Shown: positions 1-64,000 of the stretch, one piece after another
Numbering within the stretch: position 1 is the stretch's first letter
Layout of the letters: each line of letters opens with the position of its first letter
Assembly (NCBI GenBank): GCA_037481775.1
Contig: JBBFKZ010000008.1
Location: 1-64,000, forward strand
Length of the DNA: 64,000 bases
Origin: Candidatus Bathyarchaeia archaeon
GTDB taxonomy: Archaea; Thermoproteota; Bathyarchaeia; Bathyarchaeales; Bathycorpusculaceae
Direction: 5' to 3'
The notes under the pieces: generated by a model
The model's database searches: none
What the model was told of the DNA's origin: nothing
Seen by the model: the letters and a program-made list of their open reading frames with translations, nothing else
Made by a program: the position numbers and the translations under genes

Positions 1-309
1 CAAGTGCGCCTCCGCCTTTCTGAACCAACCTCTGCTAAGGACCACATCGCTATCAACAAACATGAACCATTCTGTTTCCACGTGGCTTATGCCCTTCTGC
101 CTTGCGGTTGCACGGTTTCCCTTGTCTTGAAGCAGTAAAACGTTTCCATGTTTCCTCTGAAACTCCTCTACGATATTTAATGTTTTATCAGTTGAGTATC
201 CATCAACAATGATGAGGCGGTTGACTGGAACATTGCTGTACACAGAGCATAGGCATTCTCTAAGCATTCTTTCACTATTTTTTGTAATTACAATAACATC
301 AATGGGCAT
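1..309 (-). CDS. Family 2 glycosyltransferase, 5' part (runs off the window edge)
   Basis: Translated by hand from ATG at 309: MPIDVIVITKNSERMLRECLCSVYSNVPVNRLIIVDGYSTDKT...WFMFVDSDVVL. It has the GT-A fold N-terminal motifs (IVDGxSTD, DxD). Confidence 0.85.
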   Translation of the reverse strand, partial: MPIDVIVITKNSERMLRECLCSVYSNVPVNRLIIVDGYSTDKTLNIVEEFQRKHGNVLLLQDKGNRATARQKGISHVETEWFMFVDSDVVLSRGWFRKAEAHL

Positions 310-558
310 ATCTCCTATTCACTGCCTATTGCCTAATTAAGATTCATGGCAGAAACGCAGCCAAACTCCGCTTAGACCCGCATATCGCCGATGGAGCTTG
401 CAAAAGCAGAACCATGCGCCTTTAAGCCTTTTTAAAGAAAGGCAACACCTGATCTTTTTAACATCCACATTTAAATTTGCCCAATTTTTCCTTATGACTT
501 ATATAAGCGGATAATAGGTCTATTAAAACAGTCAACAGGTACGCACGGTGCTTAATAG

Positions 559-1596
559 TTGAACATAAGTTTACAAAAAGCTTCTAGAATCGCAATTAGC
601 GCGCTTACGCCAAATAGGCCTCATCACGCGCAGTGGATGATTACGCGTAAATGCAATTATCACTGCAGAGGCTGTAATGTCTGGAAAGAGCAAGATCAAA
701 AAGAATTGACAACTGAGGAAATAAAACGTGGAATGGACATACTGAGAGACCTTGGAATCGTGGAACTCGTGATCTCAGGCGGAGACCCGCTTTTAAGAGA
801 GGACGCCGCCGAAATAATCGATTATGCCTCAAAGCTTTTTGTAACCACTGTGTATGACAACGGCAGCATGGCCGCGAAAAAAATTGAGGCACTGCGTAAC
901 GTGGATTTCGTGGCAATTTCAATAGACAGCCTAGACGAAGCCAAAAACGATTACATAAAAGGTGTGCCAGGCTCATGGAGAAGAGCCATGGAAACCGTGG
1001 AAGCTTTGCACAAAGAGGGAATAAAAGTAAGCGTGACGCCTACAATCTCGCAGCTGAACCTTTACGAGATCTTGGACCTCACAACCTATTTTACTGATAA
1101 AGGCATTCCAGTTTGGTATTGCCTCTACTCTTACGACACTAGTGAAGATAAGAATCAACTTTTCAGAATAGGCAAAGCAAATGACGAGTTCATTATACGG
1201 GATAACCAAGCGATGGTAAAGCTTTGCGACTCTCTCATTGCAATGAAAAAGAAGAATACCCGAATTCTAATGACAGACGAACTGTTGAAAGCGCTTAGAG
1301 CGCTATTTTCAGAGGGCAAAAGAAACTGGAGCTGCCGTGCCCTTCGCAACTTTTTAGTTGTTGATCATCTAGGTCGAATCGCCGGTTGCCACATCCACAA
1401 CTTTGCCGGCTCAGTGTTTGATTTGCCTAAACTGTGGAATAGCGAAAAATTCAACATGCTGCGAGAAATCTACAGTAAATGCACACAGTGCTCTTACTTG
1501 TGCTATATATTCTATTCGATTCATGGCAACCCCTATGGGCATCTAATGTTAGCTAAGGACCAATGGAAAAACGCAAAACTTCTTTTAGAAAAATAG
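559..1596 (+). CDS. Radical SAM protein with C-terminal SPASM/twitch-like Cys cluster
   Basis: CNYHCRGC (CxxxCxxC), SGGDPLL, ISIDS; C-terminal SC...GC...CTQCSYLC. Confidence 0.85.
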   Translation: MNISLQKASRIAISALTPNRPHHAQWMITRKCNYHCRGCNVWKEQDQKELTTEEIKRGMDILRDLGIVELVISGGDPLLREDAAEIIDYASKLFVTTVYDNGSMAAKKIEALRNVDFVAISIDSLDEAKNDYIKGVPGSWRRAMETVEALHKEGIKVSVTPTISQLNLYEILDLTTYFTDKGIPVWYCLYSYDTSEDKNQLFRIGKANDEFIIRDNQAMVKLCDSLIAMKKKNTRILMTDELLKALRALFSEGKRNWSCRALRNFLVVDHLGRIAGCHIHNFAGSVFDLPKLWNSEKFNMLREIYSKCTQCSYLCYIFYSIHGNPYGHLMLAKDQWKNAKLLLEK

Positions 1597-1599
1597 GAG

Positions 1600-1866
1600 T
1601 TACGCGTCTAAATTTGGTAAAGCCTCAAGTATTCTTGCTATGGAATGCCTTAGCGATGCGTCAAATTTTTGCTCTTTTTCGATGTTCTCAATCGGAATAT
1701 TGTACATGAAGCATGATATACCTTCAAGCACGGTTTCCAATATCATACGTGGACCTTTGTCCTTTGGTTTTTTCAGCTCAACGAACGCGGGTAGGAGTGT
1801 AATGAAAATGAAGAGTGGTATTGTCACGCTGAATAAGACAAGCGCCTGAATCAGATTCAGAATCAT
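1600..1866 (-). CDS. Small hypothetical membrane protein
   Basis: ORF 1600..1908; the ATG at 1866 avoids overlap with the upstream GT. One hydrophobic segment followed by ELKKPKDKGPR. Confidence 0.55.
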   Translation of the reverse strand: MILNLIQALVLFSVTIPLFIFITLLPAFVELKKPKDKGPRMILETVLEGISCFMYNIPIENIEKEQKFDASLRHSIARILEALPNLDA

Positions 1867-1889
1867 GACAATCTTTCGAGCACTATTGT

Positions 1890-3173
1890 TTAATGCCCAA
1901 TATAACAATTTCCATTACCAAAATGATGTGTTTTAGCCCAGCAGACTCGATTTTTTCTAAACAGTTTCGCAACAAAAAGATCAAAAAATGCTTTGGCACA
2001 TATTAGCGTATTATATAGGTACACGAAGAGCAACAGAGGAATTAGCCATTGAATCCGCGTTCGGCCATCCAAATAGGCGCCTATTCCAACCTCAAAAAAT
2101 GGTGCAAAATTTCCCACGAAACTGTAAAAAGCCAATGGCACTAAAAGCCAAAATGTATAAACAAGCTGGGAAGGCTCAAATATAATAAGGAGAGCACCTG
2201 CAATAAACGCGAGCATGGTTATAACAGGCATAAAATACACGTGCAAAATAAGTAAACCGTCAATTTTCTCTTTAAAATTTAATTTCTTGCTTTTTAAAAC
2301 GCTAAACGCGTTTTTGAAACAAACCTGCATGTGCCCTAGCGCCCACCTGTGCCTCTGCCGCCAATACGCTTTCCAATTGGTTACAGCCTCTTCGTAGCAT
2401 TCAGCGTCGGCGACGTAGCGAATCTTGAATCCCGCGAGGTAGATTTGAAACGTCAAATCTGCGTCTTCAGCCAGCATAGATTCATCGAAACCGCCCAGTT
2501 CTTTCAGAATGCTTAGTCTGAAGCCGCCGACGGTGCCGCCGAACTGAGGTATAAGTCCTAGAGCGTCACGTGCTTCTTGATCAATCCGGTAGCCGCCAAT
2601 TCGCTCCAATGTAACCAGCCTAGTTACAACACTTTGCGCTTCGTTTAAAACAACGGGGCGACCTTGCACTGCGCCAACGGCGGGGTCGGCGAATTCCTTT
2701 ACCAGTTTTTCAACAATATCCTTCTGTGGATAATAATCTGCATCGAAGCAGAGCACAATTTCTCCTTTTGCATACTCTAAGCCAAAGTTTAAAGCTGCGG
2801 CTTTCCCTTTGCCGCCAGCATTTTTATCTCGATGCAGCACCTTGATGCGCTCGCAACGCTTTGAGTATTCTTCAGCAATTTGCCCAGTTCCGTCAGATGA
2901 CGCATCATCAATGACTATTATTTGAAGTTTATCTCTTGGATAAGTCAACTCCAACATGCGCTGCAGCAGTTGGCTAATAACGTTTTCTTCGTTATGGGCG
3001 GGAATAAGTATTGAAACAGATGGCTCGTACTTTGGGCTGACAGCGGAAGCGGTGTTTCGGGGGTTCTTGATTTTTCTTAAAACTGCCAAGGTGAAAATGT
3101 AATGTCTAACGAGATAAGCGGTTGTCAGCGTAGCGGCAAACAGGAATGTAGCTTTCAAAAAGGTGATAATCAA
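1890..3173 (-). CDS. Membrane-embedded processive family 2 glycosyltransferase (cellulose synthase/IcaA-like)
   Basis: D,D,D,QxxRW signature (IDDASSD, FDADY, AEDADL, QRHRW) with N- and C-terminal TM helices. Start placed at TTG 3173, which overlaps the upstream TGA (TTGA coupling). Confidence 0.85.
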   Translation of the reverse strand: MIITFLKATFLFAATLTTAYLVRHYIFTLAVLRKIKNPRNTASAVSPKYEPSVSILIPAHNEENVISQLLQRMLELTYPRDKLQIIVIDDASSDGTGQIAEEYSKRCERIKVLHRDKNAGGKGKAAALNFGLEYAKGEIVLCFDADYYPQKDIVEKLVKEFADPAVGAVQGRPVVLNEAQSVVTRLVTLERIGGYRIDQEARDALGLIPQFGGTVGGFRLSILKELGGFDESMLAEDADLTFQIYLAGFKIRYVADAECYEEAVTNWKAYWRQRHRWALGHMQVCFKNAFSVLKSKKLNFKEKIDGLLILHVYFMPVITMLAFIAGALLIIFEPSQLVYTFWLLVPLAFYSFVGNFAPFFEVGIGAYLDGRTRIQWLIPLLLFVYLYNTLICAKAFFDLFVAKLFRKNRVCWAKTHHFGNGNCYIGH

Positions 3174-3556
3174 GCTTTCACCGTTTCGTGCGTACTTTTG
3201 GGAGTAAGAAAAGATAGGCTTACTGACCAAAAAGATACAATCCACGTGAAATTGAAAATGGGCTGGAATACTGTGTAGAAGACATTGAATGCTTCTCCGA
3301 AGAAGGCGGCTCCGCTTGTGGCAAAAAGATGGAGAAAGAAGTTCCAACTTGAACCTATGATGTTGCCTACGGCTAGCATAGCTAACTTTATACAGAGTGG
3401 GCTATGCAGTTGGAAAGTGAGGGAGAAAAAAAGTATATTGAAAATCAAGAGTGTAATTGTGGTTTCTATGTTGATGAAGCGGAAAGAAGCAAGCAAACAC
3501 AGCGCAATCATTTCTAAAAATAGCAGTACAACTATCTGATTGCTTGCGAATTTCAT
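3170..3556 (-). CDS. Hypothetical multi-pass membrane protein
   Basis: About 4 hydrophobic segments; ATG at 3556 follows a G-rich RBS-like run; its stop overlaps the GT2 start. Confidence 0.6.
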   Translation of the reverse strand: MKFASNQIVVLLFLEMIALCLLASFRFINIETTITLLIFNILFFSLTFQLHSPLCIKLAMLAVGNIIGSSWNFFLHLFATSGAAFFGEAFNVFYTVFQPIFNFTWIVSFWSVSLSFLTPKSTHETVKA

Positions 3557-3691
3557 TATTCCTTCCCCCTCGCGGTTGCTCACCGCGGCTCTTGCAAATG
3601 TTATTCTTAAAAGTTAATTTTATAGAAACAGATTCAGTTTTAAAATTTGCGGGTCTGCGTCGCTATTGAAGTAAAAATTTGCCAGAGAACG

Positions 3692-4306
3692 CTATTGAGC
3701 TTCACTCTTTAGAATGATGTTATCCATCACCATGCATAGAACTTGGAAAACGTCGCTTGCATCCAGGTTGTCAGTGTCCAAAATCAGGTGGAATGGCTCG
3801 AAATCTTCGCCTAACCTAAAACCGTAAAGTTTCTTGTATATTGCTTTGGTTCTAGCTTCTTTTTCCCTCAGCACTTGCAGAGCATTCTCCACGGACATTC
3901 CATCTCTTTTGGCGATTCGCCGTGCCCGTTTTTCTTCAGAGGCAGCCAACCATATTTTGAAGCCTGTTTTAAGCAGCCACGGCATTGCCCAACTGTCTAA
4001 AATGACGTTGCCTTGGTGCGCGTACTGCAAGAGTTTATCGTCCACCGTCTTGTCAAACTGCGGGTTGCTTTCTCGTTTCTTTAAAAAGCTGAGGCCCTCT
4101 GGGCTCTCCCACCATCCGCGGGTGAAGGGGTTGTATCCTTCTTCTTTTGCGAGCTCTTTCAAGGCGTCTCCGCCTGAATAATACCTTAGCTGATATTTCT
4201 GTGCGAGTTTTTTGGCTAAAGTGCTTTTTCCAGTTCCAGCCATGCCTGATATGCATACCACGATTTTTTTCTCGGCAGTGGATGTCATTTTTTCGTTTCT
4301 GCTCAT
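3692..4306 (-). CDS. cmk: Cytidylate kinase (archaeal type)
   Basis: ISGMAGTGKSTLAK P-loop, YSGGD, RIAKRDG, YKKLYG; sits next to DUF106 as in archaeal spc operon tails. Confidence 0.85.
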   Translation of the reverse strand: MSRNEKMTSTAEKKIVVCISGMAGTGKSTLAKKLAQKYQLRYYSGGDALKELAKEEGYNPFTRGWWESPEGLSFLKKRESNPQFDKTVDDKLLQYAHQGNVILDSWAMPWLLKTGFKIWLAASEEKRARRIAKRDGMSVENALQVLREKEARTKAIYKKLYGFRLGEDFEPFHLILDTDNLDASDVFQVLCMVMDNIILKSEAQ

Positions 4307-4330
4307 AGCGTCAGCTCAACCGTATCGCGC

Positions 4331-4807
4331 TTATTCTATGGGTGTTATGCCTATTACGCGGGAGGCAAGAGTGCCGAAGAAGAATGAGCAGAGCATATAC
4401 CAGATGAGCACAGGAATCCCGCCGAATCCGGGCACATATGCAACGGCGTTTCCGCCATAAACGGGAATTAGGAAAAACCACCATATTACTACGTAACTAA
4501 AGGAGATTGGGAGAAGAATTGTCTGCGGCTTCATCATTTTGGCCTGCATGTTTCTTATTTGGGATTCTTTCTTTTTCAGTTTTTCAATCTGTTTTGTGTC
4601 GTTGGCGCGCATAGCCTGCAGTAGCTGCGATTGATACTCCGCTGTTTCCTTCCGCATCATCTTGTACTCTTCCCAGCCGCACATGCGATTTATCAACAAG
4701 CGCTGAAGTATCATGTTAAGAAAGGAAACAGCAAATGCAATAAGCATAACAATAATTGTAGCTAACGGAATTTCCGTGATGAGCATAATCATTTTTTCTC
4801 CTTGCAC
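4331..4807 (-). CDS. EMC3/TMCO1 (DUF106, Oxa1/YidC superfamily) membrane protein
   Basis: TM - coiled coil - TM - WYMLCS motif; between secY and cmk. Confidence 0.8.
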   Translation of the reverse strand: MQGEKMIMLITEIPLATIIVMLIAFAVSFLNMILQRLLINRMCGWEEYKMMRKETAEYQSQLLQAMRANDTKQIEKLKKKESQIRNMQAKMMKPQTILLPISFSYVVIWWFFLIPVYGGNAVAYVPGFGGIPVLIWYMLCSFFFGTLASRVIGITPIE

Positions 4808-5306
4808 TGAAACAAATTCTCTTAGCCTATTTTCCTTTTCTCGTTAATAACCATTTTTGCTGCTAAAAACTGATTATCCGCTTTTTAGCGCTAACACGCA
4901 TATGGCTTCCCTTTGCACAATTGCAAATCAAGCTTTAACGCCAACTTCACATTGTCAAAATCAGGAGTATACCGCAAAACAGGGATACACCATTTCTTCA
5001 ATCAAAGGCAGGGTAGGCACTGCAGCGGAGAGTTTACAGAGGCTCTGAACAAGCCAAATAAAGGAGAAAAGGAAAAACGCAGTTGCCATAAAAGCAAAAC
5101 TAGCTGTTTTCCAGTTCAAAGCCTTCTCAGCCCCTCCGCTGCACCTAACAAAGCCCAATGTGTGCGACCAAGGTTTGCTGGGACTCTGGGCGCCAAATGA
5201 AAGGAGAGATATAGAAGAAGAGAAAAATGGCAATCTGCTGCTGCAGATAAACCGTAACCCAAAGCCCATTCAGCCCCAATTTTGCCATCAACACCAAAGT
5301 TCACGA

Positions 5307-5321
5307 AAAAAGAGGGAAAAA
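5307..5321 (-). terminator. Putative archaeal oligo-T terminator after the beta-propeller gene
   Basis: TTTTTCCCTCTTTTT on the minus strand about 25 nt after the stop codon. Confidence 0.45.
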
Positions 5322-5345
5322 GAGTTTTGCTTCGCATCAGCACGT

Positions 5346-7835
5346 TCACCGTTTCCTCAGTATCAAAAGTCCAACAATAGCAATAGCGACGATTATGGCG
5401 ATTGTTGAAATAGCAAAGTAGGTTTCAACAGGCGCTTCAGGAGCAGGTGTAGCCTCTACCGTAGCAGCAGGCGCTTCGCCAACGATTATAGAAGTTTCAG
5501 CAGAAGAGCCGTAGTAAGCCTTGGAACCAGCGAAACGGGCGATCACCGTGTACTTGCCTGGAACCGGTGGCGTGAAGGTGGCGCTGTAGAAGCCGTTTGC
5601 ATCACTTGTTGTTCGGGCTACTTCGTAGGAGTTGCCGTTTGGATCAAGCACCTCTATGATGACTTCTACACCCTTTGCGTCGGCTGGCTTTTCAAACTGC
5701 TTGTACACGTAAAGCATCCAGTCGCTCATTGACTCGTCAGCAACAGCGGGAACACCATTCGGGAATCGTAATTTTATGGCTGTGTCCTGTGTGCCTGGAG
5801 AAATATCTGTCACTGTTCCTTGCACTAGGATAGCTTTGCCAAGTTCTACTTCTGTGGCAGGTGCAGTAACTGTTATGGCTGTGGGACCTTTGCCGATGGC
5901 GTAGATGCGCTGGTCATACGTGTCCATGGTGGCGATGATGCTGTCGCCGATAACGGAGTTTCCACCCCATCGGGTGCCGCGGAACATGCCGTTAACACGC
6001 CAGATTTCTTCGCCTGTTTCAGCATTTAGGCATATGTAGGGTCCGCCGCGCGGTAAGGGTTGCTCAGCAGAGTGCTCCACAGTGGTTACGTAGACTTTTC
6101 CGTCGCTGATTAGTGTTATCCAGCCCCACCAGTTGTTGCCAGTAACAGGCTCGTTGTACTCATCGCTCATTGTATATGTCCAGAGGGTTTCGCCTGTTTT
6201 AAGATCGTAGCAGTAGACTATGCCTGCGACGCCGACTGAGTATAGTTTGCCGTAGGCGAAGTACCATGTGTGCTCAGCGTTTCCCCAGCCGTAGGAGTCA
6301 AGCCAATGCTCAGAGTCGGTTTCCCATAGAAATTCGCCCGTTTCAACACTGAAGCCATAGTGCTTACGCAGCTCTTTGGACCAAACAGCGATGACGCCGC
6401 CTTCAACTTCGTTAGAAGCGCCAACGTAATGTATTGTGTTCGAGCCTTCAAGCCACTCTGCAGGAGCGGCCCATGTTTTATCGAACAGCAGCGAAGTCGA
6501 CGTGGAAGTCTTGGTTAAGCCTTTAGTGTTCAAAGCCCAGACCCGAACTTGTGTTTGGTTGAAAAATACTGAGACTACCCTGTCAGAGTAAACCTTCAGT
6601 ATCGGCGTAAAGAACGACGTTGATGCTGTCAAGCCAGCAGGTATTGATACGTTCCATGAGTAGGCGTGCGGAACACTTGCATTAAATGTGCGGCCAGAGA
6701 CAAATCTGCCCCAGCTGCCGAAATCGCCAGCGCTTGTCAATTGCGATTGGCCGGCTGCAGTTGAGTTCCAAAGAGCCATCCAATTGTTTTGGTAGTCGAT
6801 TTGGTAAATGAGGATTTCACCGTAGGGGCCGAAGACGCGGGTTCCTGATGGCACGTTTGTGAATGTGAAAACCCATTCGCCATTAAATGGATCCAGCGCA
6901 GTGTATGTGCTGCCGCTAACTGACCAAAGATAGGTGTAGACGCCGTCGTAGTTGAAGCTGTCAAAGTAGAAAATTTGTCCGAATGAGAGGGTGGTTGCGT
7001 TTCTGAACCAGAGTTCCTCTCCAGTGTGCAAATCAACAGCTACTATGCCTGTCTGCGGGGTCTGCGCGTCACCAATGTTGTAGTAGAGAATGCCGTTCAA
7101 TATCACTGAGTTCTGCCATTTACCCTCGTATGCGTCTCCTGTTTCAGATCCAGCGGGAATCTGCGCGGTGCCCCAGTAGTCGCCAGTTAGGCCTCCAGTG
7201 GTTAACTGCTTCGCCCAAAGCACGTGAGCGGTTTCAGGCGCATCGTTATCATCTGCAAGCGAGTTATCCGGACGCGTCATCCAATTCCCTGCTATTGAAG
7301 CCCATTCTCTTAGTTGCGAGTCTATAGGCCGCGACCAGTATTCCGTCGGCAGAGGATGACCAGGATAAGTTGGTAGTGATTCTTCTTGTACGATGAGTTC
7401 TGTTTCGCTGGTGCTTGCTTTCATTATGGTTCCTGCAAGAAACATGGCGCCTCTTTCGTAGTCATAGTAAGTATAGGGGTTTTCTTGTTCAGGGAAGTTT
7501 ACCGTCAACTTGTATGTGCCAGTCTGCTCGGGAACATAGACTATTATGGTTCCGCCTGTTGAGTCTGTCTTATATGGGCCGCGCGTTTCCGTGGTGCCAT
7601 CAGGTTTAACAATTGTAACGGTAAGCCCTTCCCAGCCATACTGAACGCTGCCCAACTGCTGTGTGATTCCGAAGCGAATTAGAACTTGCTCCCCGACACC
7701 TACCGGGTTCGGAGTTGCATCAATGAAAGCATAAGTTTTCTGCGTCAACTGCGCGTTAGCGCTAGGAACAGCAAGTAAAGAGACAGCGAAAATTGAGTTA
7801 TAAGCAAAGCGATTGCAGTCTTTGGCTTCTTCCAA
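5346..7835 (-). CDS. Secreted PQQ-binding-like beta-propeller surface protein with C-terminal membrane anchor; 5' end probably frameshifted (true ATG at 7873)
   Basis: PNPVGVGE N-terminal motif, repeated A(V/L)DxxTGExxW propeller blades, Ig-like C-terminal domain, TM anchor ending RKR. Confidence 0.8.
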   Translation of the reverse strand: MEEAKDCNRFAYNSIFAVSLLAVPSANAQLTQKTYAFIDATPNPVGVGEQVLIRFGITQQLGSVQYGWEGLTVTIVKPDGTTETRGPYKTDSTGGTIIVYVPEQTGTYKLTVNFPEQENPYTYYDYERGAMFLAGTIMKASTSETELIVQEESLPTYPGHPLPTEYWSRPIDSQLREWASIAGNWMTRPDNSLADDNDAPETAHVLWAKQLTTGGLTGDYWGTAQIPAGSETGDAYEGKWQNSVILNGILYYNIGDAQTPQTGIVAVDLHTGEELWFRNATTLSFGQIFYFDSFNYDGVYTYLWSVSGSTYTALDPFNGEWVFTFTNVPSGTRVFGPYGEILIYQIDYQNNWMALWNSTAAGQSQLTSAGDFGSWGRFVSGRTFNASVPHAYSWNVSIPAGLTASTSFFTPILKVYSDRVVSVFFNQTQVRVWALNTKGLTKTSTSTSLLFDKTWAAPAEWLEGSNTIHYVGASNEVEGGVIAVWSKELRKHYGFSVETGEFLWETDSEHWLDSYGWGNAEHTWYFAYGKLYSVGVAGIVYCYDLKTGETLWTYTMSDEYNEPVTGNNWWGWITLISDGKVYVTTVEHSAEQPLPRGGPYICLNAETGEEIWRVNGMFRGTRWGGNSVIGDSIIATMDTYDQRIYAIGKGPTAITVTAPATEVELGKAILVQGTVTDISPGTQDTAIKLRFPNGVPAVADESMSDWMLYVYKQFEKPADAKGVEVIIEVLDPNGNSYEVARTTSDANGFYSATFTPPVPGKYTVIARFAGSKAYYGSSAETSIIVGEAPAATVEATPAPEAPVETYFAISTIAIIVAIAIVGLLILRKR

Positions 7836-7942
7836 CCTCCATCTGCAAGGAATGTATCTATAGGAATGTTCATGCCCTCTTTATTCTCCTTTTATTTTTT
7901 GCGAGAGCAACGTCTCTTGCTCTTGCATTATGTAGGTTTTTC

Positions 7943-7975
7943 AGAATTATACCCAAATTATACCAGAATTAATAC
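7943..7975. repeat. Three tandem imperfect 11-bp direct repeats upstream of the beta-propeller gene
   Basis: AGAATTATACC / CAAATTATACC / AGAATTAATAC. Confidence 0.5.
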
Positions 7976-8434
7976 TCCCAAAAGCATCTACTTGCGCCGC
8001 ATAAACTTGCAAAAGCAACTTGCGCGTAAAGGGCTGCGCGAAAAGTTAGGGCGCTGACGGTTTAACCCTCTATGTTGGGTAAAAATGCGATAACTTCAGC
8101 GAGCTGGGCAACTATCTTGTAATCAAACGTTTGGTCTGGCTCTATGTTTGCGAGTGGTAGTTCCATACCAGAATTCATTAGTAGCTTCTTTTATAGCAGT
8201 TCCTATGGCTCGGGCTTCGAACTTCGAAGTAGTGAGACCTTTCCTTTAGAAATCTTTGACATTTAAAATTAATTTTTAATTATCTGATCGTGCAAAAATT
8301 GCCGTTTTCGCGTATATGGACGCCGCAAACACGTGAAAGCGAACATTTTTCATGGTAATCTTTGAACTTTCAACCTTACAGCTATCAAGCATAAGTAATG
8401 ACTCTACCCGAAAGTACGGTGCGGGTTCTTTCGT

Positions 8435-9832
8435 TTATTCGCCCAAGATTCTTCTGAACGCCGGGAACATTTCCGCTGCTCTTTCTCGCATTAGCAGTTC
8501 ATAGTACTGATATATTATGCCCACTGCCAGCAAGATTCCTGTTCCTGAGCCGAACACGCCTAGGAAATCGGAAATTCCAGCTACGAGGCCTACAACTATT
8601 CCGCCCAGAATTGTAACCACTGGTATATAGCGTCTAAGGATGGATTCAATGGGTTTTTCTGACCGCCTATATCCTGGAATCTGCATGCCGGAGTCAACAA
8701 GTTGCTGCGCCACTCTAGATGGGCCGAGGCCGCCGACTTCCAGCCAGATAAGCGAGAAAACCGCGCAGAACGTCACAAGTATAGCCAGGTAAATAGCCGC
8801 GCGGATAGGGTCTGCTGCGACGGCCTGCACACTTTGGGGGGCAGTTACAAAGTATGCCAAGCCGCTTATGGGCTGATTGCTGGTGGCGTTATATTGGCCT
8901 AAAATGTCAATTAGAATGTTTTGTCCAGGTTCTGGGCGCCCCTGCGTGCTCCAGATAAGCTGGGAGAAGAAGTAGACGTTGGCGAAAAGAGCTGATGCAA
9001 AGATGACTGGGAGGTTAGAGACATACAACAGCTTTATCGGGTAGCGGCTGCGGAAGCCCTTGTAGCCCGCATAAGTCAGCGGCAACTCAACTCTAACGCC
9101 TTCCAAGTAAATTATCACAAGGAACGTTCCGATGGTGGCTATGAAGCCAATTAGAGAGGGGTAAGCGCCAGCGCCGACCACCCAATCCACTAGTGTCTGG
9201 TTACCTCGCAGAAGCATGTCAAGCGAACCCACGAACAATCCTGTTCCAGGGTTAAATGTTTGCCAGAGAATGTTCTGTGCAACTCCCGCCATAATGAAGA
9301 GGCTGATTCCGCTGCCGAGACCCCAGCCCTTCTGCACAAGCTCATCCAGCAACATCACGATTATTCCCGCGCCTAAAAGTTGCAGAAAAATCACTATGGT
9401 TGTTGGGCCCTCCAGCGCGCCGTACATGCCGCTGATTATGTATGCTGAAGCCTGAATTCCCGTGAGAAGAATTGAAAAGAACTTGCTTGCCACCGTGAAT
9501 AATCCTCTATCTTCAGGGTTCGACATGTCACATTGAATAATTGCGGAGCCAACTAGTAGCTGAAGTATTAAGCCCGCGGTGACTATGGGGCCTATGCCAA
9601 GCTCCATCAGGGTTCCGCGGTTTGAAGCGAAAATTACTCTTAAGGGAGCAAATTGCTCTTTAACACCAGCGGGAATGCCGTAAAGAGAAATCTCAGACAT
9701 AATCAAATAAATAATGAGGACCAGAGCAGTCCAGAAAATTTTCTCGTTAAAGCTGACTTTGCGGCCAGGAGCCTTTATCTCAGGCATCACTCTTCCAAGT
9801 GGTTTAAAGAGGCTTAGGAATCTTCCCGCCAT
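8435..9832 (-). CDS. secY: Preprotein translocase subunit SecY
   Basis: GTLMELGIGPIVTAGLILQLL, KGWGLGSGISLFI, YPIKLLYVSNLPVI, GSGTGILLAVGI. Confidence 0.97.
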   Translation of the reverse strand: MAGRFLSLFKPLGRVMPEIKAPGRKVSFNEKIFWTALVLIIYLIMSEISLYGIPAGVKEQFAPLRVIFASNRGTLMELGIGPIVTAGLILQLLVGSAIIQCDMSNPEDRGLFTVASKFFSILLTGIQASAYIISGMYGALEGPTTIVIFLQLLGAGIIVMLLDELVQKGWGLGSGISLFIMAGVAQNILWQTFNPGTGLFVGSLDMLLRGNQTLVDWVVGAGAYPSLIGFIATIGTFLVIIYLEGVRVELPLTYAGYKGFRSRYPIKLLYVSNLPVIFASALFANVYFFSQLIWSTQGRPEPGQNILIDILGQYNATSNQPISGLAYFVTAPQSVQAVAADPIRAAIYLAILVTFCAVFSLIWLEVGGLGPSRVAQQLVDSGMQIPGYRRSEKPIESILRRYIPVVTILGGIVVGLVAGISDFLGVFGSGTGILLAVGIIYQYYELLMRERAAEMFPAFRRILGE

Positions 9833-9841
9833 CGGTTAATG

Positions 9842-10288
9842 TTACTCTCCGTCTTCTTGAGACGCGGTTAAGACTTCGCCGCCAGCTTGCTTAATTTTTT
9901 CAGCAGCAGATTTTGAGCATGAAGCCACATTCACGATTAGCGCCTTTGATATTTTGCCTGTTCCAAGAAGCTTGGTGTAGCCTAGACTTGACAGGTCTAT
10001 GTGCAGCTTGCCTTTCTCTTTTTCAACTGATAACTTTTGGGCAAGCTCCTCAAGATCTTTTAGGTTTATGACGTTCTCTTTGCGTCTGATGCTTTGAGGG
10101 GAAGTGAAGCCTTTTTTGCCGAAGTAATCAGGTTCGTAGGTTACAACGTAGCTCCAGAGATGCTTGTGGCGTCCGACTTTTCTGTAACCTTTTGAGCCGG
10201 CATCTCTGTGTTGTCCTACTCTGCCGTAGCCGTGAGTGCGGGAACCGCGCATTTTCCTAACTTTTCTAAGCTTGTGAGGCATTGTCAA
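9842..10288 (-). CDS. rpl15: 50S ribosomal protein uL15
   Basis: RKMRGSRTHGYGRVGQHR, FGKKGF, KLLGTG, AAEKIKQAGG. Confidence 0.95.
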   Translation of the reverse strand: MTMPHKLRKVRKMRGSRTHGYGRVGQHRDAGSKGYRKVGRHKHLWSYVVTYEPDYFGKKGFTSPQSIRRKENVINLKDLEELAQKLSVEKEKGKLHIDLSSLGYTKLLGTGKISKALIVNVASCSKSAAEKIKQAGGEVLTASQEDGE

Positions 10289-10726
10289 TCAGCTTTTTTT
10301 GTTGATTGTTTCTTCTTTTTTAGCTTTTTTAAGCTTGATTTCAAGCACACCATTTTTGTAGGTGGTGCGCATCAGATTTGGAATCACTACCTTCGGTAAA
10401 TTTAAACTTTTGTAGTATCTTCGGTCTTTAGCCTTTGCAGATAATGTTATTTTTCGGTCTTTCACATGTATTTTCAGTGTTTCCTTATTAAAGCCAGCGA
10501 TGTCAGCAACTATGGTTATCCAGTTTTTCTCTTGGAAAATGTCGATAAGTGGCTTAGGAGCTTTCCATTCTCGCTTGGCATAGCCTTGAGAAAGGCGGTA
10601 ACCCTGCGGGTAAGTGTTTTTTGTAAACCATCTATGCTCAACATGCAGAATTTCGGAGCTATCCACGTCGCTTTTCAAGTCTAGCCACTTCAAATGTTTT
10701 CTGCTTCTTCGCCACTTCGCGCTCAA
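10289..10726 (-). CDS. Hsp20/alpha-crystallin family protein
   Basis: PLIDIF...IVADIAG...YYKSLNLP...TYKNGVLEIKLKK alpha-crystallin domain. Confidence 0.85.
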   Translation of the reverse strand: MSAKWRRSRKHLKWLDLKSDVDSSEILHVEHRWFTKNTYPQGYRLSQGYAKREWKAPKPLIDIFQEKNWITIVADIAGFNKETLKIHVKDRKITLSAKAKDRRYYKSLNLPKVVIPNLMRTTYKNGVLEIKLKKAKKEETINKKS

Positions 10727-10859
10727 TTTTTATTCTCCCAGACAAAATGGCATCTTCACAGTAACTATAAAATGTATCGCATAGAAAACCTCAGAAAGCA
10801 TTGTCGTTGAGACGCGGTCTCTCAATAAATTCGCGATTATAAAAAACGCTGTTATAACC

Positions 10860-11942
10860 CTAATTGCCAACGCAAGCCAAGTTTTTAGCCAATTGAAGTG
10901 CCCTTTTCTGCTCATCCATGGTTAGCCGCCTACGTAACTCTGGAACCTCATGAGCGCGCCATTCTGGTCTATACTGGAACATGACGTTAACACGCACAGT
11001 TTTGCCTAGATTCTCGGCTATCCAGTTCAAAATTGGTTCAGTACAGCACTCCAAATGGCTTGGCAGAACGAGCACGCGGATTATCAACTCACCATACTTT
11101 TTGGCAATCAAGTGATTCTGCGTGCACACTTCCCAGTATTTCGGCGCGTCGGAAATTCTGTTAGCGCAGTCAGCTGGGCCATACTTGAAGTCCAACAAGT
11201 AGACATCAACGAAGTTGGCGAGGAGCTGGGCAGTTTCTGGACTGTAATAGGTGTTGGAGTTCCACACAACAGGCACGTTCACTTTTACGTGCTTGAAGGT
11301 TTCCAGCCAATGTTTAAGCCACGGCGTAGGCTCGCCTCCCACGAGATTCACGTTTCTGCAGCTGCGCAAACGCAGATTTTCAATTTCCCGCGCCATAATG
11401 CTGGATGTGTACGTGGCTCCAGGCTCCATCCATTGGCTAATTGCCCAGTTTTGGCAGTGTAGACAACGCATTGTGCAGCCCATGGTGAAGATTGTTCCCG
11501 ACGGCACAAGCTCAGGTTCTTCGCCTAAATGCTCAAAAATGCTGGAAACAGTCAATACATCCCCGCATCCACAGTAGCCCAGCGACCCCGCGGCTCGGTT
11601 AACGCCGCATCTACGGATGCAAAAATGACAGTTTTGAATAATTCTGCTTGCAATTTCAATTTTGAGGTCAAAATATGATTTTTCAGGCGTAGGAAGCGCA
11701 TCTAGGTCTCTGCCGCCGTCAACCTCCTGCTCAAGCTTGCTGTACTCCACGGTAAGCTTCTCGTGCTCGTGCCATAGCTTTTCCAGCGAGTCGCCTTTAT
11801 CGAATCCAGCTGGAAGCTTTTGTGATATGAGGAACTTTGCTTTTTTCTTGTTTTGCATAACTGCGAAGTATCTGGCTAAACTCTTCTTTGCCCACTCGTC
11901 GTTGAGAACGGCGACAGCGTCTGGCCTCAAAAGCTCCCACAT
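10860..11942 (-). CDS. PflX-like radical SAM protein
   Basis: CHFCIRRCGVNR, HLGEEPELVPSGTIF, CTMRCLHCQN, VGGEPTP, IRVLVLP, MFQYRP. Confidence 0.85.
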   Translation of the reverse strand: MWELLRPDAVAVLNDEWAKKSLARYFAVMQNKKKAKFLISQKLPAGFDKGDSLEKLWHEHEKLTVEYSKLEQEVDGGRDLDALPTPEKSYFDLKIEIASRIIQNCHFCIRRCGVNRAAGSLGYCGCGDVLTVSSIFEHLGEEPELVPSGTIFTMGCTMRCLHCQNWAISQWMEPGATYTSSIMAREIENLRLRSCRNVNLVGGEPTPWLKHWLETFKHVKVNVPVVWNSNTYYSPETAQLLANFVDVYLLDFKYGPADCANRISDAPKYWEVCTQNHLIAKKYGELIIRVLVLPSHLECCTEPILNWIAENLGKTVRVNVMFQYRPEWRAHEVPELRRRLTMDEQKRALQLAKNLACVGN

Positions 11943-11976
11943 TCTTATCCACTGAAAAAGTATGGCGAAAGCTGTA

Positions 11977-13032
11977 CTAAAACAGTGCGTAGGGAAAACG
12001 TGAACCCGTCGGGTGCAGTCGCCCCTTTATTGGAATCGCATGTCCACATACGGGACAACGCATGTCCTTAGTTAAGTTCCATCGGGTAATCTCGAAACTG
12101 TATCGCTTAATCACGAGCTCATTGCAGTTTGGGCAATAGGTGTTTTCAGCAGGGTGCCCTGGAACATTGCCGAGGTACACGTAGTTTAGGCCAATGTTTT
12201 TCGCGGTCATGTACGCCTTTTCCATAACTTCAACTGTTGTAGCTGGTGTTAGCGTCATTTTGTAGTCAGGATGGAAACGCAGCAGATGGAAAGGGGTGTC
12301 TCGGCCCAGCACGTCTTTAATCCAAGTCGCCATCTCTTCTATTCTGTCCATTGAATCACCAATTTTCGGAACCACCAAATTTGTGATTTCTATGTGTACG
12401 CCGTTTCTCCGAAGTTCCTTTAGCGATTCGTAGATCGGTTCAACTGTGGGAACCGCAGAGTAACTTTTGTAGAAATCTGGGTCTCCTCCGCCTTTGAAGT
12501 CAACGGTGGCTGCATCCAAATATGGCGCAATTGTCTTCACTGCCTCAGGAGTCATATACCCGTTAGTTACGAAAGTATTAAACAGCCCAACTTGATGCGC
12601 GATTTTGGCGGTGTCATACGCGTACTCCATGAAAATTGTAGGTTCTGTATACGTGTAACTTATCCCCTGACAGCCCTGCGCACCCGCTGTTTTTACAACT
12701 TCGGCAGGCGGAAAAAGTTTACCCCCCACTTCACGTTCTTGACTTATCATCCAGTTATCGCAGAATTGGCAGCGGAAGTTGCAGCCCGCCGCAGCAACAG
12801 ACAGAACTAATGCGCCTGGATTGAAATGGGAGAGAGGCTTTTTCCCTATGGGGTCAACGGCTGCAGAAACAGCTTTGGCATAATTTAACGTGTAAAGGAC
12901 GCCGCCTTCGTTTTTCCTGACTAAGCAAAAGCCAGTTGCGCCATCACTTATGAGACATCGGCGTGCGCACAAATGGCACTTTACTTTATTGTCTTTCTCT
13001 TTTTTGTAGAGCATAGCTTCATGAAGAGACAT
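11977..13032 (-). CDS. amrS: AmmeMemoRadiSam system radical SAM enzyme
   Basis: CHLCARRC, DPIGKKPLSHFNPG, GCNFRCQFCDNW, TYTEPTIF, RFHPDYK, YVYLGNVPG, C-terminal CPNC/CPVC. Confidence 0.88.
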   Translation of the reverse strand: MSLHEAMLYKKEKDNKVKCHLCARRCLISDGATGFCLVRKNEGGVLYTLNYAKAVSAAVDPIGKKPLSHFNPGALVLSVAAAGCNFRCQFCDNWMISQEREVGGKLFPPAEVVKTAGAQGCQGISYTYTEPTIFMEYAYDTAKIAHQVGLFNTFVTNGYMTPEAVKTIAPYLDAATVDFKGGGDPDFYKSYSAVPTVEPIYESLKELRRNGVHIEITNLVVPKIGDSMDRIEEMATWIKDVLGRDTPFHLLRFHPDYKMTLTPATTVEVMEKAYMTAKNIGLNYVYLGNVPGHPAENTYCPNCNELVIKRYSFEITRWNLTKDMRCPVCGHAIPIKGRLHPTGSRFPYALF

Positions 13033-13253
13033 TCAGTCTTCACCTTGCTCTGCTAAAACGGTTTCTGAAGTGAACTTCACCTAATAATAGGGGGTTATTT
13101 CTTAAAAACTATTAGCTCCCTACATAACACTCGCAACACATAGAATGTTCAGTGAACTCAAATATTTTTCCAGCTATGGCTAAAGGGGAACACGTCCAAA
13201 ACGTGCTAAGGCTTATTTGCTAAGACGCAAATACTTACGAGGAGCACAGAATA

Positions 13254-14057
13254 ATGGTTACAAAAGGAGTGTTCAGCAACGGTGTTCCTTATATCCGCTT
13301 CGGAGAAGGCAAACGGGCTCTTCTTGTTTTCAGCGGCGGACCAGGCAACACTCTTCCATCAAGCTTCATGATTCAAGTGGCGGGTCACTTTAAGCAATTA
13401 TCCAAGCTCTGTGTAGTTTACGTTTTGGCTCGTAAAGCAGGCTTGCCAGAAGGCTACACGACTCGAGATATGGCTGAAGACTATGCGTCAATAATAAGAG
13501 AATACTTTGCTAGTGGACCAGTTGATGTGATGGGCGAGTCCTACGGAGGTCTAATTGCACAGCACTTGGCTGCTGACCACCCTGAACTAATCCGCCGCTT
13601 AATCATAGCCATGTCTGCTTACCGATTCAGCGAAGAAGGAAACGAATTGGACATGAAATATGCCCAACTGCTAAGTGAAGGCAAAAAGAGGGAAGCACTT
13701 CAAACTATGTATCCCCTAATAGAGGGGAACAGAGTAACGAAGGCATTCATGAAGCTCTTCACGGGTTACATTGCGCCTCTAATGTGGAGCATACCCGACA
13801 AACCATCAGATTTGCTCATGGAAAGCAAAGCGGAAAAGGCGCATAACTCCAAAAACAGGCTTGCAGAGATTAAGGCGCCCACTCTCGTGATTTGTGGCGA
13901 CAAAGACTATTTTTGCCCGGTGGAAAGGCTTCGCGAGACAGCAGCAGGAGCCCCGAATGCCAAACTTGTCTTTTACAAAGGCAAGGGACACATGAACATT
14001 ATGGGAAAAAAGTTTGACGAAGACATTCTTGCTTTTTTAGATGAGAAAGGCAGCTAA
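13254..14057 (+). CDS. Alpha/beta fold hydrolase
   Basis: GESYGG nucleophile elbow, PTLVICGDKD, GKGH. Confidence 0.85.
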   Translation: MVTKGVFSNGVPYIRFGEGKRALLVFSGGPGNTLPSSFMIQVAGHFKQLSKLCVVYVLARKAGLPEGYTTRDMAEDYASIIREYFASGPVDVMGESYGGLIAQHLAADHPELIRRLIIAMSAYRFSEEGNELDMKYAQLLSEGKKREALQTMYPLIEGNRVTKAFMKLFTGYIAPLMWSIPDKPSDLLMESKAEKAHNSKNRLAEIKAPTLVICGDKDYFCPVERLRETAAGAPNAKLVFYKGKGHMNIMGKKFDEDILAFLDEKGS

Positions 14058-14386
14058 CTAGCCTATCGAAGTCCAACAGATAGAATCCATTAAGCGCCAA
14101 ACATGCCGGTGCTTGGCTGATTTAACTATGAAAAATTTCTTTTCATTATTTTCGAGATGAAATATGCTGAAGAGCGTAGCGCTTGGTTAGTGAAAGCACT
14201 GAGAACTGCTGCGTCAGATTTAATTTATCTTAAGCACGTGTCTGGATGTAGACGGGCAAATCCATTTTTGATAGCTCATTATTCAAAACTTATGATAATA
14301 ATCTGTGATATATACAGAGGTTTCATAATAAACAAATAAGTGTTTTTCGAATACGCTAACTGAAAAAGAGCTAAGAGGGTGTTACA

Positions 14387-14908
14387 ATGTCAAGTGCAGA
14401 CACCGAAGTTGAAACAGCAGAAGAAATAAAAATGCTAACATTCACGCTGGACAACGTGTTTTATGGAGTTGATGTTCATCAAGTGCGGGAAGTCAAGAAT
14501 TTTGAAGGAGCCACACCTGTTCCATATGCTCCACCGTACGTTAAAGGCGTAACAAACCTTCGAGGCGAAATAATTCCAGTTATAGATCTGCGTAAGCGCA
14601 TCGGGCTTGGCGAGAATAAGAGAAATGATTCAAGCATCATGATAATAGTTCAAGATAAGCAGCCTATAGGAGTAATTGTTGACTCAGTTATCGAAGTTCT
14701 AACGCTGCAAAAGAAAGACATAGAAATAGGCGCAGAATGCCTCCTCAACGACAGAGCAGATGGAGTCGTAGGAATCGCAAAGCATGAGAAAGACTTGATA
14801 ATTATACTGGACATAATCAAGATATTAGTAAGTGATAAATTAGGCAACGTAAAAGAAAGCATAAAAGGCTTCCAACTTCAATTTGACAAACAAAAAAATT
14901 CACAATAA
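14387..14908 (+). CDS. cheW: Chemotaxis coupling protein CheW
   Basis: YGVDVHQVREV, TPVPYAPPYVKGVTNLRGEIIPVIDLR, GVIVDSV. Confidence 0.92.
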   Translation: MSSADTEVETAEEIKMLTFTLDNVFYGVDVHQVREVKNFEGATPVPYAPPYVKGVTNLRGEIIPVIDLRKRIGLGENKRNDSSIMIIVQDKQPIGVIVDSVIEVLTLQKKDIEIGAECLLNDRADGVVGIAKHEKDLIIILDIIKILVSDKLGNVKESIKGFQLQFDKQKNSQ

Positions 14909-14978
14909 CATCATTTTTTAAGGTTAAGTTTTTAATCCCTTTAAACGCAGTGAGTTTTTTATTGAAAAGTGGTGAGAA

Positions 14979-15998
14979 TTGAAAGATCAAATCAAAATCC
15001 TCGTCGTCGACGATTCATTGTTTATGCAGAAAGTTCTTGTTGGATTATTGCAGTCTGATCCCCAGCTTACAGTTGTTGGAACGGCGCGGAATGGGGAAGA
15101 AGCACTTTCAAAGATTGCACTTCTAAACCCAGATGTCGTAACAATGGATATTGAAATGCCAAAGATGAACGGCTTAACAGCTGTTAGAAAAATTATGGAA
15201 ACAAATCCATTACCGGTGGTAATGGTTAGTGCTTTAACGCAGAGAGAAGCACAACTTACACTAAAGGCATTAGAGTTTGGCGCCGTGGACTATGTCCCTA
15301 AACCATCAGGTCCAATCTCGCTTGACATGGACACGGTGAAAGAGGAACTTATATCGAAAATTAAGACGGCGGCATCTGCAAATATAAGATGCGGAAAACC
15401 AAAAATGACAGAGGTAACAACTTCTAAAGGCAAGCGCAGCGAAAAGATAATATCCATTGCCGCTTCAACAGGAGGACCAGCGGCAATATCATATGTGCTT
15501 AAGAACATTCCAGAAAATTCGCCGCCAATCCTAATTGTGCAACATATGAAAAAAGGGATGACCAAACTTTTCGCGGAAATGCTAAACCAAGAATGCAAAA
15601 TCAAAGTGAAAGAAGCGGAGAATGGAGACTTAATTCGAGACGGAGTTGCCTTAATTGCACCCGCTGGTTTGCACATGATAGTAACCAAAAACTGCAGAGT
15701 CAAACTTGCTGATGGCCCGCCTGTGAATTACGTGCGTCCCTCGGCTGATGTCACGATGAAATCAGCAGCAGAGGCATATGAATCCAAAAATATTGGAGTA
15801 GTGCTGACAGGCTTAGGTGCAGATGGCGCGGAAGGAATTGAAGCGATAAAAAAGAAAGGAGGGCTTACAATCGCACAGGATGAGAAAACATGCGTTGTGT
15901 TTGGTATGCCTGCTGCCGCAATTAAGACGGGGTGTGTTGATTTTGTTTTGCCTTTAGAGTATATCCCAAAGTTACTTTTGCGGGCATGTGAAGATTAA
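14979..15998 (+). CDS. cheB: Chemotaxis response regulator protein-glutamate methylesterase CheB
   Basis: REC domain (LVVDDS, DIEMP, KP) plus methylesterase motifs ASTGGP, VQHM, RPSAD, LTGLGADGAEG. Confidence 0.95.
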   Translation: MKDQIKILVVDDSLFMQKVLVGLLQSDPQLTVVGTARNGEEALSKIALLNPDVVTMDIEMPKMNGLTAVRKIMETNPLPVVMVSALTQREAQLTLKALEFGAVDYVPKPSGPISLDMDTVKEELISKIKTAASANIRCGKPKMTEVTTSKGKRSEKIISIAASTGGPAAISYVLKNIPENSPPILIVQHMKKGMTKLFAEMLNQECKIKVKEAENGDLIRDGVALIAPAGLHMIVTKNCRVKLADGPPVNYVRPSADVTMKSAAEAYESKNIGVVLTGLGADGAEGIEAIKKKGGLTIAQDEKTCVVFGMPAAAIKTGCVDFVLPLEYIPKLLLRACED

Positions 15999-16166
15999 TT
16001 CCATGATTGTGGAAGCGCGCTAATTTCACGTTTTTATCTTTTTTCTGATCTAAATTCTGATTTTGAATATACGTTGTTAATAATAACTTGGTCTAATTAT
16101 GCGCATTTCATAACCTAATTATAAGCAAAACACAAAATTTTAAGCCCAAAATAGGAGTCTATCACA

Positions 16167-17663
16167 ATGACCGATAGCACTCAAGACCAACGAAATTCTG
16201 AAATAGATAAACAATTAAAACAAATCGAGAAGGAGAACAAACGCCTTCTCGTCGAAAACGAGCAGCTGAAAGAGGAAATTATCGCCCTTCACAAAGACAC
16301 TATCGATGGATATAGCTCCATGTGCACGACAATGGACATGCTTATACAAAGCGCTGCCAAAGCAGCAGACTACGCACTCAACGTGGAAAAAGCAGCCATT
16401 AGAGTTGCCGAACTAACCACAAGCGCAACGGAGATAGTTAACAAGGTCGCTGGCGCAGCAAAAGACGTAAGAAACGTGGCCAACCAATTAGCGCAAAGCG
16501 CAGACGAAGCCACAAAGGCACTCTTAAAAGTTGCGGACATGGGTAAACACGCCTCACAGGTTTCAAATCAGATGCGGACAGGCATGCAACAAGTTAGTGC
16601 AGCTTCGCAGCAGGTTGCCGCTGGAGCACAGAAACTTGCTGAACTCGCACAGTATGCTGCAAAGAATACAGAAGAACTTAAACGAGTTATGGATGCAGCA
16701 GGCAGCATCGCCAAAGAAGCCTCGTTGGTCACTAACGCCGTGCTAAATAAATCCAAAGACAGCAACGAGAAAGCCCAAAAAGGACTCACGGCAATCGAAA
16801 CCATAAAGAGCAGCATAGAAAAGGTTTCTGAAGCTGTAACCTCGATGATTAACTCAATAGAGCAAGTAGGACAAATGGCAAACTCCGTTTCCGACATAGC
16901 TAGCCAAACAAATATGCTGGCTTTAAATGCAGCGATCGAAGCAGCACGCGCTGGAGAAGCAGGCAGAGGCTTCGCAGTAGTAGCCGACGCAGTTAAAAGC
17001 CTGGCAGGCCAGTCAAAGTCTGCCGCACAATCAGCCATAAACCTTGTGAAAGGCATAAAGGATGCAGGCACACAAACCAGCACGATCACCAAGCAGTCTC
17101 AAAGTGGCGCTGAGGAAGGCGCGAAAATCGTTTTAGGAGCAATAAAGGAAGTAGAAGAAATAGCGCGAATACTCGAAGAAATGGGGACTAAAGTCAGCAA
17201 ACTTACAAGCAGCGTTGAACAGGGTCTCGATGCTTTGAACTCTGTGGTGAAATCAATCGAGGAAGTAGCCAGCATCGCCGAAGAAAGCTCATCAGCTTCT
17301 GAGGAAACCTCAGCCGCAGTGGAGGAGCAGACAGCAGCTTCTGGTGAAATCGTGGAGGTTTCAAAGTTGGTTTCGGAAACAGCTGAAAGCGTAGCGAAAA
17401 CAACTCAAAATGTCATAATTGAGTCACAAAACGTTGCTAAGCTAGCATCAGAAGTAGTAGTTGACGCAGCAAAAGTTGAATCAGCTACAAAAAAGATAAT
17501 AGAGGAAGCAGACACCGTAGGTAAAACAGCCGAAGCAGTAGTATCTGAGGCTACAGAGATCGCGGGAATAGCCGAGAAACTACAAAATGACCTGCAACAG
17601 CTGATTGAGAAACGCACACAACTTATGAACAAATTCCTCGAAAGCAAAGGCCAAAGCAACTAG
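16167..17663 (+). CDS. Soluble methyl-accepting chemotaxis protein
   Basis: [37 protein letters not shown] hairpin-tip signature; no hydrophobic TM segment. Confidence 0.92.
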
Positions 17664-17833
17664 TTAGAAAAAACCACTCTCTTTTTATGTTTTACCCCTC
17701 ATTAATTTTGCATTAAATAACACATTAAAGCGTAATATAGACACGTTTGTTTTTGAAATATTGCTATTGCCGAAATAAAAGTATGTACTCGCGTTTATAG
17801 TTGTTCATAACCACGTGAAGATCCAAAAAGGTT

Positions 17834-18167
17834 TTGAGAATACAGGCGATTGAAGCCTGCTGTTACAGCAAAGTTAACCGAAAAGAAAAAGAAGAGGCCA
17901 TTTTGGCTAGACTTCAACTTACGAAAGGGCAAGTTTCCGAACTAAGGGAGAAATGTGAAACATTGAAGCCTCAATCAGGAAACCGCGAAAATTTAATTTG
18001 CAGGGAGTGCAGCGAGTCTATTGAGGTTGACCAAGTTGCTCTAAAAAGTTCACTTGGAGAAATTAAAGCCTATTACCAGAGACCACCTTAGCAAAATTTG
18101 GCGGTCTATCTGCATGTTCGATTACTCGCAACTCAGCTTCCTTCAAAGTGCAAACAGCAATCGATAA
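17834..18167 (+). pseudogene. Possible frameshifted small Cys-containing hypothetical gene
   Basis: ORF 17834..18091 has CRECS. Near 18077 a +1 frame stays open (DHLSKIWRSICMFDYSQLSFLQ...) to TAA at 18165-18167. Confidence 0.3.
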
Positions 18168-18336
18168 GGATTTTTATAATACAGCCTTAAACTGCTCGGC
18201 TTTCATGCATACCACAAATTTTAACGTCGACAAGCCAGATGCTTTGGTAAGCAATGTCGAAACGCCACCAAAACGCTTAAGTGTGGCTGAGGTTTTAGTG
18301 TCTGTTAGTTTAATGAAATAAGGTGTTGAATAAAGT

Positions 18337-18840
18337 TTGGCTGTTGAAGGTTTTTTCGAAAGCAAAAGGCAACCAGTGGAAGCTAAAGTCGGCGAGTTAA
18401 CCCCTCAGTCAAGGTCGGTTAACGTCACGGCAAAAGTGGTTTCAAAAAGCGAAATACGTGAAATCCCAATGGGCAAAGACGGATCACCGCACAAGGTATG
18501 CGACGCTTTAGTAGGCGACGAAACAGGCAGCATATACCTCACACTCTGGGACGACAACATCCAGAAAGTAAACGAAAACGACACAGTCCGCTTAGAAAAC
18601 GGATACGTCACCCTCTTCAAGGGCAACATGCGTCTCAATATCGGCAAGTACGGAAAGCTTGAGATGGCAAAAGAACCGTTTGAAGGCGAAGTAAACACTG
18701 AAAACAACGTTTCCAGCAAAACATACGAGCAGCAACGCAGACCTTTCAGGCGTAGCGGTGGATACGGCGGAAGACGAGGCGGCGGTGGCTTCAGAGACAG
18801 ACGCAGCGGCGGATACAGAGACAGATCAAGGTCATATTAG
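18337..18840 (+). CDS. ssb: Single OB-fold single-stranded DNA-binding protein (crenarchaeal SSB-like) with R/G-rich tail
   Basis: VNVTAKVV, GDETGSIYLTLWD, LENGYVTLFKGNMRLNIGKYG; tail RRSGGYGGRRGGGGFRDRR. Confidence 0.85.
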   Translation: MAVEGFFESKRQPVEAKVGELTPQSRSVNVTAKVVSKSEIREIPMGKDGSPHKVCDALVGDETGSIYLTLWDDNIQKVNENDTVRLENGYVTLFKGNMRLNIGKYGKLEMAKEPFEGEVNTENNVSSKTYEQQRRPFRRSGGYGGRRGGGGFRDRRSGGYRDRSRSY

Positions 18841-18880
18841 CCTTTAAAACAAGGTAAAAAAGGACCTGTTTCTTCGCTTT

Positions 18881-20173
18881 TTATTTTTTAAGTAATTTCA
18901 TAAGTTTTGGCATAAGCTCGTAACCATGCTCTATAACGCCTAGGCTTCCGCGTGCGCAGGTTTTTTCACAGAATTTTTCGGCGCTGTCGCTATTTACTTT
19001 GCCGCCTGAAATGAGCACTGGAACAGGTGTGTCGCTGTGCACCTTCAAAGTGCAAGGAGTCGCATGATCTGAAGTAATGCAGATAATATGCCCCTTCAAA
19101 GAGATCTCCTTTAGTAGCCCACCAAAGAAGAATTTGTCAATGGCAGAGATAACAGCAGCTTTTTTGTGGCAATCGCCGTCATGGCCAGGCTCATCCGGCC
19201 CTTTAAGGTGAATGTAAAAGCAATCGTAACTTGGCAGCATCTCCATCAGCTTCTGCACCCTAAGCTCGCAGTCCTTTTCAAGATCGCCGGAAGGCGGCGG
19301 CAGAAGAGACGCATGCATACCAGCCAGATGGGCTATTCCACGTTCTGCATGCATGTCCGCAAGCGCAGCGAACCTTACGCCATAACGTTCACAAATGTTG
19401 AAGAACCTCGGCAGCTGGCTTCCCGCATCCCTGCTTAGCACAACATTTGCCTTCAGCTTACCCTCGGCAGCGCGCTTCTGATTTATCGGGTGATTGTCCC
19501 ATAGTTCATGTGCTTTCTCGGTGAACTCGTTTACCAGCGCCGCTGCATTACGAGACTCCTCCGTGTCATCCAAGGGCTCAGATTTCTTGAGAACCATTTC
19601 CACATTAGGCGTGGCTACGCCTATACCGTTTATTACCGTGTAAGCCGGATCACTATTCGTTATCTTGCTGGATAAGCAGCGCCCTTTGCCCCTAAAAACG
19701 AGAACCGCGCGATGCCCTAAAGTGTTTCTGAACTCGAATGTTGCAGGGCACGATTCCAACTGTATATTTTCGTTAGCCGCTTTACTTAGCTCCGCGGCTT
19801 CCTCGGTGGTTAAGCTGCGGGCTACACGCCTGTCGATTATACGCCTTCCCGGGCCTAAAGTGGCGAAATTACACCGCAAAGCCAAATCGCCATCTGCAAC
19901 GCTTAAGCCTGCACCCACAGCTTCGATCACTCCTCGGCCAGTGCTGTATTTGAAGGGGTCATAGCCCAAAAGTGAAATGACCGCAACGTCGCTCTCAGGT
20001 GCAATGCCCCGGCGGACGGTGTACATCAATCCAGTTTTCCCGTTTTTGGCGAGAAAATCCATGTTGGGAGTTTCAGCTGCTTCCAAGGGAGTTTTATCTC
20101 CAAGCGCAGCGATGGGCAGATCGCCCATGCCGTCGATGGCAATGTATATCAGCTTCAAAGGCTTCGGCCTCAA
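18881..20173 (-). CDS. apgM: 2,3-bisphosphoglycerate-independent phosphoglycerate mutase (archaeal type)
   Basis: IDGMGD, TPLEAAETPNMD, PESDVA, GRGVIEAVG, HLKGPDEPGHDGD, TSDHATP, HSDTPVP. Confidence 0.9.
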   Translation of the reverse strand: MRPKPLKLIYIAIDGMGDLPIAALGDKTPLEAAETPNMDFLAKNGKTGLMYTVRRGIAPESDVAVISLLGYDPFKYSTGRGVIEAVGAGLSVADGDLALRCNFATLGPGRRIIDRRVARSLTTEEAAELSKAANENIQLESCPATFEFRNTLGHRAVLVFRGKGRCLSSKITNSDPAYTVINGIGVATPNVEMVLKKSEPLDDTEESRNAAALVNEFTEKAHELWDNHPINQKRAAEGKLKANVVLSRDAGSQLPRFFNICERYGVRFAALADMHAERGIAHLAGMHASLLPPPSGDLEKDCELRVQKLMEMLPSYDCFYIHLKGPDEPGHDGDCHKKAAVISAIDKFFFGGLLKEISLKGHIICITSDHATPCTLKVHSDTPVPVLISGGKVNSDSAEKFCEKTCARGSLGVIEHGYELMPKLMKLLKK

Positions 20174-20239
20174 CTCAGACCTTACAACATTTGCACATAT
20201 TTCTTTTGCCTTTTAACAGCATCATTTTCATTGGAACAT

Positions 20240-21685
20240 TCACAGGCTTCCCCTTAAGCCCGAAATAACATCCCTAATTGACTGAAACAAGGGACGCTTA
20301 ATCTCTGCTACGCCGCTAAGCTTCTCCAAGCGGTTTATTCTGAAGTAAATCGGCGGGTGCGGATCCAGCCCTAGCCATTCTTGAATTCGAAATGACGGCA
20401 CACGCTCATAGAGAAGTCGCTGGAAGCCTATTTTTTCCAGCGCTTCAGCTAAAACCTCAGGCTTTCCTATCTTGATGGCGGATATGAGGTCGGCGCGTGC
20501 TTCGAAGAATTTGGCGATGAAGAATATTACTGTCATGACAGCCCAGAAGTAGATAAAGAAGAGAAATGAGGAGAAAATGAACGGGAACAGCGGGAACAGC
20601 ACGTAGAATCTGAAGAGAAATTCGGCAGAAGTCAACCCGTAAAGAAGAAGTGGATCACGTCCTTCAAGGTGACCAAATTCGTGTCCTAAAACACTAATGA
20701 CTTCGTCCTCCTCAAGCTGAACCAGCAGGCCGGTGGTTACCAAAACGACGCCGCGGCTGGGACTTGGCCCCGCCGCTGCAGCGTTAGGGATCATGGTGTT
20801 TGAAACTACGATCTTCGGAATTGGAAACCCAAACTTGTCCGCGACGCGCTTCACGAGCGCGTAAACGTTCACTTTCTTTACCGCTAGATTTTCTGGCTGA
20901 CAAGCAATTCCATACTTACTGAAGATTTTCTGTGCTGTTTCACAGTCAATTTCGCCGCGCTTGGCTAAAAGCTCATCATAAATCTCCTTCTTTATCGCCA
21001 AAATCTGAGAGCGCTGAAATGTCTGCCTAAAATCTTCTTTGGCGGGTAAACTGTACTTTAGAATGTGTATGAAAGGATTAGCTTCAGTAATGTGCCAATC
21101 TGCTGTTCGCGCAATAAAGTTTCTGGAGTAAAAAACGAACACAAACTGTACCGCAATTAAAATCAAAGGCGCGATCCAAAATGCTTCAGGATACAGCGCC
21201 GACAACAAAAGGAAAAGCATCATACCGAAAGCAATGAACACGACGAAGAAAAGAATTTGCGTTTCGAGAAACAAGCGATTAAAGGACTTCTCCTGCCGCT
21301 CAAGAGTCTCCGGAACTATTTTTTCACCTTGGCTCCAAGCAAAATATAGGGTTGATTTTCTGGCGTGCTCCTCGAAAATCTGCACTGTGATGACAATATC
21401 TTGCCTTGCCTCTTCTAACGCCACGGTAGAAATCTGCGACACGAGCGGCGTCAGCGTCAATTCCAGTGGTATAGTGCCTTTAAGCTCAACATTAATTATT
21501 GGCTCTTCCTGCGCGTCTAGAACAACGTAAGAAAGAACAGCGATGCCGTCTATGGTTACGCGGCGGACTTCGGCAAACCTCTGCTTTTGAGGCAGTAAAT
21601 ACTGTGTGTGCATGAAGATAAATAACTTCTCTATGTAACTAGCTGGAAGTTCAGTAGCAATCTTGTAGAAGACAATATTGGACAT
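20240..21685 (-). CDS. M48 (HtpX-like) zinc metalloprotease with long N-terminal extension
   Basis: PNAAA, VTTGLL, LGHEFGH (HExxH), EARAD, HPPIYFRI. Confidence 0.88.
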   Translation of the reverse strand: MSNIVFYKIATELPASYIEKLFIFMHTQYLLPQKQRFAEVRRVTIDGIAVLSYVVLDAQEEPIINVELKGTIPLELTLTPLVSQISTVALEEARQDIVITVQIFEEHARKSTLYFAWSQGEKIVPETLERQEKSFNRLFLETQILFFVVFIAFGMMLFLLLSALYPEAFWIAPLILIAVQFVFVFYSRNFIARTADWHITEANPFIHILKYSLPAKEDFRQTFQRSQILAIKKEIYDELLAKRGEIDCETAQKIFSKYGIACQPENLAVKKVNVYALVKRVADKFGFPIPKIVVSNTMIPNAAAAGPSPSRGVVLVTTGLLVQLEEDEVISVLGHEFGHLEGRDPLLLYGLTSAEFLFRFYVLFPLFPFIFSSFLFFIYFWAVMTVIFFIAKFFEARADLISAIKIGKPEVLAEALEKIGFQRLLYERVPSFRIQEWLGLDPHPPIYFRINRLEKLSGVAEIKRPLFQSIRDVISGLRGSL

Positions 21686-21856
21686 TTAACCTCAAATCTC
21701 AAAGGCGTTTACATGGAATTCAACAAGTTCCCTTTTAATAACCTTATAGGCATCATCTGCTTTAGAAAGCAGATTGCCTATACACGCTTAAGCGCAAAAG
21801 AAGCTATAAATCAGAGAAGCACATAATAACAAAGGCAGTATTTGCGGTGAAAAATT

Positions 21857-23098
21857 TTGAGAATTGGCTTTTTTGTCTGGGAATATCCACCACAGCTAGT
21901 CGGCGGCTTAGGCACATACGCGGATTACATAACACATGAATTCATCGACATAGGTCATGACGTTTCAGTTTTCACGCTTAACCCAGGAAATCTGAAAACC
22001 AGGGAAATTCTGAAAGGCGTTGAAGTGCACAGGCCACAAATCGCGGACGCCAGCAATGTTTTCCCAATGTTCGTTATTGACGACTTAAAGCGGTGGGGCA
22101 CCAACATAAAACTCTTCAACGACATATTCATCTACAACATTCTCAGTGCAACAAAATTCATCAACCAACTAATAGAGAAAGAGCATTACAAGTTTGATGT
22201 AGTATGTGTTCACGACTGGCTAAGCAGCATTTCAGGCTTAGTAATTAAAAATCAAACAAAAATCCCAGTGGTTTTTCACGTGCACAGCACAGAATGGGGA
22301 AGAAGCGGCGGCCAAGGCTCAGAAGTAGTGTCGCATCTTGAATGGGCCATGGCGCATAAGGCGGACAGGATTATAACGGTTAGTTACGCCATGCAGGAGG
22401 ACCTGATAAGACACGGGTGGCCGCAATCGAAAATCAGCGTAGTCTGGAACGGCGTAGACCCGGAACGTTATGACCCCCGCAAGTGCAGTAAGGAAGGTGT
22501 GGCAAAAATCCGTGAGCGATACAATGTGCCAGAGGACTGGAACATGCTGCTTTTCGTTGGGAGACTCACATGGGTTAAGGGTGTGCGTAACCTGCTGCAG
22601 GCGATGCCCAGCGTTCTACGGGAATATCCAAATACCAAGCTGGTTATTCTCGGTAGGGGAGAAGAGCAGTCTGACATTGTAGAAACCGCTGGCCGATTAG
22701 GCATACAAGACAATGTTGTCTACCGATTTGATTTTGTGCCTGAAGACGAGAGAATACTGCATTACGCTGCGGCAGACGTATGTGTTTTCCCATCTATTTA
22801 CGAGCCTTTCGGCATAGTCAGTTTGGAGGCGATGGCCATGGAGAAGCCTGTGGTTGTAGGCGCACGCGGTGTAGTAGGTTTTAAGGAGCAAGTGATAAGC
22901 TCCGGTGTAGACCAGACGGGCATACACGTGAACGGCGAAGACCCAGCGGACATAGCCTGGGGCATAAAAGAGACGCTTAGGAACCCGGAGAAAGCGAGGA
23001 ATTGGGGTGAGAACGGACGCAAAAGAGTTCTAGAATACTTCACATGGCGGAAAGTAGCGGAGGAAACACTCAAAATTTATGAAGCTTTAATTCGCTAG
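21857..23098 (+). CDS. GT4 family glycosyltransferase (glycogen synthase-like)
   Basis: WEYPPQLVGGLG, HDWL, HSTEWGR, FVGRLTWVKG, PSIYEPFGIVSLEAMA. Confidence 0.88.
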   Translation: MRIGFFVWEYPPQLVGGLGTYADYITHEFIDIGHDVSVFTLNPGNLKTREILKGVEVHRPQIADASNVFPMFVIDDLKRWGTNIKLFNDIFIYNILSATKFINQLIEKEHYKFDVVCVHDWLSSISGLVIKNQTKIPVVFHVHSTEWGRSGGQGSEVVSHLEWAMAHKADRIITVSYAMQEDLIRHGWPQSKISVVWNGVDPERYDPRKCSKEGVAKIRERYNVPEDWNMLLFVGRLTWVKGVRNLLQAMPSVLREYPNTKLVILGRGEEQSDIVETAGRLGIQDNVVYRFDFVPEDERILHYAAADVCVFPSIYEPFGIVSLEAMAMEKPVVVGARGVVGFKEQVISSGVDQTGIHVNGEDPADIAWGIKETLRNPEKARNWGENGRKRVLEYFTWRKVAEETLKIYEALIR

Positions 23099-23107
23099 AA
23101 CGGAACT

Positions 23108-24070
23108 TTATATCGACAGCATTTCAGCCAGCTCTAGCAAGTGCAAATCTAATTTTTTCTGCTTTTCACAACTTTCCTTAAGCTCCACATAGGTGATTAC
23201 GCCATTTTGCAGGCCAACAACCTTGTTACCTTGACCCTGAATCAAGAGTTCAACGGCTTTTTCAGCGAAGAGATTAGCTAAAAGCCGGCTTCGCGCGGTC
23301 GGACTGCCTCCTCGCTGCGCATAGCCTACTATGGATAAGCGCACTTCGAAGTCTGTTTGCTTGGCGATTTCCTCTGCGATTTTCCGGGTGTCGCCTACGC
23401 CTTCAGCGGCGACTATTATGCCGGCGCGTTTACCTTTTTGAGCATTAGTCTTTATCACATCGGCAATCTGGTTGATTGCACACTTATGCTCTGGAATTAG
23501 GATTACTTCAGCGCCGACGGATAAGCCCACTTCCAAGGCTAAGAAGCCCCTTTTTCGCCCCATGACTTCTACTATGAAGATGCGCTCGTGCGAAATTGCG
23601 GTATCTCGAATTTTGTCGATTGACGCTACGGCAGTATTCACGGCAGTGTCGAAGCCTATGGTTTCATCTGTTCCGTAAACGTCATTGTCTATAGTGGCGG
23701 GTACGCCCACCATCAACGTGCTGCTTTCCCGGCTTAAGTCCAGCGCGCCCTTGAAGGAGCCGTCGCCGCCGATAACAACCAAACCATCCACCCTATTCGC
23801 AGCGAGCGTTTCAGCAGCAAGCTTAACGTTTTCTGGCTTCTTGAATTCAGGACACCGTGAAGTATGCAGCATTGTACCGCCAAGCTGGATTATGCCGCCC
23901 ACGGCACGCGGCGTCAAGTGCTGATGCCTATTTGTTAGCAGCCCGTCCCAGCCGCGTTCAAAACCCAAAACTTGAAGACCACGCGAATGAGCAATTCTGG
24001 TGACAGCGCGTATAGCCGCGTTCATGCCAGGCGCGTCGCCGCCAGGAGTTATCACCCCGATTGTTTTCAA
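23108..24070 (-). CDS. pfkA: ATP-dependent 6-phosphofructokinase (bacterial PfkA family)
   Basis: GGDAPGMNAAIRA, GGTMLHTSR, IGGDGS, PATIDND, VEVMGR, GYAQRGG. Confidence 0.92.
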   Translation of the reverse strand: MKTIGVITPGGDAPGMNAAIRAVTRIAHSRGLQVLGFERGWDGLLTNRHQHLTPRAVGGIIQLGGTMLHTSRCPEFKKPENVKLAAETLAANRVDGLVVIGGDGSFKGALDLSRESSTLMVGVPATIDNDVYGTDETIGFDTAVNTAVASIDKIRDTAISHERIFIVEVMGRKRGFLALEVGLSVGAEVILIPEHKCAINQIADVIKTNAQKGKRAGIIVAAEGVGDTRKIAEEIAKQTDFEVRLSIVGYAQRGGSPTARSRLLANLFAEKAVELLIQGQGNKVVGLQNGVITYVELKESCEKQKKLDLHLLELAEMLSI

Positions 24071-24182
24071 CGGTCACCACCAATTCGCTTGTTCAAGACG
24101 CGTTAGGCGCTCGGAGAATTAAAGCTTATCTGAACACGCCAAAACACATAAATTCTTTTGTTTTATCACTAACAGTTTTGGT

Positions 24183-24339
24183 CGGGCGGTAGCTCAGCCT
24201 GGCAGAGCTTCCGAGCTGGCTAACACGCTTAGCTGGCGGAGACGCTGTAGAAGTCCACCCATGGTGGGCATCACCCAGCCTGCCGGGCGCACAAGCAGAA
24301 ACCGGACTGTCGCAGGTTCAAATCCTGCCCGCCCGACCA
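24183..24339 (+). tRNA. tRNA-Tyr(GTA) with two introns (30/31: 24214-24243; 37/38: 24251-24300) and encoded CCA
   Basis: Acceptor CGGGCGG/CCGCCCG (C1:G72, A73, the archaeal Tyr identity elements); D arm GCTC/GAGC; spliced anticodon arm TCCGG-CTGTAGA-CCGGA; T arm GCAGG-TTCAAAT-CCTGC. Both introns fit BHB-type motifs. Confidence 0.9.
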
Positions 24340-24411
24340 AAGTTTACTTCAACAAAGGATATAACATAACATGACGCTATTTTGAAAACAGTGCAAAATA
24401 AACGGGGTTTC

Positions 24412-25161
24412 TTATACGCTGGCGCGCTTTAGCGCTGTCACGGCGGCGGCGAAGAAGGAGGCGCCGAAGCCTATTAGGATGAAAAATGACAGCCACGGAA
24501 ACGGAGCGTCTAGGGCTAGTGCGCGTAGGGTACTACTTGAGTGGGTAAGCGGCAGAGCATACAGCAGCACCTTTGCCACGTCTGGAATCTGGGTTAAGGA
24601 GAAGAAGGTGCCTGATAGGAAGGTCATCGGCAGTAGCACTACGTTGCTGAAGGTGCTCATGCCCTGATGCGAATTGATAACCAGCGCTACGAGCACGCCG
24701 AAGAGTGCAAACACGAAACAGGACAAGAGCAGAAGAAGCACTAACCAAGGGCTGATTATTAGCTTAGGTGAAAGTGCAACGCCGACGAGAAGTATAGCGG
24801 AGGAGCTTATGAATCCGCGGAGTACGCCTATCAGTGCTTTGCCGACGATTATAGCGTAGATGCTTATAGGCGACATCAGCAGCTCATCGAAGCTCTTGTA
24901 GAAGAACCTGTCAACTTGAAGCTTTGATGCCGCGCCGTTAAAGCTTGTGGAGAAAGCAGTTAATGCCACGATTCCCGGGATTACAAACGCGAGGTAGCTG
25001 ACGCCTTCGAGACTTATTCCGCCGCCCAAGCCATAACCGAACGCCACCAAGTATAGGAGCGGCTGCACAAGGCTTGTAGCAATTGTGGCACGCCAGTGAT
25101 GACGAAGATTCCGAAGGTCAACCCAGAATACCGAGTACACATCATTCAAAAAACGCAGCAT
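24412..25161 (-). CDS. ABC-2 type exporter permease
   Basis: QPLLYLVAFG, YLAFVIPG, LPMTFLSGTFF, LPLTH; about 6 TM helices. Confidence 0.88.
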   Translation of the reverse strand: MLRFLNDVYSVFWVDLRNLRHHWRATIATSLVQPLLYLVAFGYGLGGGISLEGVSYLAFVIPGIVALTAFSTSFNGAASKLQVDRFFYKSFDELLMSPISIYAIIVGKALIGVLRGFISSSAILLVGVALSPKLIISPWLVLLLLLSCFVFALFGVLVALVINSHQGMSTFSNVVLLPMTFLSGTFFSLTQIPDVAKVLLYALPLTHSSSTLRALALDAPFPWLSFFILIGFGASFFAAAVTALKRASV

Positions 25162-26034
25162 TTAAGCGCCACCAACCTTTTCTCCAGTTAGCTCTACGAA
25201 AACGTCTTCCAAGTTTGAATCGCGAATAATAACTGTGCCTGCCGTGGCGGGTAAACTCTGCACATAACGCGTTGCCGAAGCGCGGTCAGCGAAATACTTG
25301 TAATGCGTTTCCTTATTATTCACATGCGCCTCCACGGCTACTAAGCCTAGTTTCTCACGCAAGGCCAAAGGAGTATCCAAGGCGATTAGGCGGCCATGAT
25401 GGATTATGCCGACGCGGTGACAAAGGGCCTCTGCCTCTTCAATATAATGTGTGGTTAGAAAGATGGTGGTGCCATCCACGTTTAAGCGGCGCACCAAGTC
25501 CCACAAGCGCCTGCGTCCCTGAGCATCTAAACCTACCGTAGGCTCATCGAGGAATAGCACTTGGGGCTGATGGAGTAGACTGCAGGCTATTGCAGCGCGT
25601 TTCTGCATGCCGCCCGAAAGAGTATTTATCATTCGATCAGCGCAATCACCAAGTTCAACATACTCCAGCAATTCATCTATACGCTTCCGGCGTTCTGTTG
25701 AGCTTAAATGATGTATTCTAGCGCGGAACTCCAAGTTTTCTCGCACTGTTAAGTCGCGGTCCAAACTTAAGTGCTGCTGTACCACGCCGATGACTTGCTT
25801 CACCTTATCCGCTTCCTTCACAACGTCGAAACCATTTATCCGGGCGAAGCCAGAGGTAGGCTTAGTCAAGGTTGTCATAATACGAATAGTGGTTGTTTTA
25901 CCCGCACCGTTTGGGCCTAAGAAACCGAAGACCTCCCCTTTGTGCACTTGCATATCTAAGTCTTGAACTGCCCGGACTGACCCGTAGCATTTATTGAGTT
26001 TTTCAGTTTCAATGAAGACTTCCAAAACAGCCAC
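25162..26034 (-). CDS. ABC-2 type exporter ATP-binding subunit (DrrA/NodI-like)
   Basis: GPNGAGKTT, LSGGMQKR, LFLDEPTVGLD, LTTHYIEEA, LEDVFVELTG. Confidence 0.92.
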   Translation of the reverse strand: MAVLEVFIETEKLNKCYGSVRAVQDLDMQVHKGEVFGFLGPNGAGKTTTIRIMTTLTKPTSGFARINGFDVVKEADKVKQVIGVVQQHLSLDRDLTVRENLEFRARIHHLSSTERRKRIDELLEYVELGDCADRMINTLSGGMQKRAAIACSLLHQPQVLFLDEPTVGLDAQGRRRLWDLVRRLNVDGTTIFLTTHYIEEAEALCHRVGIIHHGRLIALDTPLALREKLGLVAVEAHVNNKETHYKYFADRASATRYVQSLPATAGTVIIRDSNLEDVFVELTGEKVGGA

Positions 26035-26113
26035 CTACAATAAACATTGTGACAGAAACGCAAGTCGCATGTGAATATTCATAATCAACATCTCAGACAC
26101 GCCAACATGCGGT

Positions 26114-26848
26114 TTAGCTGAGCCCATCATTCTTTCTCAATGCTTCCGTTACTGCATTTTTCGCCGAGAAACCCATTAATTCGCCTATTTTAACGTGCCC
26201 GCTTGTCGTCTGCAACGGCGTACCTTCCGTCCCGGAGACCACAATTACGTTGTCGGTGCCTGTACCTGTCGCTTGATGTTTAGGTGAAGAAGTGCTTCTG
26301 ACATTTAAATCTTGAAGCGCCGCAGTTTTTGCTTCTGTAGCGGTAATGATAGCCCTTGCCATTGCGCCGTCACTTAATCTGGCATTGGTGAGAAGGATGA
26401 TGTTGATTGTTCCGCTTACGTAGAAGAATCGGCCGTCACGCTCATAGTAGGAAGCCATATCCACACCTGTTCTTAAAGCGTTACCCCTTGCACCTGCAGT
26501 AGCAATACAGCATACCTTAAGCTCTTGGAAGGAACTCTCGTGAACAGCAGCGTTATCCATATTGACGCCGGTGCTCATAAGCGCTATATTATCAGGGTTG
26601 ATTCCCAGAGTAAGCGGCAACTTCCTCCTGAAATCCTCGTAATTCATCATTGTGCGCTCTGACAACTTGAGCGGTGTATAATTGTTAGCCACAAACCCGA
26701 CTTGCTTAAAGCCGTCTAAGGTTGACAGCACCCGACGCTTTTCAGTAAAAGAAACAAGGAGCGTATTTAAATCAAAGCCTTCATAGTTGTGATAGACTAC
26801 TTTTACGTCAACTCTTGGCAGCTGAACTGGAATATTCCGTTCTTTCAT
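26114..26848 (-). CDS. cbiZ: Adenosylcobinamide amidohydrolase CbiZ
   Basis: ATAGARGNA, GTINIILLTN, AIITATEAKTAALQDL, ATGTGTDNVIV. Confidence 0.85.
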   Translation of the reverse strand: MKERNIPVQLPRVDVKVVYHNYEGFDLNTLLVSFTEKRRVLSTLDGFKQVGFVANNYTPLKLSERTMMNYEDFRRKLPLTLGINPDNIALMSTGVNMDNAAVHESSFQELKVCCIATAGARGNALRTGVDMASYYERDGRFFYVSGTINIILLTNARLSDGAMARAIITATEAKTAALQDLNVRSTSSPKHQATGTGTDNVIVVSGTEGTPLQTTSGHVKIGELMGFSAKNAVTEALRKNDGLS

Positions 26849-26850
26849 GC

Positions 26851-29800
26851 TTATTTCACCTTTTGTTTAATTTCATTTGCACCTTCAAGTAACCCTTCAA
26901 TTTGCAAGTATAACTTATGCAGTTCCTTCTTCATATCCTCCGAGGCATGCCACAGATTACGCTCGACAGCCTCTAGCAAGCGCTCAACCATGTTCTGTAG
27001 CGCGTAAGGATTCACTTCTTTCAGCCACTCCTGCATCTTCTTGTCAAAAACATATTTTTTAGCTAATTCCTCGTACATCCAGTCCTCGACAACCTCGACT
27101 GTAGCGTCCCAGCCTAAAACAAAGTCAAACGTCCTAGAAAGGTCTCCTGCAGCCTCATATCCATGGCGCATCATGCTTTCAATCCATTTGGGATTAAGAA
27201 GCCTCGATCGGAAGACATGGCATGTTTCCTCGGCGGTGCTTCTAACTTTAACTCTCTGCGGGTCAGAGCTGTCACCGCAGTAGGAACGCGGCGCCTTCCC
27301 CTTAAGGGTGCGAACAGCATTGATCATGCCTCCGTGCGCGTCATACCAGTCGTCACCATCCAAAATATCATATTCACGCGAGTCCTGATTTTTCACTGTC
27401 GCGTCGATGCCGCTTAAACGCCGCTTAAACTCTTCAGGAACAAAACGACCATAAGTCTTGCGACCATAAGCGTAGCTGCCCCATGTAACATATATATCGC
27501 TTAAATCCTTCTGATCCTTCCAGTTCTTGGCATCTATTGCCTCGCTGACGCCGCAACCGTAAGCGCCAGGGCGATCACCGAAAATTCTATAATGCGCCTC
27601 CTCCCTTGCTTTTTCCAGCTCAACGCCGTGCGCCACGCGCTCTTTCACTTCAGCTTCAACATGCTTCAGTATGTAGTTCTGCTCTGGAGACTCCTTAAGA
27701 CTGGCTACCAGCGCCACTGCATCGTCAATTATGTGTACAACATTGGGGAATGTGTCTCTGAAAAGGCCGCTTATGCGAACGACGACATCTATGCGGGGCC
27801 GCTTCAACTCCTCAAGAGGAATGGCTTCGATGCCGACGACTCGCCCGCTGGTTTCTTCCCACACGAGCCTGACACCCATTAAATAGAGAATCTCGGCTAT
27901 GTCATCGCCCTTTGTTTTCATAGTATCAGTAGCCCAGATAATGATGCCCACGCTTTCTGGGTATCGCCCTTCTTCCTTTAGATACCGTTCAAGCAAAGCG
28001 TCAGCTAACGCGACGCCGACACGCCAAGAAGCTTGTGAAGGCACGGCGCGAGGGTCTACGGAGTAAAAGTTTCTGCCAGTAGGCAAAATATCAGCCATAC
28101 CCCTCGTCACGGAGCCAGAGGGACCCGAAGGGACATACGTGCCTTCACAAGCACCCAACGTATTCGCTAACTCATCACTGGTGGCTGCTAAAGCAGGAAC
28201 CAAGAAACTGCTTATGTAACTGAGACAACGCCGCACATTCGGATTAGAGCCGCCGAGAACCTTCTGCATCACTGGATCAATCTCTTGCTCTCTAAAGCCC
28301 CTCGCATGAAACTCCCTGATCAGGCTTAAACAAAGCCCATGCAACTCCCGAATAACATCGCCGTTTGTTCGACCAGCAGCATTCAGCTTACCACGATTCG
28401 CCAGCAACTCCTCATAACTATAGCCCTTCATCTCCGCAATCGACTGACGCAAAGAAGGCACACCACCATTACTTAAACGAGTCAAAGTAACCAAAAACTC
28501 GTCTAATCTTGAATCAACGGGCGCTTCGCCTAGAATGTGTAAGCCATCGCGGATTTGTGCATCTGACAATTCATGTATGTAAGCGTGCAAGCGCTCTAAG
28601 AAGGCATCAAAATCAGCGAACACGGCCTCTTCAGTAACGTTCAGGTCGCGATCTAGTTTAGCGTTGACCACGTTTTCCCAGATGAGCTTTTGAGAAATCT
28701 GCGCCTTGTTTGGATCAGAAGCCTTGACGTGATAATATTCTTGTAGTTGAACTTCCAGCTTGGCGAGTTCTTCATAGGTATCCGCATTATGCATAACGGG
28801 CACAAGATACTCTATAATGCAACAGTAGCTCCTTCTTTTCGCTTGAGTCCCCTCGCCTGGATTGGTAATCACATATGGATAAATGTTAGGCAGATCGGAG
28901 ATGGCTATGTCTGGGAAGCAGGAGGCGGAGAGCCCGACGGACTTGCCAGGCAGCCACTCTAAGGTCCCGTGTGTGCCGACATGTATTATAACGTTAGCTT
29001 TGAACACGTCTCGAATCCAGCGGTAATAAGCGTAATAATGATGAGGCATTGAAACGTCAGGGCTGTGATAGATGCTGGATGGGTTCTCAAGAAAGCCGCG
29101 GGGCGGCTGCAACCCAATAAAGACGTTACCATTAACCAAGCCAGCAACCAGCAACTCATCTCCATAGCAGAAGAGCTTCCCAGGAGGCTCACCCCAATCC
29201 CTCTGCATCTTTTCTTGGACATCAACAGGCAACTCATTGAACCATGCTAAATACTGCTTCTTGGAGATCTTGGCAACAGCCCTCTCAGCAAGCTCCTTGG
29301 CGCTTAGCCAGCGGCGGTCATTGGTTAAGCCATTTATTATAGCCTCGATGAGTTTCTGCCCATTCTCAGGTATTAAGTCCAGCTTATATCCTGCATTATT
29401 TAGTTCGCATAGAATTTTATGAACTGAAACGGGGGCATCAAGTCCAAAAGCGTGGCCGATGGTGTCGTTTCGAGGAGGATAGTTATGAAGGATTATTGCG
29501 ACCTTCTTTTCGCTGTTTGGGATATGACGCAGTTTTGCCCAGTTTATGCTTAAACGCACTACTTTCTTAATTCGCTCTGGGATTGGCTCATACTGAATTA
29601 CGGTGGTTCCTGGAGTGCTGGTTTGGGAGAGAGCCATTGCTGCAATGGGCACCGTGATTAAGAGGCCGTCGAACTCGGGCATCGCAACGCTGGTAGGCAC
29701 ATCGATGAGGCTGATACCTTGCATGCTCTCGCGCCATTCATCGCAGGTATTACATGTCAGAATAGCTTTTATTATAGGCACGCCCAGCTTCTTTAGAACC

Positions 29801-30606
29801 TCAACTGCAGTGGCGCCAAACAAGGAAGTGGAAAGAGAAAACGCCAAGGCGCTGATTACTACGTCAACAACGGGTTTTCCATTCTTCATAAAATAGTTTT
29901 CAATTACCCACTCTAGCCCTCTCATCCCTAAAGCTTCATTCTTGGCGCCTGTGAAAAAAACTGGAAGCACATTAGCGCCTTGCCGCTCTATTTCTGCTAT
30001 TAGCTGATTTACGAAATTGGTGTTTTCGCCTTGCCACTGTGTCTGATGGAACCAAATTCCAACTGTGGGTCTACCCGGCGCAATTTTCTTTGCAGCATAC
30101 TCCTCAAATGTCGGAGAATGCGCAAACTCTGGGTGATAGATGCCCTCCCATGGCGGGCGCTCCGGCGGTTTGATTTCATAATTGGCGCCGGCAAAGCGGT
30201 TTGCCAAATAAAGTAAAAGGTTTTCGATGTTCTTCTTTCCACCATAATTTAGATACTTGAAAATTTCCTTGTAGTCTTCTGCTGTAACAGTAGAATAGCC
30301 CTTAAACTTGGCATTCTGACCGAAAAATGAAGTGGAAACAAAAAGAGGAACTCTTGCACTTTTTAATGTTGACACGAGAAGATCGAATTCTGGAAGATCG
30401 CCCATCAGGTGAACGAGTGTTACGTGGGATTTTTGCGCAAACTGGATGAAGTCTTCAAGTTTACCGAGGGCCCTGAAGTCGCCGCCAGTTTGAATTTTAG
30501 CCTCCACAACATCGCCCAGCCTCTCGTTTACGGAGTTAACCGCGGAAATGAAGGGCACAGCGTCTGTTGGGATTGTCGTAACGAATGCGACCTTAAGTTT
30601 CGCCAT
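26851..30606 (-). CDS. cobN: CobN/ChlH family chelatase large subunit (paralog 1)
   Basis: MPEFDG, NYPP, GLQPPRG, HVGTHGTLEWLPGK, EGTQAKRR, LPTGRNFY, RPRIDV, NPKWIESM. Start placed at ATG 30606, just after the upstream stop. Confidence 0.9.
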   Translation of the reverse strand: MAKLKVAFVTTIPTDAVPFISAVNSVNERLGDVVEAKIQTGGDFRALGKLEDFIQFAQKSHVTLVHLMGDLPEFDLLVSTLKSARVPLFVSTSFFGQNAKFKGYSTVTAEDYKEIFKYLNYGGKKNIENLLLYLANRFAGANYEIKPPERPPWEGIYHPEFAHSPTFEEYAAKKIAPGRPTVGIWFHQTQWQGENTNFVNQLIAEIERQGANVLPVFFTGAKNEALGMRGLEWVIENYFMKNGKPVVDVVISALAFSLSTSLFGATAVEVLKKLGVPIIKAILTCNTCDEWRESMQGISLIDVPTSVAMPEFDGLLITVPIAAMALSQTSTPGTTVIQYEPIPERIKKVVRLSINWAKLRHIPNSEKKVAIILHNYPPRNDTIGHAFGLDAPVSVHKILCELNNAGYKLDLIPENGQKLIEAIINGLTNDRRWLSAKELAERAVAKISKKQYLAWFNELPVDVQEKMQRDWGEPPGKLFCYGDELLVAGLVNGNVFIGLQPPRGFLENPSSIYHSPDVSMPHHYYAYYRWIRDVFKANVIIHVGTHGTLEWLPGKSVGLSASCFPDIAISDLPNIYPYVITNPGEGTQAKRRSYCCIIEYLVPVMHNADTYEELAKLEVQLQEYYHVKASDPNKAQISQKLIWENVVNAKLDRDLNVTEEAVFADFDAFLERLHAYIHELSDAQIRDGLHILGEAPVDSRLDEFLVTLTRLSNGGVPSLRQSIAEMKGYSYEELLANRGKLNAAGRTNGDVIRELHGLCLSLIREFHARGFREQEIDPVMQKVLGGSNPNVRRCLSYISSFLVPALAATSDELANTLGACEGTYVPSGPSGSVTRGMADILPTGRNFYSVDPRAVPSQASWRVGVALADALLERYLKEEGRYPESVGIIIWATDTMKTKGDDIAEILYLMGVRLVWEETSGRVVGIEAIPLEELKRPRIDVVVRISGLFRDTFPNVVHIIDDAVALVASLKESPEQNYILKHVEAEVKERVAHGVELEKAREEAHYRIFGDRPGAYGCGVSEAIDAKNWKDQKDLSDIYVTWGSYAYGRKTYGRFVPEEFKRRLSGIDATVKNQDSREYDILDGDDWYDAHGGMINAVRTLKGKAPRSYCGDSSDPQRVKVRSTAEETCHVFRSRLLNPKWIESMMRHGYEAAGDLSRTFDFVLGWDATVEVVEDWMYEELAKKYVFDKKMQEWLKEVNPYALQNMVERLLEAVERNLWHASEDMKKELHKLYLQIEGLLEGANEIKQKVK

Positions 30607-30608
30607 AC

Positions 30609-31445
30609 CTATGCAATCGCCTCTGACTTTGCTGTTGCGGACAAGTTTTTCCACAGTCGACTGCCCGAAGACTCAGGCATCAGAGGCGTAACTTGCGGTC
30701 TATCCACCACAGAGTTAGTTACGCGAGCTTTAACTCCGTAGACTGCGGCAATGTTCTCTTCCGTCAGCACCATCTCGGGGGCGCCAGCAGCGAAGATACT
30801 GCCTTTCTTGAGCATGAGGATTCTATCGGAGAATCGGCTTGCCAAATTCAAATCATGGATGGCCATTATTACAGAGCAGTGCTTGCTCTGCGCCAGACAC
30901 TTAAGCATAAGCAGTATCTCTAGCTGGTGCTTAATATCCAGCGAACTAGTGGGTTCATCGAGAAGCAGAACCTGCGGCTCCTGCGCCAGAGCGCGGGCGA
31001 TAATCACTTTTTGTTGTTCTCCACCGCTTAGCTCGTTAAAATGGCGCATTGCAAGTTCCTTTATGCCCAAGAAAGCTAGGGTTTCTGCAATTATCTCGTA
31101 GTCGCGTTCACTTAAGCTCCAGTGAATGTATGGTTTCCGACCCATCAGCACTACATCGAAGACAGTAAAAGGAAACGCGCAAGCTGATGCTTGAGGAACA
31201 TAACCCATTATTTTGGATAATTCTTTGAGGTTAAGTTTGTTGATGTCTTTGCCGTCGATTAGGACAGTGTTTTGTCGAGCTTTTAGAATGCGGTTAATGC
31301 ATCGTAGTAGAGTGCTTTTGCCTGAACCGTTAGGACCTACTATGCTTAAAATTTCTCCGGCTTCCACGGCGAATTCAATGTCACTTAAGACGGCGATGCT
31401 TGCATAGTTGAAGGAAAGTTTGTTTATTACAAGTTTCAACGCCAA
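30609..31445 (-). CDS. BtuD/FepC-like ABC importer ATP-binding subunit
   Basis: GPNGSGKSTLL, GYVPQ, LSGGEQQKV, LLLDEPTSSLD, HDLNLASRF. Confidence 0.92.
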   Translation of the reverse strand: MALKLVINKLSFNYASIAVLSDIEFAVEAGEILSIVGPNGSGKSTLLRCINRILKARQNTVLIDGKDINKLNLKELSKIMGYVPQASACAFPFTVFDVVLMGRKPYIHWSLSERDYEIIAETLAFLGIKELAMRHFNELSGGEQQKVIIARALAQEPQVLLLDEPTSSLDIKHQLEILLMLKCLAQSKHCSVIMAIHDLNLASRFSDRILMLKKGSIFAAGAPEMVLTEENIAAVYGVKARVTNSVVDRPQVTPLMPESSGSRLWKNLSATAKSEAIA

Positions 31446-32512
31446 CTTTGCCTCCTTTTACTTATTAGAATGTAAAGGAAAAACGGTACACCAAGCAGTG
31501 AAGTTACAATGCCAACTGGCAACTCGGTAGGCTGCATTACCAGCCGCCCCACAGTATCGGAGCAGAGAAGTAGACAAGCTCCTACAAGGGCGCTGCATGG
31601 TATGAGAAAACGATGGTCGCTACCAATGAGCATCCGAGAAATGTGCGGAGAAATTAGGCAGATAAAACCAATTACGCCTGTGAATGCGATTATTGTGGCG
31701 GTTGCCAGCGTTTCCAAAACCATAGTTATTGCAAGGACACGTTTAGAGTTAACACCTAAGCTTGTTGCAACATCTTCACCCATGCTTAGCACGTTTATGT
31801 TCCAAGACTGAAAAATCATCAGAATGATTGTGACTAAGACTATAGGGAAAACAATTTGCACGCTTTCCCAATTTGCGGCATTAAGCCCTCCCATAAGCCA
31901 GAAAACAACTGCGCGAACAGCTTCATGCTCAGGCGCAACGTACTGAATTAGGGATAACATTGCTGAGAAGAGATAGCCAACAGCGACACCTGCTAAGATT
32001 ATGGTTTCAGGTGTCATGGCGCGTATGCGGGCGATACAATACACAAGCACCATGGCTAATACGCTGAAGAAGAAGGCGTTAGCAATGATCAAGTAGTGAC
32101 CATAACCCTCGATGATACCTACACCGAATACTATGGCTAATGCGGCACCGAATCCTGCCGCCGCTGAAATTCCCAATATGTATGAGGAGACAAGCGGGTT
32201 CCGAAGCACACCTTGCATTGTAGCTCCTGAAGCTGCCAGACCCGCGCCGGCGATTATGGCCAAAATGACCCGTGGCAAACGCAGATTCCAGATTATTATT
32301 TGAGTTATATTGGGGCCAGGATCTATTCCTAAAGAGGGAAAGAGCTTGGCTAAGATTACTTGCATGGCTTCGTTGAATCTTGGAGAACCAGCGCCTAGGC
32401 TGATTGAAATGATTGTAGCAGCTATTATGGCAAAAGAAACGGTGAGTAGGGCAAGAATTTTCCGCTTCTTGCCCGCACCGTAAAGCCTTTTAAGCTCAGC
32501 AACGCTGCTCAT
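31436..32512 (-). CDS. BtuC/FecCD-family ABC importer permease
   Basis: [41 protein letters not shown] at 32512 overlaps the upstream TGA (ATGA). Confidence 0.92.
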
Positions 32513-33729
32513 GGATAGGCAAACACTCCCTGCACGGTTGTTCCGAAAAACTTTTGATAAAGCTCCGCGTGTACAGCATTTGGGTCTATGTCTGCAAAAA
32601 GCGTGGGTTGGCACCATTTAGCCCAGTAAAGGTAGCCGACTACGCTGCTTATTCCACCCCTGATGTCCCAATCGCAGATGTAGACCCGCCCGTTTTTAAC
32701 AGCATCAACATTAGTTAATTCAGGGCGGCTCATTATTGCGTCACGCTCAGCAATGAAGTCTGTTACATTGTGATTGGAGCTGCTGCTCATGCGGATAATT
32801 ATAGCAGGATTTTGTTCAACCACGAATTCAGGGCTCAGTACAGGTGCGTAGACCGTCTGGTTTTCAGCAATGTTGATGCCTCCAGCTTGATCTAGGCCGG
32901 GAGTAACAAACGTGTTATATGGTGCATACCACTCCAGCATAACCTTGGGTCTCTGCTCTTGAGTCAAATTTGCTAGGCGCTGCTTGACAAGGTTATTGTA
33001 GTATTGCACGTAACTAATGTATTCATCAGCCTTATTTTGGCCGCCAACTATCGTAGCCAGCTTGCTTAACAAGTTGCAGCTAAAGTCCACCACAGTCAAA
33101 TTTGAATGCTTAGTAGGTTCAGGATCAACGGGATCAGAGATGAAAATGGGTATGCCTGCTGCTTCCAGTTGGCTCATGGCTACAGTGTTATAGGGCAGCA
33201 TTGAATCGGCGAATATTACGTCTGGCTTGAGTTCCAAGATTAATTCAACATTTGGCAGGTAGGAGTTTTCACCAACCACTGGAATGCTTAGCACAGAGGC
33301 AGGCATGTTCGAAGAAGCGTCACGTCCAACAATTTTATCTTGGACACCTAATGCACAGAGCATTTCGGTTAAGCCATCATTGATGCTAACAATGCGATTA
33401 ACAGGCACTGTCAAAGTAACGTTTCTACCAGCACCATCCACTATGGTAATATTCTGAGGCACAATCGGCGTCGGCGTGGGAGTAGGGGTGGGAGTTGCTG
33501 TGGCGGTGGGCGTCGGTGTACTTGTCGGTGACTCCGTGGGTGAAGGTGTGCTTGAGGGTTCAGGGGAATTCATAGGAGTAGAGACGGGTGAAGGCGGCGG
33601 AGAAGGCGATGTTGATGGTGACGGGGACGGAGAAGGCTGCGGCGTGTAAAGCATGTTGTAGCCGCCGTAAACTGAAGCGACAATTACAGCAATTATAATA
33701 GCGGTAGCAGCAAGAACAATTCGTCTCAA
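32509..33729 (-). CDS. BtuF/FepB-like substrate-binding protein 1 (N-terminal TM anchor, P/S/T linker)
   Basis: [53 protein letters not shown] at 33729 follows GGAGGTGA. Confidence 0.88.
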
Positions 33730-33745
33730 TACCACTCACCTCCTT

Positions 33746-35743
33746 TCAATTATTGAAACGTTGTAGAGTATCAGGAAACAGGTTGCTGCGGACCGCGGAG
33801 ATAATGGGCGCTGCGCTAAGTTCTTCTAGCTGAAAATATTTGCCGCCCATTTCAGCGCATATCTGTTTCACGAGACCTAACGTGATGAAATTACGTTCAG
33901 TGTCTATGGCAATTGAATTTATTCCAGCTGTGCCTATTGCACGCGCTACAGCTTTTGCCTCTTCCACCGGATCGCCGCCATTTAGTGGAACATTTGCTCG
34001 ACCATCAGAAACCAAAACTAAAAGTGGAATTGTCTCTTTATCTCGCTGCATATACTCGCGGATAACTGTTAGCCCAAGATTTAATCCGTGAGCCATCGGG
34101 GTACGACCGCCCGTGGGCAAGTTAGCCAAGCACTTCTGGGCAAGATCGACACTGTTGGTTGGCGGCAAGACTAGTTCAGCGGTTTTTTTCCTAAAGGCAA
34201 CCATACCTACGCGATCGCGACGCTGGTACGCATCAAGCAAAAGAGAAAGTATGGCGCTTTTGGCGGCAGTCATTCTCTCTTCAGTAGCCATAGAGCCGCT
34301 GGCGTCAACCACAAACATGATCAGGTTGCCTACTTTCCTTTCCCGGACTTTTTCTCGTAAATCAGATTTTTCAATAAGCAATGCATTTGCTCCGCTGGAG
34401 CCGTTTCTTCGCTGAAGCTGGTAAGGTGCAGCAGCTCTCAGAGTAGCGTCAAAAGCCAAGTCAGTCACTTTCCCTTTAGGAATTGCGCTGTCTACATAGC
34501 GTCCTGTCTTGGCTTTGCTTCTGCTTTTGGATCGCCTTCCGGCGGAATTACGCGGCATCTGATCTAAAACAGGCGTGGATAGGCGTTTAACGGGATATGG
34601 TGATCCAGCGTTAAAGACTTGCTCTTTTTCAGGTGTCTCATTTTCTTGTGGTTGCTCATTTTCTGAGGAATCACTTTCAGATTGCGATTGAGGTGGTTCT
34701 TTATTTTGGCGCCAGTTCCGAACGCTTTCCTGAAGCTGCTGCTGCTCCAGCTTGGGTTCTTCGAAAGGTTGGCGCCGTCGCCGATGAGGTAGCGCTAGCT
34801 CGGCTGCTTCTATAATATCTTCCTCGGTAACTTCTGTGCGCCCTTTAAAAGCCGCGATGGTGCAAGCGGTTTTGTAAATTGTGATGTCGGCGCGGTGGCC
34901 ATCGACGCCGAAGTCTATGCAGATTCGCGTGATTAGATCAAGCATTTCATCGCTTAATTTCACGTTGGGCAGGAGCTTTCTGGCCTCTTCGATCTTGCGG
35001 CGCATTTGCTCTTGAGCACTTTGATACTCCGCGATGAATGATGCAGGGTCATTTTCGAAGGCAACGCGCCTGCGCACTATTTCAGCCCGCGCTTCTTTAT
35101 ACGGGATGCCTTTGACTTCGACTGAGAGCGCAAAGCGATCTAACAGTTGAGGACGTAGCTCACCCTCTTCAGGGTTCATTGTGCCTACTAAAATGAACTG
35201 GGCGGGGTGGCTGAATGAGATGCCCTCGCGTTCTACAAAATTTACGCCCATGGCTGCAGCGTCGAGTAGAACGTCAACGAGGTGATCGTCCAGCAGATTC
35301 ACTTCATCGATGTAGAGGATGTTTCGATTGGCTTCTGCGAGGATTCCAGGCTCGAAGTGTTTTTCGCCTGTTTTGATTGCTTTTTCAATATCAAGCGTAC
35401 CGACAAGGCGGTCTTCTGTGGCGCCGAGAGGTAACTCGACTACAGAAACGGATCTTTTGGTAACAGGGATTTTCTCGCCTTTAGTTACTCGTGCAACACA
35501 TGTATCGCACATATCTTTGGGACGCGCAGGGTCGCAATGAAAAGGACAATCAGCTACTACGTCAACTTCGGGCAATAGATTAGCTAATGCGCGCACCACC
35601 AAGGATTTGCCTGTGCCCTTTTCGCCGCGGAGTAGAACTCCGCCAATTTTTGGATTTATAACGTTAAGAATGAGCGCCAGCTTCATTTTTTCTTGTCCAA
35701 CTATGGCGCTGAAGGGGTAAACGGTTTTGGTTCGCCAACGCAT
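33746..35743 (-). CDS. ChlI-ChlD-like fused chelatase ATPase (AAA+ plus vWA), presumed partner of CobN
   Basis: [51 protein letters not shown], acidic linker, DASGSM MIDAS, GGRTP, VSDGRAN. Confidence 0.92.
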
Positions 35744-35765
35744 TCTGCATTCTCCCAGCTATATT

Positions 35766-35782
35766 GGTTGGATTATCCATTT
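35766..35782. promoter_or_regulatory. 17-bp palindromic operator copy A (chlID operon)
   Basis: GGTTGGATTATCCATTT, directly downstream (in transcription direction) of the TATA box at 35784-35789. Confidence 0.7.
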
Positions 35783-35795
35783 ATATAAATCTTGG

Positions 35796-35822
35796 TTCAA
35801 CTAAAATTTAATACAGGTTGAA
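35796..35822. promoter_or_regulatory. 27-bp upstream element copy A
   Basis: TTCAAC-taaaatttaatacag-GTTGAA, 6 nt from TATAAA at 35784-35789. Confidence 0.7.
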
Positions 35823-35916
35823 TACATAAAAGGGGGATAACAAAACCACGAAATAAGCCATAAAAAGTAAAAAAGGAAAATGCGTCCTTTACAACAATAG
35901 AGCCATTCAGAGTTGC

Positions 35917-37098
35917 TTATGGATACGTGAACACTCCAGTTAACTCAGCATTGAAGAACCTTTGTATGTACTCCGCATGTATCGCAGCAGGATCAATGTC
36001 TTGGAACAAATTTGGATGTAGCCACTTTGCGAAGTATAGCAAACCAATTACGTCACGATCAACCAACAGCACGCTTTTAATCACATAGACAGTACCGTTC
36101 TTCACAGCTTTTGTTTCGCTTAGCTCTGGCCTAGCTAATATGCTGTTTCTCAAAGTTTGCAAAGACGCTAAATCTTCACCATCCAAGTATGTGGACATCC
36201 GAATAACAATAGCAGGGTTAGCCTCGGCCACGAATTCTGCGCTCAACTGTGGACTGGAGGTACTGGCATTTTCAGCTATATTTATTCCACCAGCATCAAC
36301 TATCAGTTTATCGTAAGAACCACCTGGACCCGTGCTGAACCAGAGCTTGTACCATTCGAAGTAGACTAACGGTTTCTCGCTTCGTGAAAGAGCGGCAACT
36401 CGATTTTTAACCAGATTCACATAATACGTTTCGTAGTTTATGAACTCCGTTGCTTTCTGCTCTGCTTGCAATATCAAGGCTAAATTGCGTATGCACTCAT
36501 ATCTTCGGCTGCCTGTCAAGGTATCCTCCATAACGGCTATTCCCGCATCTTCTAGTTTCTTTCGGTTTTCATCGGTTAAGCGTTGGCTAGCAAGAACCAA
36601 ATCAGGCTTTAACTCAACTATCAGTTCAAGATTCGGTTCCATGTCAGTGCCTACGTCAGGTAATTCCAAAATTGACTTGGGCAGGATTGCTTCAGCGTCT
36701 GAGCTTAATGAAGCACTCCGCGCTACGACTTTGTCGCCTGCACCTAACACATGCACAATCTCTATCATAGTAAGACAAATAATGCGTTTCACAGGAACAG
36801 CTACGGTAACATTGGCGCCATTCGCGTCAACCACAGTGATGTTCGAGATCTGTGGTGCTTCCGGTGATTGGGTAGCGTTTGGTTCAATTGTTGGCGAAGG
36901 CGAGGGCGTTGGCGTAGCCGTAGAAGATGGTGTCTGCGAAGGCGTAGGAGAAGCACTGGTTGGGGATTGGATAGGAGATTGTGAAGGAGTTGGTGTTGGC
37001 GATGTTGATGGCGATTGCGATAGGATGTTGTAGCCGCCGTAAACCGAAGCCGCAACTACAACAGCAACAATAGCAGCCACAAGAATAACACGCCTCAA
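35917..37098 (-). CDS. BtuF/FepB-like substrate-binding protein 2
   Basis: Paralog of SBP1: TM anchor, P/S/T linker, PNLELIVELKPD, AGGINIA, AKWLHP, ends FTYP. Confidence 0.88.
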   Translation of the reverse strand: MRRVILVAAIVAVVVAASVYGGYNILSQSPSTSPTPTPSQSPIQSPTSASPTPSQTPSSTATPTPSPSPTIEPNATQSPEAPQISNITVVDANGANVTVAVPVKRIICLTMIEIVHVLGAGDKVVARSASLSSDAEAILPKSILELPDVGTDMEPNLELIVELKPDLVLASQRLTDENRKKLEDAGIAVMEDTLTGSRRYECIRNLALILQAEQKATEFINYETYYVNLVKNRVAALSRSEKPLVYFEWYKLWFSTGPGGSYDKLIVDAGGINIAENASTSSPQLSAEFVAEANPAIVIRMSTYLDGEDLASLQTLRNSILARPELSETKAVKNGTVYVIKSVLLVDRDVIGLLYFAKWLHPNLFQDIDPAAIHAEYIQRFFNAELTGVFTYP

Positions 37099-37188
37099 AA
37101 ACTATTCACCTCCTCATTATTGGTTATTGAAACTTTGTAAATCAAACAGATTGCTGTAATTTGCCAATGTTTGCGCGGCAACATGCTT

Positions 37189-37205
37189 GGATGGATTATC
37201 CATAG
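37189..37205. promoter_or_regulatory. 17-bp palindromic operator copy B (SBP2)
   Basis: GGATGGATTATCCATAG, 5 nt from TATAAA at 37211-37216. Confidence 0.75.
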
Positions 37206-37222
37206 TTTTATATAAACATTAG

Positions 37223-37249
37223 TCAAACTTGAGTTAAGATGAGGTTGAA
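37223..37249. promoter_or_regulatory. 27-bp upstream element copy B
   Basis: TCAAAC-ttgagttaagatgag-GTTGAA, 6 nt from TATAAA. Confidence 0.7.
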
Positions 37250-37386
37250 TAACCTAATCTACAAGCCTATATCGTTAAAAACGAACATGAGGAGCTTATT
37301 TAGCAGGTATACAAAGGAAAACAACTTTTATAGGAATTATAATGAAACTGAAAAGAACAGATGAGGCAAAGGCCGGGGTGTGTTAA

Positions 37387-37794
37387 ATGAGTGGAGAGAT
37401 GAGGGCATCGCTGTTTGCAAAATGCGGAATAAACTGCCGAACATGCGTTGGTTTTTTCGGCTATAAATTGAATGGCGAAAGAACAAATCCATGCGGCGGC
37501 TGCCAAACAAGGCAGGAAAAATGCACGTTCTTTAAAAAGCACTGCAAAAATCAAGCAAACAGAGAAAAAATCGAATATTGCTTTGAATGTGATGACTTTC
37601 CATGCGCTGAACTGAAGAAAATTGATGCATACTATAATCAGAAATATGGAACGAGTTTAATTGAGAATTTTATGTATATAAAAATAAACGGCTGGGAAAA
37701 ATTTCTGGAAGGGGAAGCAGAAAAATGGGAATGCCCGCGTTGTGGCGGCGTAATCTGCTCGCAAACAAAAAGATGTTACACATGTAATCCTTAA
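37387..37794 (+). CDS. DUF3795-like Cys-rich protein
   Basis: CGINCRTC, CGGC, YCFECDDFPC, WECPRCGGVIC...CYTC. Confidence 0.75.
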   Translation: MSGEMRASLFAKCGINCRTCVGFFGYKLNGERTNPCGGCQTRQEKCTFFKKHCKNQANREKIEYCFECDDFPCAELKKIDAYYNQKYGTSLIENFMYIKINGWEKFLEGEAEKWECPRCGGVICSQTKRCYTCNP

Positions 37795-37863
37795 AAGGGG
37801 CAAGATTTCAGGCGGATCAAGGCATTACTTAAAAATATAAAATATGAGAATGGGGTAGATTTT

Positions 37864-38388
37864 TTAATGCATGAATGTCGCGCGGGGGTTTTGTCCCAAA
37901 ATTTGTGCAACCGCTCGCAAACTTAGCGTGTCGCAAATCTTCTCCACGATCTGAACAGATTCCTCATCAGGTCCTGCTACAGCACCGCGCACTATGTAAG
38001 GGAAAAAGCCCTCATCATATGCAGCAAGATAAGTTGCTAGAACACAGTTCAGGGCGCTAAGCCCTATGAGAATTACAGTATCGCAGCCTTTATCCCGAAT
38101 CATATGGGCTAACGCCGTCTTGACAAAAGCGTTTTGATGAGTCTTAATAACTTTGGCATCTTCAGCCATCGCGGTTAAACTTGGGATAAGTTCAAACTCT
38201 TTTGTCCCGGGCACAATACCTCGCTCGGCATAGGAATGGTAAGTAAAGATGATCGGGGCGCACGCTTTTCGAAATATTGAGATCGCTTCGCTCATTGCAG
38301 TTATGCGCTCAGTCACTGATCGTTTCAGTCCTTCAGACAGTTCTAGCCAGCCATTCTGAACATCAATCACAATCAACGCCGGTTTCAT
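37864..38388 (-). CDS. Isochorismatase-like cysteine hydrolase
   Basis: ALIVIDVQN, KTHQNAF, GLSALNCV (D-K-C triad). Confidence 0.85.
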   Translation of the reverse strand: MKPALIVIDVQNGWLELSEGLKRSVTERITAMSEAISIFRKACAPIIFTYHSYAERGIVPGTKEFELIPSLTAMAEDAKVIKTHQNAFVKTALAHMIRDKGCDTVILIGLSALNCVLATYLAAYDEGFFPYIVRGAVAGPDEESVQIVEKICDTLSLRAVAQILGQNPRATFMH

Positions 38389-38451
38389 AGTAATGCGCTC
38401 CTATTGTGGTTATGCTTTATTCCCCTGATGTCGCTCATAAAGGAGTACTCA

Positions 38452-41400
38452 TCATTTCTTTTCATTGGTGCTTTCAAGCAAACCATCAACCTGCAAATAA
38501 ATCTGTTGTAGCTGCCTTTTCATATCCTCTGAGGCGTGCCACATGCCCCGTTCAATAGCTTCTAAAAGGCGTTCAGTCATGTTGTATAATGCGTAAGGAT
38601 TCACTTCTTTCAGCCACTCCTGCATTGATTTATCAAGGACAAATTTTTGCGCTAATTCCTCATACATCCAGTCTTCTATGACTTCTTCTGTTGCATCCCA
38701 TCCTAGCACGTAATCCATCTGTCGGGAAAACTCGGCGGCTCCATGGTAGCCATGTCTTTTCATGCTTTCAATCCACTTAGGATTAACGAGGCGGGCTCTG
38801 AAGCAATACTTAATCTCTTCAGCGGTACTTCTAATTTTAACTCTTTTGGGATCAGAAGTGTCCCCATAAAACGAGCGCGGCGCTTTCCCAGTAATCGTCT
38901 TGATGGCTACATCCATGCCGGCGTGATAAGAATAAGCATCGTCTATCTGTAAAGCGTCATATTCACGTTGATCCCAATTTTTTACGGTCAGTTCAACTTT
39001 GCTTAATCGTTTCTTAAACAAGTCAGGCGCTGTTAACCCAAAGTTTTTTCTGCCATAAACATAGCAACCCCAAGTGACATAAATATTTGCCAAATCCTTC
39101 TGGTCTTTCCAGTTTTTGGAATCTATCGCTTCATTAACGCCTGACCCGTAACCACCGGGTATATCGCCGAAGATTCTGTAGCATGCTTCTTCACGCGCCT
39201 TAACAGCATCGACGCCCTGCCCAATACGTTCAGCTATTTCCTCCTCCACATGTTTTATGATGTAGTTTTTGTCAGAAGTTTCTTTTAGTTCAGCAACTAA
39301 AGCAACGGCTTCGTCAATAAGATGAACAATGTTAGGGAAGGTATCTCTGAAAAGGCCACTTATTCGGACAGTAACGTCAATTCTCGGCCGCTTCAGTACT
39401 TCAAGCGGAATAGGTTCTAAGCCTATAACCCTACCGCTGGATTCTTCCCAGATTGGCTTAACGCCCATTAAATAGAGAATTTCAGCTATATCGTCGCCGT
39501 TTGTTCTCATGCAATCAGTGGCCCAAACAACAATAGCAACTGTTTCTGGATACTTCCCCTCTTCTTCCAGATACCGTTTTAGTAAGGCGTCGCCTAGTTC
39601 TACGCCAACCTTCCAAGCGGCAACAGAGGGCACACAACGGGGGTCTATTGAGTAAAAGTTGCGTCCGGTAGGCAAGATGTCGGCGTTACCGCGTGTTGGA
39701 GCACCAGAAGGCCCTGTTGGTACATAATTACCGTGACATGCAGATGTAGTGTTAGTTAGCTCTTCGGTTGTTGCATTCAATGCAGGAGCAAGAAAATTGG
39801 AAATATAAGATAGACAGTGCCGCAACTTGGCATTAACCTCGCCGAACAGTTCATAAAGCAAAGAATCAATTTTTTCTTCTTTGAAATTTACAGCATGGAA
39901 TCGGTTTATTAGTTCAAGTGCAAGTTGGTTCAACTCGTCAAGAACATCGCCATTAGTTCGGTTATCTTGACGCAGAGCACCGCGATTTGCCAGCAACTCT
40001 TCATAGTTGTAACCTTTCAATTCAGCCAATGACTGACGTAAAGAGGGAACACTGCCATTATCTAGCCGCGTCAATGCTACCAAAAACTCTTCTAGCCTCG
40101 AGTCCGTGGGAGGCTCGCCTAGCACATGTAATCCGTCTGTGATCTGCGCGTCAGATAATTCATTCAAATAGCCATGCAGCTGCTCTACAAAGGCATCAAA
40201 ATCCGCGAACGCCTCTTCTTTAGTGACTTCTAAATCGCTGTTGAGGTTAGCTTGAACTACGGCGTCCCAGATTAACTTCTTAAGAATTTCAAGTTTTCCA
40301 GGGTCAGCAGTTTTGGCATGATAATACTCTTTCAGTTGAACACAGATTTTAGCTAAATCATCATAGGAGTCAGCGTTATGCATTACTGGAATTAGATAAT
40401 CAACTAAACAGGCGTAACTCCGTCTTTTCGCGCATGTACCCTCGCCTGGATCGTCGATAAGATATGGGTAAACGTTGGGCAAATCGGAAATAACAATGTC
40501 AGGAAAACATGAAGCGGAAAGCCCAACAGATTTACCCGGCAGCCATTCCATTGTGCCATGTTTGCCAAAATGAATGATAACGTCAGCTTTGAAAACTTCC
40601 CGAATCCAACGATAATAAGCATAATAATGATGTGGGGGAGGAAGATCGGGGCTATGATAAATAGATGCAGGGTCAGTTGTGTAGCCTCGAGGAGGCTGGA
40701 GACCGATGAATACGTTACCATTAATTATTCCAGGAATTAATAGGTCGCCTTTGTAATTGAAAAGTTTCCCAGGTGGCTTCCCCCAATGCTTAACCAGTTT
40801 CTCTTTGACATCTACAGGCAACTCATCAAACCATTTAATGTACTGAGCAAGGGGGATTTTAGCCACAGCTTTTTCTGCAAGTTCATCAGGACTTAACCAT
40901 CTTTGATCATTAGTTAACCCGCTAATTATTTTTTCCATCAATTTCTGGCCGTTTTCAGGTAAAAACTCCAGTGAATAGCCTTGTTTCTGCATTTCTCGCA
41001 AGAGGTTTATAGCTGAAGCTGCAGCATCGAGTCCTGCAGCGCTACCAATATTGTCATTTCTTGGTGGATAGTTATGAAAAATCAGTGCAACCTTCTTTTT
41101 CTCGTTAGGAATATATCGCAGTTTTGCCCAGTTAATGCTTAATCTGACAAGCTTGTCAAGACGCTCAGGAATTATTACATGCGAGGTTATTTTTGCGCCG
41201 GTCACCGGATCTTTTTCAGAGATCTTTCTAGCGGCTATTGGCACAGTGATTACCATACCATCAAACTCAGGCATTGCAACATTCCATGCTACTTCAGTAA
41301 AACTTAATCCCAGTAGACTACTACACCACTCCTCAAAAGTGTTATATGTTACAATCGACTTGAGAACGGGAACCCCAAACATCTTAAAAAGCTCGTTAAC

Positions 41401-42195
41401 CGATTCGGAGCTTGGCATGAACGCTGCAACAGAATGTGCAAGTGTGCTGATGACAATGTCAACAATAGGTTTTCCGTCCTTCATGAAGTAGTTTTCGATA
41501 ATCCACTTCAAACTTTTAGCTGAAACATCATTCGCTGAGAAAAACACTAAAATTGCATTCGCGCCGTGCTGTTCGATAGAGCGGATTAGACTGTTGGCGA
41601 GGTTAATGTCGCCCGTTTTTAAAGGGTCGTTATGGAAAAAAATTCCAACTGTGGGTCTTCCACGAACGTATACTTTTTCCATGTATTCAGCTAATGTGCA
41701 GATATGACCAAAGTTTGGGTGATATATTGCTTGCAATGGCATCTTTTTTGGCGGCTTAGCCTCGAAATGGCTTCCCGCGAAACGGTTTGCTAAAAAAAGC
41801 AGCAGGTTTTCATAGTTTTCTATTCCACCATAATTGATGTATTGATGGATCTTTTGATAATCATCTTGGTTAACAGTGGAGCAAGCGACGATTTCTGGGT
41901 CAGATTGGACATCCGACGCGAACAAAGGCACATGTGCATCGCGCAACGCGGCTATAACGCGATCAAAGCCTGTGAACCCTTTTTTGCCACCCATTAAATG
42001 CAGGAGTGTTACGTGAGATGTTCGCGCAAAATTGATGAATGCATCCAGCAGTTTTGGGTCTGCTAAGTCTTCTGCAGTTCGTGGAAAAACATCTATAAGC
42101 ATACCCGTCTTTTTAGCGAGGGTCTTAACTGCTAGGGTAATAATTTCTACTTCATGTGAAAGAACCACAAAAGCAAGTCTCATTTTTTGCTTCAC
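38452..42195 (-). CDS. cobN: CobN/ChlH family chelatase large subunit (paralog 2)
   Basis: MPEFDG, NYPP, HFGKHGTMEWLPGK, PSGAPTRG, LPTGRNFY, NPKWIESMKRHGY; clearly paralogous to 26851..30606. Confidence 0.9.
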   Translation of the reverse strand: MKQKMRLAFVVLSHEVEIITLAVKTLAKKTGMLIDVFPRTAEDLADPKLLDAFINFARTSHVTLLHLMGGKKGFTGFDRVIAALRDAHVPLFASDVQSDPEIVACSTVNQDDYQKIHQYINYGGIENYENLLLFLANRFAGSHFEAKPPKKMPLQAIYHPNFGHICTLAEYMEKVYVRGRPTVGIFFHNDPLKTGDINLANSLIRSIEQHGANAILVFFSANDVSAKSLKWIIENYFMKDGKPIVDIVISTLAHSVAAFMPSSESVNELFKMFGVPVLKSIVTYNTFEEWCSSLLGLSFTEVAWNVAMPEFDGMVITVPIAARKISEKDPVTGAKITSHVIIPERLDKLVRLSINWAKLRYIPNEKKKVALIFHNYPPRNDNIGSAAGLDAAASAINLLREMQKQGYSLEFLPENGQKLMEKIISGLTNDQRWLSPDELAEKAVAKIPLAQYIKWFDELPVDVKEKLVKHWGKPPGKLFNYKGDLLIPGIINGNVFIGLQPPRGYTTDPASIYHSPDLPPPHHYYAYYRWIREVFKADVIIHFGKHGTMEWLPGKSVGLSASCFPDIVISDLPNVYPYLIDDPGEGTCAKRRSYACLVDYLIPVMHNADSYDDLAKICVQLKEYYHAKTADPGKLEILKKLIWDAVVQANLNSDLEVTKEEAFADFDAFVEQLHGYLNELSDAQITDGLHVLGEPPTDSRLEEFLVALTRLDNGSVPSLRQSLAELKGYNYEELLANRGALRQDNRTNGDVLDELNQLALELINRFHAVNFKEEKIDSLLYELFGEVNAKLRHCLSYISNFLAPALNATTEELTNTTSACHGNYVPTGPSGAPTRGNADILPTGRNFYSIDPRCVPSVAAWKVGVELGDALLKRYLEEEGKYPETVAIVVWATDCMRTNGDDIAEILYLMGVKPIWEESSGRVIGLEPIPLEVLKRPRIDVTVRISGLFRDTFPNIVHLIDEAVALVAELKETSDKNYIIKHVEEEIAERIGQGVDAVKAREEACYRIFGDIPGGYGSGVNEAIDSKNWKDQKDLANIYVTWGCYVYGRKNFGLTAPDLFKKRLSKVELTVKNWDQREYDALQIDDAYSYHAGMDVAIKTITGKAPRSFYGDTSDPKRVKIRSTAEEIKYCFRARLVNPKWIESMKRHGYHGAAEFSRQMDYVLGWDATEEVIEDWMYEELAQKFVLDKSMQEWLKEVNPYALYNMTERLLEAIERGMWHASEDMKRQLQQIYLQVDGLLESTNEKK

Positions 42196-42268
42196 CGTCT
42201 ATTCAATACTTCATAAAAAAGGAAGAGGAACCATGGCGACTTGTGCCAGTATCATTTGCTGCAAAACG

Positions 42269-43408
42269 TTATGGATAGGCATATGTGCCCTCCAAGGCAA
42301 CTCCGAAGAAAGTTTGAATCATTTCCCTGTGTATAGCAGTTGGATCTACATCTGCAAAAAGATCAGGATGGAGCCATTTGGCTAAGGTCAGCAAGCCAAG
42401 GGGGTTGCGTGTTCCTGTTCGGAAGTAATGATCCATAACATAGACCTTACCATTTTGGACAGCCTTTGTAGCACTGAGAGCAGGTCTGTTCATTAGCTCC
42501 TCACGCATAGCTTGAAAATCTTTGATGTCGTGAGTTGCACTGCTAATCATGCGGACTATTATGTCGGGGTTGCGCTCCGTAACATACTCAGGACTCAAGG
42601 TTGGATAGGTAACAGTCTGGTTGGCAGCGAGATTTATTCCACCAGCATCGATTATCATCTGATGGGGTAAACTAGCGTTATTGCAACTATACCAAGCTTT
42701 AACCCATTCGTAATATACTAAGGGCTTTTGATCATCTTTCAGATCTTTGACACGATCCTTAACAAGATCAGTTATGCCGTCCATAAATTTGATCAGGGCA
42801 TCAGCCCTTTCCTCTTTACCGAGGATTTCGCCTAGATAAGTTATTATAGGCTTTACACGGTCCGTTTGGGAAGGATTATCAATGATTACAGGAACATGGA
42901 GAAGCGATTCGATTTCAGCGCGGGTATCATTGTTAATTCTAGTATCGGCAACTATCAAATCAGGTCGCATTTCCGTTAAGGTTTCCATGCTTAAACCGCT
43001 TGATCCGTAAACTACTGTCAGGTTTAAAACAGAATCTGGAAAAGTAGAATAAAGGTCACGCCCAACTATTTTATCGCCGGCGCCTATAGCATAGATTATT
43101 TCTGTAAAACCACTTTGTAAGCTTACAATACGGGTCACAGGAAGGGCAATAGTTACTTGAGTCCCCGTGACATCCACAACAGTAATTGTCTTGTTTTGTG
43201 GTGTTGGTTGAGTTTCTGTAGGAGCTGGCGTGCTTGTTGTTGAAGGAGAAGCAGTACTCGAGGGCGAGGGAGAAACAACTGGACTTGACGAAGGCGATGT
43301 TGACGGTGACGAAGGCTGTGGCGAATAGAGGAAGATGTATCCACCATAGACAGAAGCGATAACAATAACTGCAACAAGAATTGAAACTATAAGCCCTGTT
43401 CGTTTCAA
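42269..43408 (-). CDS. BtuF/FepB-like substrate-binding protein 3
   Basis: Paralog of SBP1/2: TM anchor, P/S/T linker, [30 protein letters not shown], ends YAYP. Confidence 0.88.
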   Translation of the reverse strand: MKRTGLIVSILVAVIVIASVYGGYIFLYSPQPSSPSTSPSSSPVVSPSPSSTASPSTTSTPAPTETQPTPQNKTITVVDVTGTQVTIALPVTRIVSLQSGFTEIIYAIGAGDKIVGRDLYSTFPDSVLNLTVVYGSSGLSMETLTEMRPDLIVADTRINNDTRAEIESLLHVPVIIDNPSQTDRVKPIITYLGEILGKEERADALIKFMDGITDLVKDRVKDLKDDQKPLVYYEWVKAWYSCNNASLPHQMIIDAGGINLAANQTVTYPTLSPEYVTERNPDIIVRMISSATHDIKDFQAMREELMNRPALSATKAVQNGKVYVMDHYFRTGTRNPLGLLTLAKWLHPDLFADVDPTAIHREMIQTFFGVALEGTYAYP

Positions 43409-43506
43409 GCGTGCTCACCTTCGTCGTTTATTATTTTAAATTGGTTCGTGATTGCGGGTATGATGTAGTGAGTGGGTTGTTGTTTCATGTTTACCGCCTT
43501 ATTCAT

Positions 43507-43523
43507 GGATGGATTATCCATGC
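43507..43523. promoter_or_regulatory. 17-bp palindromic operator copy C (SBP3-cobN2)
   Basis: GGATGGATTATCCATGC, 5 nt from TATAAA at 43529-43534. Confidence 0.75.
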
Positions 43524-43540
43524 ACATATATAAATTTTGT

Positions 43541-43567
43541 TTAAACTCAAGTTAAAATAAAGTTGAA
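43541..43567. promoter_or_regulatory. 27-bp upstream element copy C
   Basis: TTAAAC-tcaagttaaaataaa-GTTGAA, 6 nt from TATAAA. Confidence 0.7.
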
Positions 43568-43621
43568 CAATTCATGGAGTCAAAAAAATCCAGAGTTGTC
43601 AAAAATTACGCGAGATATCTG

Positions 43622-44506
43622 CTAATCGGAGCAGAAAATTGTGCTTAATTTTTCCATGTTAGCGAACAATGCGCAGTGACCGCAACACTCAAAAATTTCT
43701 AAACGTGCACCAGGAACCTTCGCGGAGAGCCTATAGGCATTCTCAAGCCGGCACGTCTTATCTTCGGCGCCATGCCAAACAAACAGTTTGCCCGCGGGAA
43801 CCCGTGAAACTGGTATATCCCAAGGCTTCATGAAAAGCTTATGCTCCTGAAGCACGGCTTTAACACCATAATTGCCCTGGCGGAAAGCTTCAGCCATAGA
43901 TTGACACAGCACCGCAGTCCAGGCGGGGTTAGAGAAAAATTTCAAATCATCCTTCGAGTAGCCACGCAGCAGTCGCTGGCCTTCTCTTGAAGCCAAGAAA
44001 GCCTCAACGTTATGGTTAGCTTTCAGCACTTGAGAACGCAGGTTTCTTATGGCCAATAACCCTAAAAGCGGGAGCTTCATAGCAAAACGGGCAAGAAGCG
44101 TATTATGCGCCGTCGCCACATCGAAAGGCAAAGCAGGTGCGCCGGCGACAACTGCGCGTGTTACGCGTTCGGGAAATAGCAAAAGGTAGGCAAGCGCGAA
44201 AACTCCGCCGCCAGACCAGCCGAGAACGCCAAATTGTTTAAAACCCAATTGGTCAGCGAGGAAGTTGAGGTCGCTGTTGAAGTCGCAGAGGCTTTTTACA
44301 GGTTTGAACGTGGATAAGCCGTAGCCGGGTCTGTCTACACCAATTATCTGCAGTTTCGCCTGGGAGACAAGCTCTTTCAAGAGCAGAATTTCCAGTCGGC
44401 TACTTGCTGTGCCATGGAAGTAGATGACTGGTCGTCCGTCGCCGATTGTTAGGTACCCAAGTTTTCGTCCGTCAGGTAAAGATAACGTCTGTCCAGCCAA
44501 ATGCAC
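43622..44506 (-). CDS. Alpha/beta fold hydrolase
   Basis: FHGTASSR, DRPGYGLS, GWSGGG, WHGAED, GH. Confidence 0.88.
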   Translation of the reverse strand: MHLAGQTLSLPDGRKLGYLTIGDGRPVIYFHGTASSRLEILLLKELVSQAKLQIIGVDRPGYGLSTFKPVKSLCDFNSDLNFLADQLGFKQFGVLGWSGGGVFALAYLLLFPERVTRAVVAGAPALPFDVATAHNTLLARFAMKLPLLGLLAIRNLRSQVLKANHNVEAFLASREGQRLLRGYSKDDLKFFSNPAWTAVLCQSMAEAFRQGNYGVKAVLQEHKLFMKPWDIPVSRVPAGKLFVWHGAEDKTCRLENAYRLSAKVPGARLEIFECCGHCALFANMEKLSTIFCSD

Positions 44507-44612
44507 TTACATCTCTGCTTCGCGCATGTAAATATGCAAATGCATAGGGCACAGCGCAAATATTAGCGTTTAGATGACGCCGCCGCCATGCGCGTGGTAA
44601 GCGCTTGAGAGA

Positions 44613-45452
44613 TTAAAGGGCTCGCACATCTTTAACTTCATACGTTATCTGTGCTGTTCGTTTAGTGTTTTCTATGTCTATTTTCTCGATTACATGATTA
44701 ACCATTCTGCCGACAACAAGTACGAAAACTTTGAGCCCTCTTGAAGCGGCAACTGCTGTTGCTCTGCTTATGCCGAATTCAAAGTCTGCTTTAAGCCCCA
44801 TCTTGTTTAGAACAGCTCTTCCAACAACGCCTATAACGCCGATTCGATCAGGATTGAATTCCTCATACACCTTTCTAACTTTGGCGATGTTAACGGCTCT
44901 TGAGCCGCCTTCCTTTATGCTGGGCAGTTTAATGAGGAGAACTCTGCCCGGCGATATTTTCACTTTGCCCTGTACATCTTTTAAGCCAACGTCTTCTCCG
45001 GCGTTTGCATCGTTAATAGCAATTCCGAAGGCTTCAACGTTTGGACTGGATAAAGCCACGGCGCATAAAACTCCATTTTTCATGACTAAGCCGACTTTAG
45101 CGCCGGCTTTTATTGGCTGCGTCGCCATGGCGGGGATAAAGTGTTCAACTTTTAGATCCGTCTTGATCAGATTAACATAGCTGTCTAGGTTCTTTTGGTA
45201 GTCTTGAAGTTTCTCTTTGGCTTTGGCCGTTAGCCTGTAATCTGCACGCTCCGAACCTGCTTCTAGCAAGCCCTCCTTCATTAAGGTCTTAAAGTGCTTG
45301 GAGACGGCTTGGATGGTGATGCCAAGCGCTTCGCTTATGTCCTTCTGTCTTACGTGTGGTTGATGCCGCATAATTTCTAATAAGATTTGGAAGTTGGTGA
45401 ATTCGCCTTTGTCACGTAAGAGAAGCGGATGACGTCGAGGCAACTGAATCAA
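44613..45452 (-). CDS. Winged helix-turn-helix (MarR-like) transcriptional regulator with C-terminal putative ligand-binding region
   Basis: QKDISEALGITIQAVSKHFKTLMKEGLL HTH plus YRLT wing; divergent from cbiM. Confidence 0.82.
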   Translation of the reverse strand: MIQLPRRHPLLLRDKGEFTNFQILLEIMRHQPHVRQKDISEALGITIQAVSKHFKTLMKEGLLEAGSERADYRLTAKAKEKLQDYQKNLDSYVNLIKTDLKVEHFIPAMATQPIKAGAKVGLVMKNGVLCAVALSSPNVEAFGIAINDANAGEDVGLKDVQGKVKISPGRVLLIKLPSIKEGGSRAVNIAKVRKVYEEFNPDRIGVIGVVGRAVLNKMGLKADFEFGISRATAVAASRGLKVFVLVVGRMVNHVIEKIDIENTKRTAQITYEVKDVRAL

Positions 45453-45474
45453 CCTGACTTAAACTTTAGTTTAA
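45448..45474. promoter_or_regulatory. 27-bp upstream element copy D (cbiM promoter; overlaps the regulator start codon)
   Basis: ATCAAC-ctgacttaaacttta-GTTTAA, 6 nt before TTTATA at 45481. Confidence 0.7.
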
Positions 45475-45480
45475 CAAACA

Positions 45481-45488
45481 TTTATAAA
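45481..45488. promoter_or_regulatory. Self-complementary TATA box TTTATAAA between the divergent regulator and cbiM
   Basis: Only TATA-like element in the 74-nt intergenic region; reads the same on both strands. Confidence 0.6.
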
Positions 45489-45493
45489 GTTTC

Positions 45494-45510
45494 GGATGGC
45501 TTATCCAATC
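45494..45510. promoter_or_regulatory. 17-bp palindromic operator copy D (cbiMNQO)
   Basis: GGATGGCTTATCCAATC between the TATA box and the RBS (GGTGA) of cbiM. Confidence 0.65.
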
Positions 45511-45526
45511 CGGAAAGGGTGAGAAT

Positions 45527-46216
45527 ATGCACATAATGGAAGGCTTCCTGCCCCACCCATGGTGGGAAATATGGTTTGCAATTTCAATTGTAGTCGTAAT
45601 TTTTGGTGTTTACAAGCTCAAGAAACTCACAGAAAAATTTCCCGAAGCTAAACCGCTTCTCGCGGTGATGGGCGCATTTGTTTTTGTGCTTTCAGCACTT
45701 AAGCTTCCATCTGTAACAGGCAGCTGCTCACATCCAACAGGCTCAGGATTGGCGGCTGTAGTGCTCGGGCCGGCAATCGCTTCAGTTCTTTCGGCGATAG
45801 TCCTGCTTTTCCAAGCTTTGCTGCTCGCGCATGGTGGTTTAACCACGCTTGGTGCAAACATATTCTCAATGGGAATAGTAGGACCAGTGGTAGGCTATGT
45901 CTTGTGGGTGGCCAGCAAAAAAGTGCGGCTACCAACATCAGTGGGAGTATTCATAGCAGTTGCCTTAGCTGATTTAAGCACCTACGTTACCACATCTGTA
46001 CAGCTTGCGCTTGCTTTCCCCTCAACAAGCGTCATGGACTCGTTCATAACTTTTGGGTCAATCTTCGCCATAACACAGATTCCATTAGCCATCGGTGAAG
46101 GAATATTGGCAATTTTCCTTTTCGATTTCTTAGTGAAGTACAAAGGAAGACTCCTTAACGCAATGAACGTGATCGGCCTACGTGCTGACATACAATCTTC
46201 GGAGGGTAAAGAATAG
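45527..46216 (+). CDS. cbiM: ECF cobalt transporter substrate-specific component CbiM
   Basis: MHIMEGFLP N-terminus, LKLPSVTGSCSHPTG, LLAHGGLTTLGAN, TQIPLAIGEG. Confidence 0.95.
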   Translation: MHIMEGFLPHPWWEIWFAISIVVVIFGVYKLKKLTEKFPEAKPLLAVMGAFVFVLSALKLPSVTGSCSHPTGSGLAAVVLGPAIASVLSAIVLLFQALLLAHGGLTTLGANIFSMGIVGPVVGYVLWVASKKVRLPTSVGVFIAVALADLSTYVTTSVQLALAFPSTSVMDSFITFGSIFAITQIPLAIGEGILAIFLFDFLVKYKGRLLNAMNVIGLRADIQSSEGKE

Positions 46217-46492
46217 ATGCAGACGAAGATCAAGTACGCCATTTTAATAGTGATAATGTTGGCACTCTTCATTACACCTTTGATGATGCATCCTTCCGCG
46301 GAGTTTGGCGGTGCAGACAGCGCTGCGGAAGAAGCCATAAGCGAGCAAGGTTACGAGCCTTGGTTCACGCCTATATGGGAGCCGCCAAGCGGCGAAATAG
46401 AAAGCCTATTGTTTGCAGTTCAAGCAGCAATAGGTGCCATCATAATCGGCTATTTTATCGGATATGAAAAGGGGAAAAGAACAAAAGAATAA
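46217..46492 (+). CDS. cbiN: Cobalt transport protein CbiN
   Basis: FGGADSAAEEAI, YEPWFTPIWEPPSGEIESLLFAVQAAIG. Confidence 0.95.
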   Translation: MQTKIKYAILIVIMLALFITPLMMHPSAEFGGADSAAEEAISEQGYEPWFTPIWEPPSGEIESLLFAVQAAIGAIIIGYFIGYEKGKRTKE

Positions 46493-46522
46493 GTGACACA
46501 TACACGAAGATACTGAGCTGTA

Positions 46523-47320
46523 ATGAGCCACTTTAATTTATCAGCGGAAATTGACAGATACGCGTATACAAATTCCTTATCAAAGAATAGCCCAATAACT
46601 AAACTTCTCCTCGCACTTTCATTGCTGTTCATAAGCGTCTTATCGCCGTCCCCAGTGGTGCCCATAGCCGTATTTTTAACAAGCAGCAGCATGATTTTAT
46701 TCTGCGCAAAAATCCCATGGCGCTTCTATCTTAGGCTACTGTGGTACCCAACTGTAATTGTTGCATTAACCTGCGTCATAATTGCGCTCTTTTTCGGCTA
46801 CAAAGAACCGCTTGCAGAGGTAAATCTGCTTGGGTTCAAATGGATCATTTTCAGAGATGGCGTAGCTACAGGAGTCACCACGTTCTTTAGAGTGGCAGGG
46901 GCGCTTTCAAGCCAGTTTTTCCTTGTTCTAACAACGCCAATGACAAGCATATTGATAGTTCTCAGAAAAGCCCGTATCCCCAAGATCATAGTGGAAATGT
47001 CATTACTTATCTACAGGTATATATTTGTCTTCATAGAGGTCATGGAAACCATGCACACCGCTCAAGAGCTACGCCTCGGATATTCGGGTTGGCTGAGGAA
47101 ACTTCGATCAACCGCCATGCTTATTGGAAATCTTTTCATACGAACGTTAGAGCAGGGAGAGCGCACCTTCATCGCCATGAGCGCCAGAGGATACGACGGC
47201 AACATCCGCGTTCTTGAAGACCTGCCGAGGCCAAGCTACGCCGCCTTATTGGGAATCACGCTTTTCGCTGTCGCGCTTGCAATAACTGCATATTTAACAA
47301 TGCACATCGGGATTGTGTAA
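46523..47320 (+). CDS. cbiQ: ECF cobalt transporter T component CbiQ
   Basis: IDRYAY, LTTPM, LIYRYIFV, AQELRLGY, AMSARGYDG. Confidence 0.92.
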   Translation: MSHFNLSAEIDRYAYTNSLSKNSPITKLLLALSLLFISVLSPSPVVPIAVFLTSSSMILFCAKIPWRFYLRLLWYPTVIVALTCVIIALFFGYKEPLAEVNLLGFKWIIFRDGVATGVTTFFRVAGALSSQFFLVLTTPMTSILIVLRKARIPKIIVEMSLLIYRYIFVFIEVMETMHTAQELRLGYSGWLRKLRSTAMLIGNLFIRTLEQGERTFIAMSARGYDGNIRVLEDLPRPSYAALLGITLFAVALAITAYLTMHIGIV

Positions 47321-47325
47321 TCAAA

Positions 47326-48189
47326 ATGCTGTTCAGATTAGAAAATCTGTCCCACAAGTACTCCGATGGCACACTTGCGCTGGATAACATATCATTAAGT
47401 TTTGCTAAGGGAGAAAGAATAGCCCTTCTTGGACCGAACGGTTCCGGAAAAACTACGCTACTACTGCATCTGAATGGAATCCTGAAGCCAACGGCTGGCA
47501 GAATCTACTTTGAAGATAAACCGCTGGAATACTCGCCTAAAGCTTTGCTTGAGCTTAGAAGACGCGTGGGCTTCGTATTCCAAGACCCTAATGATCAACT
47601 GTTCGCGCCGACTGTAAAGCAGGACGTGGCCTTTGGACCGCTAAATCTGGGTCAACCCGCTGGCCAAGTGAAGAAGGTTGCTGATGAAGCTCTGAAGCTT
47701 GTAGGTATGAGCGAGTACGCGGATAAACCACCACATTTCCTCAGCTTAGGGCAGAAGAAGCGGGTTGCGCTTGCTGGAGTTCTTGCCATGAAGCCTGAAG
47801 TTGTAATTATGGATGAGCCAACTTCGAATCTGGATCCACGCGGCACCAGCGAGATATTGCATTTGCTTCTGCGGCTTAACAAAGAGCTGGGACTAACGTT
47901 GATACTGGCTACGCATGACGTGGACATGGTGCCCTTGTTTGCAAGTAAACTATACATATTGAATAAGGGAAAACTCGTGTCGGAGGGCGCGCCCGCGGAA
48001 TTGTTTTCAGATGCAGAATTAATCCGAAGCGTAAACCTGCGCTCTCCACGGATAACGCATCTATTTGAAGTGCTGAAGAAGGAGGACAAGTTGCCGATAA
48101 ACCCGCGGCTTCCACTTACCATAAGCGAAGCAAGAAAAGAAATATTGAGACTTCTAGAATCTAAAAAGCAGAAGAGGACTGAAACATGA
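47326..48189 (+). CDS. cbiO: ECF cobalt transporter ATPase CbiO
   Basis: GPNGSGKTT, FQDPNDQLFAPTV, LSLGQKKRVALAG, DEPTSNLDP. Confidence 0.93.
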   Translation: MLFRLENLSHKYSDGTLALDNISLSFAKGERIALLGPNGSGKTTLLLHLNGILKPTAGRIYFEDKPLEYSPKALLELRRRVGFVFQDPNDQLFAPTVKQDVAFGPLNLGQPAGQVKKVADEALKLVGMSEYADKPPHFLSLGQKKRVALAGVLAMKPEVVIMDEPTSNLDPRGTSEILHLLLRLNKELGLTLILATHDVDMVPLFASKLYILNKGKLVSEGAPAELFSDAELIRSVNLRSPRITHLFEVLKKEDKLPINPRLPLTISEARKEILRLLESKKQKRTET

Positions 48190-48893
48190 GCGGCATCTTT
48201 GATCCAGCGCTAATTGGTGTTGTCTCCATAGGATTGCTGCATGGGTTAGAGCCGGGGCACGGTTGGCCCATAGCGCTGCTTTATTCGACACGGACTTCGA
48301 AGCCAACCTTCTACGCCCTTGTCAGCTCAAGCATAATTTCATTCTTTCACTTTATCTCCTCAATTGCCGTTGTCATAATCTACGTTGCCGCTAGCGCGCT
48401 GATAAACTTCACAAGCCCACTTCTAAAATACATTGCATTTGCCGCTTTGGTGCTGCTTGCAGCCAAATTTTTCATGGAAAAAGTTGATTCGGAACTGGAA
48501 AATCAGCACGGGCATTTACATGATAACGTGGAAGACATGGAACATGAACACGAACATGAGCATCCAGGCATTGGCTGGCACACGCACCCGCATTTCCATC
48601 CAAAACGGATGAATAATCTGAGTTTATGGAAAATAGCGAGTTGCGCGTTTTTCCTAGGCTTTGCCCATGAAGAAGAATTTGCGCTTCTGGCTTTAGCTAT
48701 GGGCGGTGTTAACCCGCTTTTTATGATGACGGCTTATGGATTGGCGGTAACCGCAGGGCTTGTGGGCGTCACCATTCTTGGAATAAAAATGTATGGAAGG
48801 GTTAGAGCAAGAATCAGCAGATATGAGAGATATTTCCCAAAGGTTAGCGGCACAGTGCTTCTTGTACTGGCGTTTTGGCTACTTTTTGGCTAG
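48186..48893 (+). CDS. His-rich nickel/cobalt transporter (NiCoT/RcnA-like)
   Basis: GLLHGLEPGHGWP (HxxxPGH motif), central HGHLHD...HEHEHEHP..WHTHPHFH loop, about 6 TM helices; ATGA-coupled to cbiO. Confidence 0.75.
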   Translation: MSGIFDPALIGVVSIGLLHGLEPGHGWPIALLYSTRTSKPTFYALVSSSIISFFHFISSIAVVIIYVAASALINFTSPLLKYIAFAALVLLAAKFFMEKVDSELENQHGHLHDNVEDMEHEHEHEHPGIGWHTHPHFHPKRMNNLSLWKIASCAFFLGFAHEEEFALLALAMGGVNPLFMMTAYGLAVTAGLVGVTILGIKMYGRVRARISRYERYFPKVSGTVLLVLAFWLLFG

Positions 48894-48895
48894 CT

Positions 48896-49723
48896 CTAAT
48901 GCAGGCGGTATCCACGGGGCGTGACCATTCTTTCATTGACGATTCTAGTGGTGGAGTTGCCCACGATTATTGCTGTAGCCATGTCTATCTCATGTTCGAG
49001 CATGCTTCCGAGCGTAGTGATGACCACTTTTTCGCCGTCTCGTCCAACCGCCTTAACAATGCCAACAGGGGTCTCCTGGCTTCTGTATTTAAGTAGGATT
49101 TGATGCGCTTTCGCTAAAGGTTCTTTACGGCCTTGACTTTGGGGATTATATAGCACAATCACAAAATCAGCTTCCGCCGCAGCGTTCAACCTTTTTTCGA
49201 TAAGCTGCCAAGGAGTCAGAAGGTCGCTGAGGCTTATTACGGCGAAATCGCCAACCAAAGGCGCTCCAAGCGCGGCCGCTGCCGCTGTTGCCGCTGTTAC
49301 TCCTGGAATAATTTCTATGGGAACAGCTGCTTTTTCATTGGCTGCAACTTCCAAAACCACGCCAGCCATGCCATAAACCCCTGGATCGCCACTGCTAATC
49401 ACGGCTACCCGCTTGTTTTCCAACGCCTTAGCCACAGCCACTCTCGCTCTCTCAACTTCTTGTCCCATACCTCCCGAGATAACCTCGATGGCGCTTGTGA
49501 TTACTGGCTGGATTAGTTTTATGTAGGTTTTATAGCCTATAATGACATCCGCGGCTTCTATCGCTTGCCTAGCTTTAGGTGTAAGGTGCTCAAGGCCGCC
49601 GGGTCCTATGCCGACTACGCTTATTCGCCCTCGGCTATGGCCACTGTTACACCATTCAGCTTCATTTTCTTTAGAATCAGTTTTGCTTTTGCTCCTGCTT
49701 CTATCAATGCTGCTCGTTCGCAT
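48896..49723 (-). CDS. cbiH: Cobalt-precorrin-3B C17-methyltransferase; start uncertain, possibly frameshifted fusion with cbiG
   Basis: VVGIGPG, SSGDPGVYGMAG, LGAPL..DFAVISLSDLLTPW, YNPQS, TPRGY. Confidence 0.9.
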   Translation of the reverse strand: MRTSSIDRSRSKSKTDSKENEAEWCNSGHSRGRISVVGIGPGGLEHLTPKARQAIEAADVIIGYKTYIKLIQPVITSAIEVISGGMGQEVERARVAVAKALENKRVAVISSGDPGVYGMAGVVLEVAANEKAAVPIEIIPGVTAATAAAAALGAPLVGDFAVISLSDLLTPWQLIEKRLNAAAEADFVIVLYNPQSQGRKEPLAKAHQILLKYRSQETPVGIVKAVGRDGEKVVITTLGSMLEHEIDMATAIIVGNSTTRIVNERMVTPRGYRLH

Positions 49724-50706
49724 ACTCCTCCAACACCAATTTTTTGTTCCACTAATGGCGAATCAGGTGAAAGATCTACATGTTTTAGAGCCCGAAGCGC
49801 CTCAATTTCCAAGAAAGCAACGGACAACCCTAATTTTTTAGCAGCGCCTAGAATAGCTGCTGAATCCTTTTTTATGCTGACGGTGGCCAAGCGGTCAACA
49901 CGCTCCAGCGGAAGATCCACACGCGCCAAAGCGTATTTCACAGCTTCTACAACTTCATTTTCACTGACGTTTTCTCTTGCGCCTAAGCCCACAACCACCG
50001 TTTTAGGTTTAAGTATTGTAGCAGGCTTTGCCAACTGATCCTTAGGCACTTTCTCTCTTGTGATGAGTGCGCCTGCATCGAAGTCATTCAAGATTTCTAT
50101 GGCTTTCTTGATGCTGTCCGCTTGTTTTATTTCATAACCTGAAATTTTGTTTTCTGGAATTTTTACGTCGCCGACCAAAACAAGAGCCAGTCGGCTGTCG
50201 TTCACCAGCGCGGCGTTTACTGCTGTGAGGCTCTCAGGGTTCTCTATGGATAAATGAAGAGTTAGGGCAAGTTCTTCGATGCTTTGTTTTCCCATTACAT
50301 CGGATGCGGTAGTGATGACTGGCACTGCATCTATCCCCTCAGCAAGCAGTCTTGCAAGTTCGTTAGCTCTTCCGTAATGTCCAGAAAGCAGGCTGATGAC
50401 GAAACGGCCGGAAGCATCAACACATAAAACCGCAGGGTCAACCAGCTTGCTCTCGAGGTATGGCGCAACTGCCCGGATGATTATTCCCGTAGCCATGACT
50501 GCTATTATGGCGTCGACTTTGCGGTAAATTTCCTTGATGAACTCGTCAAGTTTCTTATCCAGCGAGGATACGCCGGCCTGGAGGTATTTTTCTGGCGCAA
50601 ACACCTTGCAAGGTAAACCTAACGCATCCAGTGCGGCTTTGATTTTAAGTGCAGTTTCTACGCCGCGGCGCGTGATCGCGATGACAGCTATACCTCGCTC
50701 AAACAT
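49621..50706 (-). CDS. cbiG: Cobalt-precorrin-5A hydrolase
   Basis: MATGIIIR, DPAVLCVD, SLLSGHYGRAN, PVITTASD, GVCERAAL, GVTVAIA. Start placed at ATG 50706. Confidence 0.9.
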   Translation of the reverse strand: MFERGIAVIAITRRGVETALKIKAALDALGLPCKVFAPEKYLQAGVSSLDKKLDEFIKEIYRKVDAIIAVMATGIIIRAVAPYLESKLVDPAVLCVDASGRFVISLLSGHYGRANELARLLAEGIDAVPVITTASDVMGKQSIEELALTLHLSIENPESLTAVNAALVNDSRLALVLVGDVKIPENKISGYEIKQADSIKKAIEILNDFDAGALITREKVPKDQLAKPATILKPKTVVVGLGARENVSENEVVEAVKYALARVDLPLERVDRLATVSIKKDSAAILGAAKKLGLSVAFLEIEALRALKHVDLSPDSPLVEQKIGVGGVCERAALIEAGAKAKLILKKMKLNGVTVAIAEGE

Positions 50707-51469
50707 CTTTAACGCCTTTTCTAAAGCCCGTTGTGAAAGAAGGCTCATAGAGCTTGGAGAAATCGAAAGCTTCAGGGTTTAATACGCGTCCCACGAAGAT
50801 CAGAGCCGTCTTAGTTATTCCAGCAGCCCGAACTTTCTCAACTATGTCGCCTAAGGTGCCCTTAACGATCTTCTGATCAGGCCACGTAGCCTTGTACACT
50901 ACAGCAGCAGGCGTGTCTTCTGGGTATCCGCCTTTTTTGAGTTCTTCAACAACCTCGGCTATTTGCGGCGTGCCGAGAAAGATTACCATGGTAGCTTGAT
51001 GCCTCGCAAGTTTTCGTATGCTTTCAGACTTAGGCACGGGTGTTCTGCCTTCAGGACGCGTGATGATAACGGTTTGTGAAACATTAGGTAACGTCAACTC
51101 ACGCTTCAGACTCGCCGCGGAACCCTGTAAACAGCTTACACCTGGAATTATGGTGTAGGGGATCTGCTCTTTTTCGAGAAAAGCAATTTGCTCTTGAATG
51201 GCGCCGTAAAAGCTTGGATCGCCATCATGTACTCTGGCCACAAGCTTGCCTTCCCGGGCAGCTTTGGCGAATACTGCGAAAACTTCATCTCGGTGCATTT
51301 TGGCACTGTCGTATAGCTCCACGTTAGGCTTAGCGTACTTGAGAATTTCAGGGTTCAGAAGCGAGCCCGTGTATATGACAACATCAGCTTTTTCAAGCAT
51401 TTTCTTTCCTTTGATGGTTATAAGCTCAGGGTCGCCTGGGCCCGCGCCTATGAAGACAACTTGACTCAC
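50699..51469 (-). CDS. cbiF: Cobalt-precorrin-4 C11-methyltransferase
   Basis: FIGAGPGDPELITIKG, YTGSL, RVHDGDPSFYGAI, ELTLPNVSQTVIITR, YKATWPD, SKLY. Confidence 0.93.
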   Translation of the reverse strand: MSQVVFIGAGPGDPELITIKGKKMLEKADVVIYTGSLLNPEILKYAKPNVELYDSAKMHRDEVFAVFAKAAREGKLVARVHDGDPSFYGAIQEQIAFLEKEQIPYTIIPGVSCLQGSAASLKRELTLPNVSQTVIITRPEGRTPVPKSESIRKLARHQATMVIFLGTPQIAEVVEELKKGGYPEDTPAAVVYKATWPDQKIVKGTLGDIVEKVRAAGITKTALIFVGRVLNPEAFDFSKLYEPSFTTGFRKGVKDV

Positions 51470-52230
51470 AATAAATCCTCCTTTTCTCGATTAATTGGAA
51501 ACTCGCTCCTCTTTACTATTGCCATGGAAAAATAATCTTCAGGTATATTCCACTCTGGAACATCGCCTAATCTACCGATGATAACAGCCTCGTCGGACAT
51601 GCCACATCTTCTAACCAGCGCAACTGTAGCGTTCTTGGTAAATCCTGATTTCTCTAAAATTGGCATGAGAGCTTTGAATCGGTGAGCGCATTTCATGAAA
51701 ACTATGTTATCTGCGTGTTCAGCAGTTTCTTCGATGAGCTTAAAATCAATGTCTGAGGGTATAATTGCGATTACTTCGTCCTTTTCAGCCAAAGGCACTT
51801 GAGCCCGCGCGGCACAGGCGGTTAAGGATGTCACTCCTGGGATTATTTCCATAGTTACATGGGGATATTTCTGTTTTAAAGTTTGAAAAAGATAAATGAA
51901 TGTGCTGTAGAAAAATGGGTCGCCAAGTGTGATGAACGCTATTGTTTTTCCGCTTTCAGCTTTTTCAGCGATCAAGCGAGCACTTTCAGCCCAGCACTTT
52001 TTGGCTTCAGATTCATTTTTTGTCATTGGAAAGACTAACTCGAGCACCTCGGCGGGTTTCGCCCGTTCTTCTAAAATGTGTTTGATGAGGCTAAGCGCTA
52101 TACTCGGCGCGTCAGCATGAGTTTTGGGAACCGCAATCACGTCAACTGTTTTCAAAGTTTTTACAGCCTTGACGGTTATAAGTTCAGGGTCGCCTGGGCC
52201 TACGCCTATGCCGATGAACTTGCCAACCAA
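51466..52230 (-). CDS. cbiL: Cobalt-factor II (precorrin-2) C20-methyltransferase
   Basis: GIGVGPGDPELITVKA, FPMTK, FITLGDPFFYSTF, PGVTS, YFS. Confidence 0.92.
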   Translation of the reverse strand: MVGKFIGIGVGPGDPELITVKAVKTLKTVDVIAVPKTHADAPSIALSLIKHILEERAKPAEVLELVFPMTKNESEAKKCWAESARLIAEKAESGKTIAFITLGDPFFYSTFIYLFQTLKQKYPHVTMEIIPGVTSLTACAARAQVPLAEKDEVIAIIPSDIDFKLIEETAEHADNIVFMKCAHRFKALMPILEKSGFTKNATVALVRRCGMSDEAVIIGRLGDVPEWNIPEDYFSMAIVKRSEFPINREKEDLL

Positions 52231-52240
52231 ACTTTTCCAC

Positions 52241-52834
52241 CTACACTTTTGTAGCAGATATTATTGTAATTGGATTCCTAGCCAGCATCATGGTTCCTGA
52301 AGGAATTGCCTGCCCTTTAGCCACGAAAACCGTTGTCACATCTATTTCTTTGAAGCCTAACTTTTTCATTTCATCCAGAGCAGTAAAGCTTGTTTCCAGA
52401 AGTATTGCGTTCACAACGATGCGGCCATTTTTCTTTAGTTTCTGATGGGAAGCACGCAGCACTTCTCTTAGAACACGGCTTCCGCCCACGAACACCGTGT
52501 CAGCCACAGGCAGATGCAGCAAGACTTCAGGTGCCTTCTCGTTTATAACTTGCACGATGCTCTGCAGATTAAACTTTGCAACGTTAATCTTGGTTAACTC
52601 CACAGCCTTCACATCTTCGTCTATAGCGAAGACTTTGCCTGTGGGAGCTACCTGAAGCGCGGCTTCAACGGTTAATCCGCCTGTGCCGCAGCCAACATCG
52701 ATGACGCAGAAGCCCTCTTTGAGACGCGCTTTCGAGATAGTTAGGGCTCTTATCTCTTCTTTTGTAGGTCCCGGCACAGCCTCATCTTGAGTGAACATAG
52801 TGTCGGGAATGCCGGGCGTCTTATACGTCCACAT
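52241..52834 (-). CDS. cbiT: Cobalt-precorrin-6B C15-methyltransferase (decarboxylating)
   Basis: PGIPD..F, PTKEEIRA, DVGCGTGG, FVGGS, NAILLET, ARNPITI. Start placed at ATG 52834. Confidence 0.92.
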   Translation of the reverse strand: MWTYKTPGIPDTMFTQDEAVPGPTKEEIRALTISKARLKEGFCVIDVGCGTGGLTVEAALQVAPTGKVFAIDEDVKAVELTKINVAKFNLQSIVQVINEKAPEVLLHLPVADTVFVGGSRVLREVLRASHQKLKKNGRIVVNAILLETSFTALDEMKKLGFKEIDVTTVFVAKGQAIPSGTMMLARNPITIISATKV

Positions 52835-53531
52835 GACAATCACCATCTTGGCATTCAGCCGCATGCTTGTGTTGCGGTCTTATGGCTAATACGCATAATG
52901 AGCTAAAACTCATTGTTGAGATTTCTTCCAAGGTACTTGAAATGATCTTTTCATTATTAAGGGTAAGGTTTTCACACACAAATACAGGTGTTTTGTCGCT
53001 AACTCCATTGGCTATAAGAAACTTGGCAATCTCGCTTGGCGGAAAAGCCTTAGGCTCTGGAAGAAGCAGAACATCTTTGCCTTTCTTTACGGCTTCAACA
53101 AGCTCCGCCTGCTTGGCGTTGTCGACGCCCCTGTGGAAACTGAAAAGGCGCGCGTTATCCCAGCACATGCAGAGGCGGGCTGCGCATACTTGCAGCGCAC
53201 TTACGCCTGGAATAACTTCTACTTCAACATGCCTTGCCCTGACAACGCTGAGAAAGGTGCCTAGTAGACCTGAGAAACTGGGGTCGCCTGTTGACAGCAA
53301 AACAACCGCTTTTCCTTCCTCTGCCGCGGCAACAGCTTGCTGAAGAAGATCGTTCACGTTTTTGGCGGTCAACTCTAATGCTTCGCCCTTTATGTCGCCC
53401 GCGAACAGGCGCAGTACTCTTTCAGCGCCGATGACTAACTGAGCGTTTTGCACGGCTTTCCGGGCTATGGGCGGAATGTATTCTGGCGAGCCTGGGCCTG
53501 CACCGACGATTGTGACTTTAGCCACTCTCAT
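52821..53531 (-). CDS. cbiE: Cobalt-precorrin-7 C5-methyltransferase
   Basis: IVGAGPG, LSTGDPSFSG, PGVSALQ, SFH, ENLT. ATG at 53531 overlaps the cbiD stop. Confidence 0.9.
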   Translation of the reverse strand: MRVAKVTIVGAGPGSPEYIPPIARKAVQNAQLVIGAERVLRLFAGDIKGEALELTAKNVNDLLQQAVAAAEEGKAVVLLSTGDPSFSGLLGTFLSVVRARHVEVEVIPGVSALQVCAARLCMCWDNARLFSFHRGVDNAKQAELVEAVKKGKDVLLLPEPKAFPPSEIAKFLIANGVSDKTPVFVCENLTLNNEKIISSTLEEISTMSFSSLCVLAIRPQHKHAAECQDGDCHVDV

Positions 53532-54604
53532 GCACTCTCCACGCTGTTCCATGTGCCCAAAACGTCGCCTTCCAGCGAAACAAGTATCACGTTTACTTTG
53601 ACTTTACTTTTCGCTCTTTCAATAACCCGAGAAGCGATTCTTGTAGCGATTTTTTCAAAAGTCTGCTTTACTATGTTAGCTTGCTTAAGAAGCATTATGG
53701 CTTCTTCAGTGGTGTTTGACGTTAAAATCTTATTTACAAGCTGCGAATCAGCGCCGGCGGCAGCAGCATACGCTGCGATAACTTCGCTTCTTGCATCAGC
53801 CACTTTATGATGCGTATTAAAGATTCCCGCGGCTAACTTCACAAGCTTTCCAGGATGACCGAGCAAGGTAATTTCCTTTACTCCCTTCTCAATTGCCTTG
53901 TCAAGCATGTAACCCATAAAGTCGCCAGTCTGAATTATGGCCTCGTCTGGAACATTAAAGAGTTGCTTAGTTATCCGCTCGCCTATATTTCCAGGCACCA
54001 GAAACACGCGGTCGTAGCCCTTAGCCAGCGCCACGTCAATTTGAGGAACCAGCGAGCGCTTACAAGCTTCCAGCGACAACGGCTTCACCACGCCAGTTGT
54101 TCCGAGAATGGAGATGCCGCCTGTTACACCTAACTTGGCGTTTAGGGTTTTTTTAGCCACTTTCTCGCCTTCAGGAACGCTTATGACAACTTCCGCGCCT
54201 TTCCCCGGAGGAAGCGCTTCTTTAACAGCGGCGATTATCATGCTTCTCGGCACAGGATTAATGGCGGACTCGCCTATGGGCACTTGCAGCCCAGGCTTTG
54301 TTACTACGCCGACGCCCGCGGCGCCCTTCACCGTAATCTTGCCATCATCTGTCAGCCGTACGGAGGCATGGATCTCCAATTTATCTGTAACGTCAATGTC
54401 GTCGCCAGCATCCTTCACAACCACAGCTACTCCGGCATCGCCAAGTTTCCTGCTTTCTTTGACTGGAATCTCGAAGCGGATACCAATTGGTGTAGGAATA
54501 ACCACCCTGTCGACTGGAGCGGAAGTCAATGCTATGGCTGCTGCTTTAGCGGCTGCGGCAGCACATGCTCCCGTGGACAGGCCATATTTTAAAAATCGCG
54601 CCAT
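53528..54604 (-). CDS. cbiD: Cobalt-precorrin-5B C1-methyltransferase
   Basis: GLSTGACAAAAAKAA, KDAGDDIDVT, AINPVPR, GGISILGTTG, GHPGKLVKLAAGIFNTH. Confidence 0.95.
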   Translation of the reverse strand: MARFLKYGLSTGACAAAAAKAAAIALTSAPVDRVVIPTPIGIRFEIPVKESRKLGDAGVAVVVKDAGDDIDVTDKLEIHASVRLTDDGKITVKGAAGVGVVTKPGLQVPIGESAINPVPRSMIIAAVKEALPPGKGAEVVISVPEGEKVAKKTLNAKLGVTGGISILGTTGVVKPLSLEACKRSLVPQIDVALAKGYDRVFLVPGNIGERITKQLFNVPDEAIIQTGDFMGYMLDKAIEKGVKEITLLGHPGKLVKLAAGIFNTHHKVADARSEVIAAYAAAAGADSQLVNKILTSNTTEEAIMLLKQANIVKQTFEKIATRIASRVIERAKSKVKVNVILVSLEGDVLGTWNSVESA

Positions 54605-54610
54605 TGCTGG

Positions 54611-55684
54611 TTAATCCCTTTTGGTTTTAACTTCCTGCTCAGCCAGAGAAAGCAGGGCGTTCAAGATTGCCACTGCCACGGTGCTTCCGCCTTTGCGGCC
54701 TCTAACAATCACGAAAGGAATGGGCAGCTTTGAAATGGCTTCTTTGGACTCAGCGGCGCCAACATAGCCCACGGGAACAGCGATGATTAGGGCTGGTTTA
54801 GCTAAGCCTTGCTTAACTGCGTCGGCAAGTTCGAACGCAGCAGTGGGAGCATTACCGATAACCACGATGGCGCCGTCTAAGCCGTCTTTTACTGCTAAGC
54901 GCATTGCAGCAGCCGCCCGTGTTATCGATTCATCATTAGCTAACTTTATGGCGCGTTTATCATCGATGTACGTGAGGATCTTGGCGCTGAATTTCTTAAG
55001 TCGTGCCTCATTTATGCCTGCCTTTACCATTTTCACATCTGTCACTATTTTTGCGCCGGCTTTGATAGCCGCGATACCGGCGTCCACGGCTTTTTCGCTG
55101 ATAATTAGCAGTTTGGCAAATTCAGGGTCAGCAGTAGCGTGGACAACTCGCTCGATAATGGGCACATTCGAAGGCGGCACATTTTCCAGGAAATCTCCGA
55201 GCGCCTGCCGAATGAGACACATGCTGGTTTTAGCAATCTCGTTTGAGGCTGTTATTGCATACGGGTCAATCAATACATTATCTTCTTTGACTTCTTGACC
55301 GAGCGCCTTCAAGGCTTTTTCTTCTATTATCTCAGCTATCCGCGCGTCAGCGCCTAAAGGTTCACCGTACACAAGCTCTATTCCACGTCCTTTCAGCAAG
55401 GGTTCTTTTTCCTTCATTGCTATGAGTTCTGGAATTTCGCGGGTCGTGTGTACACCAGGCGCAAGAAAGGCAGGAACCAAAACAATCTTTGACACACCCT
55501 TCTTAGCTAGGCTTTCGATTGCGTCAGGAATGGTTGGGGTATTTCTCACCATAAAGGCGATTTCAACCGTTTTGAATATAGCTCTCTTTCGTAAAATGTC
55601 AGCCAACTTCTCCAAGTTTTCCCTGTTATGAGGAAGTTTGCTGCCATGTCCGATTATGATTAAGCCTACTTTGTCCATAAACAC
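54611..55684 (-). CDS. cbiXC: Fused sirohydrochlorin cobaltochelatase (short CbiX) / cobalt-precorrin-8 methylmutase (CbiC)
   Basis: N-terminal IGHGS...PAFLAPGVHTTREIP...EPLG (CbiX); C-terminal RVVHATAD, TDVKMV, IGNAPTA, PVGYVGAAESK, GRKGGS (CbiC). Confidence 0.9.
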   Translation of the reverse strand: MFMDKVGLIIIGHGSKLPHNRENLEKLADILRKRAIFKTVEIAFMVRNTPTIPDAIESLAKKGVSKIVLVPAFLAPGVHTTREIPELIAMKEKEPLLKGRGIELVYGEPLGADARIAEIIEEKALKALGQEVKEDNVLIDPYAITASNEIAKTSMCLIRQALGDFLENVPPSNVPIIERVVHATADPEFAKLLIISEKAVDAGIAAIKAGAKIVTDVKMVKAGINEARLKKFSAKILTYIDDKRAIKLANDESITRAAAAMRLAVKDGLDGAIVVIGNAPTAAFELADAVKQGLAKPALIIAVPVGYVGAAESKEAISKLPIPFVIVRGRKGGSTVAVAILNALLSLAEQEVKTKRD

Positions 55685-55693
55685 TCACTTCAA

Positions 55694-56977
55694 TTAACTT
55701 GGTTCCAAACCGAACAATTTTATTGCAAATTCTATAAGTTTCTTGTCACCGTCTCGTGCGGCTGAACGTAGATTCTCAACTATTGGCACATAAGTCCGCT
55801 TAAGCAAGATGAACGTCAAATCTTCTATGATCTTCTTCTCTTTCGCGCTGACAGATCCCAACATTTTAAGCGCCTCGGCAAGTTCTTTTTGCCGTATTTC
55901 TTCAGCACGTGCGAACAACAATGAAACGATGTCGCTAACAGAGAGGATTTTTATGTCTCTATTCAGCAAGACCAATTCTCTTTCTATGATTTCAGAGGCT
56001 TGTTCTATACTTTTCTGGCGTTTTTGCTTATTCTTTTCAGCTATTAATTGAAGATCATCAATGTCATAAAGTTTTACTTTCTCTACTTCTTGTGCTGCCT
56101 TCTCGACATTTCTCGGGTTTGAAATGTCAATTATGATCAAATCATTGGTGTTTTGACGTTGAGCCATTACTTTCGAAATCGTGCTCTTAGTTAACAAGTA
56201 ATGCGGTGCAGATGTGGAGCAAATAACTACGTCCGCGTCTGAAAGAACCTTCTCTAATTTATCAAATCGTACCGCTCTGCCTGAAAGTTCTTCGGCAAGT
56301 TTTACCGCCCGCTCATATGTCCTATTAGCTATGAAAATAGGTTTTAGACAGCGCCGAGCTAAAGCCTTAGCTACAAGCGTGCCCATCTCTCCTGCGCCCA
56401 TCACTAGAATTTTCTTTTCATCAAGTTTGCCCAGCAACGATTCAGCCAGCTCAACTGCAGCGGATCCAATTGACACGGCGCCTTTGTTAATACCAGTTTC
56501 TTTTCTTACGCGTCTCCCAACGCTCACTGCTCGCATGAACAGGTGCTTAAGGACTATGCCAGCAGTCTTTGCCGATGCGGCGTCTAAATAGGCTTCCCAA
56601 ACCTGATTGAGAATTTGATCTTCACCTATAACCATTGATTCTAGCCCAGAAGCAAGCCGTAAAATATGCCTGAGAGCATCGCCATCCAACGCGTACTCGA
56701 TGGCACTATAGACGTCATCGACTAATCCGCCGGCTCGCTTAGCCAGAAAATCTTTTGCATTCTTGGCGACCTTTTCGCCTTCTTTGCTTACAAGGTAAAA
56801 CTCAACGCGGTTACATGTTTGGAGAAGAACGCATTCATCAACGTTTTCCATGGCGTGAATAATTTTTAGTGCTTCTCGGGTATCTTTGAACGTTACTGCC
56901 TCAATTAAGGGAAGACGCGCCGTTTTATGCGTGATTCTTACGTTGATTATGTGGAGGTCGTCAGCCGAAGAATGCAT
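55694..56977 (-). CDS. hemA: Glutamyl-tRNA reductase
   Basis: LQTCNRVEFY, SGLESMVIGEDQILNQV, SIGSAAV, GAGEMG, NRT, DISNPRNVE. Confidence 0.95.
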   Translation of the reverse strand: MHSSADDLHIINVRITHKTARLPLIEAVTFKDTREALKIIHAMENVDECVLLQTCNRVEFYLVSKEGEKVAKNAKDFLAKRAGGLVDDVYSAIEYALDGDALRHILRLASGLESMVIGEDQILNQVWEAYLDAASAKTAGIVLKHLFMRAVSVGRRVRKETGINKGAVSIGSAAVELAESLLGKLDEKKILVMGAGEMGTLVAKALARRCLKPIFIANRTYERAVKLAEELSGRAVRFDKLEKVLSDADVVICSTSAPHYLLTKSTISKVMAQRQNTNDLIIIDISNPRNVEKAAQEVEKVKLYDIDDLQLIAEKNKQKRQKSIEQASEIIERELVLLNRDIKILSVSDIVSLLFARAEEIRQKELAEALKMLGSVSAKEKKIIEDLTFILLKRTYVPIVENLRSAARDGDKKLIEFAIKLFGLEPS

Positions 56978-56994
56978 GGATGGATAAACCGACC
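56978..56994. promoter_or_regulatory. 17-bp palindromic operator copy E (hemA-cbiXC-cbiDETLFGH operon)
   Basis: GGATGGATAAACCGACC abutting the hemA ATG; TATA-like TTAAATATAA at 56998-57007. Confidence 0.6.
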
Positions 56995-57077
56995 GCCTTA
57001 AATATAAGCCTTGCCGTAATTAAAGAAAAGAGGGGCGACCGGCAATCAAATTAAAGCGCAGAATCGGATTAGCCTAC

Positions 57078-58613
57078 TTGCGTGGCGCATTACCATGTTT
57101 TGAAGATTTTGGGAACTTGCCAACCGACATCGTCGGGGAAGACGGGCTTGTGCATGGGGAAAAGGCGTCAGATGTGCTGGATATGCTGATAATCCCCGGT
57201 GGTAGTCTTATAGAATCTCAGAGTATAAGGGATAGCTTAGCAAGAGAAATATTGTGTATGGCTGAAGCAGGCAAATTTGTACTGGGAGTATGCTCAGGTT
57301 TACAAGTGCTTTCGAAGGCAACGGATATTGGACGCTTATCGGCTACGCCTATTTTGAGGGCAGGTCTTGGGTTATTGGATGTGGAATTTAAGCCCCTAAT
57401 ATGCACTGACCGCGTCTCCGCCACGATAGTGGGTGAAAGCTTCATAACCCGATTTGCCGAAGCCGAAGTCACGGGATTCCACTGCCATACTTACGGCAAA
57501 ATGATAATTCATGATAAAGCAAGGCCAATTCTGGTTTCCCACGTTCGGCGCGTCAATTATCATAATGATCCACAGGACATCGTGTCGGGCGTTGCCAACA
57601 AACAGGGAAATGTGGTGGGCGTGCTCATTCACGGCTTGCTGGATGAAAATCAAACCATAATTCAGAGCATAGTGAAGTCCTTGGACATATCCGCCAAAGA
57701 ACTTGAGGAGATAAGAAAGGCTAATTCAAAGTTAAAAGCCGAAATCAAAAACGAAATAGGCATAGCAACAAGCATTAGAGCACGCCGAGGTGCAGGCTTT
57801 TTACCGAAAAACCCAGTCTTTCTTCTAATAACAGCAACAAGCAGTGGGTCAGGAAAAACTTTTGTTGTAAGCGGCATAGCCAGCGCATTAAAAAAGAGAG
57901 GCGCCAACGTGTCGGTGATTAAAGTTGGCGGAGACATACGTGATCTCGTGCCAGCACTTTATCTGATTAAAGAACCACTGAAAGTTTATTCTTCAATAAA
58001 AATTGGTGAAAGCGGCTGGCGGCCACTGCATCAGGTGATTAAGGAAGCAAGCAGAGAATATGATTTCATTCTAATCGAGGGCGCCATGAGCACTTTTACA
58101 GGATTGCTTAACGAAGAGGCCGAGCGACCTTCCTCAACGGCTGAAGTGGCATTGGCTCTGGGTGCTCCCACCGTTATCGTTGTGGGCTGTGATAAGGAAG
58201 GAATCGAAGGCGCGGTAATAAATGCTCTTAATTATGCGCAGCTCATGAGGAGGCTTGGCGTAAAAGTGGCTGGTGTTATCTTAAATAAAGCACGAGTTAG
58301 CTACTTGACCGATGAAGCAAAAATGCTTATTGAACGCGCATTTAACAATATCGGAGTTGAATTGCTTGGCATAATACCGCGTGTTGAGCTGGAAGGCAGA
58401 GGCATGATCCCGGAGGTTGAAATAAAATATGAAGACTTTGGAAGCAAAGCCCTTGAAGCAGCAGAACAATATTTGGACATCGAGAGGCTGACGGAACTCG
58501 CCGCTCCCGTGGAGAAAAGCGAAGTAAACTACAGGGTATTTTTGGAGAAATTCAAAAATTTACTTACAAACTTCAGTCCAAGCACGCGCGAAAGAAAGAG
58601 GCGAAAAATGTGA
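57078..58613 (+). CDS. CobB/CobQ-related amidotransferase with N-terminal type 1 GATase and C-terminal P-loop (CbiA/BioD-like) domain
   Basis: IPGGSL, GVCSGLQVL (catalytic Cys), HGLLD; then SSGSGKT, ILIEGAM, GVILNK. Confidence 0.75.
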   Translation: MRGALPCFEDFGNLPTDIVGEDGLVHGEKASDVLDMLIIPGGSLIESQSIRDSLAREILCMAEAGKFVLGVCSGLQVLSKATDIGRLSATPILRAGLGLLDVEFKPLICTDRVSATIVGESFITRFAEAEVTGFHCHTYGKMIIHDKARPILVSHVRRVNYHNDPQDIVSGVANKQGNVVGVLIHGLLDENQTIIQSIVKSLDISAKELEEIRKANSKLKAEIKNEIGIATSIRARRGAGFLPKNPVFLLITATSSGSGKTFVVSGIASALKKRGANVSVIKVGGDIRDLVPALYLIKEPLKVYSSIKIGESGWRPLHQVIKEASREYDFILIEGAMSTFTGLLNEEAERPSSTAEVALALGAPTVIVVGCDKEGIEGAVINALNYAQLMRRLGVKVAGVILNKARVSYLTDEAKMLIERAFNNIGVELLGIIPRVELEGRGMIPEVEIKYEDFGSKALEAAEQYLDIERLTELAAPVEKSEVNYRVFLEKFKNLLTNFSPSTRERKRRKM

Positions 58614-59278
58614 TTATAGATTTCAAGTTCGATGGAAAATACGTTGTCATAATTGGGGGAGGCGAAGAAGCGTATAGGAAAGTCTTGAGTTTCTTGGACG
58701 CTGGCGCAAAAATTTTGCTTGTTAGCCGAAGCTTCAAAGACGACATAAAGAAGCTTCATCAGGAGAAAAAGATTAGCTTGCTGAAGGTGGACATTAAGGA
58801 CGGGGAAGCTTTTTTCAATCAGCTAAATCCGAAGCCAGACGTACTGGCTATTGCTACAAGCGATCAGAAGCTGAACACGCAACTTTCCAAGCTTGCCCAC
58901 TCAGCAGGCTGCATGGTTTACGTGGCAGATAACCCTGCAATAAGCGATTTTATACTTCCAGCTATAGCGAAAATTGGCGATGTGAGAATAGCGGTATCTA
59001 CAGGCGGAAAGAGCCCTGCAATGGCGAAGATTCTGCGAGATAAAGTAGAGAAATTAATCACGAAGGAAGATTTGCTTCAGATTAAACTGCAAGCGCATAT
59101 GCGCACGTTGCTGAAGCAGCAAATAGCCGATCAGAAGCTTCGGAAAAAGATTCTCTACAAAATATTGGAAGATGAGCATGTGAAGGAGCTTTTGAGCGAT
59201 GGCAAGTTTGACGAGGCGCAGAGAGTAGCGCAAGAGATAGCGGAAAATGTTCAGGTCTGGCAGGAGGTGCAGTTATGA
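58610..59278 (+). CDS. sirC: Precorrin-2 dehydrogenase (SirC/CysG N-terminal-like)
   Basis: IIGGGEEAYRK, ATSD, VADNPAISDFILPA, AVSTGGKSPAMA. Confidence 0.88.
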   Translation: MIIDFKFDGKYVVIIGGGEEAYRKVLSFLDAGAKILLVSRSFKDDIKKLHQEKKISLLKVDIKDGEAFFNQLNPKPDVLAIATSDQKLNTQLSKLAHSAGCMVYVADNPAISDFILPAIAKIGDVRIAVSTGGKSPAMAKILRDKVEKLITKEDLLQIKLQAHMRTLLKQQIADQKLRKKILYKILEDEHVKELLSDGKFDEAQRVAQEIAENVQVWQEVQL

Positions 59279-60255
59279 GTTTTCCCGCGGTTAGAATGAG
59301 AAGACTCCGCAGAACCAAAACCCTACGTGAGGTGATGCGCGAGGTTAGGCTTCATCCAAACAACTTGGTATATCCCGTTTTCGTTGACGAAAATGCACGT
59401 GCTCCCGTCCCCATTGAGTCGATGCCGGGCTATTCACGATTGCCAATTCACGGCGTGGTGGACGAAGCTCGACAGGTGGTTGAGCAGGGCGTAAAGGCAG
59501 TGATTCTTTTTGGTGTTCCATCGAAGAAGGATGAAATAGGCTCGGCTGCATTTGCTGCTGACGGCGTTGTTCAAAAAGCAGTTCAGCTCTTGAAGAAAGA
59601 ATTCGGCGACGAACTTGTTGTGGCTACCGATGTTTGCCTTTGCGAGTACACAGTACATGGACATTGCGGCGTGGTAAAGAACGGGCAGATTACGAATGAT
59701 TTGACTCTTGAAATTTTGCAGAAAACAGCTGTGAGCCACGCGCATGCTGGTGCAGACATCGTGGCGCCTTCAAGCATGATGGATGGGCAAGCCCGATTTA
59801 TTAGAGAAGCACTGGACGATGCTGGTTTCAGCGAAGTTGGAATAATGGCTTACTCAGCGAAGTTTGCCTCCTGCTTCTATGGTCCCTTCAGAGATGCGGT
59901 GGAATGTGCACCAAAATTTGGCGATAGACGCAGTTATCAGATGGATTATGGAAATCTGCATGAAGCACTACGAGAAATGGAGCTTGACATAAACGAGGGC
60001 GCTGACATAGTTATGATTAAGCCAGCGTTAGCATATTTGGACATAATAAGCTTGGCTAAATCAAGGTTTAACGTGCCTATTGCGGCTTATAACGTGAGCG
60101 GAGAATACGCCATGGTGAAAGCAGCCGCCAAAATGTGCGGGATAAACGAGAAAGCGGCTGTTCTTGAAATTTTGATGGCAATCAAACGTGCAGGCGCAGA
60201 CCTCATAATCACGTATTTCGCGAAGGACGTAAAATCATGGATAAATCAGCAGTAA
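59275..60255 (+). CDS. hemB: Porphobilinogen synthase
   Basis: RMRRLR, DVCLCEYTVHGHCG, APSSMMDG, YSAKFAS..YGPFRDA, IKPA, AYNVSGEY. Confidence 0.97.
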   Translation: MSFPAVRMRRLRRTKTLREVMREVRLHPNNLVYPVFVDENARAPVPIESMPGYSRLPIHGVVDEARQVVEQGVKAVILFGVPSKKDEIGSAAFAADGVVQKAVQLLKKEFGDELVVATDVCLCEYTVHGHCGVVKNGQITNDLTLEILQKTAVSHAHAGADIVAPSSMMDGQARFIREALDDAGFSEVGIMAYSAKFASCFYGPFRDAVECAPKFGDRRSYQMDYGNLHEALREMELDINEGADIVMIKPALAYLDIISLAKSRFNVPIAAYNVSGEYAMVKAAAKMCGINEKAAVLEILMAIKRAGADLIITYFAKDVKSWINQQ

Positions 60256-60276
60256 TTGTCAGCGTGGTTGTTTGAA

Positions 60277-61203
60277 ATGATGTTGACGGTGGGCACGAGA
60301 GGAAGCAAGCTTGCTTTGATACAAACAGAAAGCGTGCTTGAGAGCCTCAGGCGCATCTATCCAGAGATGGAGTTCAAAGTCAAAGTTATCAAAACAGCAG
60401 GTGATAAAGTAAGAAATAAGCCGCTTTTCACCATTGACATGAAAGGAATTTTTGAAAAAGAGATAGATTTGGCCATCGCAAAAGGCGAAGTTGATTTCGC
60501 CGTGCACAGCTTGAAGGACGTTCCAACATTGGAGTCTTCAGAGACGGTGATAGCGGCGATACCTAAGAGAAACTCGCCACATGATGTTCTCATATCGAGA
60601 GGTAATGTTCCATTTGTCAGCTTGCCTAATGGCGCTGTTATAGGCACCGGCAGCCTAAGACGGCTTGCACAGGTTAAATTTCTACGCCCCGATTTAGAAG
60701 TGGTGCCTATAAGAGGCAATGTGGACACGAGAATTCGAAAAGTAAAAAGAGGAGAGCTTGACGGAATTATTGTGGCGGAAGCAGGGCTTGAAAGACTTGG
60801 ACTGCAGAGCCTAATCGCAGAACGCTTCTCCTTGAAGCAGTTTACCTCTGCTGCGGGACAAGGTGCGCTAGCTGTAGTCGCAAGACGAGATAATGAAAAA
60901 ATCATCAAACTAGTCAGCGCCGTTGACGATGCGCCGACAAGGGCAGAAGTCACTGCTGAAAGAAGTCTTGTCCTCGCTCTCGAGGGCGGCTGCCGCGTTC
61001 CAATAGGCGCAATTGGCCGAGCGAACAATCAAACTTTAACGTTTTATGGATGCATCTTTTCGCTTAAAACTCATGAGAAAATCTCCGCCTCTGCAAAGGG
61101 CACCTTAAAGGAAGCCGAAGATTTAGGCAGAAAAGTTGCCCATCGACTTTTGGAAAAGGGAGCTAAACGATTTGAAGCAGAATGGAGAGAAAAATATGGG
61201 TAA
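60277..61203 (+). CDS. hemC: Hydroxymethylbilane synthase
   Basis: GTRGSKLALIQ, AVHSLKDVP, GTGSLRR, IRGNVDTR, GQGAL, LEGGCRVPIG. Confidence 0.96.
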   Translation: MMLTVGTRGSKLALIQTESVLESLRRIYPEMEFKVKVIKTAGDKVRNKPLFTIDMKGIFEKEIDLAIAKGEVDFAVHSLKDVPTLESSETVIAAIPKRNSPHDVLISRGNVPFVSLPNGAVIGTGSLRRLAQVKFLRPDLEVVPIRGNVDTRIRKVKRGELDGIIVAEAGLERLGLQSLIAERFSLKQFTSAAGQGALAVVARRDNEKIIKLVSAVDDAPTRAEVTAERSLVLALEGGCRVPIGAIGRANNQTLTFYGCIFSLKTHEKISASAKGTLKEAEDLGRKVAHRLLEKGAKRFEAEWREKYG

Positions 61204-61951
61204 GGGTAAAGTATTTCTTGTCGGTGCAGGACCAGGCGACCCCGCTCTGCTTACCTTAAAGGCTGTCGAAGTTCTGAAAGCAGCTGACGTGGTAATTTAT
61301 GACCGATTAGTGAACGAGACTATCCTCAATTTTGCATCAAAAACCGCAGAGAAAATTTACGTTGGCAAAAGTGCGGGAAAACACGAGTTGACACAGAAGA
61401 AGATTAACGAGTTGCTGGTGAAAAAAGCGCTTGAAGGCAAAAAAGTAGTCAGGCTGAAAGGCGGCGACCCCTTTATCTTCGGCAGAGGCGGCGAAGAAGC
61501 AGAAGTCTTAGCTGAAAAGCACATAGCCTTCGAAGTGGTGCCTGGCATCACATCAGCTGTTGCAGCGCCAGCCTATGCGGGCATACCGCTTACGCATAGG
61601 GATTATGCCTCTTCGGTTGCCATCGTTACGGGGCATCGTGCAGAAAACGGCGGAAAAAATGTTAAATGGGCTGAGTTGGCGCGTGCCGTGGACACGATTG
61701 TCATACTGATGGGCGTAGAACTATTGGAGTCCACAGCAACCAAGCTTATTGAAGGCGGATTAGCCACAGACACGCCAGTCGCCATAATCGAGCAGGGAAC
61801 CTCAACGCAGCAACGCAGCGTCATCGGCAAGCTTGGCACAATAGCGCAGACAGCGAGGGAGAAAGGCGTGAAACCGCCTGCAGTCATAGTCATAGGCAAA
61901 GTCGCTCTTTTAGGAGAGAAACTAGCATGGTTCATGAAGACTTTACATTAA
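61196..61951 (+). CDS. cobA: Uroporphyrinogen-III C-methyltransferase
   Basis: VFLVGAGPGDP, YDRLV, RLKGGDPFIFGRGGEE, AGIPLTHR. ATG at 61196. Confidence 0.95.
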   Translation: MGKGKVFLVGAGPGDPALLTLKAVEVLKAADVVIYDRLVNETILNFASKTAEKIYVGKSAGKHELTQKKINELLVKKALEGKKVVRLKGGDPFIFGRGGEEAEVLAEKHIAFEVVPGITSAVAAPAYAGIPLTHRDYASSVAIVTGHRAENGGKNVKWAELARAVDTIVILMGVELLESTATKLIEGGLATDTPVAIIEQGTSTQQRSVIGKLGTIAQTAREKGVKPPAVIVIGKVALLGEKLAWFMKTLH

Positions 61952-62766
61952 AAGGCAGAACTATCGTTGTTACTAGACCGCGAAATCAGGCTGAAGAGAC
62001 AATGCGGTTGATTATAGAAAAAGGCGGGAACCCATACCTTCTGCCAACCATAGAGATTAAAAGTTCTGGCTTATCATCGGATATTAAAAAGTTCGCTGAC
62101 GCTCTGGCGAAGGGCGAAGTGGATTATGTCATTTTTATGAGCGTTAACGGCGTGGAACACCTGCTAAAGGCAGCTGAAAACCTTGGTCTGGGCAATCAGC
62201 TTAAAAGGAATTTGGAGAAAGTTAGGATAGTGGCTGTCGGACCGAAAACGGCCAAGGCGCTTGAAGAACATCAAATCAGAGTTAACTTGATTCCGCCAGA
62301 TTATACTTCTGACAGTGTAATAGAATGCTTACGGCAACAAGGCGTCTCTGGTAAGGCAATATGGATTCCGAGAACCAAGCAAGCATCGTCGAATATGGCG
62401 GAGAAACTGCATGCGCTGGGAAGCGCTGTGCATGAAGTTTACGTCTATGAGTCACATCTTCCAGCAGACCCAAAGCTGGCAACGCAGTTTCTTCAAGATT
62501 TAAGCGGCGGTCAGCTTCACGCGATTATATTCAGCAGTTCACTTGGAGTCAAAAACCTCTTCCACATGCTGAAGACACATGTTTCCGCCGAGGAACTTCG
62601 TGCTTTACTGGACAAGATAACTATCGTGGCGATCGGCCCTAAAACAGCGGAAGCATTAGCTGAAATGGGTTTAAAGGTTGATGTGATGCCTAAAACGTAT
62701 TTGCTTGAGGATGCGCTGAATGCTTTGGCACAACACTGGAGTGATAAAAGTTTTGTGGAGGCGTAG
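61927..62766 (+). CDS. hemD: Uroporphyrinogen-III synthase
   Basis: VVTRP, FMSVNGV, AVGPKTA, VYES, FSSS, AIGPKTA. Confidence 0.9.
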   Translation: MVHEDFTLKGRTIVVTRPRNQAEETMRLIIEKGGNPYLLPTIEIKSSGLSSDIKKFADALAKGEVDYVIFMSVNGVEHLLKAAENLGLGNQLKRNLEKVRIVAVGPKTAKALEEHQIRVNLIPPDYTSDSVIECLRQQGVSGKAIWIPRTKQASSNMAEKLHALGSAVHEVYVYESHLPADPKLATQFLQDLSGGQLHAIIFSSSLGVKNLFHMLKTHVSAEELRALLDKITIVAIGPKTAEALAEMGLKVDVMPKTYLLEDALNALAQHWSDKSFVEA

Positions 62767-62772
62767 AGCAGG

Positions 62773-63927
62773 ATGAAGTCAGCTTTAAGTCTAGCACGTG
62801 AAGAGATTAAGCAGCTTAAGCCCTGCATACATGGCGGAGAAATCTGGGACATCATTGGTAAACGCGCTTCAAGTAGCGATAAGGTTTACGACTTCAGTTC
62901 AAACGTTAACCCGTTGGGACCTTCTCCGAAAGCTATCGAAGCAATAAAAAATAGTTTGGAGCTGATCTCGTCTTATCCAGATCCTGATTCCACAAACTTG
63001 CGGGATGCTATCTCCCGCTGTTTCAAGGGAATACGCAGAGAAAACGTGATTGTGGGAAACGGTTCCACCGAACTCATTTACTTATTCGCAGATGCTTTCA
63101 TGGGTAAAGGCGATGTAGCGCTTATTCCTGTGCCCACTTTTGGAGAGTATGAAAAGGCGGTGAGAAAGACAGGCGCACACCCGAAACTTGTAAAATTGGG
63201 ACCAAACTTCAAGGCAGAACCACCAATTTTCATTCGTGAAATGAAGGGAGCAAAGGCTGTTTTTATATGTAATCCAAATAATCCCACGAGCATGCTTATG
63301 TCCCGCGACGATGTAGCAGAAATCGTTGAAGAAGCTCTTGCAGCGGATGCACTTGTCTTTCTCGACGAGGACTTCATCGAATTTGTTGACGAGGAAAAAC
63401 AGTTTTCGTTTGCCGGCGAAACAAAGCGTTATCCTAACCTTTTCGTGCTGAGATCATTCACCAAGTTTTTAGGGTTAACCGGCTTAAGAGTAGGCTACGG
63501 AGTCGCGGCTGAAGATACAATAAAAATCATGTCCGCTGCCAAAGCACCCTGGAATGTTAATTGCTTAGCCCAGGTCGCAGCAGTAGCAGCGTTAGAAGAT
63601 GAGGAGCACGCGAATAGAACGAGCAAGCTCATCAAAACTGAAAGAGATTTTTTGACATGCGAATTAAGTAAAATTGGCGTTTTAAAGGTGTATCCCGCTG
63701 AGGCCAACTTCTTCTTTATAGACATCCGGCAGTCGGGCTTTACAGCAGCCAAGCTTAAGCGGAAACTGCTGGGTTATGGCGTTCTAATAAGAGACTGCAC
63801 ATCATTCGCCGGCATTGATGAATATTACATTCGAGTAGCTGTTAAAACACGGCGAGAAAATGAAAAGCTGCTTGAAGCGCTCAGAAAAGTCTTGGGAAAA
63901 AACGGTGAGTCAGCAAAAACAAGGTAG
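62773..63927 (+). CDS. cobD: L-threonine-O-3-phosphate decarboxylase (HisC-like PLP enzyme)
   Basis: HGG, DFSSNVNPLG, GNGSTELI, CNPNNPT, RSFTKFLGLTGLRVGY, LIRDC..F, RVAV; cobalamin gene context. Confidence 0.85.
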   Translation: MKSALSLAREEIKQLKPCIHGGEIWDIIGKRASSSDKVYDFSSNVNPLGPSPKAIEAIKNSLELISSYPDPDSTNLRDAISRCFKGIRRENVIVGNGSTELIYLFADAFMGKGDVALIPVPTFGEYEKAVRKTGAHPKLVKLGPNFKAEPPIFIREMKGAKAVFICNPNNPTSMLMSRDDVAEIVEEALAADALVFLDEDFIEFVDEEKQFSFAGETKRYPNLFVLRSFTKFLGLTGLRVGYGVAAEDTIKIMSAAKAPWNVNCLAQVAAVAALEDEEHANRTSKLIKTERDFLTCELSKIGVLKVYPAEANFFFIDIRQSGFTAAKLKRKLLGYGVLIRDCTSFAGIDEYYIRVAVKTRRENEKLLEALRKVLGKNGESAKTR

Positions 63928-63941
63928 CTTGGAAAAAGAGT

Positions 63942-64000
63942 ATGTTCACGGCAAATCTTTCCTTTCTTGTGGATTCTCTGCTGATTTTATTTTTAGCGTT
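63942..64000 (+). CDS. Start of a membrane protein, probably CbiB (truncated by window end)
   Basis: ATG TTC ACG... gives MFTANLSFLVDSLLILFLA, hydrophobic, directly after cobD; identity inferred from context only. Confidence 0.4.
   Translation, partial: MFTANLSFLVDSLLILFLA

Follow-up and report, generated by a model that had tools for sequence, protein, structure and literature searches.

Why should an archaeon with an early cobalt-insertion pathway carry CobN, the large subunit of a late-type cobaltochelatase, between the genes of an ABC importer and those of an ABC exporter? The first-pass annotation of the window (the whole 64,000-nt stretch of Candidatus Bathyarchaeia DNA analysed here) proposed that tetrapyrroles are imported and remodelled or de- or re-metallated, and that a product is exported. 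Its description of eight co-oriented genes served by a single promoter with two operator motifs is borne out by the list of open reading frames, by Pfam and NCBIfam assignments, and by the reading of the promoter. All eight genes lie on the minus strand, abut or overlap, and encode, in order, a fused ChlI-ChlD motor subunit (33746-35743; TIGR02442, "putative cobaltochelatase", 841.6 bits vs. a cut-off of 779.45), the surface-anchored substrate-binding protein SBP1 (32509-33735; Peripla_BP_2, 114 bits), a FecCD/BtuC-type permease (31436-32617; PF01032, 308.7 bits), an importer ATPase of the BtuD/heme/corrinoid type (30609-31445; PF00005), CobN1, the large subunit of a class I chelatase (26851-30654; PF02514, 1390 bits), CbiZ1 of the adenosylcobinamide amidohydrolase family (26114-26848; PF01955, 168.3 bits vs. 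a cut-off of 27), and an ABC-2 exporter, namely its DrrA/NodI-type ATPase (25162-26034; TIGR01188, 325.3 bits vs. a cut-off of 312.45) and its ABC2_membrane permease (24412-25161; PF01061, 77.4 bits).

The spacers between these genes are, from the ChlI-ChlD gene to the exporter permease gene, 10 nt, three overlaps (the third possibly a 2-nt gap), 2 nt (CobN1 to CbiZ1), 79 nt, and 0 nt. The called starts of the BtuC-type permease and CobN1 are probably too far upstream: M36 (32512), with a 4-nt overlap with the SBP1 stop, is a more likely start for the former, and M17 (30606), 2 nt past the stop of the importer ATPase, for the latter. The 79-nt spacer between the CbiZ and exporter genes contains neither an oligo-T run nor a well-placed TATA box. 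A T-rich stretch follows the last gene of the operon, and another follows the nearby SBP2 gene.

The promoter (about 35744..35830, minus strand) comprises an upstream inverted repeat (motif 1, TTCAACC..TTAAAT..AGTTGAAC), the TATA box TTTATATA, the palindromic operator motif GGATAATCCAACC at 35766-35778, and a short leader in which GGGAG precedes the start codon ATG of the ChlI-ChlD gene, and the same architecture is present upstream of this gene in other Bathyarchaeia loci. Both motifs recur in the promoters of two further minus-strand units. One encodes the SBP1 paralogue SBP2 (35917..37260; Peripla_BP_2, 126 bits; operator 37189-37201) and belongs to the same system as a transcription unit of its own. 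The other (37864..43570; operator 43507-43519), assigned with Pfam and NCBIfam, encodes SBP3 (42269-43408), CobN2 (38452-42195), which is 62% identical to CobN1, and an isochorismatase-family hydrolase (37864-38388); this unit is absent from the corresponding locus of one relative (G005).

Scans of the whole genome (1.82 Mb) for both motifs placed the operon in a wider regulon. With at most one mismatch, the 13-mer GGATAATCCATCC occurs nine times, vs. about two occurrences expected under uniform base composition. Four of these matches lie directly past the TATA boxes of the ChlI-ChlD, SBP2, SBP3-CobN2, and reg/cbiM promoters, one precedes a canonical BtuF-BtuC-BtuD-CobT-CobS-CobY operon on contig C3, and a copy with two mismatches precedes hemA-cbi. 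Motif 1 is common only to the operon promoter, the cobalt importer genes cbiMQO, and the SBP2 and SBP3-CobN2 units, and the genome scan did not find it upstream of hemA-cbi or btuFCD; this distribution is as much an indication of cobalt supply as of corrinoid salvage. Rfam gave no riboswitch match here, the TATA box being flanked instead by the two DNA operator motifs. The eight genes form one operon, probably within the cobamide/cobalt regulon of this uncultured archaeon.

Judged by sequence, both large chelatase subunits are of the CobN type and not of the HmuS or ChlH type. CobN1 exceeds the cut-off of TIGR02257 (1027.6 vs. 822 bits) and, when compared with proteins in the PDB, scores 864 bits with CobN of M. 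tuberculosis, 714 bits with a second CobN structure, 554 bits with ChlH, and 389 bits with HmuS, in the last case over the C-terminal part only. Its segments HVGTHGTLEWLPGK and DGDDWYDAHGGM align with CobN motifs, and the motif LSLDHxxEFMGG described for HmuS (PMC12583661) is unmatched in CobN1, which has the CobN-type DGDDWYDAHGGM at that place. Neither terminal membrane segments nor a Met-rich insert were found in CobN1 (Met content of 1.8%), and the protein is predicted to be cytoplasmic. The first-pass annotation had proposed a phylogeny of both paralogues against CobN, ChlH, and HmuS. In our tree, they fall within CobN, apart from BchH, in a 33-row clade of anaerobes (SH-aLRT 100), HmuS having been compared by score and motif; CobN1 passes the cut-off of the BchH model too (870 vs. 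829 bits). The motor subunit combines an AAA+ domain with the Walker A motif GEKGTGKS, an acidic, Pro-rich linker, and a VWA domain with DASGS (Pfam: AAA_lid_2, Mg_chelatase, VWA). It is the product of the sole ChlI-like gene of the genome, and the SBP3-CobN2 unit has no such gene of its own. No clear CobW chaperone was found here.

The importer is less easily assigned. SBP1 has a single hydrophobic segment, an N-terminal membrane helix, followed by a Pro/Ser/Thr linker and a cluster-A binding domain. The btuF label given to its gene at first is doubtful: the protein scores 35 bits with the E. coli BtuF model, the cut-off of which is 234 bits, and its best score with any solved protein is 48 bits; its identity to every solved structure is only 18-23%. 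A Foldseek search with its predicted structure (pLDDT 94.8) found YiuA, a binder of iron or a siderophore fragment, to be the nearest; YiuA, MolA, and the Ni-His binder CeuE outrank heme binders, which appear from rank 30 onward, and BtuF, at rank 44, with target-normalised TM-scores (0.77 vs. 0.74) so close that they hardly separate ligand classes. The modelled fold is nearest to those of metal-chelate binders. The permease has eight hydrophobic segments, and the ATPase is best matched in NCBIfam by ABC ATPases for heme and for corrinoids, each of them under its cut-off. The true BtuF-type importer of this genome is encoded separately, in the operon on contig C3.

The early-insertion pathway ascribed to this genome at first reading is present in the window as a CbiX-CbiC fusion and CbiD/E/T/L/F/G/H/A, and the view that this pathway does not need a late-type CobN also holds. 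Genes for later steps of salvage (two for CbiB, and those for CobT, CobS, and CobY) are present, as is a second CbiZ on contig C2, 33% identical to CbiZ1. McrA was not found in the genome, which thus has no need for F430.

The exporter, as the first-pass annotation had supposed, truly belongs to the module and is not an incidental neighbour. Where a relative's locus reaches at least 3 kb past CobN, as five do, CbiZ and the two exporter genes come next in every case. In a wider set of Bathyarchaeia/Thermoproteota loci, which includes loci of the CobN2-type paralogue, 42 have 3 kb or more downstream; 34 of these encode CbiZ, 30 the exporter ATPase, 33 the permease, and 29 all three. The full colinear order of eight genes, which marks them as one conserved unit, was found in 20 of the 35 loci with both flanks. 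CobN is encoded in 8 of 31 related genomes, and orthologues of the exporter permease (57-100% identity) are encoded in the same eight and in none of the other 23, the eight representing only four genera of kin that are not independent; the remaining matches show at most 37% identity, and a 35-residue remnant was found in G002. The exporter is therefore linked within Bathyarchaeia, contrary to the unlinked arrangement that had been named as grounds for refutation. Farther afield, chelatase and exporter are paired in several bacterial loci (L068, L076, L079, L086, L092), and a cobalamin riboswitch precedes the module in two (L084, L086) of the eight bacterial loci scanned. Outside Bathyarchaeia, the link is looser: in 151 sampled Dehalococcoidia genomes, three CobN proteins with 55% identity or more belong to this clade, each in a different genome, and only one of the three genomes encodes an exporter orthologue (E <= 1e-50).

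There is good support for a role in corrinoid or cobalt supply from the presence of CbiZ, the operators in common with cbiMQO, hemA-cbi, and btuFCD-cobTSY, and the riboswitches on two bacterial versions. That the operon is an accessory module serving this supply by working in the chelation direction is, in our estimation, an even proposition; the proposal that its specific substrate is an imported cobalt-free corrinoid is more tentative. Under cobamide scarcity, the operators would be freed, and SBP1, together with SBP2 and SBP3, would deliver a corrin-type ligand from outside the cell to the type II ABC importer. Cytoplasmic CobN, powered by the single fused ChlI-ChlD ATPase, would then load cobalt into a corrinoid that lacks it, a substrate not obtainable from the cell's own early-insertion pathway. 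CbiZ1 would cut incomplete or foreign cobamides back to cobyric acid, to be rebuilt by CbiB, CobY, and CobS, and the ABC-2 pump would clear a by-product or unusable ligand. Several points count against this reading. To our knowledge, no cobalt-free corrinoid is a product of the anaerobic pathway, and the exporter is assigned no necessary role. SBP1 is not BtuF-like, and a true BtuF-type importer is encoded on contig C3. CbiD is encoded in all eight CobN-bearing relatives, so every host of the module in our sample is a de novo producer; this, too, counts against it, as do the looser link outside Bathyarchaeia and the lack of a clear CobW.

Possibly, cobalt (or nickel) enters through the importer bound to a small organic chelator. 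When cobalt is scarce, CobN-ChlID would then take the metal and, at the expense of ATP, place it in a de novo tetrapyrrole such as sirohydrochlorin, and the ABC-2 pump would secrete the free chelator or recycle it. This would give the exporter a clear role and agrees with the ranking of YiuA, MolA, and CeuE above BtuF, the separate BtuFCD, the distribution of motif 1, and CbiD in all CobN-bearing relatives. We nevertheless consider it rather unlikely, since CbiZ, translationally abutting and integral to the module, would be left without a role, Pfam reveals no metallophore synthesis genes in the operon, the low identities and near-equal TM-scores of SBP1 hardly specify a ligand, and Dehalobacter restrictus, which has no de novo corrin synthesis, induces a homologous operon on corrinoid starvation (PMC4285132). 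The same induction argues against CobN-ChlID acting as a dechelatase on imported corrinoids or other metallo-tetrapyrroles, with the metal passing to de novo synthesis and the metal-free macrocycle exported, as cobalt freed in D. restrictus would be useless for such synthesis. The pairing of chelatase and exporter, the occurrence in de novo producers, and the operator in common with the cobalt importer would suit such a dechelatase, for which HmuS, a de-chelating member of the CobN family, offers a precedent; the retained ATP motor of the archaeal module differs from the dependence of HmuS on NADH and membranes (PMC12583661). The scores, the CobN-type motifs, the position in the CobN branch, and the lack of membrane segments and of a Met-rich insert all speak against de-metallation, which we regard as distinctly unlikely. 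Moreover, we know of no enzyme and no mild chemistry that removes cobalt from corrins.

It is very improbable that a redundant cobaltochelatase and a B12 importer simply lie beside an enzyme for cobinamide salvage and an unrelated efflux pump of the drug or lipid type. While the annotation of each gene alone is routine, the 79-nt spacer could hold a weak promoter, and two of the three Dehalococcoidia lack the exporter, this explanation has to face the exact phyletic match (albeit among kin), colinearity down to 62% CobN identity, abutting or overlapping CbiZ and exporter reading frames in relatives, exporter homologues (49-65% identity) beside CobN in distant phyla, and the same pairing in D. 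restrictus (PMC4285132). That the module handles a tetrapyrrole other than a corrin (heme, F430, or a chlorophyll derivative) is suggested by the action of CobN-like BtuS and HmuS of Bacteroidota uptake loci on heme (PMC6460266, PMC12583661) and by the BchH score of CobN1. It seems exceedingly improbable in view of CbiZ, the B12/cobalt operators, and the bacterial cobalamin riboswitches, which indicate corrinoids, and of the closer match of CobN1 to CobN than to ChlH or HmuS, its place in the tree, the missing HmuS hallmarks, and the absence of McrA. The original interpretation is partly supported: the conserved unit, the dispensability of CobN for the early-insertion pathway, and the inclusion of the exporter hold, and the non-corrin substrates and the de-metallation are not supported.

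Among archaea, Woodson and Escalante-Semerena reportedly described BtuFCD-CbiZ corrinoid salvage in Halobacterium, where CbiZ likewise accompanies a type II ABC importer; the operon studied here differs in its SBP, which is not BtuF-like, in the added chelatase and exporter, and in the separate location of the BtuF-type operon. Haloarchaea also resemble our archaeon in encoding a late-type CobN beside a fused ChlID in a cobalt-early background, and this pair (HVO_B0051/B0050) has been called an "open issue", with a role in salvage speculated (Pfeiffer and Dyall-Smith 2021, PMC8305020). The Haloferax genes, however, lie inside a cbi biosynthesis cluster without an adjoining importer, CbiZ, or ABC-2 exporter, and Haloferax CobN branches outside the 33-row clade. 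The aerobic CobNST and CobN-ChlID systems (P. denitrificans, M. tuberculosis 7C6O, Ralstonia) share full-length homology (about 40% identity between CobN1 and Ralstonia CobN), active-site motifs, and an AAA+/VWA partner, but their CobN genes adjoin cobW or cob genes in a cobalt-late context that is lacking around the archaeal operon, where the neighbours are transporters. HmuS/BtuS (PDB 9D26) are CobN-superfamily proteins of uptake loci with an H-x-G-x-H-G motif that CobN1 shares; their context is heme and not corrinoid, the specific motif, membrane anchors, and Met-rich insert of HmuS are missing from CobN1, and HmuS has not been reported with a ChlI/ChlD motor.

The closest likeness is to operon-2 of D. 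restrictus PER-K23 (Dehre_0281-0292), to which a cluster of Acetobacterium woodii is syntenic (Rupakula et al. 2015, PMC4285132). It comprises fepB, cbiZ, fepD, fepC, cbiZ, fepB, cobN, genes for two Mg-chelatase subunits and a radical SAM protein, and those for the ATPase and permease of a Nod-factor-type ABC exporter; it is controlled by a cobalamin riboswitch and, in this host with a truncated cbiH and hence no de novo corrin synthesis, is induced 346-fold (RNA) and 46-fold (protein) by corrinoid starvation (PMC4285132). The main text of that paper treats operon-2 as serving transport and salvage and does not contain the terms "export" and "ABC-2". Both operons combine FepB-type SBPs, a FecCD permease and its ATPase, CbiZ, CobN, ChlI/ChlD-type subunits, a NodI/NodJ-type ABC-2 exporter, and cobamide-linked control, and CobN from Bacillota loci of such layout belongs to the same clade as CobN1. 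In the archaeon, a de novo producer and not an auxotroph, control is by DNA operator motifs around the TATA box instead of a riboswitch, ChlI and ChlD are fused instead of separate, CbiZ is present in one copy instead of two, and the radical SAM gene is missing. Gene content and CobN phylogeny identify the eight-gene operon as the probable archaeal counterpart of the B12-controlled operon-2-type cluster of D. restrictus.

Results of our analysis indicate that the eight open reading frames on the minus strand between positions 35743 and 24412, in a genome of 1.82 Mb (54 contigs, 96.7% complete), form a single predicted operon. Its placement behind one promoter with two operator motifs, proposed in the first-pass annotation, is borne out by the reading frames, the Pfam and NCBIfam matches, the gene spacing and the promoter sequence. 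The first gene encodes a fused ChlI-ChlD motor (TIGR02442, above cut-off), that is, the AAA+/VWA partner of the chelatase. It is followed by the genes of a Peripla_BP_2 binding protein, SBP1 (Pfam), a FecCD permease, BtuC (PF01032, 308.7 bits), and its cognate ABC ATPase, BtuD (Pfam and NCBIfam), which together represent a type II importer. The best models for the importer genes are those of BtuC and of a corrinoid ATPase, yet the scores lie under the equivalog cut-offs. The fifth and sixth genes encode the large chelatase subunit CobN1 (PF02514) and CbiZ1, whose predicted amidohydrolase-family identity relies on the CbiZ domain model (PF01955, 168.3 bits vs. the cut-off of 27); a search of PDB sequences gave no match to CbiZ1 that could serve for residue comparison. 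The last two genes, separated by a 0-nt spacer, encode as a pair a DrrA/NodI-type ATPase (TIGR01188, 325.3 bits vs. 312.45), of the DrrA subfamily, and an ABC2_membrane permease (PF01061, 77.4 bits vs. 26.9). Adjacent genes overlap or are at most 10 nt apart, with the exception of the 79 nt ahead of the exporter ATPase gene, in which inspection of the sequence revealed neither an oligo-T run nor a well-placed TATA box. By our reading of the frames, the probable starts of BtuC and CobN1 are internal methionines at 32512 and 30606, respectively, so that one long overlap shrinks to 4 nt and another turns into a gap of 2 nt.

The ligand of the binding protein is less clear from its fold than the label btuF, given to it previously, would suggest. 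SBP1 combines a single N-terminal membrane helix with a long Pro/Ser/Thr linker, and it is weakly similar to proteins of solved structure, the best by sequence being YiuA (48 bits). In a fold search with its predicted structure (pLDDT 94.8), YiuA bound to iron or a siderophore fragment ranks first, ahead of MolA and the Ni-His binder CeuE, while heme binders appear from rank 30 on and BtuF at rank 44; all these matches have identities of 18-23% and close target-normalised TM-scores, and such a ranking does not settle the ligand. SBP1 scores 35.2 bits with the E. coli BtuF model, the cut-off of which is 234. The btuF label is thus not justified, all the more because a true BtuF-type operon is present elsewhere in the genome. 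That operon, on contig C3 of the same assembly, encodes a BtuF-type binding protein (100 bits to solved BtuF), BtuC, BtuD, a PP-loop protein, CobT, CobS, and CobY, in this order. The PP-loop protein (within C3 79000-87000; 2856-3530 in the extracted locus L094) belongs to the Diphthami_syn_2 family (PF01902), and its paralogue on contig C2 (5625-6371 in the extracted locus L095) is encoded beside an operator site, close to the genes of CbiZ2, a second CbiZ, and of a B12-binding radical SAM protein. We know of no role of this family in cobamide metabolism.

The assignment of the chelatase required the comparison of several protein families. CobN1 matches PF02514 with 1390.6 bits over profile positions 2-1089 of 1090, and both CobN1 and its paralogue CobN2 exceed the cut-off of TIGR02257 (1027.6 and 1066.5 vs. 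822). As CobN1 also passes the BchH model (870 vs. 829), the two families cannot be told apart by the models alone. Among proteins of known structure, CobN1 scores 864 and 714 bits with two CobN proteins, 554 with ChlH, and 389 with HmuS, the last match being restricted to C-terminal residues 790-1236. The H-x-G-x-H-G motif is kept in CobN1, where HVGTHGTLEWLPGK aligns with HLGKHGNLEWLPGK of 7C6O, and so is the CobN-type D-x-DD-aromatic ... HGGM segment, where DGDDWYDAHGGM aligns with DSDDYFQYHGGM and the ChlH segment differs. In a quick maximum likelihood tree of 44 rows (LG+G4, SH-aLRT only), which comprised 32 of 74 collected loci and, as references taken from plasmid records, six CobN and two BchH proteins, CobN1 and CobN2 fall in a 33-row clade of anaerobes with a support of 100. 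Beyond this clade follow a second Desulfosarcina copy, Haloferax CobN, the clade of aerobic-pathway CobN proteins, and the BchH outgroup. Because of this position, CobN1 and CobN2 are, by sequence, CobN proteins whose clade is separate from that of the characterised aerobic enzymes. The tree covers CobN and BchH; HmuS was compared by PDB scores and the published motif alone.

The HmuS study lists as features of this protein an LSLDHxxEFMGG motif, a heme site of Met-79 and His-254, a Met-rich insertion, and terminal membrane regions (PMC12583661). The candidacy of CobN1 as an HmuS/BtuS heme de-chelatase is not supported, since CobN1 has a CobN-type sequence at the position of the motif, a methionine content of 1.8%, and, according to a hydropathy scan, no terminal membrane segment; equivalents of Met-79 and His-254 fall outside this comparison, which is confined to the aligned residues 790-1236. 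CobN2 is also devoid of a terminal membrane segment, which argues that both proteins are cytoplasmic. Judged by the genes of the window and by a search for the chaperone CobW, the genomic context is not that of the cobalt-late pathway, which supplies hydrogenobyrinic acid a,c-diamide. The window contains a cobalt-early set (CbiX-CbiC fusion, CbiD, CbiG, CbiH, and others), and the earlier premise that CobN is dispensable for de novo synthesis was right. The best match to the CobW family had 26 bits.

Two separate minus-strand units lie upstream of the operon, namely the gene of the SBP1 paralogue SBP2 alone (35917-37098) and the genes of SBP3, CobN2, and an isochorismatase-family hydrolase (43408-37864). 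CobN1 and CobN2 share 62% identity, and the genome has no further CobN gene. Since the fused ChlID is likewise its sole ChlI-like gene, one motor must serve both large subunits. The SBP3-CobN2 unit is variable and is missing from the corresponding locus of the related genome G005; the pairing of CobN with an isochorismatase-like protein, an amidohydrolase-type partner for the second CobN, was found again in five other loci (L021, L029, L063, L065, and L089). Between the SBP2 and CobN2 units, in the opposite orientation, there is a gene of a Cys-rich DUF3795 protein (37387-37794, plus strand). Farther on, beyond the SBP3 unit, are the gene of a MarR/DUF7839 regulator, cbiMQO, the complete cobalt-early cbi set with the CbiX-CbiC fusion, and hem genes. 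A permuted CbiA encoded at 57078-58613, with the GATase domain first, proved not to be an oddity, as it matches the curated model PRK06278 (523.9 bits vs. the cut-off of 354). On the other side of the operon, the plus strand at 24071-24411 contains tRNA-like acceptor, D and T arms split by roughly 90 nt, and this sequence probably holds one or more introns; ARAGORN reported no tRNA in 23900-24500, and Rfam gave none in 24071-24411 at the gathering score.

The ChlID, SBP2, and SBP3 promoters (minus strand) and the divergent region between the regulator gene and cbiM share one architecture, in which an inverted repeat (TCAACY..TTAAM..GTTKRAC) lies upstream of a TTTATA box and the palindrome GGATAATCCATCC follows this box after about 3-12 nt. 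Promoters and sites of this two-operator design are located at 35744-35830, 37180-37260, 43500-43570, 45453-45526, and 56978-57010 of the window and at 85995-86007 of contig C3. With at most one mismatch, the 13-mer occurs nine times in the genome, as compared to about two occurrences expected according to our own estimate, which assumes uniform base composition. Four of the nine sites are those of the ChlID, SBP2, SBP3, and regulator/cbiM promoters, one precedes the BtuF-BtuC-BtuD operon on C3, and one is on C2 near CbiZ2 and the B12-binding radical SAM gene. A copy with two mismatches follows the TATA box of hemA-cbi. The upstream repeat was seen only at the four transporter/chelatase promoters, although the search patterns were built from those very sites, so that this indicates restriction and not significance. 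Other Bathyarchaeia have this architecture ahead of their ChlID genes as well: of the 37 regions examined, 9 contain the strict core GGATAATCC, and degenerate versions of it were recognized by eye in at least eight more. An Rfam scan of the whole window gave no matches at the gathering score, hence no riboswitch.

Operators that overlap or follow the archaeal TATA box are usually repressor sites. The presence of the same palindrome in the promoters of the operon, hemA-cbi, cbiMQO, and btuFCD-cobTSY implies a putative common regulator, and the shared operators make the operon part of a predicted regulon that also takes in cobalt uptake, the de novo synthesis of B12, and its canonical import. 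Its second operator is common only to the cobalt importer and the sister SBP/CobN units. As predicted from promoter sequences, the two-operator design defines a B12/cobalt regulon, in an archaeon that lacks riboswitches. The obvious candidate for the regulator is the MarR-type DUF7839 protein. Its gene (44613-45452) has its own start on the operators and adjoins the cluster in 12 of 56 Bathyarchaeia loci.

The order of genes, the conservation of which had been proposed as a check, is kept in relatives. Relatives of CobN1 are encoded in 8 of 31 related genomes (4 of 25 genera), and CbiZ and both exporter genes are downstream of CobN in all five of their loci that reach at least 3 kb past CobN. 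Three loci, with CobN identities as low as 62%, retain the whole ChlID-SBP-BtuC-BtuD-CobN-CbiZ-exporter order. Orthologues of the exporter permease (57-100% identity) were found in exactly the eight CobN-bearing genomes of the 31 searched, all other matches being at most 37% identical, and CbiD is encoded by all eight as well as by two genomes without CobN; since kin are not independent, these counts represent patterns and not statistics. In a genome of the same genus without CobN (G002), contig C1 contains at 113216-113317 a 35-residue remnant that shares 68% identity with the C-terminal end of this permease, which suggests that the operon may have been deleted there.

A wider set comprised 74 loci from named genomes, 56 of them in Bathyarchaeia or Thermoproteota-type records. 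Among the 42 of the latter with at least 3 kb downstream, CbiZ was found in 34, the exporter ATPase in 30, and the permease in 33, and the full colinear order is kept in 20 of the 35 with both flanks, all these counts including CobN2-type loci, which are without CbiZ and exporter neighbours. CobN relatives of 55-65% identity are encoded by Dehalococcoidia, Bacillota, Latescibacterota, Anaerolineae, Desulfosarcina, and Methanothrix. Exporter homologues adjoin CobN in six loci (L068, L074, L076, L079, L086, and L092), and cobalamin riboswitches are upstream in two loci, both of Bacillota, among the eight scanned out of eleven. In a Dehalococcoidia sample, CobN of this clade was present in 3 of 151 genomes and the exporter orthologue in one of those three. 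The link between exporter and CobN is thus not universal, and this sparse sample weakens it outside Bathyarchaeia. Taken together, the comparison shows that one CobN clade travels with the importer and CbiZ and, in all CobN-bearing Bathyarchaeia genomes among those searched, with the ABC-2 exporter, under control that is predicted to be linked to cobamide or cobalt.

The value of these results is that they cleanly join importer, chelatase, CbiZ, and exporter into one unit, predicted to be under cobamide/cobalt control. The first-pass interpretation (import of tetrapyrroles, exchange or removal of their metal, and export of a product) is partly supported. Our preferred reading, to which we give about even odds, is that the operon is an accessory cobamide/cobalt supply module that works in the direction of chelation. 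Its most likely substrate would be, tentatively, an imported cobalt-free corrinoid. The predicted class I chelatase CobN-ChlID would insert cobalt at the expense of ATP, CbiZ1 would pass trimmed corrinoids to CbiB (encoded twice in the genome) and to CobY and CobS, which are also encoded, and the ABC-2 pump may clear a by-product or an unusable ligand. Acquisition of cobalt chelates with recycling of the chelator would agree with the fold of SBP1 and with the operator shared with cbiMQO, but it leaves CbiZ unexplained, and we regard it as rather unlikely.

The harvest of metal by de-chelation, which would account for the exporter, is less probable still, given the CobN-type sequence of the chelatase, the retained ATP motor, and corrin chemistry. 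We are equally doubtful that CobN-ChlID, the pump, and the importer constitute a corrinoid metal-exchange and export machine, in which foreign corrinoids or cobalt chelates would be taken up, their cobalt moved, and a corrin-type product or residue expelled. If true, no enzyme that moves cobalt in salvaged corrinoids, and no dedicated corrinoid exporter of prokaryotes, would have been known before it. A mere juxtaposition of the genes seems to us more improbable than either of these, and a non-corrin tetrapyrrole as the substrate is the least probable of all. Methanogen F430 chemistry was rejected, as there is no McrA in this 96.7% complete genome. Should the pump carry a corrinoid, it would bear on the release and sharing of B12-type cofactors in microbial communities.

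The role of CobN-type chelatases in early-cobalt anaerobes and archaea is an acknowledged open question in two previous studies (PMC12583661, PMC8305020). In one of them, a salvage role of haloarchaeal CobN-ChlID is speculated on and listed as an open issue (PMC8305020), and in the other the role of CobN-type proteins in Archaea is called unclear (PMC12583661). The operon and its bacterial counterparts narrow this question to the ligand of the SBP, the tetrapyrrole metallated by CobN, and the cargo of the pump. Our literature search found no paper on the exporter link or on the operon in Bathyarchaeia. The closest known system is operon-2 of Dehalobacter restrictus (Dehre_0281-0292), which carries a cobalamin riboswitch, responds to corrinoid starvation with a 346-fold induction, and has a syntenic counterpart in A. 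woodii; its authors interpret it as transport plus salvage, and the exporter is not discussed in the main text (PMC4285132). According to Table S1 of that study, all eight gene kinds of the Bathyarchaeia operon are also present in operon-2, which has in addition a radical SAM gene and another CbiZ that the Bathyarchaeia operon lacks (PMC4285132). The operon described here adds an archaeal member to a known module whose biochemistry is uncharacterised.

Follow-up and report, generated by a model that had tools for sequence, protein, structure and literature searches.

Two promoter sites and two candidate winged-helix regulators of B12 genes in a Bathyarchaeial genome

The window, that is, the whole stretch of 64,000 nucleotides of a Candidatus Bathyarchaeia archaeon analysed here, carries genes for the uptake, salvage and synthesis of vitamin B12 in five units, whose content by Pfam is the one proposed in an earlier interpretation made from the letters only (the sequence-only reading). 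The units, together with a regulator gene lying among them, are the following:

24412..35743, minus strand: chlID, SBP1, btuC, btuD, cobN1, cbiZ and an ABC-2 exporter pair (Pfam)
35917..37098, minus strand: SBP2, a BtuF-like binding protein with Peripla_BP_2 (Pfam)
37864..43408, minus strand: SBP3, cobN2 and an isochorismatase-domain gene (Pfam)
44613..45452, minus strand: regulator of 279 aa with a winged helix and DUF7839 (Pfam, distribution, model)
45527..48893, plus strand: cbiM, cbiN, cbiQ, cbiO and a His-rich membrane protein (Pfam), the last with a weak likeness to Ni/Co efflux transporters
48896..56977, minus strand: hemA and anaerobic corrin-ring genes (Pfam)

Each of the five units is headed by a copy of a palindrome with a 1-nt centre, here named site A, whose consensus is GG[A/T]TGGAT[A/T]ATCCA[A/T]CC. 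The 17-mers start at 35766, 37189, 43507, 45494 and 56978, in agreement with the positions and letters given earlier, and lie directly after a TATA box:

35766..35782, minus strand: site A of the chlID-SBP1-btuC-btuD-cobN1-cbiZ unit, overlapping the last base of the TATA 8-mer 35782-35789
37189..37205, minus strand: site A of SBP2, 3 nt after TATA 37209-37216
43507..43523, minus strand: site A of SBP3-cobN2, 3 nt after TATA 43527-43534
45494..45510, plus strand: site A of cbiMNQO, 5 nt after TATA
45481..45488, no strand assigned: self-complementary TATA box TTTATAAA, between the second site described below (site B) and site A of cbiMNQO, possibly common to cbiM and the divergent DUF7839 gene
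56978..56994, minus strand: site A of hemA-cbiXC-cbiD-cbiE-cbiT-cbiL-cbiF-cbiG-cbiH, abutting the hemA ATG; site B is absent

The five copies depart from the consensus by 1-3 mismatches over 16 positions, and every remaining position of the window by at least 4; 200 approximate dinucleotide shuffles of the window gave a mean of 0.13 matches and a maximum of 2, compared with the 5 observed. Measured from an 8-mer TATA box, the gaps to site A are -1 (an overlap of one base), 3, 3, 5 and 6 nt in order of position. The leaders had been described as short, which holds for hemA, cbiM and chlID (0, 16 and 22 nt from site A to the start codon) and not for SBP2 and SBP3 (90 and 98 nt). No cobalamin riboswitch had been visible to the earlier reader, and indeed the window has no match to any Rfam family at the gathering score; with site-to-start spacings of 0-98 nt as well, a riboswitch was rejected.

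Beyond the window, site A remains tied to B12 genes. With up to 3 mismatches there are only 10 matches in the 1.82 Mb genome, and the top seven comprise the five window sites, a promoter heading the B12 salvage operon btuF-btuC-btuD-cobT-cobS-cobY (the best match outside the window) and one more TATA promoter, beside a B12-radical-SAM/cbiZ-like cluster. Among related genomes, 54 of 61 hold matches, 228 in all, compared with 16 matches in 13 genomes for the reversed pattern; the site is retained upstream of orthologs, in most cases in front of btuF or of a CbrT-like B12 transporter, with a spacing from TATA that varies little (mode 3 nt, mostly 2-6), and the targets include CbtA as well as cbiMNQO and CobN chelatases. 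The two observations that the sequence-only reading had named as counting against its regulon, occurrence at unrelated promoters and lack of conservation before orthologs, were thus not made, and these scans support a B12 regulon that is read by a protein and in which the site is placed as for a repressor. In genomes lacking DUF7839, site A follows TATA and heads a B12-type unit at 19 of 20 loci picked by the motif, namely an ECF S-component/DUF4430 unit (16), btuF (2) or DUF71-cobT-cobS-cobY (1). The best PDB match of the regulated S-component profile is 6FNP (E 2.7e-10), the B12 transporter ECF-CbrT (PMC5997447); an S-component gene of this type was not found in the source genome. At phylum level the strict pattern is present in only 162 of 301 genomes, and DUF4443, the domain discussed below, in 246. 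Three promoters without an ORF had no Rfam match. Site A also flags B12 transport genes of uncultured archaea, such as the CbrT-like ECF unit, and it extends to ammonia-oxidising archaea and methanogens.

A second element of 28 bp, site B, had been overlooked earlier. Of the five site A promoters, four carry it, with its end 5 nt upstream of TATA:

35795..35822, minus strand: site B of the chlID unit, ending 5 nt before TATA
37222..37249, minus strand: site B of SBP2, upstream of TATA 37209-37216
43540..43567, minus strand: site B of SBP3-cobN2, upstream of TATA 43527-43534
45448..45475, plus strand: site B of cbiMNQO, overlapping two features of the divergent DUF7839 gene, its first potential start codon and its inferred transcription start

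A leave-one-out search with site B returned only 4-5 of 3.64 million genome positions. With at most 1 mismatch it is present in 13 of the 14 genomes with DUF7839 and in none of the 47 others, a comparison in which the pattern derives from the DUF7839 genomes themselves and the related genomes are not independent. One promoter carrying site B only heads a Mg-type P-ATPase, and haloarchaeal promoters gave no score on the site B matrix.

Both the co-distribution and the presence of the site beside its own gene make the DUF7839 protein, encoded in 14 of the 61 related genomes, a candidate reader of site B. In most cases its gene and cbiM or chlID point away from each other, with site B between them, and it is divergent from a cbiT operon in four of the six haloarchaeal plasmids examined; members also occur in Haloferax volcanii, Methanosarcina acetivorans and Methanocaldococcus jannaschii. 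Whole-model fold searches are dominated by the winged helix, and the matches to DtxR-family structures are confined to the helix-turn-helix. For the C-terminal domain, a comparison with the CbiL/CbiF-type fold by Foldseek placed 8XJ3 only at rank 41 (E 9.7e-3, rmsd 4.7), while hhalign against tetrapyrrole methylase aligned 97 columns (E 0.004, probability 8%, controls at most 1%). No His or Cys is conserved at 60%, a count that does not cover acidic metal sites.

The candidate reader of site A is encoded elsewhere in the genome:

contig C6, 55019-55645, outside the window: winged-helix/DUF4443 protein

The protein (PF14544, E 1.5e-24) consists of an N-terminal winged helix and a C-terminal DUF4443 GAD-like domain. 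Its model matches PH0730 of Pyrococcus horikoshii (PDB 2P8T) with Z 19.5 and rmsd 2.8 over 174 residues, and the Pfam domains of the two are identical; other matched folds are the CggR DNA-binding domain and the GAD domain of AspRS, the winged helix of the model being of the CggR-like, DNA-binding type. The GAD-like domain is no known B12-binding fold, and the conserved residues of the winged helix include one His and no His/Cys cluster. The family has a member in Sulfolobus acidocaldarius, and Thermococcus-like contigs encode a PH0730 ortholog. No paper on DUF4443 or DUF7839, and in broader searches no archaeal B12 regulator, was found in the full-text literature, most subscription papers lying outside the search; the sole relevant mention of PH0730 there gives the family name only. 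Atlas searches returned nothing beyond the same two families.

Since DUF4443 is nearly universal in the relatives (59 of 61, and all 40 good genomes), its co-occurrence with site A is by itself weak evidence. The DUF4443 gene lies within btu operons headed by site A at four loci (L161, L162, L180, L201) and adjoins cobZ-btuF or an ECF unit at four others (L116, L119, L123, L169); site A directly follows the gene's own TATA at 5 of 24 loci and at 6 of 39 named loci, the latter including Nitrososphaeraceae. A genome that is 97% complete (G175) lacks the DUF4443 gene, other DNA occupying its usual place; strict site A is likewise absent, the promoters of two btuF genes and of an SBP have lost site A and kept site B, and the genome has kept DUF7839. 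This is a single genome, and loss of site A from cbiM promoters is seen in its genus in genomes with DUF4443 too. A broken DUF4443 gene in G175 was considered and rejected, the weak match belonging to an unrelated DtxR-like gene.

That another widespread archaeal regulator reads site A, DUF4443 being no more than a regulon member or cofactor, seems unlikely to us. It would fit the further helix-turn-helix proteins of the source genome and the fact that the majority of DUF4443 genes are unlinked to B12 genes. Indeed, in the source genome as at 20 of 30 nearby loci, the neighbour of DUF4443 is a GPN-loop GTPase, and B12 genes and site A are both absent there; of 39 named loci, 30 have neither a B12 neighbour nor site A, and no B12 operon or good site A adjoins 18 metagenome loci, mostly Thermococcus-like. 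Two genomes (G100, G106) also have a perfect site A before an ECF unit, and DUF4443 was not found in them; the GTPase that neighbours it is missing as well, which suggests, and does not prove, an assembly gap. Against this reading, a site on the gene's own promoter in one lineage and the gene within target operons in several is the usual pattern of a cognate factor, and in five genomes without DUF4443 all nine strict matches checked fall inside unrelated ORFs, to which the joint loss in G175 is added.

Sensing of cobalt or another metal by a NikR/DtxR-like logic, in place of a corrinoid, also appears improbable. The presence of cbiMNQO, CbtA and CobN chelatases among the targets would agree with it, as would the P-ATPase promoter, and it has more to recommend it at site B than at site A. 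However, neither DUF7839 nor DUF4443 has a conserved His/Cys cluster, and where site A has a single target this is mostly a CbrT-like transporter, btuF or the cobT/cobS salvage genes. As the transporter is the usual one, B12 seems a better fit for the signal than cobalt.

The sequence-only reading had pointed to the protein encoded at 44613..45452 as a possible reader of the palindrome. The DUF7839 gene does lie within the cluster, and in the source genome as in relatives the intergenic region between it and the divergent cbiM contains site A. Nevertheless, a gene in only 14 genomes can hardly be the reader of a site in 54: perfect TATA-adjacent copies occur without it, three genomes (G495, G497, G498) have site A regulons in which DUF7839 was not found, and G175 has kept the gene and lost the site, so that this assignment is very improbable. 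That site A is a core-promoter or RNA element rather than a repressor site is scarcely credible, since, despite its almost constant spacing from TATA, it is restricted to B12 promoters, symmetric and largely before the expected start, and with a centre of 1 nt an RNA hairpin loop could not close.

On the basis of the two sites, their fixed positions, target genes, co-distribution and linkage with the two genes, all established by comparison of sequences, we consider it likely that two regulators, DUF4443 at site A and DUF7839 at site B, explain the data as a whole; each assignment of protein to site is, taken singly, strongly favoured. Site A would be the operator of a dimeric winged-helix PH0730/DUF4443 repressor, between TATA and the transcription start, and its role in repression is highly probable. 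When corrinoid, the probable signal of DUF4443, is plentiful, the protein would bind site A and keep RNA polymerase from engaging, and B12 uptake, salvage and synthesis would be shut off together. DUF7839 on site B would activate the promoters for cobalt uptake, chelatase and binding proteins, activation being the likely role of this site, and would probably repress its own divergent gene; that its signal is a tetrapyrrole or precorrin intermediate is a tentative suggestion. With a repressor site A and an activator site B, the promoters would work as an AND gate, open with DUF7839 on and DUF4443 off. A wider model, which is somewhat doubtful, would have DUF4443 as a pan-archaeal B12 repressor ('CblR') sensing corrinoid via its GAD-like domain, a domain which, if this is true, was never before linked to B12, and DUF7839 as an independent activator of cobalt uptake and chelation detecting precorrin with a degenerate corrin methylase domain; both would flank one TATA as a feed-forward and feedback gate in Bathyarchaeia, and B12-repressed small RNAs would belong to the regulon.

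Several known systems can be compared. A 'CblR' regulon of Thermococcales is predicted in RegPrecise, and an archaeal 'CBL-box' was reportedly described by Rodionov et al. in 2003 (J Biol Chem). Full-text searches, outside which most subscription papers lie, found no paper on the 'CBL-box', and for 'CblR' and related terms only a Pyrococcus paper was relevant among the matches listed. There, the cobalamin regulon of Pyrococcus furiosus was listed in 2023 as 'CblrR (unknown)' (PMC10746257). The likeness, drawn by description only, is that a DNA site and not a riboswitch is predicted to control archaeal cobalamin genes, and site A is indeed a palindromic DNA site before genes of B12 uptake and synthesis; the prediction gives its regulator gene as unknown, whereas a candidate is named here, and the passages on it do not mention a second upstream site. 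As a predicted archaeal cobalamin regulon is already in print, the word 'novel' in the sequence-only reading calls for caution. For thiamine, the archaeal winged-helix regulator ThiR is said to stand in place of a bacterial riboswitch. For RbkR, the archaeal riboflavin regulator, sites lying about 5 nt from TATA were interpreted as activating (PMC5397151). RbkR too is an archaeal winged-helix protein in place of a bacterial vitamin riboswitch, and the geometry of its sites matches site B; the present system differs from RbkR and ThiR in the vitamin, in the DNA motif, in the sensor domains, of which that of DUF4443 is GAD-like and that of DUF7839 uncharacterised, and in having two candidate regulators flank one TATA box. 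PH0730 shares its fold with the C6 protein and is labelled 'hypothetical protein' with no function attached, so that the DUF4443 family has a solved, unannotated structure. The archaeal repressors MDR1, LrpA and Phr bind downstream of TATA and block polymerase recruitment; site A resembles their operators in lying, as judged from the sequence, over the initiation region, and differs in family and motif. Finally, bacterial cobalamin riboswitch regulons share their set of targets with this one (btuFCD, CbrT, cbiMNQO, cbtA, cbi/cob genes and chlID-cobN), which are here served by promoter DNA sites with no Rfam match in the window. Two proteins thus appear to do in archaea what B12 riboswitches do in bacteria, and both can be named as candidates for the control of archaeal B12 genes without the bacterial riboswitch.

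Site A, a 17-bp palindrome lying just after the TATA box, is present at the five window positions proposed by the sequence-only reading, each copy having 1-3 mismatches to GGATGGAT-N-ATCCATCC while all other window positions have at least 4. Approximate dinucleotide shuffles of the window (n=200) yield a mean of 0.13 such matches and a maximum of 2. The adjacency to TATA claimed in that reading also holds, the gap from the 8-mer TATA box to the start of site A being -1 to 6 nt across the five promoters. Pfam agrees with the downstream units it had named, and an Rfam search of the window gives no match, in keeping with its remark that no cobalamin riboswitch is visible. The features concerned are:

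35766, site A heading chlID-SBP-btuCD-cobN-cbiZ
37189, site A heading a second binding protein
43507, site A heading a third binding protein and cobN2
45494, site A heading cbiMNQO
56978, site A heading hemA and cbi ring genes
44613..45452, minus strand, protein with a winged helix and DUF7839 (Pfam)
26851-30654 and 38452-42195, two full CobN paralogs; a ChlI-ChlD fusion also lies beside the anaerobic cbi pathway
54611-55684, the anaerobic pathway's own CbiX chelatase, fused to CbiC
57078-58613, gene resembling cobyric/cobyrinic amidotransferases in which the glutaminase domain precedes the synthetase domain, opposite to the usual CbiA/CbiP arrangement

The window is contig C8 of the host assembly, G000 (1.82 Mb), and the names of homologs put this genome in Bathyarchaeia. 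A matrix built from the five window sites was scanned over its 1.82 million positions. Upon leave-one-out, omitted copies ranked 2nd to 11th among these positions, and the top seven include two new places: contig C3, where the match heads a btuF-btuC-btuD-DUF71-cobT-cobS-cobY salvage operon, and C2, where it marks a TATA promoter without an ORF, adjoining a B12-radical-SAM and cbiZ-like cluster. Three more matches at up to 3 mismatches have no adjoining TATA. The strict pattern occurs in 54/61 related genomes (228 matches), the reversed control giving 16 matches in 13 genomes. Twenty loci, mostly perfect palindromes among 150 matches listed, were taken from genomes without a DUF7839 gene and chosen blind to their genes; site A follows TATA in 19, heading an ECF S-component/DUF4430 unit (16), btuF (2) or a cobT-cobS unit (1), and the remaining one is a chance match within coding DNA. 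The best solved relative of this S-component profile is 6FNP (E 2.7e-10), which PMC5997447 describes as ECF-CbrT, a transporter of B12 and cobinamide. The consensus from 70 TATA-anchored copies is GG[A/T]TGGAT[A/T]ATCCA[A/T]CC, with 3 nt as the most frequent TATA gap. B12 genes are also preceded by site A, or by something very near it, in one Methanomassiliicoccus, one Methanomethyliaceae and one Nezhaarchaeales genome. Site A is both real and conserved as a B12 operator, to which a protein would bind, and the idea of a B12 regulon built on the palindrome stands.

Several other observations concern these genes. In Methanomassiliicoccus sp. UBA345 (L240-L250), the variant GGATGTATCATCCA precedes cobQ, cbiA, a cbiT cluster, btuF, cobT and a binding protein, with more sites, ambiguous in direction, close to genes for corrinoid methyltransferases and ahead of the mcr operon. 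Site A TATA promoters, some with the upstream element site B, have no real ORF behind them at C2:36581 of the host (L182), in G001 (L184:6812) and at L090:3829, L095:7768, L093:7760 and L198:7763. The transcript in G000 and G001 contains a conserved long hairpin, again adjoining the B12-radical-SAM/cbiZ-like cluster; Rfam gives no match at the three such promoters tested, and these transcripts are possibly B12-repressed small RNAs. The CbrT-like S-component and membrane-anchored DUF4430 protein form a widespread Bathyarchaeia unit (L068-L086, L336, L340) that is a probable archaeal B12 importer, the DUF4430 protein showing weak likeness to human transcobalamin-1 (E 0.018). In G052/G060 (L087, L092, L094, L097), site A heads genes for binding proteins that carry three Peripla_BP_2 domains and are about 980-996 aa long. 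DUF71 (diphthine-ammonia-ligase-like) genes (host C3:81855-82529 and C2:35624-36370) recur within B12 salvage operons across lineages and may have a corrinoid role.

The candidate reader of site A is a winged-helix/DUF4443 protein (PH0730-like), found in 59/61 relatives, 40/40 good genomes and 246/301 genomes of the phylum. The host copy, on contig C6, adjoins a GPN-loop GTPase and has no site A; elsewhere the gene occurs next to cobZ-btuF and, in two genomes, directly behind DUF7839. Linkage to B12 genes is seen in 4/30 near loci, 7/20 wider loci (among them three btu operons that site A heads and that include the DUF4443 gene) and 9/39 named loci, and arises repeatedly, in separate lineages. 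Two of the four near loci are identical DNA from genomes assigned to different genera (L067, G008:C21; L104, G027:C77), and were counted once because a single contig was probably binned in both. The DUF4443 gene itself has site A directly behind its TATA box in 5/24 loci and 6/39 named loci, Nitrososphaeraceae among them, often opposite the cobalt transporter cbtA. The predicted structure (pLDDT 96) matches PH0730/2P8T (Z 19.5); its DNA-binding domain is CggR-like and its C-terminal domain GAD-like, and an Arg-Asp pair within EQRDAA is almost invariant in the family. Against this assignment, most copies are unlinked to B12 genes (20/30 adjoin the GTPase; 30/39 named loci; 18/18 metagenome loci), and the strict pattern occurs in just 162/301 phylum genomes. 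Moreover, DUF4443 is not found in G100 and G106, which have good site A copies; the neighbouring GTPase is also missing there, as expected from an assembly gap. A natural test, in one genome, is provided by G175 (97% complete): no DUF4443 is detected by Pfam or by alignment, different DNA occupies its usual place, the strict pattern has no match, and at three promoters (two of btuF, one of a binding protein) site B remains but site A is gone. In the genus of G175, however, cbiM promoters lose site A even where DUF4443 is present. In five genomes from families without DUF4443, 9/9 strict matches fall inside unrelated ORFs.

The neighbouring DUF7839 protein, named earlier as the regulator to check, is rejected as the reader of site A, its distribution (14/61 relatives, 20/201 genomes of the class, 15/301 of the phylum) being too narrow against 54/61 for site A, and none being found in five distant genomes searched, three of which have site-A regulons.

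A second layer, in which DUF7839 would bind site B, is instead proposed on top of the site A regulon. This 28-bp element is present in 4/5 window promoters (not hemA) and ends 5 nt before TATA; its consensus, [T/A]TCAACyT-n4-T[T/A]AACyT-n-[A/G]GTT[T/A]AAC, contains a palindrome within it and, one helical turn further upstream, a third half-site. When a copy is omitted from the matrix it still ranks in the top 4-5 among 3.64 million positions. Allowing one mismatch, site B occurs in 13/14 DUF7839 genomes versus 0/47 others (two mismatches, 14/14 versus 7/47), a co-distribution that is overstated because the pattern was built on genomes known to be positive and related genomes are not independent. 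DUF7839 genes are mostly divergent from cbiM, chlID or btuF, with site B in between; in the window, where the TATA box is self-complementary, site B on its far side overlaps the likely DUF7839 start as well, and would there activate one way and self-repress the other. Genes for haloarchaeal homologs (30-34% identity) face away from the cbiT operon in 4/6 plasmids examined. Their promoters do not score on the site B matrix, though a conserved element opposite the DUF7839 gene, with half-sites CAAC and GTTG around the cbiT operon's TATA box (L314, L316, L317, L318), is reminiscent of site B. The C-terminal domain has a weak likeness to tetrapyrrole methylases, CbiL coming 41st in the Foldseek ranking and the profile comparison giving a colinear match (E 0.004, probability 8%, controls at most 1%). 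On host contig C5 (57080-57397, L305), a promoter with site B and without site A heads an 80-aa truncated ORF resembling the start of a BchH/CobN-like chelatase; in G016 (L300) that chelatase stands behind a promoter of this kind. The truncated ORF is followed by three CRISPR-like repeats of 37 nt and a Cas3-like fragment.

Site A occupies the DNA from TATA to the expected start, a region in which archaeal repressors such as MDR1, LrpA and Phr block polymerase. What is observed directly is the sites themselves, where they lie, which genes they head and how they are distributed. As to binding, sign of regulation and ligands, we infer that corrinoid-loaded DUF4443 would repress all B12 supply genes as feedback, and that DUF7839, perhaps signalled by a metal-free tetrapyrrole, would in addition activate the promoters of cobalt-uptake, chelatase and binding-protein genes. 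RbkR sites with the same geometry as site B are interpreted as activating in PMC5397151.

PH0730 has a close relative on Thermococcus-like contigs. A literature search, with subscription papers mostly outside it, returned PH0730 as a family label only and no paper naming DUF4443 or DUF7839. A 'CBL-box' for archaea was reportedly described by Rodionov et al. in 2003. In a 2023 Pyrococcus paper and its preprint (PMC10746257), a predicted cobalamin regulon is attributed to 'CblrR (unknown)', citing RegPrecise. The regulon described here resembles that one, whose regulator is listed as unknown, in that both are predicted archaeal cobalamin regulons.

Follow-up and report, generated by a model that had tools for sequence, protein, structure and literature searches.

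We identified a 29-base upstream element (UP) just 5′ of the core promoters that serve four operons for cobalt and vitamin B12 uptake, and found that it is real and conserved across Bathyarchaeia. The four copies lie within the 64-kb stretch of DNA that was analyzed (the window), one of them next to the gene of a wHTH-DUF7839 regulator. By analogy with archaeal activators, we tentatively propose, with somewhat less than even confidence, that UP is the site of this adjacent regulator, which would activate the target genes and repress its own. We infer which protein binds UP, the sign of the control, and the effector, which would be cobalt or a corrinoid.

At the cbiMNQO promoter, UP (AATCAACC then TTAAAC-TTTA-GTTTAA; 45447..45475, +) is followed by a BRE-like caaaca (45475-45480, +), the TATA box TTTATAAA (45481..45488, +; site offset 34), and a downstream operator (OP), GGATGGCTTATCCAATCC (45494..45511, +), which lies between the TATA box and the expected transcription start, with cbiM at 45527 (+). 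The regulator gene (44613..45452, −) diverges from this promoter and encodes a MarR-type wHTH, a beta-barrel, and DUF7839. The remaining copies are on the minus strand. One (43540..43568, −) precedes an operon of a Peripla_BP_2 binding protein (42269-43408, −), CobN (38452-42195, −), and an isochorismatase, with TATA at 43527-43534 and OP, TGGATAATCCA, at 43510-43520 (−). Another (37222..37250, −) precedes a second Peripla_BP_2 gene (35917-37098), with TATA at 37209-37216 and OP at 37192-37202 (−). The last (35795..35823, −) has TATA at 35782-35789 and OP at 35769-35779 (−) and precedes a gene for a ChlI/D-type chelatase subunit (ChlID-like, 33746-35743, −), behind which come a binding protein, a FecCD permease, an ATPase, a second CobN, and CbiZ. 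The preliminary description had placed the four sequences correctly and to the letter, including AAT for AAC at the chlID promoter, and its gene names (chelatase subunit, two Peripla_BP_2 binding proteins, cbiM) were borne out; its range of 35796-45474 clipped the outer ends, the true span being 35795-35823 to 45447-45475.

The string TCAAC-N15-GTT-N9-TTTATA has exactly four matches in the window (35784-35821, −; 37211-37248, −; 43529-43566, −; 45449-45486, +), against none in any of 100 dinucleotide-preserving shuffles, and these are also its only matches in the whole 1,821,348-base assembly. The looser TCAAC-N15-GTT, with the TATA box dropped, occurs 111 times in the assembly, so the signal is carried by the fixed link to TATA. 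When a PWM trained only on other genomes was scanned over this one, the four sites ranked 1-4, at 38.3 bits for cbiM (the best of the genome), 32.0 for the ChlID-like gene, 24.9 for the CobN operon, and 24.7 for the second binding protein, and only 12 hits reached at least 8 bits in 1.82 Mb. What had been presented as TTCAAC-N15-GTTGAA holds up as a conserved element, but the full dyad is found in only some sites, and the units kept across relatives are TTCAACC and TTAAC-N4-GTTAA. The refined formula, (A/T)TTCAACC-N5-TTAAC-N4-GTTAA, is an orphan half-site plus a 14-bp palindrome adjoining the BRE. The palindrome, TTTAAC-N4-GTTAAA, is an inverted repeat whose half-site centres lie 10 bp, or about one helical turn, apart, which suits a wHTH dimer; in the genus of the window, both arms have changed together, to TTAAAC/GTTTAA.

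Across 67 non-redundant regulator-upstream regions of Bathyarchaeia, the 27 motif positions carry a mean of 1.23 bits, against 0.36 bits in the 25 nt upstream and 0.36 in the region downstream of TATA. This contrast speaks against plain duplication of whole promoters, which had been raised as a possible refutation, and indicates that UP is under selection. Alignable sequence among the four window promoters begins at (A/T)TCAAC and stops where OP ends. Rigid spacing had also been claimed, and it was upheld: 5 of 91 UP sites had no recognisable TATA; of the remaining 86, 78 have TATA beginning at offset 34, and the others are one base off (offset 33 for 4 sites, 35 for 4). By contrast, the distance from the OP centre to TATA varies from 16 to 20 bp. 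In several genera, UP recurs ahead of cbiM and of genes for NiCoT, ChlID-type chelatases, and corrinoid-binding proteins. PWM hits were obtained at 6/6 full-length ChlID loci and at 11/11 cbiM loci, the latter overlapping the genomes used for training. Beyond the training set, other genera have sites 5′ of genes for ChlID, binding proteins, a second cbiM, and NicO (for example, 47.2 bits at L061, 45.5 bits at L035, and three sites at L086).

The hemA-cbi operon provides a comparison promoter (56978..57007, −), with TATA TTATATTT at 57000-57007 (−) and OP, GGTTTATCCATCC, adjoining the ATG at 56978-56990 (−). As had been stated, the element is missing there (56978-57010, −), and UP was not found at any of 14/14 hemA loci, where the GGAT..ATCC operator alone is present; in all 11 genomes having the regulator (11/11), the hemA promoters carry OP without UP. 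The two-tier layout behind the earlier suggestion of dual control is thus real, and activation by a bound protein is retained as a proposal.

Several observations tie UP to the regulator gene. The regulator is encoded by the only DUF7839 gene in the genome, and it occurs with cbiM in the same 11/41 related genomes; UP accompanies its gene even where NicO, ChlID, or a binding protein takes the place of cbiM as the neighbour. In 68/71 loci, the regulator has an in-frame start codon within −4 to +10 nt of where TTCAACC ends, and in the window the longest ORF of the regulator begins at a TTG within the TCAAC of UP. UP thus reaches into the regulator gene itself, at its promoter or 5′ end, as an operator would, and since it adjoins the start codon it is probably also an autoregulatory operator of the divergent gene, a point that the preliminary description overlooked. 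The recognition helix, GITIQA(I/V)SK(Y/H)FK, is essentially invariant, like UP, while OP is variable or degenerate at many loci; the H/Y change in this helix showed no clean correlation with the TAAC/AAAC arm variant. The regulator is predicted to form a homodimer through its C-terminal domains (score 0.69 vs 0.00 for the best control; contact agreement of at least 79% and partner pLDDT of at least 81 across runs); in calibration, the mark for this score was reached by 20/30 proteins solved as homo-pairs and by 1/23 solved as single chains. No solved look-alike was found for the C-terminal domains, and neither a conserved Cys or His cluster nor a fold match was found for the sensor domain. An automatic cluster search also placed the wHTH-DUF7839 family in Methanobacteriota and Thermoplasmatota. 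Because the genomes that have the regulator have both UP and OP as well, phyletic distribution does not distinguish which of the two motifs the regulator binds.

In the mechanism that we propose, a regulator dimer would bind the palindrome TTAAC-N4-GTTAA, whose midpoint is ~18 bp 5′ of the TATA centre (near −45), with its proximal arm adjoining the BRE, and the orphan TTCAACC one helical turn farther 5′ (~−60) would serve as an auxiliary contact or as the seat of a second dimer. From this fixed site, the regulator would aid TBP/TFB assembly at the promoters of the cobalt importers CbiMNQO and NiCoT, the ATP-dependent CobN/ChlID chelatase, and the binding proteins for corrinoid uptake, and the same complex, covering the 5′ end of the divergent gene, would repress that gene. 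A second factor, or a second binding mode, would act 3′ of TATA, on the GGAT..ATCC operator ahead of the start site, and shut off the whole B12 regulon, including hemA-cbi biosynthesis. UP lies a few bp 5′ of the BRE at a tightly constrained distance, the position of an archaeal activator site. Of the earlier label "candidate activator site", a conserved cis-element placed rigidly and directly 5′ of BRE/TATA (78/86) stands, and the bound protein is a candidate activator.

Two features of the promoters speak against activation. By eye, the TATA box (TTTATAAA/TTTATATA) looks close to consensus, as does the A-rich BRE, unlike the weak elements typical of activator-dependent archaeal promoters, and the need for an activator is therefore not obvious. 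In addition, in the consensus as at each of the four window sites, 5-6 nt separate the end of the proximal arm GTTAA(A) from TATA, so that a wHTH dimer on this arm could collide with BRE-bound TFB and not recruit it; because this half-site adjoins the BRE, TFB occlusion is sterically as possible as activation.

The same regulator, loaded with cobalt or a corrinoid, could instead occlude the BRE at the uptake and chelatase promoters, keep TFB off, and so repress them, along with its own gene, a reading that we consider less likely than activation. Near-consensus core promoters should fire unaided, and at divergent loci UP covers the 5′ end of the regulator gene, a repressing position. A regulator paralogue at L073 itself lies behind a UP-TATA promoter in target orientation, and would be under negative autoregulation, the usual kind, only if UP is a repressing site. 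The uptake of metals is usually controlled by metal-dependent repressors, and metal-uptake regulators encoded beside their transporter genes are as a rule repressors; SloR, AdcR, and MntR, all metal-dependent repressors, are among the weak sequence matches of the wHTH, although such hits are generic. However, steric repressors tolerate shifts, as OP does over 16-20 bp, but the position of UP is exact in 78/86 sites, and the same promoters already hold a separate operator at the classical repressing position. Moreover, archaeal activator sites, as described in PMC2995911 and PMC2241852, are found within a few bp of the BRE with little freedom in the spacing, and such a placement is tied to activation in these accounts and in PMC7830388.

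UP may instead be composite, with TTCAACC as an extra half-site for the OP-binding protein (perhaps the adjacent regulator) and the AT-rich palindrome bound by an unlinked transcription factor, so that TATA is bracketed. TTCAACC is a single C/T away from the consensus OP half-site (ttATTCAACCt vs ttATCCAaCa), and because of this resemblance part of UP may belong to that protein; the palindrome and OP are also near-symmetric, ~18 and 17.5 bp either side of the TATA centre at typical loci, and the OP regulon is the wider one, including hemA-cbi, as for a master B12 regulator. We nevertheless regard this arrangement as unlikely: OP shifts relative to TTCAACC, so helical phasing is not kept; OP is degenerate or missing beside the regulator gene at many loci (28/86 sites lack the perfect 4+4 inverted repeat), while UP is almost always there; the OP half-site centres, ~8 bp apart with variable spacing, fit a rigid wHTH dimer less well than the palindrome does with its 10 bp; and the window ORFs checked showed no other transcription factor gene. 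It is more improbable still that UP has no dedicated factor and is the core promoter of the divergent regulator (a TATA-like palindrome and start region), passively copied with a 70-bp cassette to the three other promoters. One cassette is indeed common to the four window promoters, and the palindrome centre lies 22-29 nt from the regulator start codon, where the TATA box of a leaderless mRNA would be expected, with the same geometry at hemA, which is leaderless in this lineage. Against such copying, conservation is base-specific (the C and G of AAC/GTT, and TCAACC at 93-100%) at ChlID, binding-protein, and NicO promoters that have no divergent gene, in several genera, the palindrome includes C/G and makes a poor TATA box, and spacer positions drift while motif positions do not.

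If UP is the activating site of the wHTH-DUF7839 regulator, the promoters would follow a two-input logic, in which a rigid activator site turns on a cobalt-starvation set (importers, ATP-driven chelatase, and corrinoid salvage) and the start-site operator is the off switch for the whole B12 regulon. It is conceivable, though we would not count on it, that the wHTH-DUF7839 proteins make up a novel transcription factor family that senses cobalt or a corrinoid and that UP-TATA-OP is an archaeal, protein-based counterpart of the bacterial B12 riboswitch with such two-input logic. We found nothing in the literature on DUF7839 regulators or on the control of cobalt/B12 genes in Bathyarchaeia. Our results suggest that these uncultured archaea regulate cobalt acquisition, corrinoid salvage, and de novo synthesis as distinct tiers, and they define a testable regulon of one uncharacterised regulator family, two DNA sites, and a clear gene set. 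The same promoters also offer a natural comparison, as UP is base-fixed to TATA and OP floats by several bases, which could help tell recruitment from steric control.

The cobalamin riboswitch of bacteria, as described in PMC2667541, governs the same gene set of cobalt uptake (cbiMNQO), corrinoid uptake (btuF), and B12 synthesis (cob), but as an RNA element in the leader, whereas the control proposed here acts through DNA sites around TATA; an Rfam scan of the 64-kb window gave 0 matches at the gathering threshold to any family, the cobalamin riboswitch included. Among archaeal systems, UP resembles the Lrp-type sites of Ptr2 (M. jannaschii), LysM, and Ss-LrpB (PMC2995911), where a dimer site stands a few bp from the BRE at a constrained position, with extra sites farther 5′. 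Unlike those activators, the regulator here has no RAM domain and the core promoters look strong, and the TBP recruitment demonstrated for Ptr2 (PMC2995911) is only proposed for our regulator. The haloarchaeal GvpE UAS of the gvp genes (PMC2241852) is likewise a bipartite, BRE-adjoining element that serves a divergent promoter pair, with two portions 4 nt apart and an unalterable distance to the BRE. It is built of direct 8-nt units (YGAAAYGA), with a pair of overlapping UAS set between two TATA boxes at a distance of 35 nt, unlike the inverted repeat plus orphan half-site and the apparently single shared or adjacent TATA seen here.

CopR and its cop-motif in Pyrococcus furiosus (PMC7830388) offer a further parallel, with a metal-homeostasis regulator divergent from a transporter gene and a semi-palindrome directly 5′ of the BRE. 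In that account, CopR combines an HTH with a TRASH/His-rich domain, forms Lrp-like octamers, and senses copper to induce efflux, unlike the regulator here, a predicted dimer of wHTH, beta-barrel, and DUF7839 whose putative target genes serve uptake, salvage, and chelation, whose motif is unrelated in sequence, and whose promoters have a second operator downstream of TATA. In P. furiosus, one bound complex of this metal sensor activates copA and represses copR (PMC7830388), the same dual action on target and own promoter that we propose for the wHTH-DUF7839 regulator.

The letters quoted in the preliminary description for the four promoters were confirmed in the window, where TCAAC-N15-GTT-N9-TTTATA matched four times, upstream of the ChlI/D-type chelatase gene chlID (35784-35821, minus strand), two binding-protein genes (37211-37248 and 43529-43566, both minus) and cbiM (45449-45486, plus). 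None of 100 dinucleotide-preserving shuffles contained a match, and in the genome's own assembly (1,821,348 bases, 54 contigs), whose contig C8 holds the window, the only matches were the same four sites. Without the TATA box, TCAAC-N15-GTT occurred 111 times in that assembly, indicating that the signal is carried by the fixed link to TATA. A cassette of about 70 bp is common to the four promoters, which have no likeness upstream of it. The cassette runs from (A/T)TCAAC(C) through eight variable bases, AAC or AAT, four bases and GTT, then three bases and a 6-nt A-rich BRE-like stretch, to TTTATA(T/A)A, 2-7 further bases and a GGAT..ATCC operator (OP) reading TGGATAATCCA(A/T)CC or, at cbiM, GGATGGCTTATCCAATCC.

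A position weight matrix for the upstream element (UP), built from 65 unique sites that all came from other genomes, ranked the window sites first to fourth in the genome (38.3, 32.0, 24.9 and 24.7 bits). The fifth match scored 23.0 bits, and only 12 matches reached at least 8 bits. The UP-like match at C5:57079 (23 bits) is AT-rich and lies close to a Cas6 gene, with an 80-aa ORF of no family after it, and was taken as chance or unrelated. An orphan copy of the cassette was also found on another contig of the genome (C2:36560-36640, minus strand; 2570-2640 of public locus L093), reading TTCAAC-N15-TTAAC-N5-GTTTATATAG and then GGATGGATTATCCA. Its downstream ORF has 17 codons only, and the copy is directed into a convergent diphthamide-synthase-like gene at its 3′ end. 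Either a small or antisense RNA could be made from this copy or it could be a relic.

Orthologues of the regulator encoded divergently from cbiM were present in 10 of 40 related genomes and on 80 public contigs (the best 80 of 122 relatives), its close relatives coming from MAGs labelled Bathyarchaeia, and nearly all of the orthologous loci fetched carry UP between the regulator and its divergent neighbour. Anchored regions gave 72 segments, 67 after dropping pairs more than 85% identical, with the consensus tATTCAACCt.a.tTTAACtt.aGTTAAacaAA..TTtATAag. Mean information in these 67 segments was 1.23 bits per position over 27 motif positions and 0.93 over the next 14 (BRE/TATA), compared with 0.36 bits for the 25 nt on the upstream side and likewise for the rest of the downstream part. 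Conservation is thus selective, and the uniform similarity that the preliminary description would have read as plain duplication was not found, so UP is more than a duplicated promoter. Two units are conserved: TTCAACC with its preceding A (A 93%, T 82%, T 99%, C 98%, A 100%, A 100%, C 100%, C 93%) and a 14-bp palindrome, TTAAC-N4-GTTAA, whose arms read TTAAAC/GTTTAA in the window's genus, a symmetric change on both sides. We are almost certain that UP is a real site under selection. An exact-pattern scan of five relatives gave 14 matches against 13 for the reversed-pattern control, and seven of the 14 were cbiM or ChlID promoters known from protein searches. The regulator-cbiM spacers of three Ca. 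Bathycorpusculum MAGs (L044, L048 and L051) hold a variant, TTCAACC-N6-TGAAC-N4-GTTAA, with one added base before the palindrome and TGAAC for TTAAC, to which the standard matrix gives 4-6 bits only.

The spacing to TATA had been called invariant in the four promoters. Among 91 UP sites of at least 24 bits, 86 have a recognisable TATA box; 78 of these have it starting at offset 34, four one base earlier (33) and four one base later (35). The OP inverted repeat floats: of the 58 sites with a perfect 4+4 repeat, 46 have its centre 16-20 bp away from that of TATA, and 28 of the 86 sites have no perfect repeat. When the TATA centre is set at -26.5, as at hemA, the palindrome is centred at about -45, TTCAACC lies at about -60, and OP extends from roughly -17 to +1. 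The two AAC triplets, one in TTCAACC and one in the palindrome, are 11 bp apart, which places them on the same helix face.

Pfam and NCBIfam assignments define the genes around the sites. The plus strand carries cbiM-cbiN-cbiQ-cbiO (45527-48189) and, after these genes, one for a His-rich membrane protein. On the minus strand lie the divergent regulator, a MarR-type wHTH with DUF7839 (44613-45452), an alpha/beta hydrolase (43622-44506), a Peripla_BP_2 binding protein (42269-43408) in one unit with CobN (38452-42195) and an isochorismatase-family gene, a second binding protein (35917-37098) and the ChlI/D-type chelatase subunit (33746-35743), after which come a third binding protein, a FecCD permease, an ATPase, a second CobN and CbiZ. 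The anaerobic cobalamin pathway is encoded by hemA-cbiX/C-cbiD-cbiE-cbiT-cbiL-cbiF-cbiG-cbiH (48896-56977, minus). The His-rich protein (235 aa; 48186-48893, plus) overlaps the end of cbiO and has the loop HGHLHD...HEHEHEH...HTHPHFH; it belongs to no Pfam family, and its NCBIfam match to RcnA-type nickel/cobalt efflux proteins is sub-threshold (34 bits, cut-off 195). It may be an extra cobalt-handling part of the cbi operon. There are two full-length CobN paralogues (26851-30654 and 38452-42195, both minus) but one fused ChlI/D-type subunit, and a CbiX-type chelatase fused to CbiC is also encoded in the hemA operon; the ATP-dependent chelatase may represent a second route of cobalt insertion under separate regulation. 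An Rfam scan of the window returned no family at threshold, and therefore no cobalamin riboswitch was detected there.

Scanning 80 loci with the UP matrix at 16 bits and classing matches by downstream gene gave 112 matches. These lay before cbiM (69), ChlID (7), binding-protein genes (6) or genes unlike those of the window (13), and the other 17 are faint reverse-strand copies of the palindrome directed at the regulator. The unassigned neighbours include NicO/NiCoT nickel-cobalt permeases (L035, L080) and a binding protein (L057). UP sites outside the training set were found at ChlID of L061 (47.2 bits), a second cbiM of L035 (45.5), L062 (39.9), L086 (four sites, 24-37) and a binding protein of L090 (29.8). 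Cassette stacking as in L086 (CAYSWL010000008.1) is unusual: three tandem promoter-like modules containing UP (24-34 bits) lie within 500 bp at about 5054-5543 on the minus strand, upstream of a binding-protein gene, with another module before cbiM. Among 41 related genomes, the 11 with the regulator are exactly the 11 with cbiM, and UP of at least 19 bits is present at 11 of 11 cbiM loci, which come partly from genomes used to train the matrix, and at all six full-length ChlID loci. The complete genome G040 has UP also at cbiM, where this gene lies 100 kb away from the regulator. In the complete genome of Ca. Bathyarchaeum tardum (L084), UP stands at both the cbiM and the ChlID promoters.

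The hemA promoter differs. In the 11 regulator-bearing genomes it consists of TTATATTT, ten bases and GGTTTATCCATCC abutting the ATG; in the window (56975-57007, minus) the ATG follows the centre of the TATA box TTATATTT by 26.5 nt, a distance from which the hemA mRNA appears to be leaderless, and the 11 regulator-bearing relatives keep this geometry at their hemA loci. No UP match of at least 8 bits was found at any of 14 hemA loci. OP occurs in the window at 35765-35779, 37188-37202 and 43506-43520 (TGGATAATCCA(A/T)CC), at 45494-45511 in front of cbiM (GGATGGCTTATCCAATCC) and at 56978-56990 in front of hemA (GGTTTATCCATCC), between TATA and the expected start site, and it is the sole element at the hemA-cbi operon promoter. 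Its inner spacing and distance to TATA differ by lineage (GGAT-T-ATCC, GGA-ATA-TCC, GGAT-AAACT-ATCC, GGATTAACC). It follows that OP is shared by the entire B12 regulon, and UP is restricted to cobalt import, chelatase and corrinoid uptake; as a description, the two-tier picture proposed earlier is correct, UP being absent from 14 of 14 hemA loci and OP present at hemA in the 11 regulator-bearing genomes. A phyletic separation of UP from OP failed, as the regulator, cbiM, full-length ChlID, hemA with OP, and UP occur in the same genomes. Thirteen ChlI-like loci in regulator-less genomes have neither element, and these encode a different protein and are not a fair control.

Several observations link the regulator to UP. 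The element stays beside the regulator gene irrespective of the neighbouring gene, and of 71 loci where UP is adjacent, 68 have an in-frame start codon for the regulator at -4 to +10 nt relative to where TTCAACC ends. The regulator transcript must then begin inside or beyond UP, so any factor on UP sits over the promoter or the 5′ end of the regulator gene itself. The recognition helix, GITIQA(I/V)SK(Y/H)FK, is essentially invariant among about 80 sequences only 60-80% identical overall, which parallels the near-invariance of UP; OP, by contrast, is variable. The H/Y position does not track the arm variant cleanly, H occurring with AAAC/GTTT in five loci of one genus and with TAAC/GTTA in two others. 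An AlphaFold model (pLDDT 84-89) comprises a wHTH (15-99), a beta-barrel (106-176) and an alpha/beta domain (183-275). The latter two had no significant match in the PDB (best E 6e-3, TM at most 0.37 by query), the likeness of this sensor part to a tetrapyrrole-methylase subdomain was weak and not significant, and the whole protein retrieved only generic wHTH matches. A homodimer through the C-terminal domains is predicted, with a score of 0.69 against 0.00 for the best control, at least 79% contact agreement between runs and pLDDT of at least 81; among solved structures, 20 of 30 homo-pairs and 1 of 23 single chains reached this mark.

The regulator is the only DUF7839 gene in its genome. Public names of the family go no further than 'winged helix-turn-helix' or 'putative' transcriptional regulator, and automatic clusters place relatives also in Methanobacteriota and Thermoplasmatota. 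In one MAG (L073, JAOZHX010000019.1), a second regulator paralogue is itself driven by a UP-TATA promoter in target orientation and without OP (3810-3850, plus), and the ChlID gene beside it has another UP copy. One MAG with the family is labelled Methanocella (L059/G041); in its class, 1 of 60 genomes has the family, namely this one, and its class-level neighbours in the genome collection (59 of 60 without the family) are small (0.6-2.4 Mb). The Methanocella label or bin may be unreliable.

We consider it fairly probable that the adjacent regulator binds UP. That the effect on the targets is activation is a more tentative proposal, to which we give slightly less than an even chance. Repression is a plausible alternative, in which the regulator on UP would occlude the BRE against TFB: the proximal arm lies right against the BRE, TATA and BRE come close to consensus, which leaves no obvious need for an activator, and metal-uptake regulators are usually repressors. 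Set against this is the layout of UP, which fits that of reported archaeal activators. UP may also be composite, as TTCAACC is one base off a consensus OP half-site, or its palindrome may double as the promoter of the regulator gene, as its centre lies 22-29 nt from the regulator start codon, the TATA position for a leaderless mRNA. The co-occurrence of regulator, UP and OP everywhere was likewise counted against the assignment of UP to the regulator, for which the invariant helix and the constant adjacency argue. GGTTGAA, the complement of TTCAACC, was rejected as the regulator's Shine-Dalgarno sequence, being unlike the GGAGG/GGTGA-type sites before cbiM and kept at promoters without a divergent gene.

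In the reading we prefer, UP would be the operator of the regulator, which when bound would activate the uptake and chelatase promoters and repress its own gene, and OP would serve the entire B12 regulon as a repressor operator of the classical start-site type. UP is of a known kind, a promoter-proximal transcription-factor site next to the BRE; it is tied here to a regulator family that is uncharacterised and to a cobalt/B12 regulon on which the searches found nothing in print. Literature searches on DUF7839 and COG1497 found no papers, and searches on archaeal protein-based B12/cobalt regulation of this kind, with supplements and a 2003 comparative B12 study outside their scope, found none among the papers listed. 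The SurR motif GTT-N3-AAC and the TAAC-N5-GTTA-like Phr motif are unlike UP in orientation or spacing.

This reading is favored because a BRE-proximal dimer site at a fixed distance is combined with an extra site one turn upstream, a regulator ORF that extends into the region controlling its divergent target, and a set of metal-related genes, as in reported archaeal activators. Passages of one account describe the position of archaeal activator sites as highly constrained, with additional sites upstream, and the Ptr2 ORF as overlapping the region that controls its target (PMC2995911). For GvpE, activation is described as abolished by any change in the UAS-BRE distance (PMC2241852). A similar layout is that of CopR of P. 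furiosus, a metal sensor divergent from copA with a semi-palindrome directly upstream of the BRE, which in vitro activates copA and represses copR (PMC7830388).
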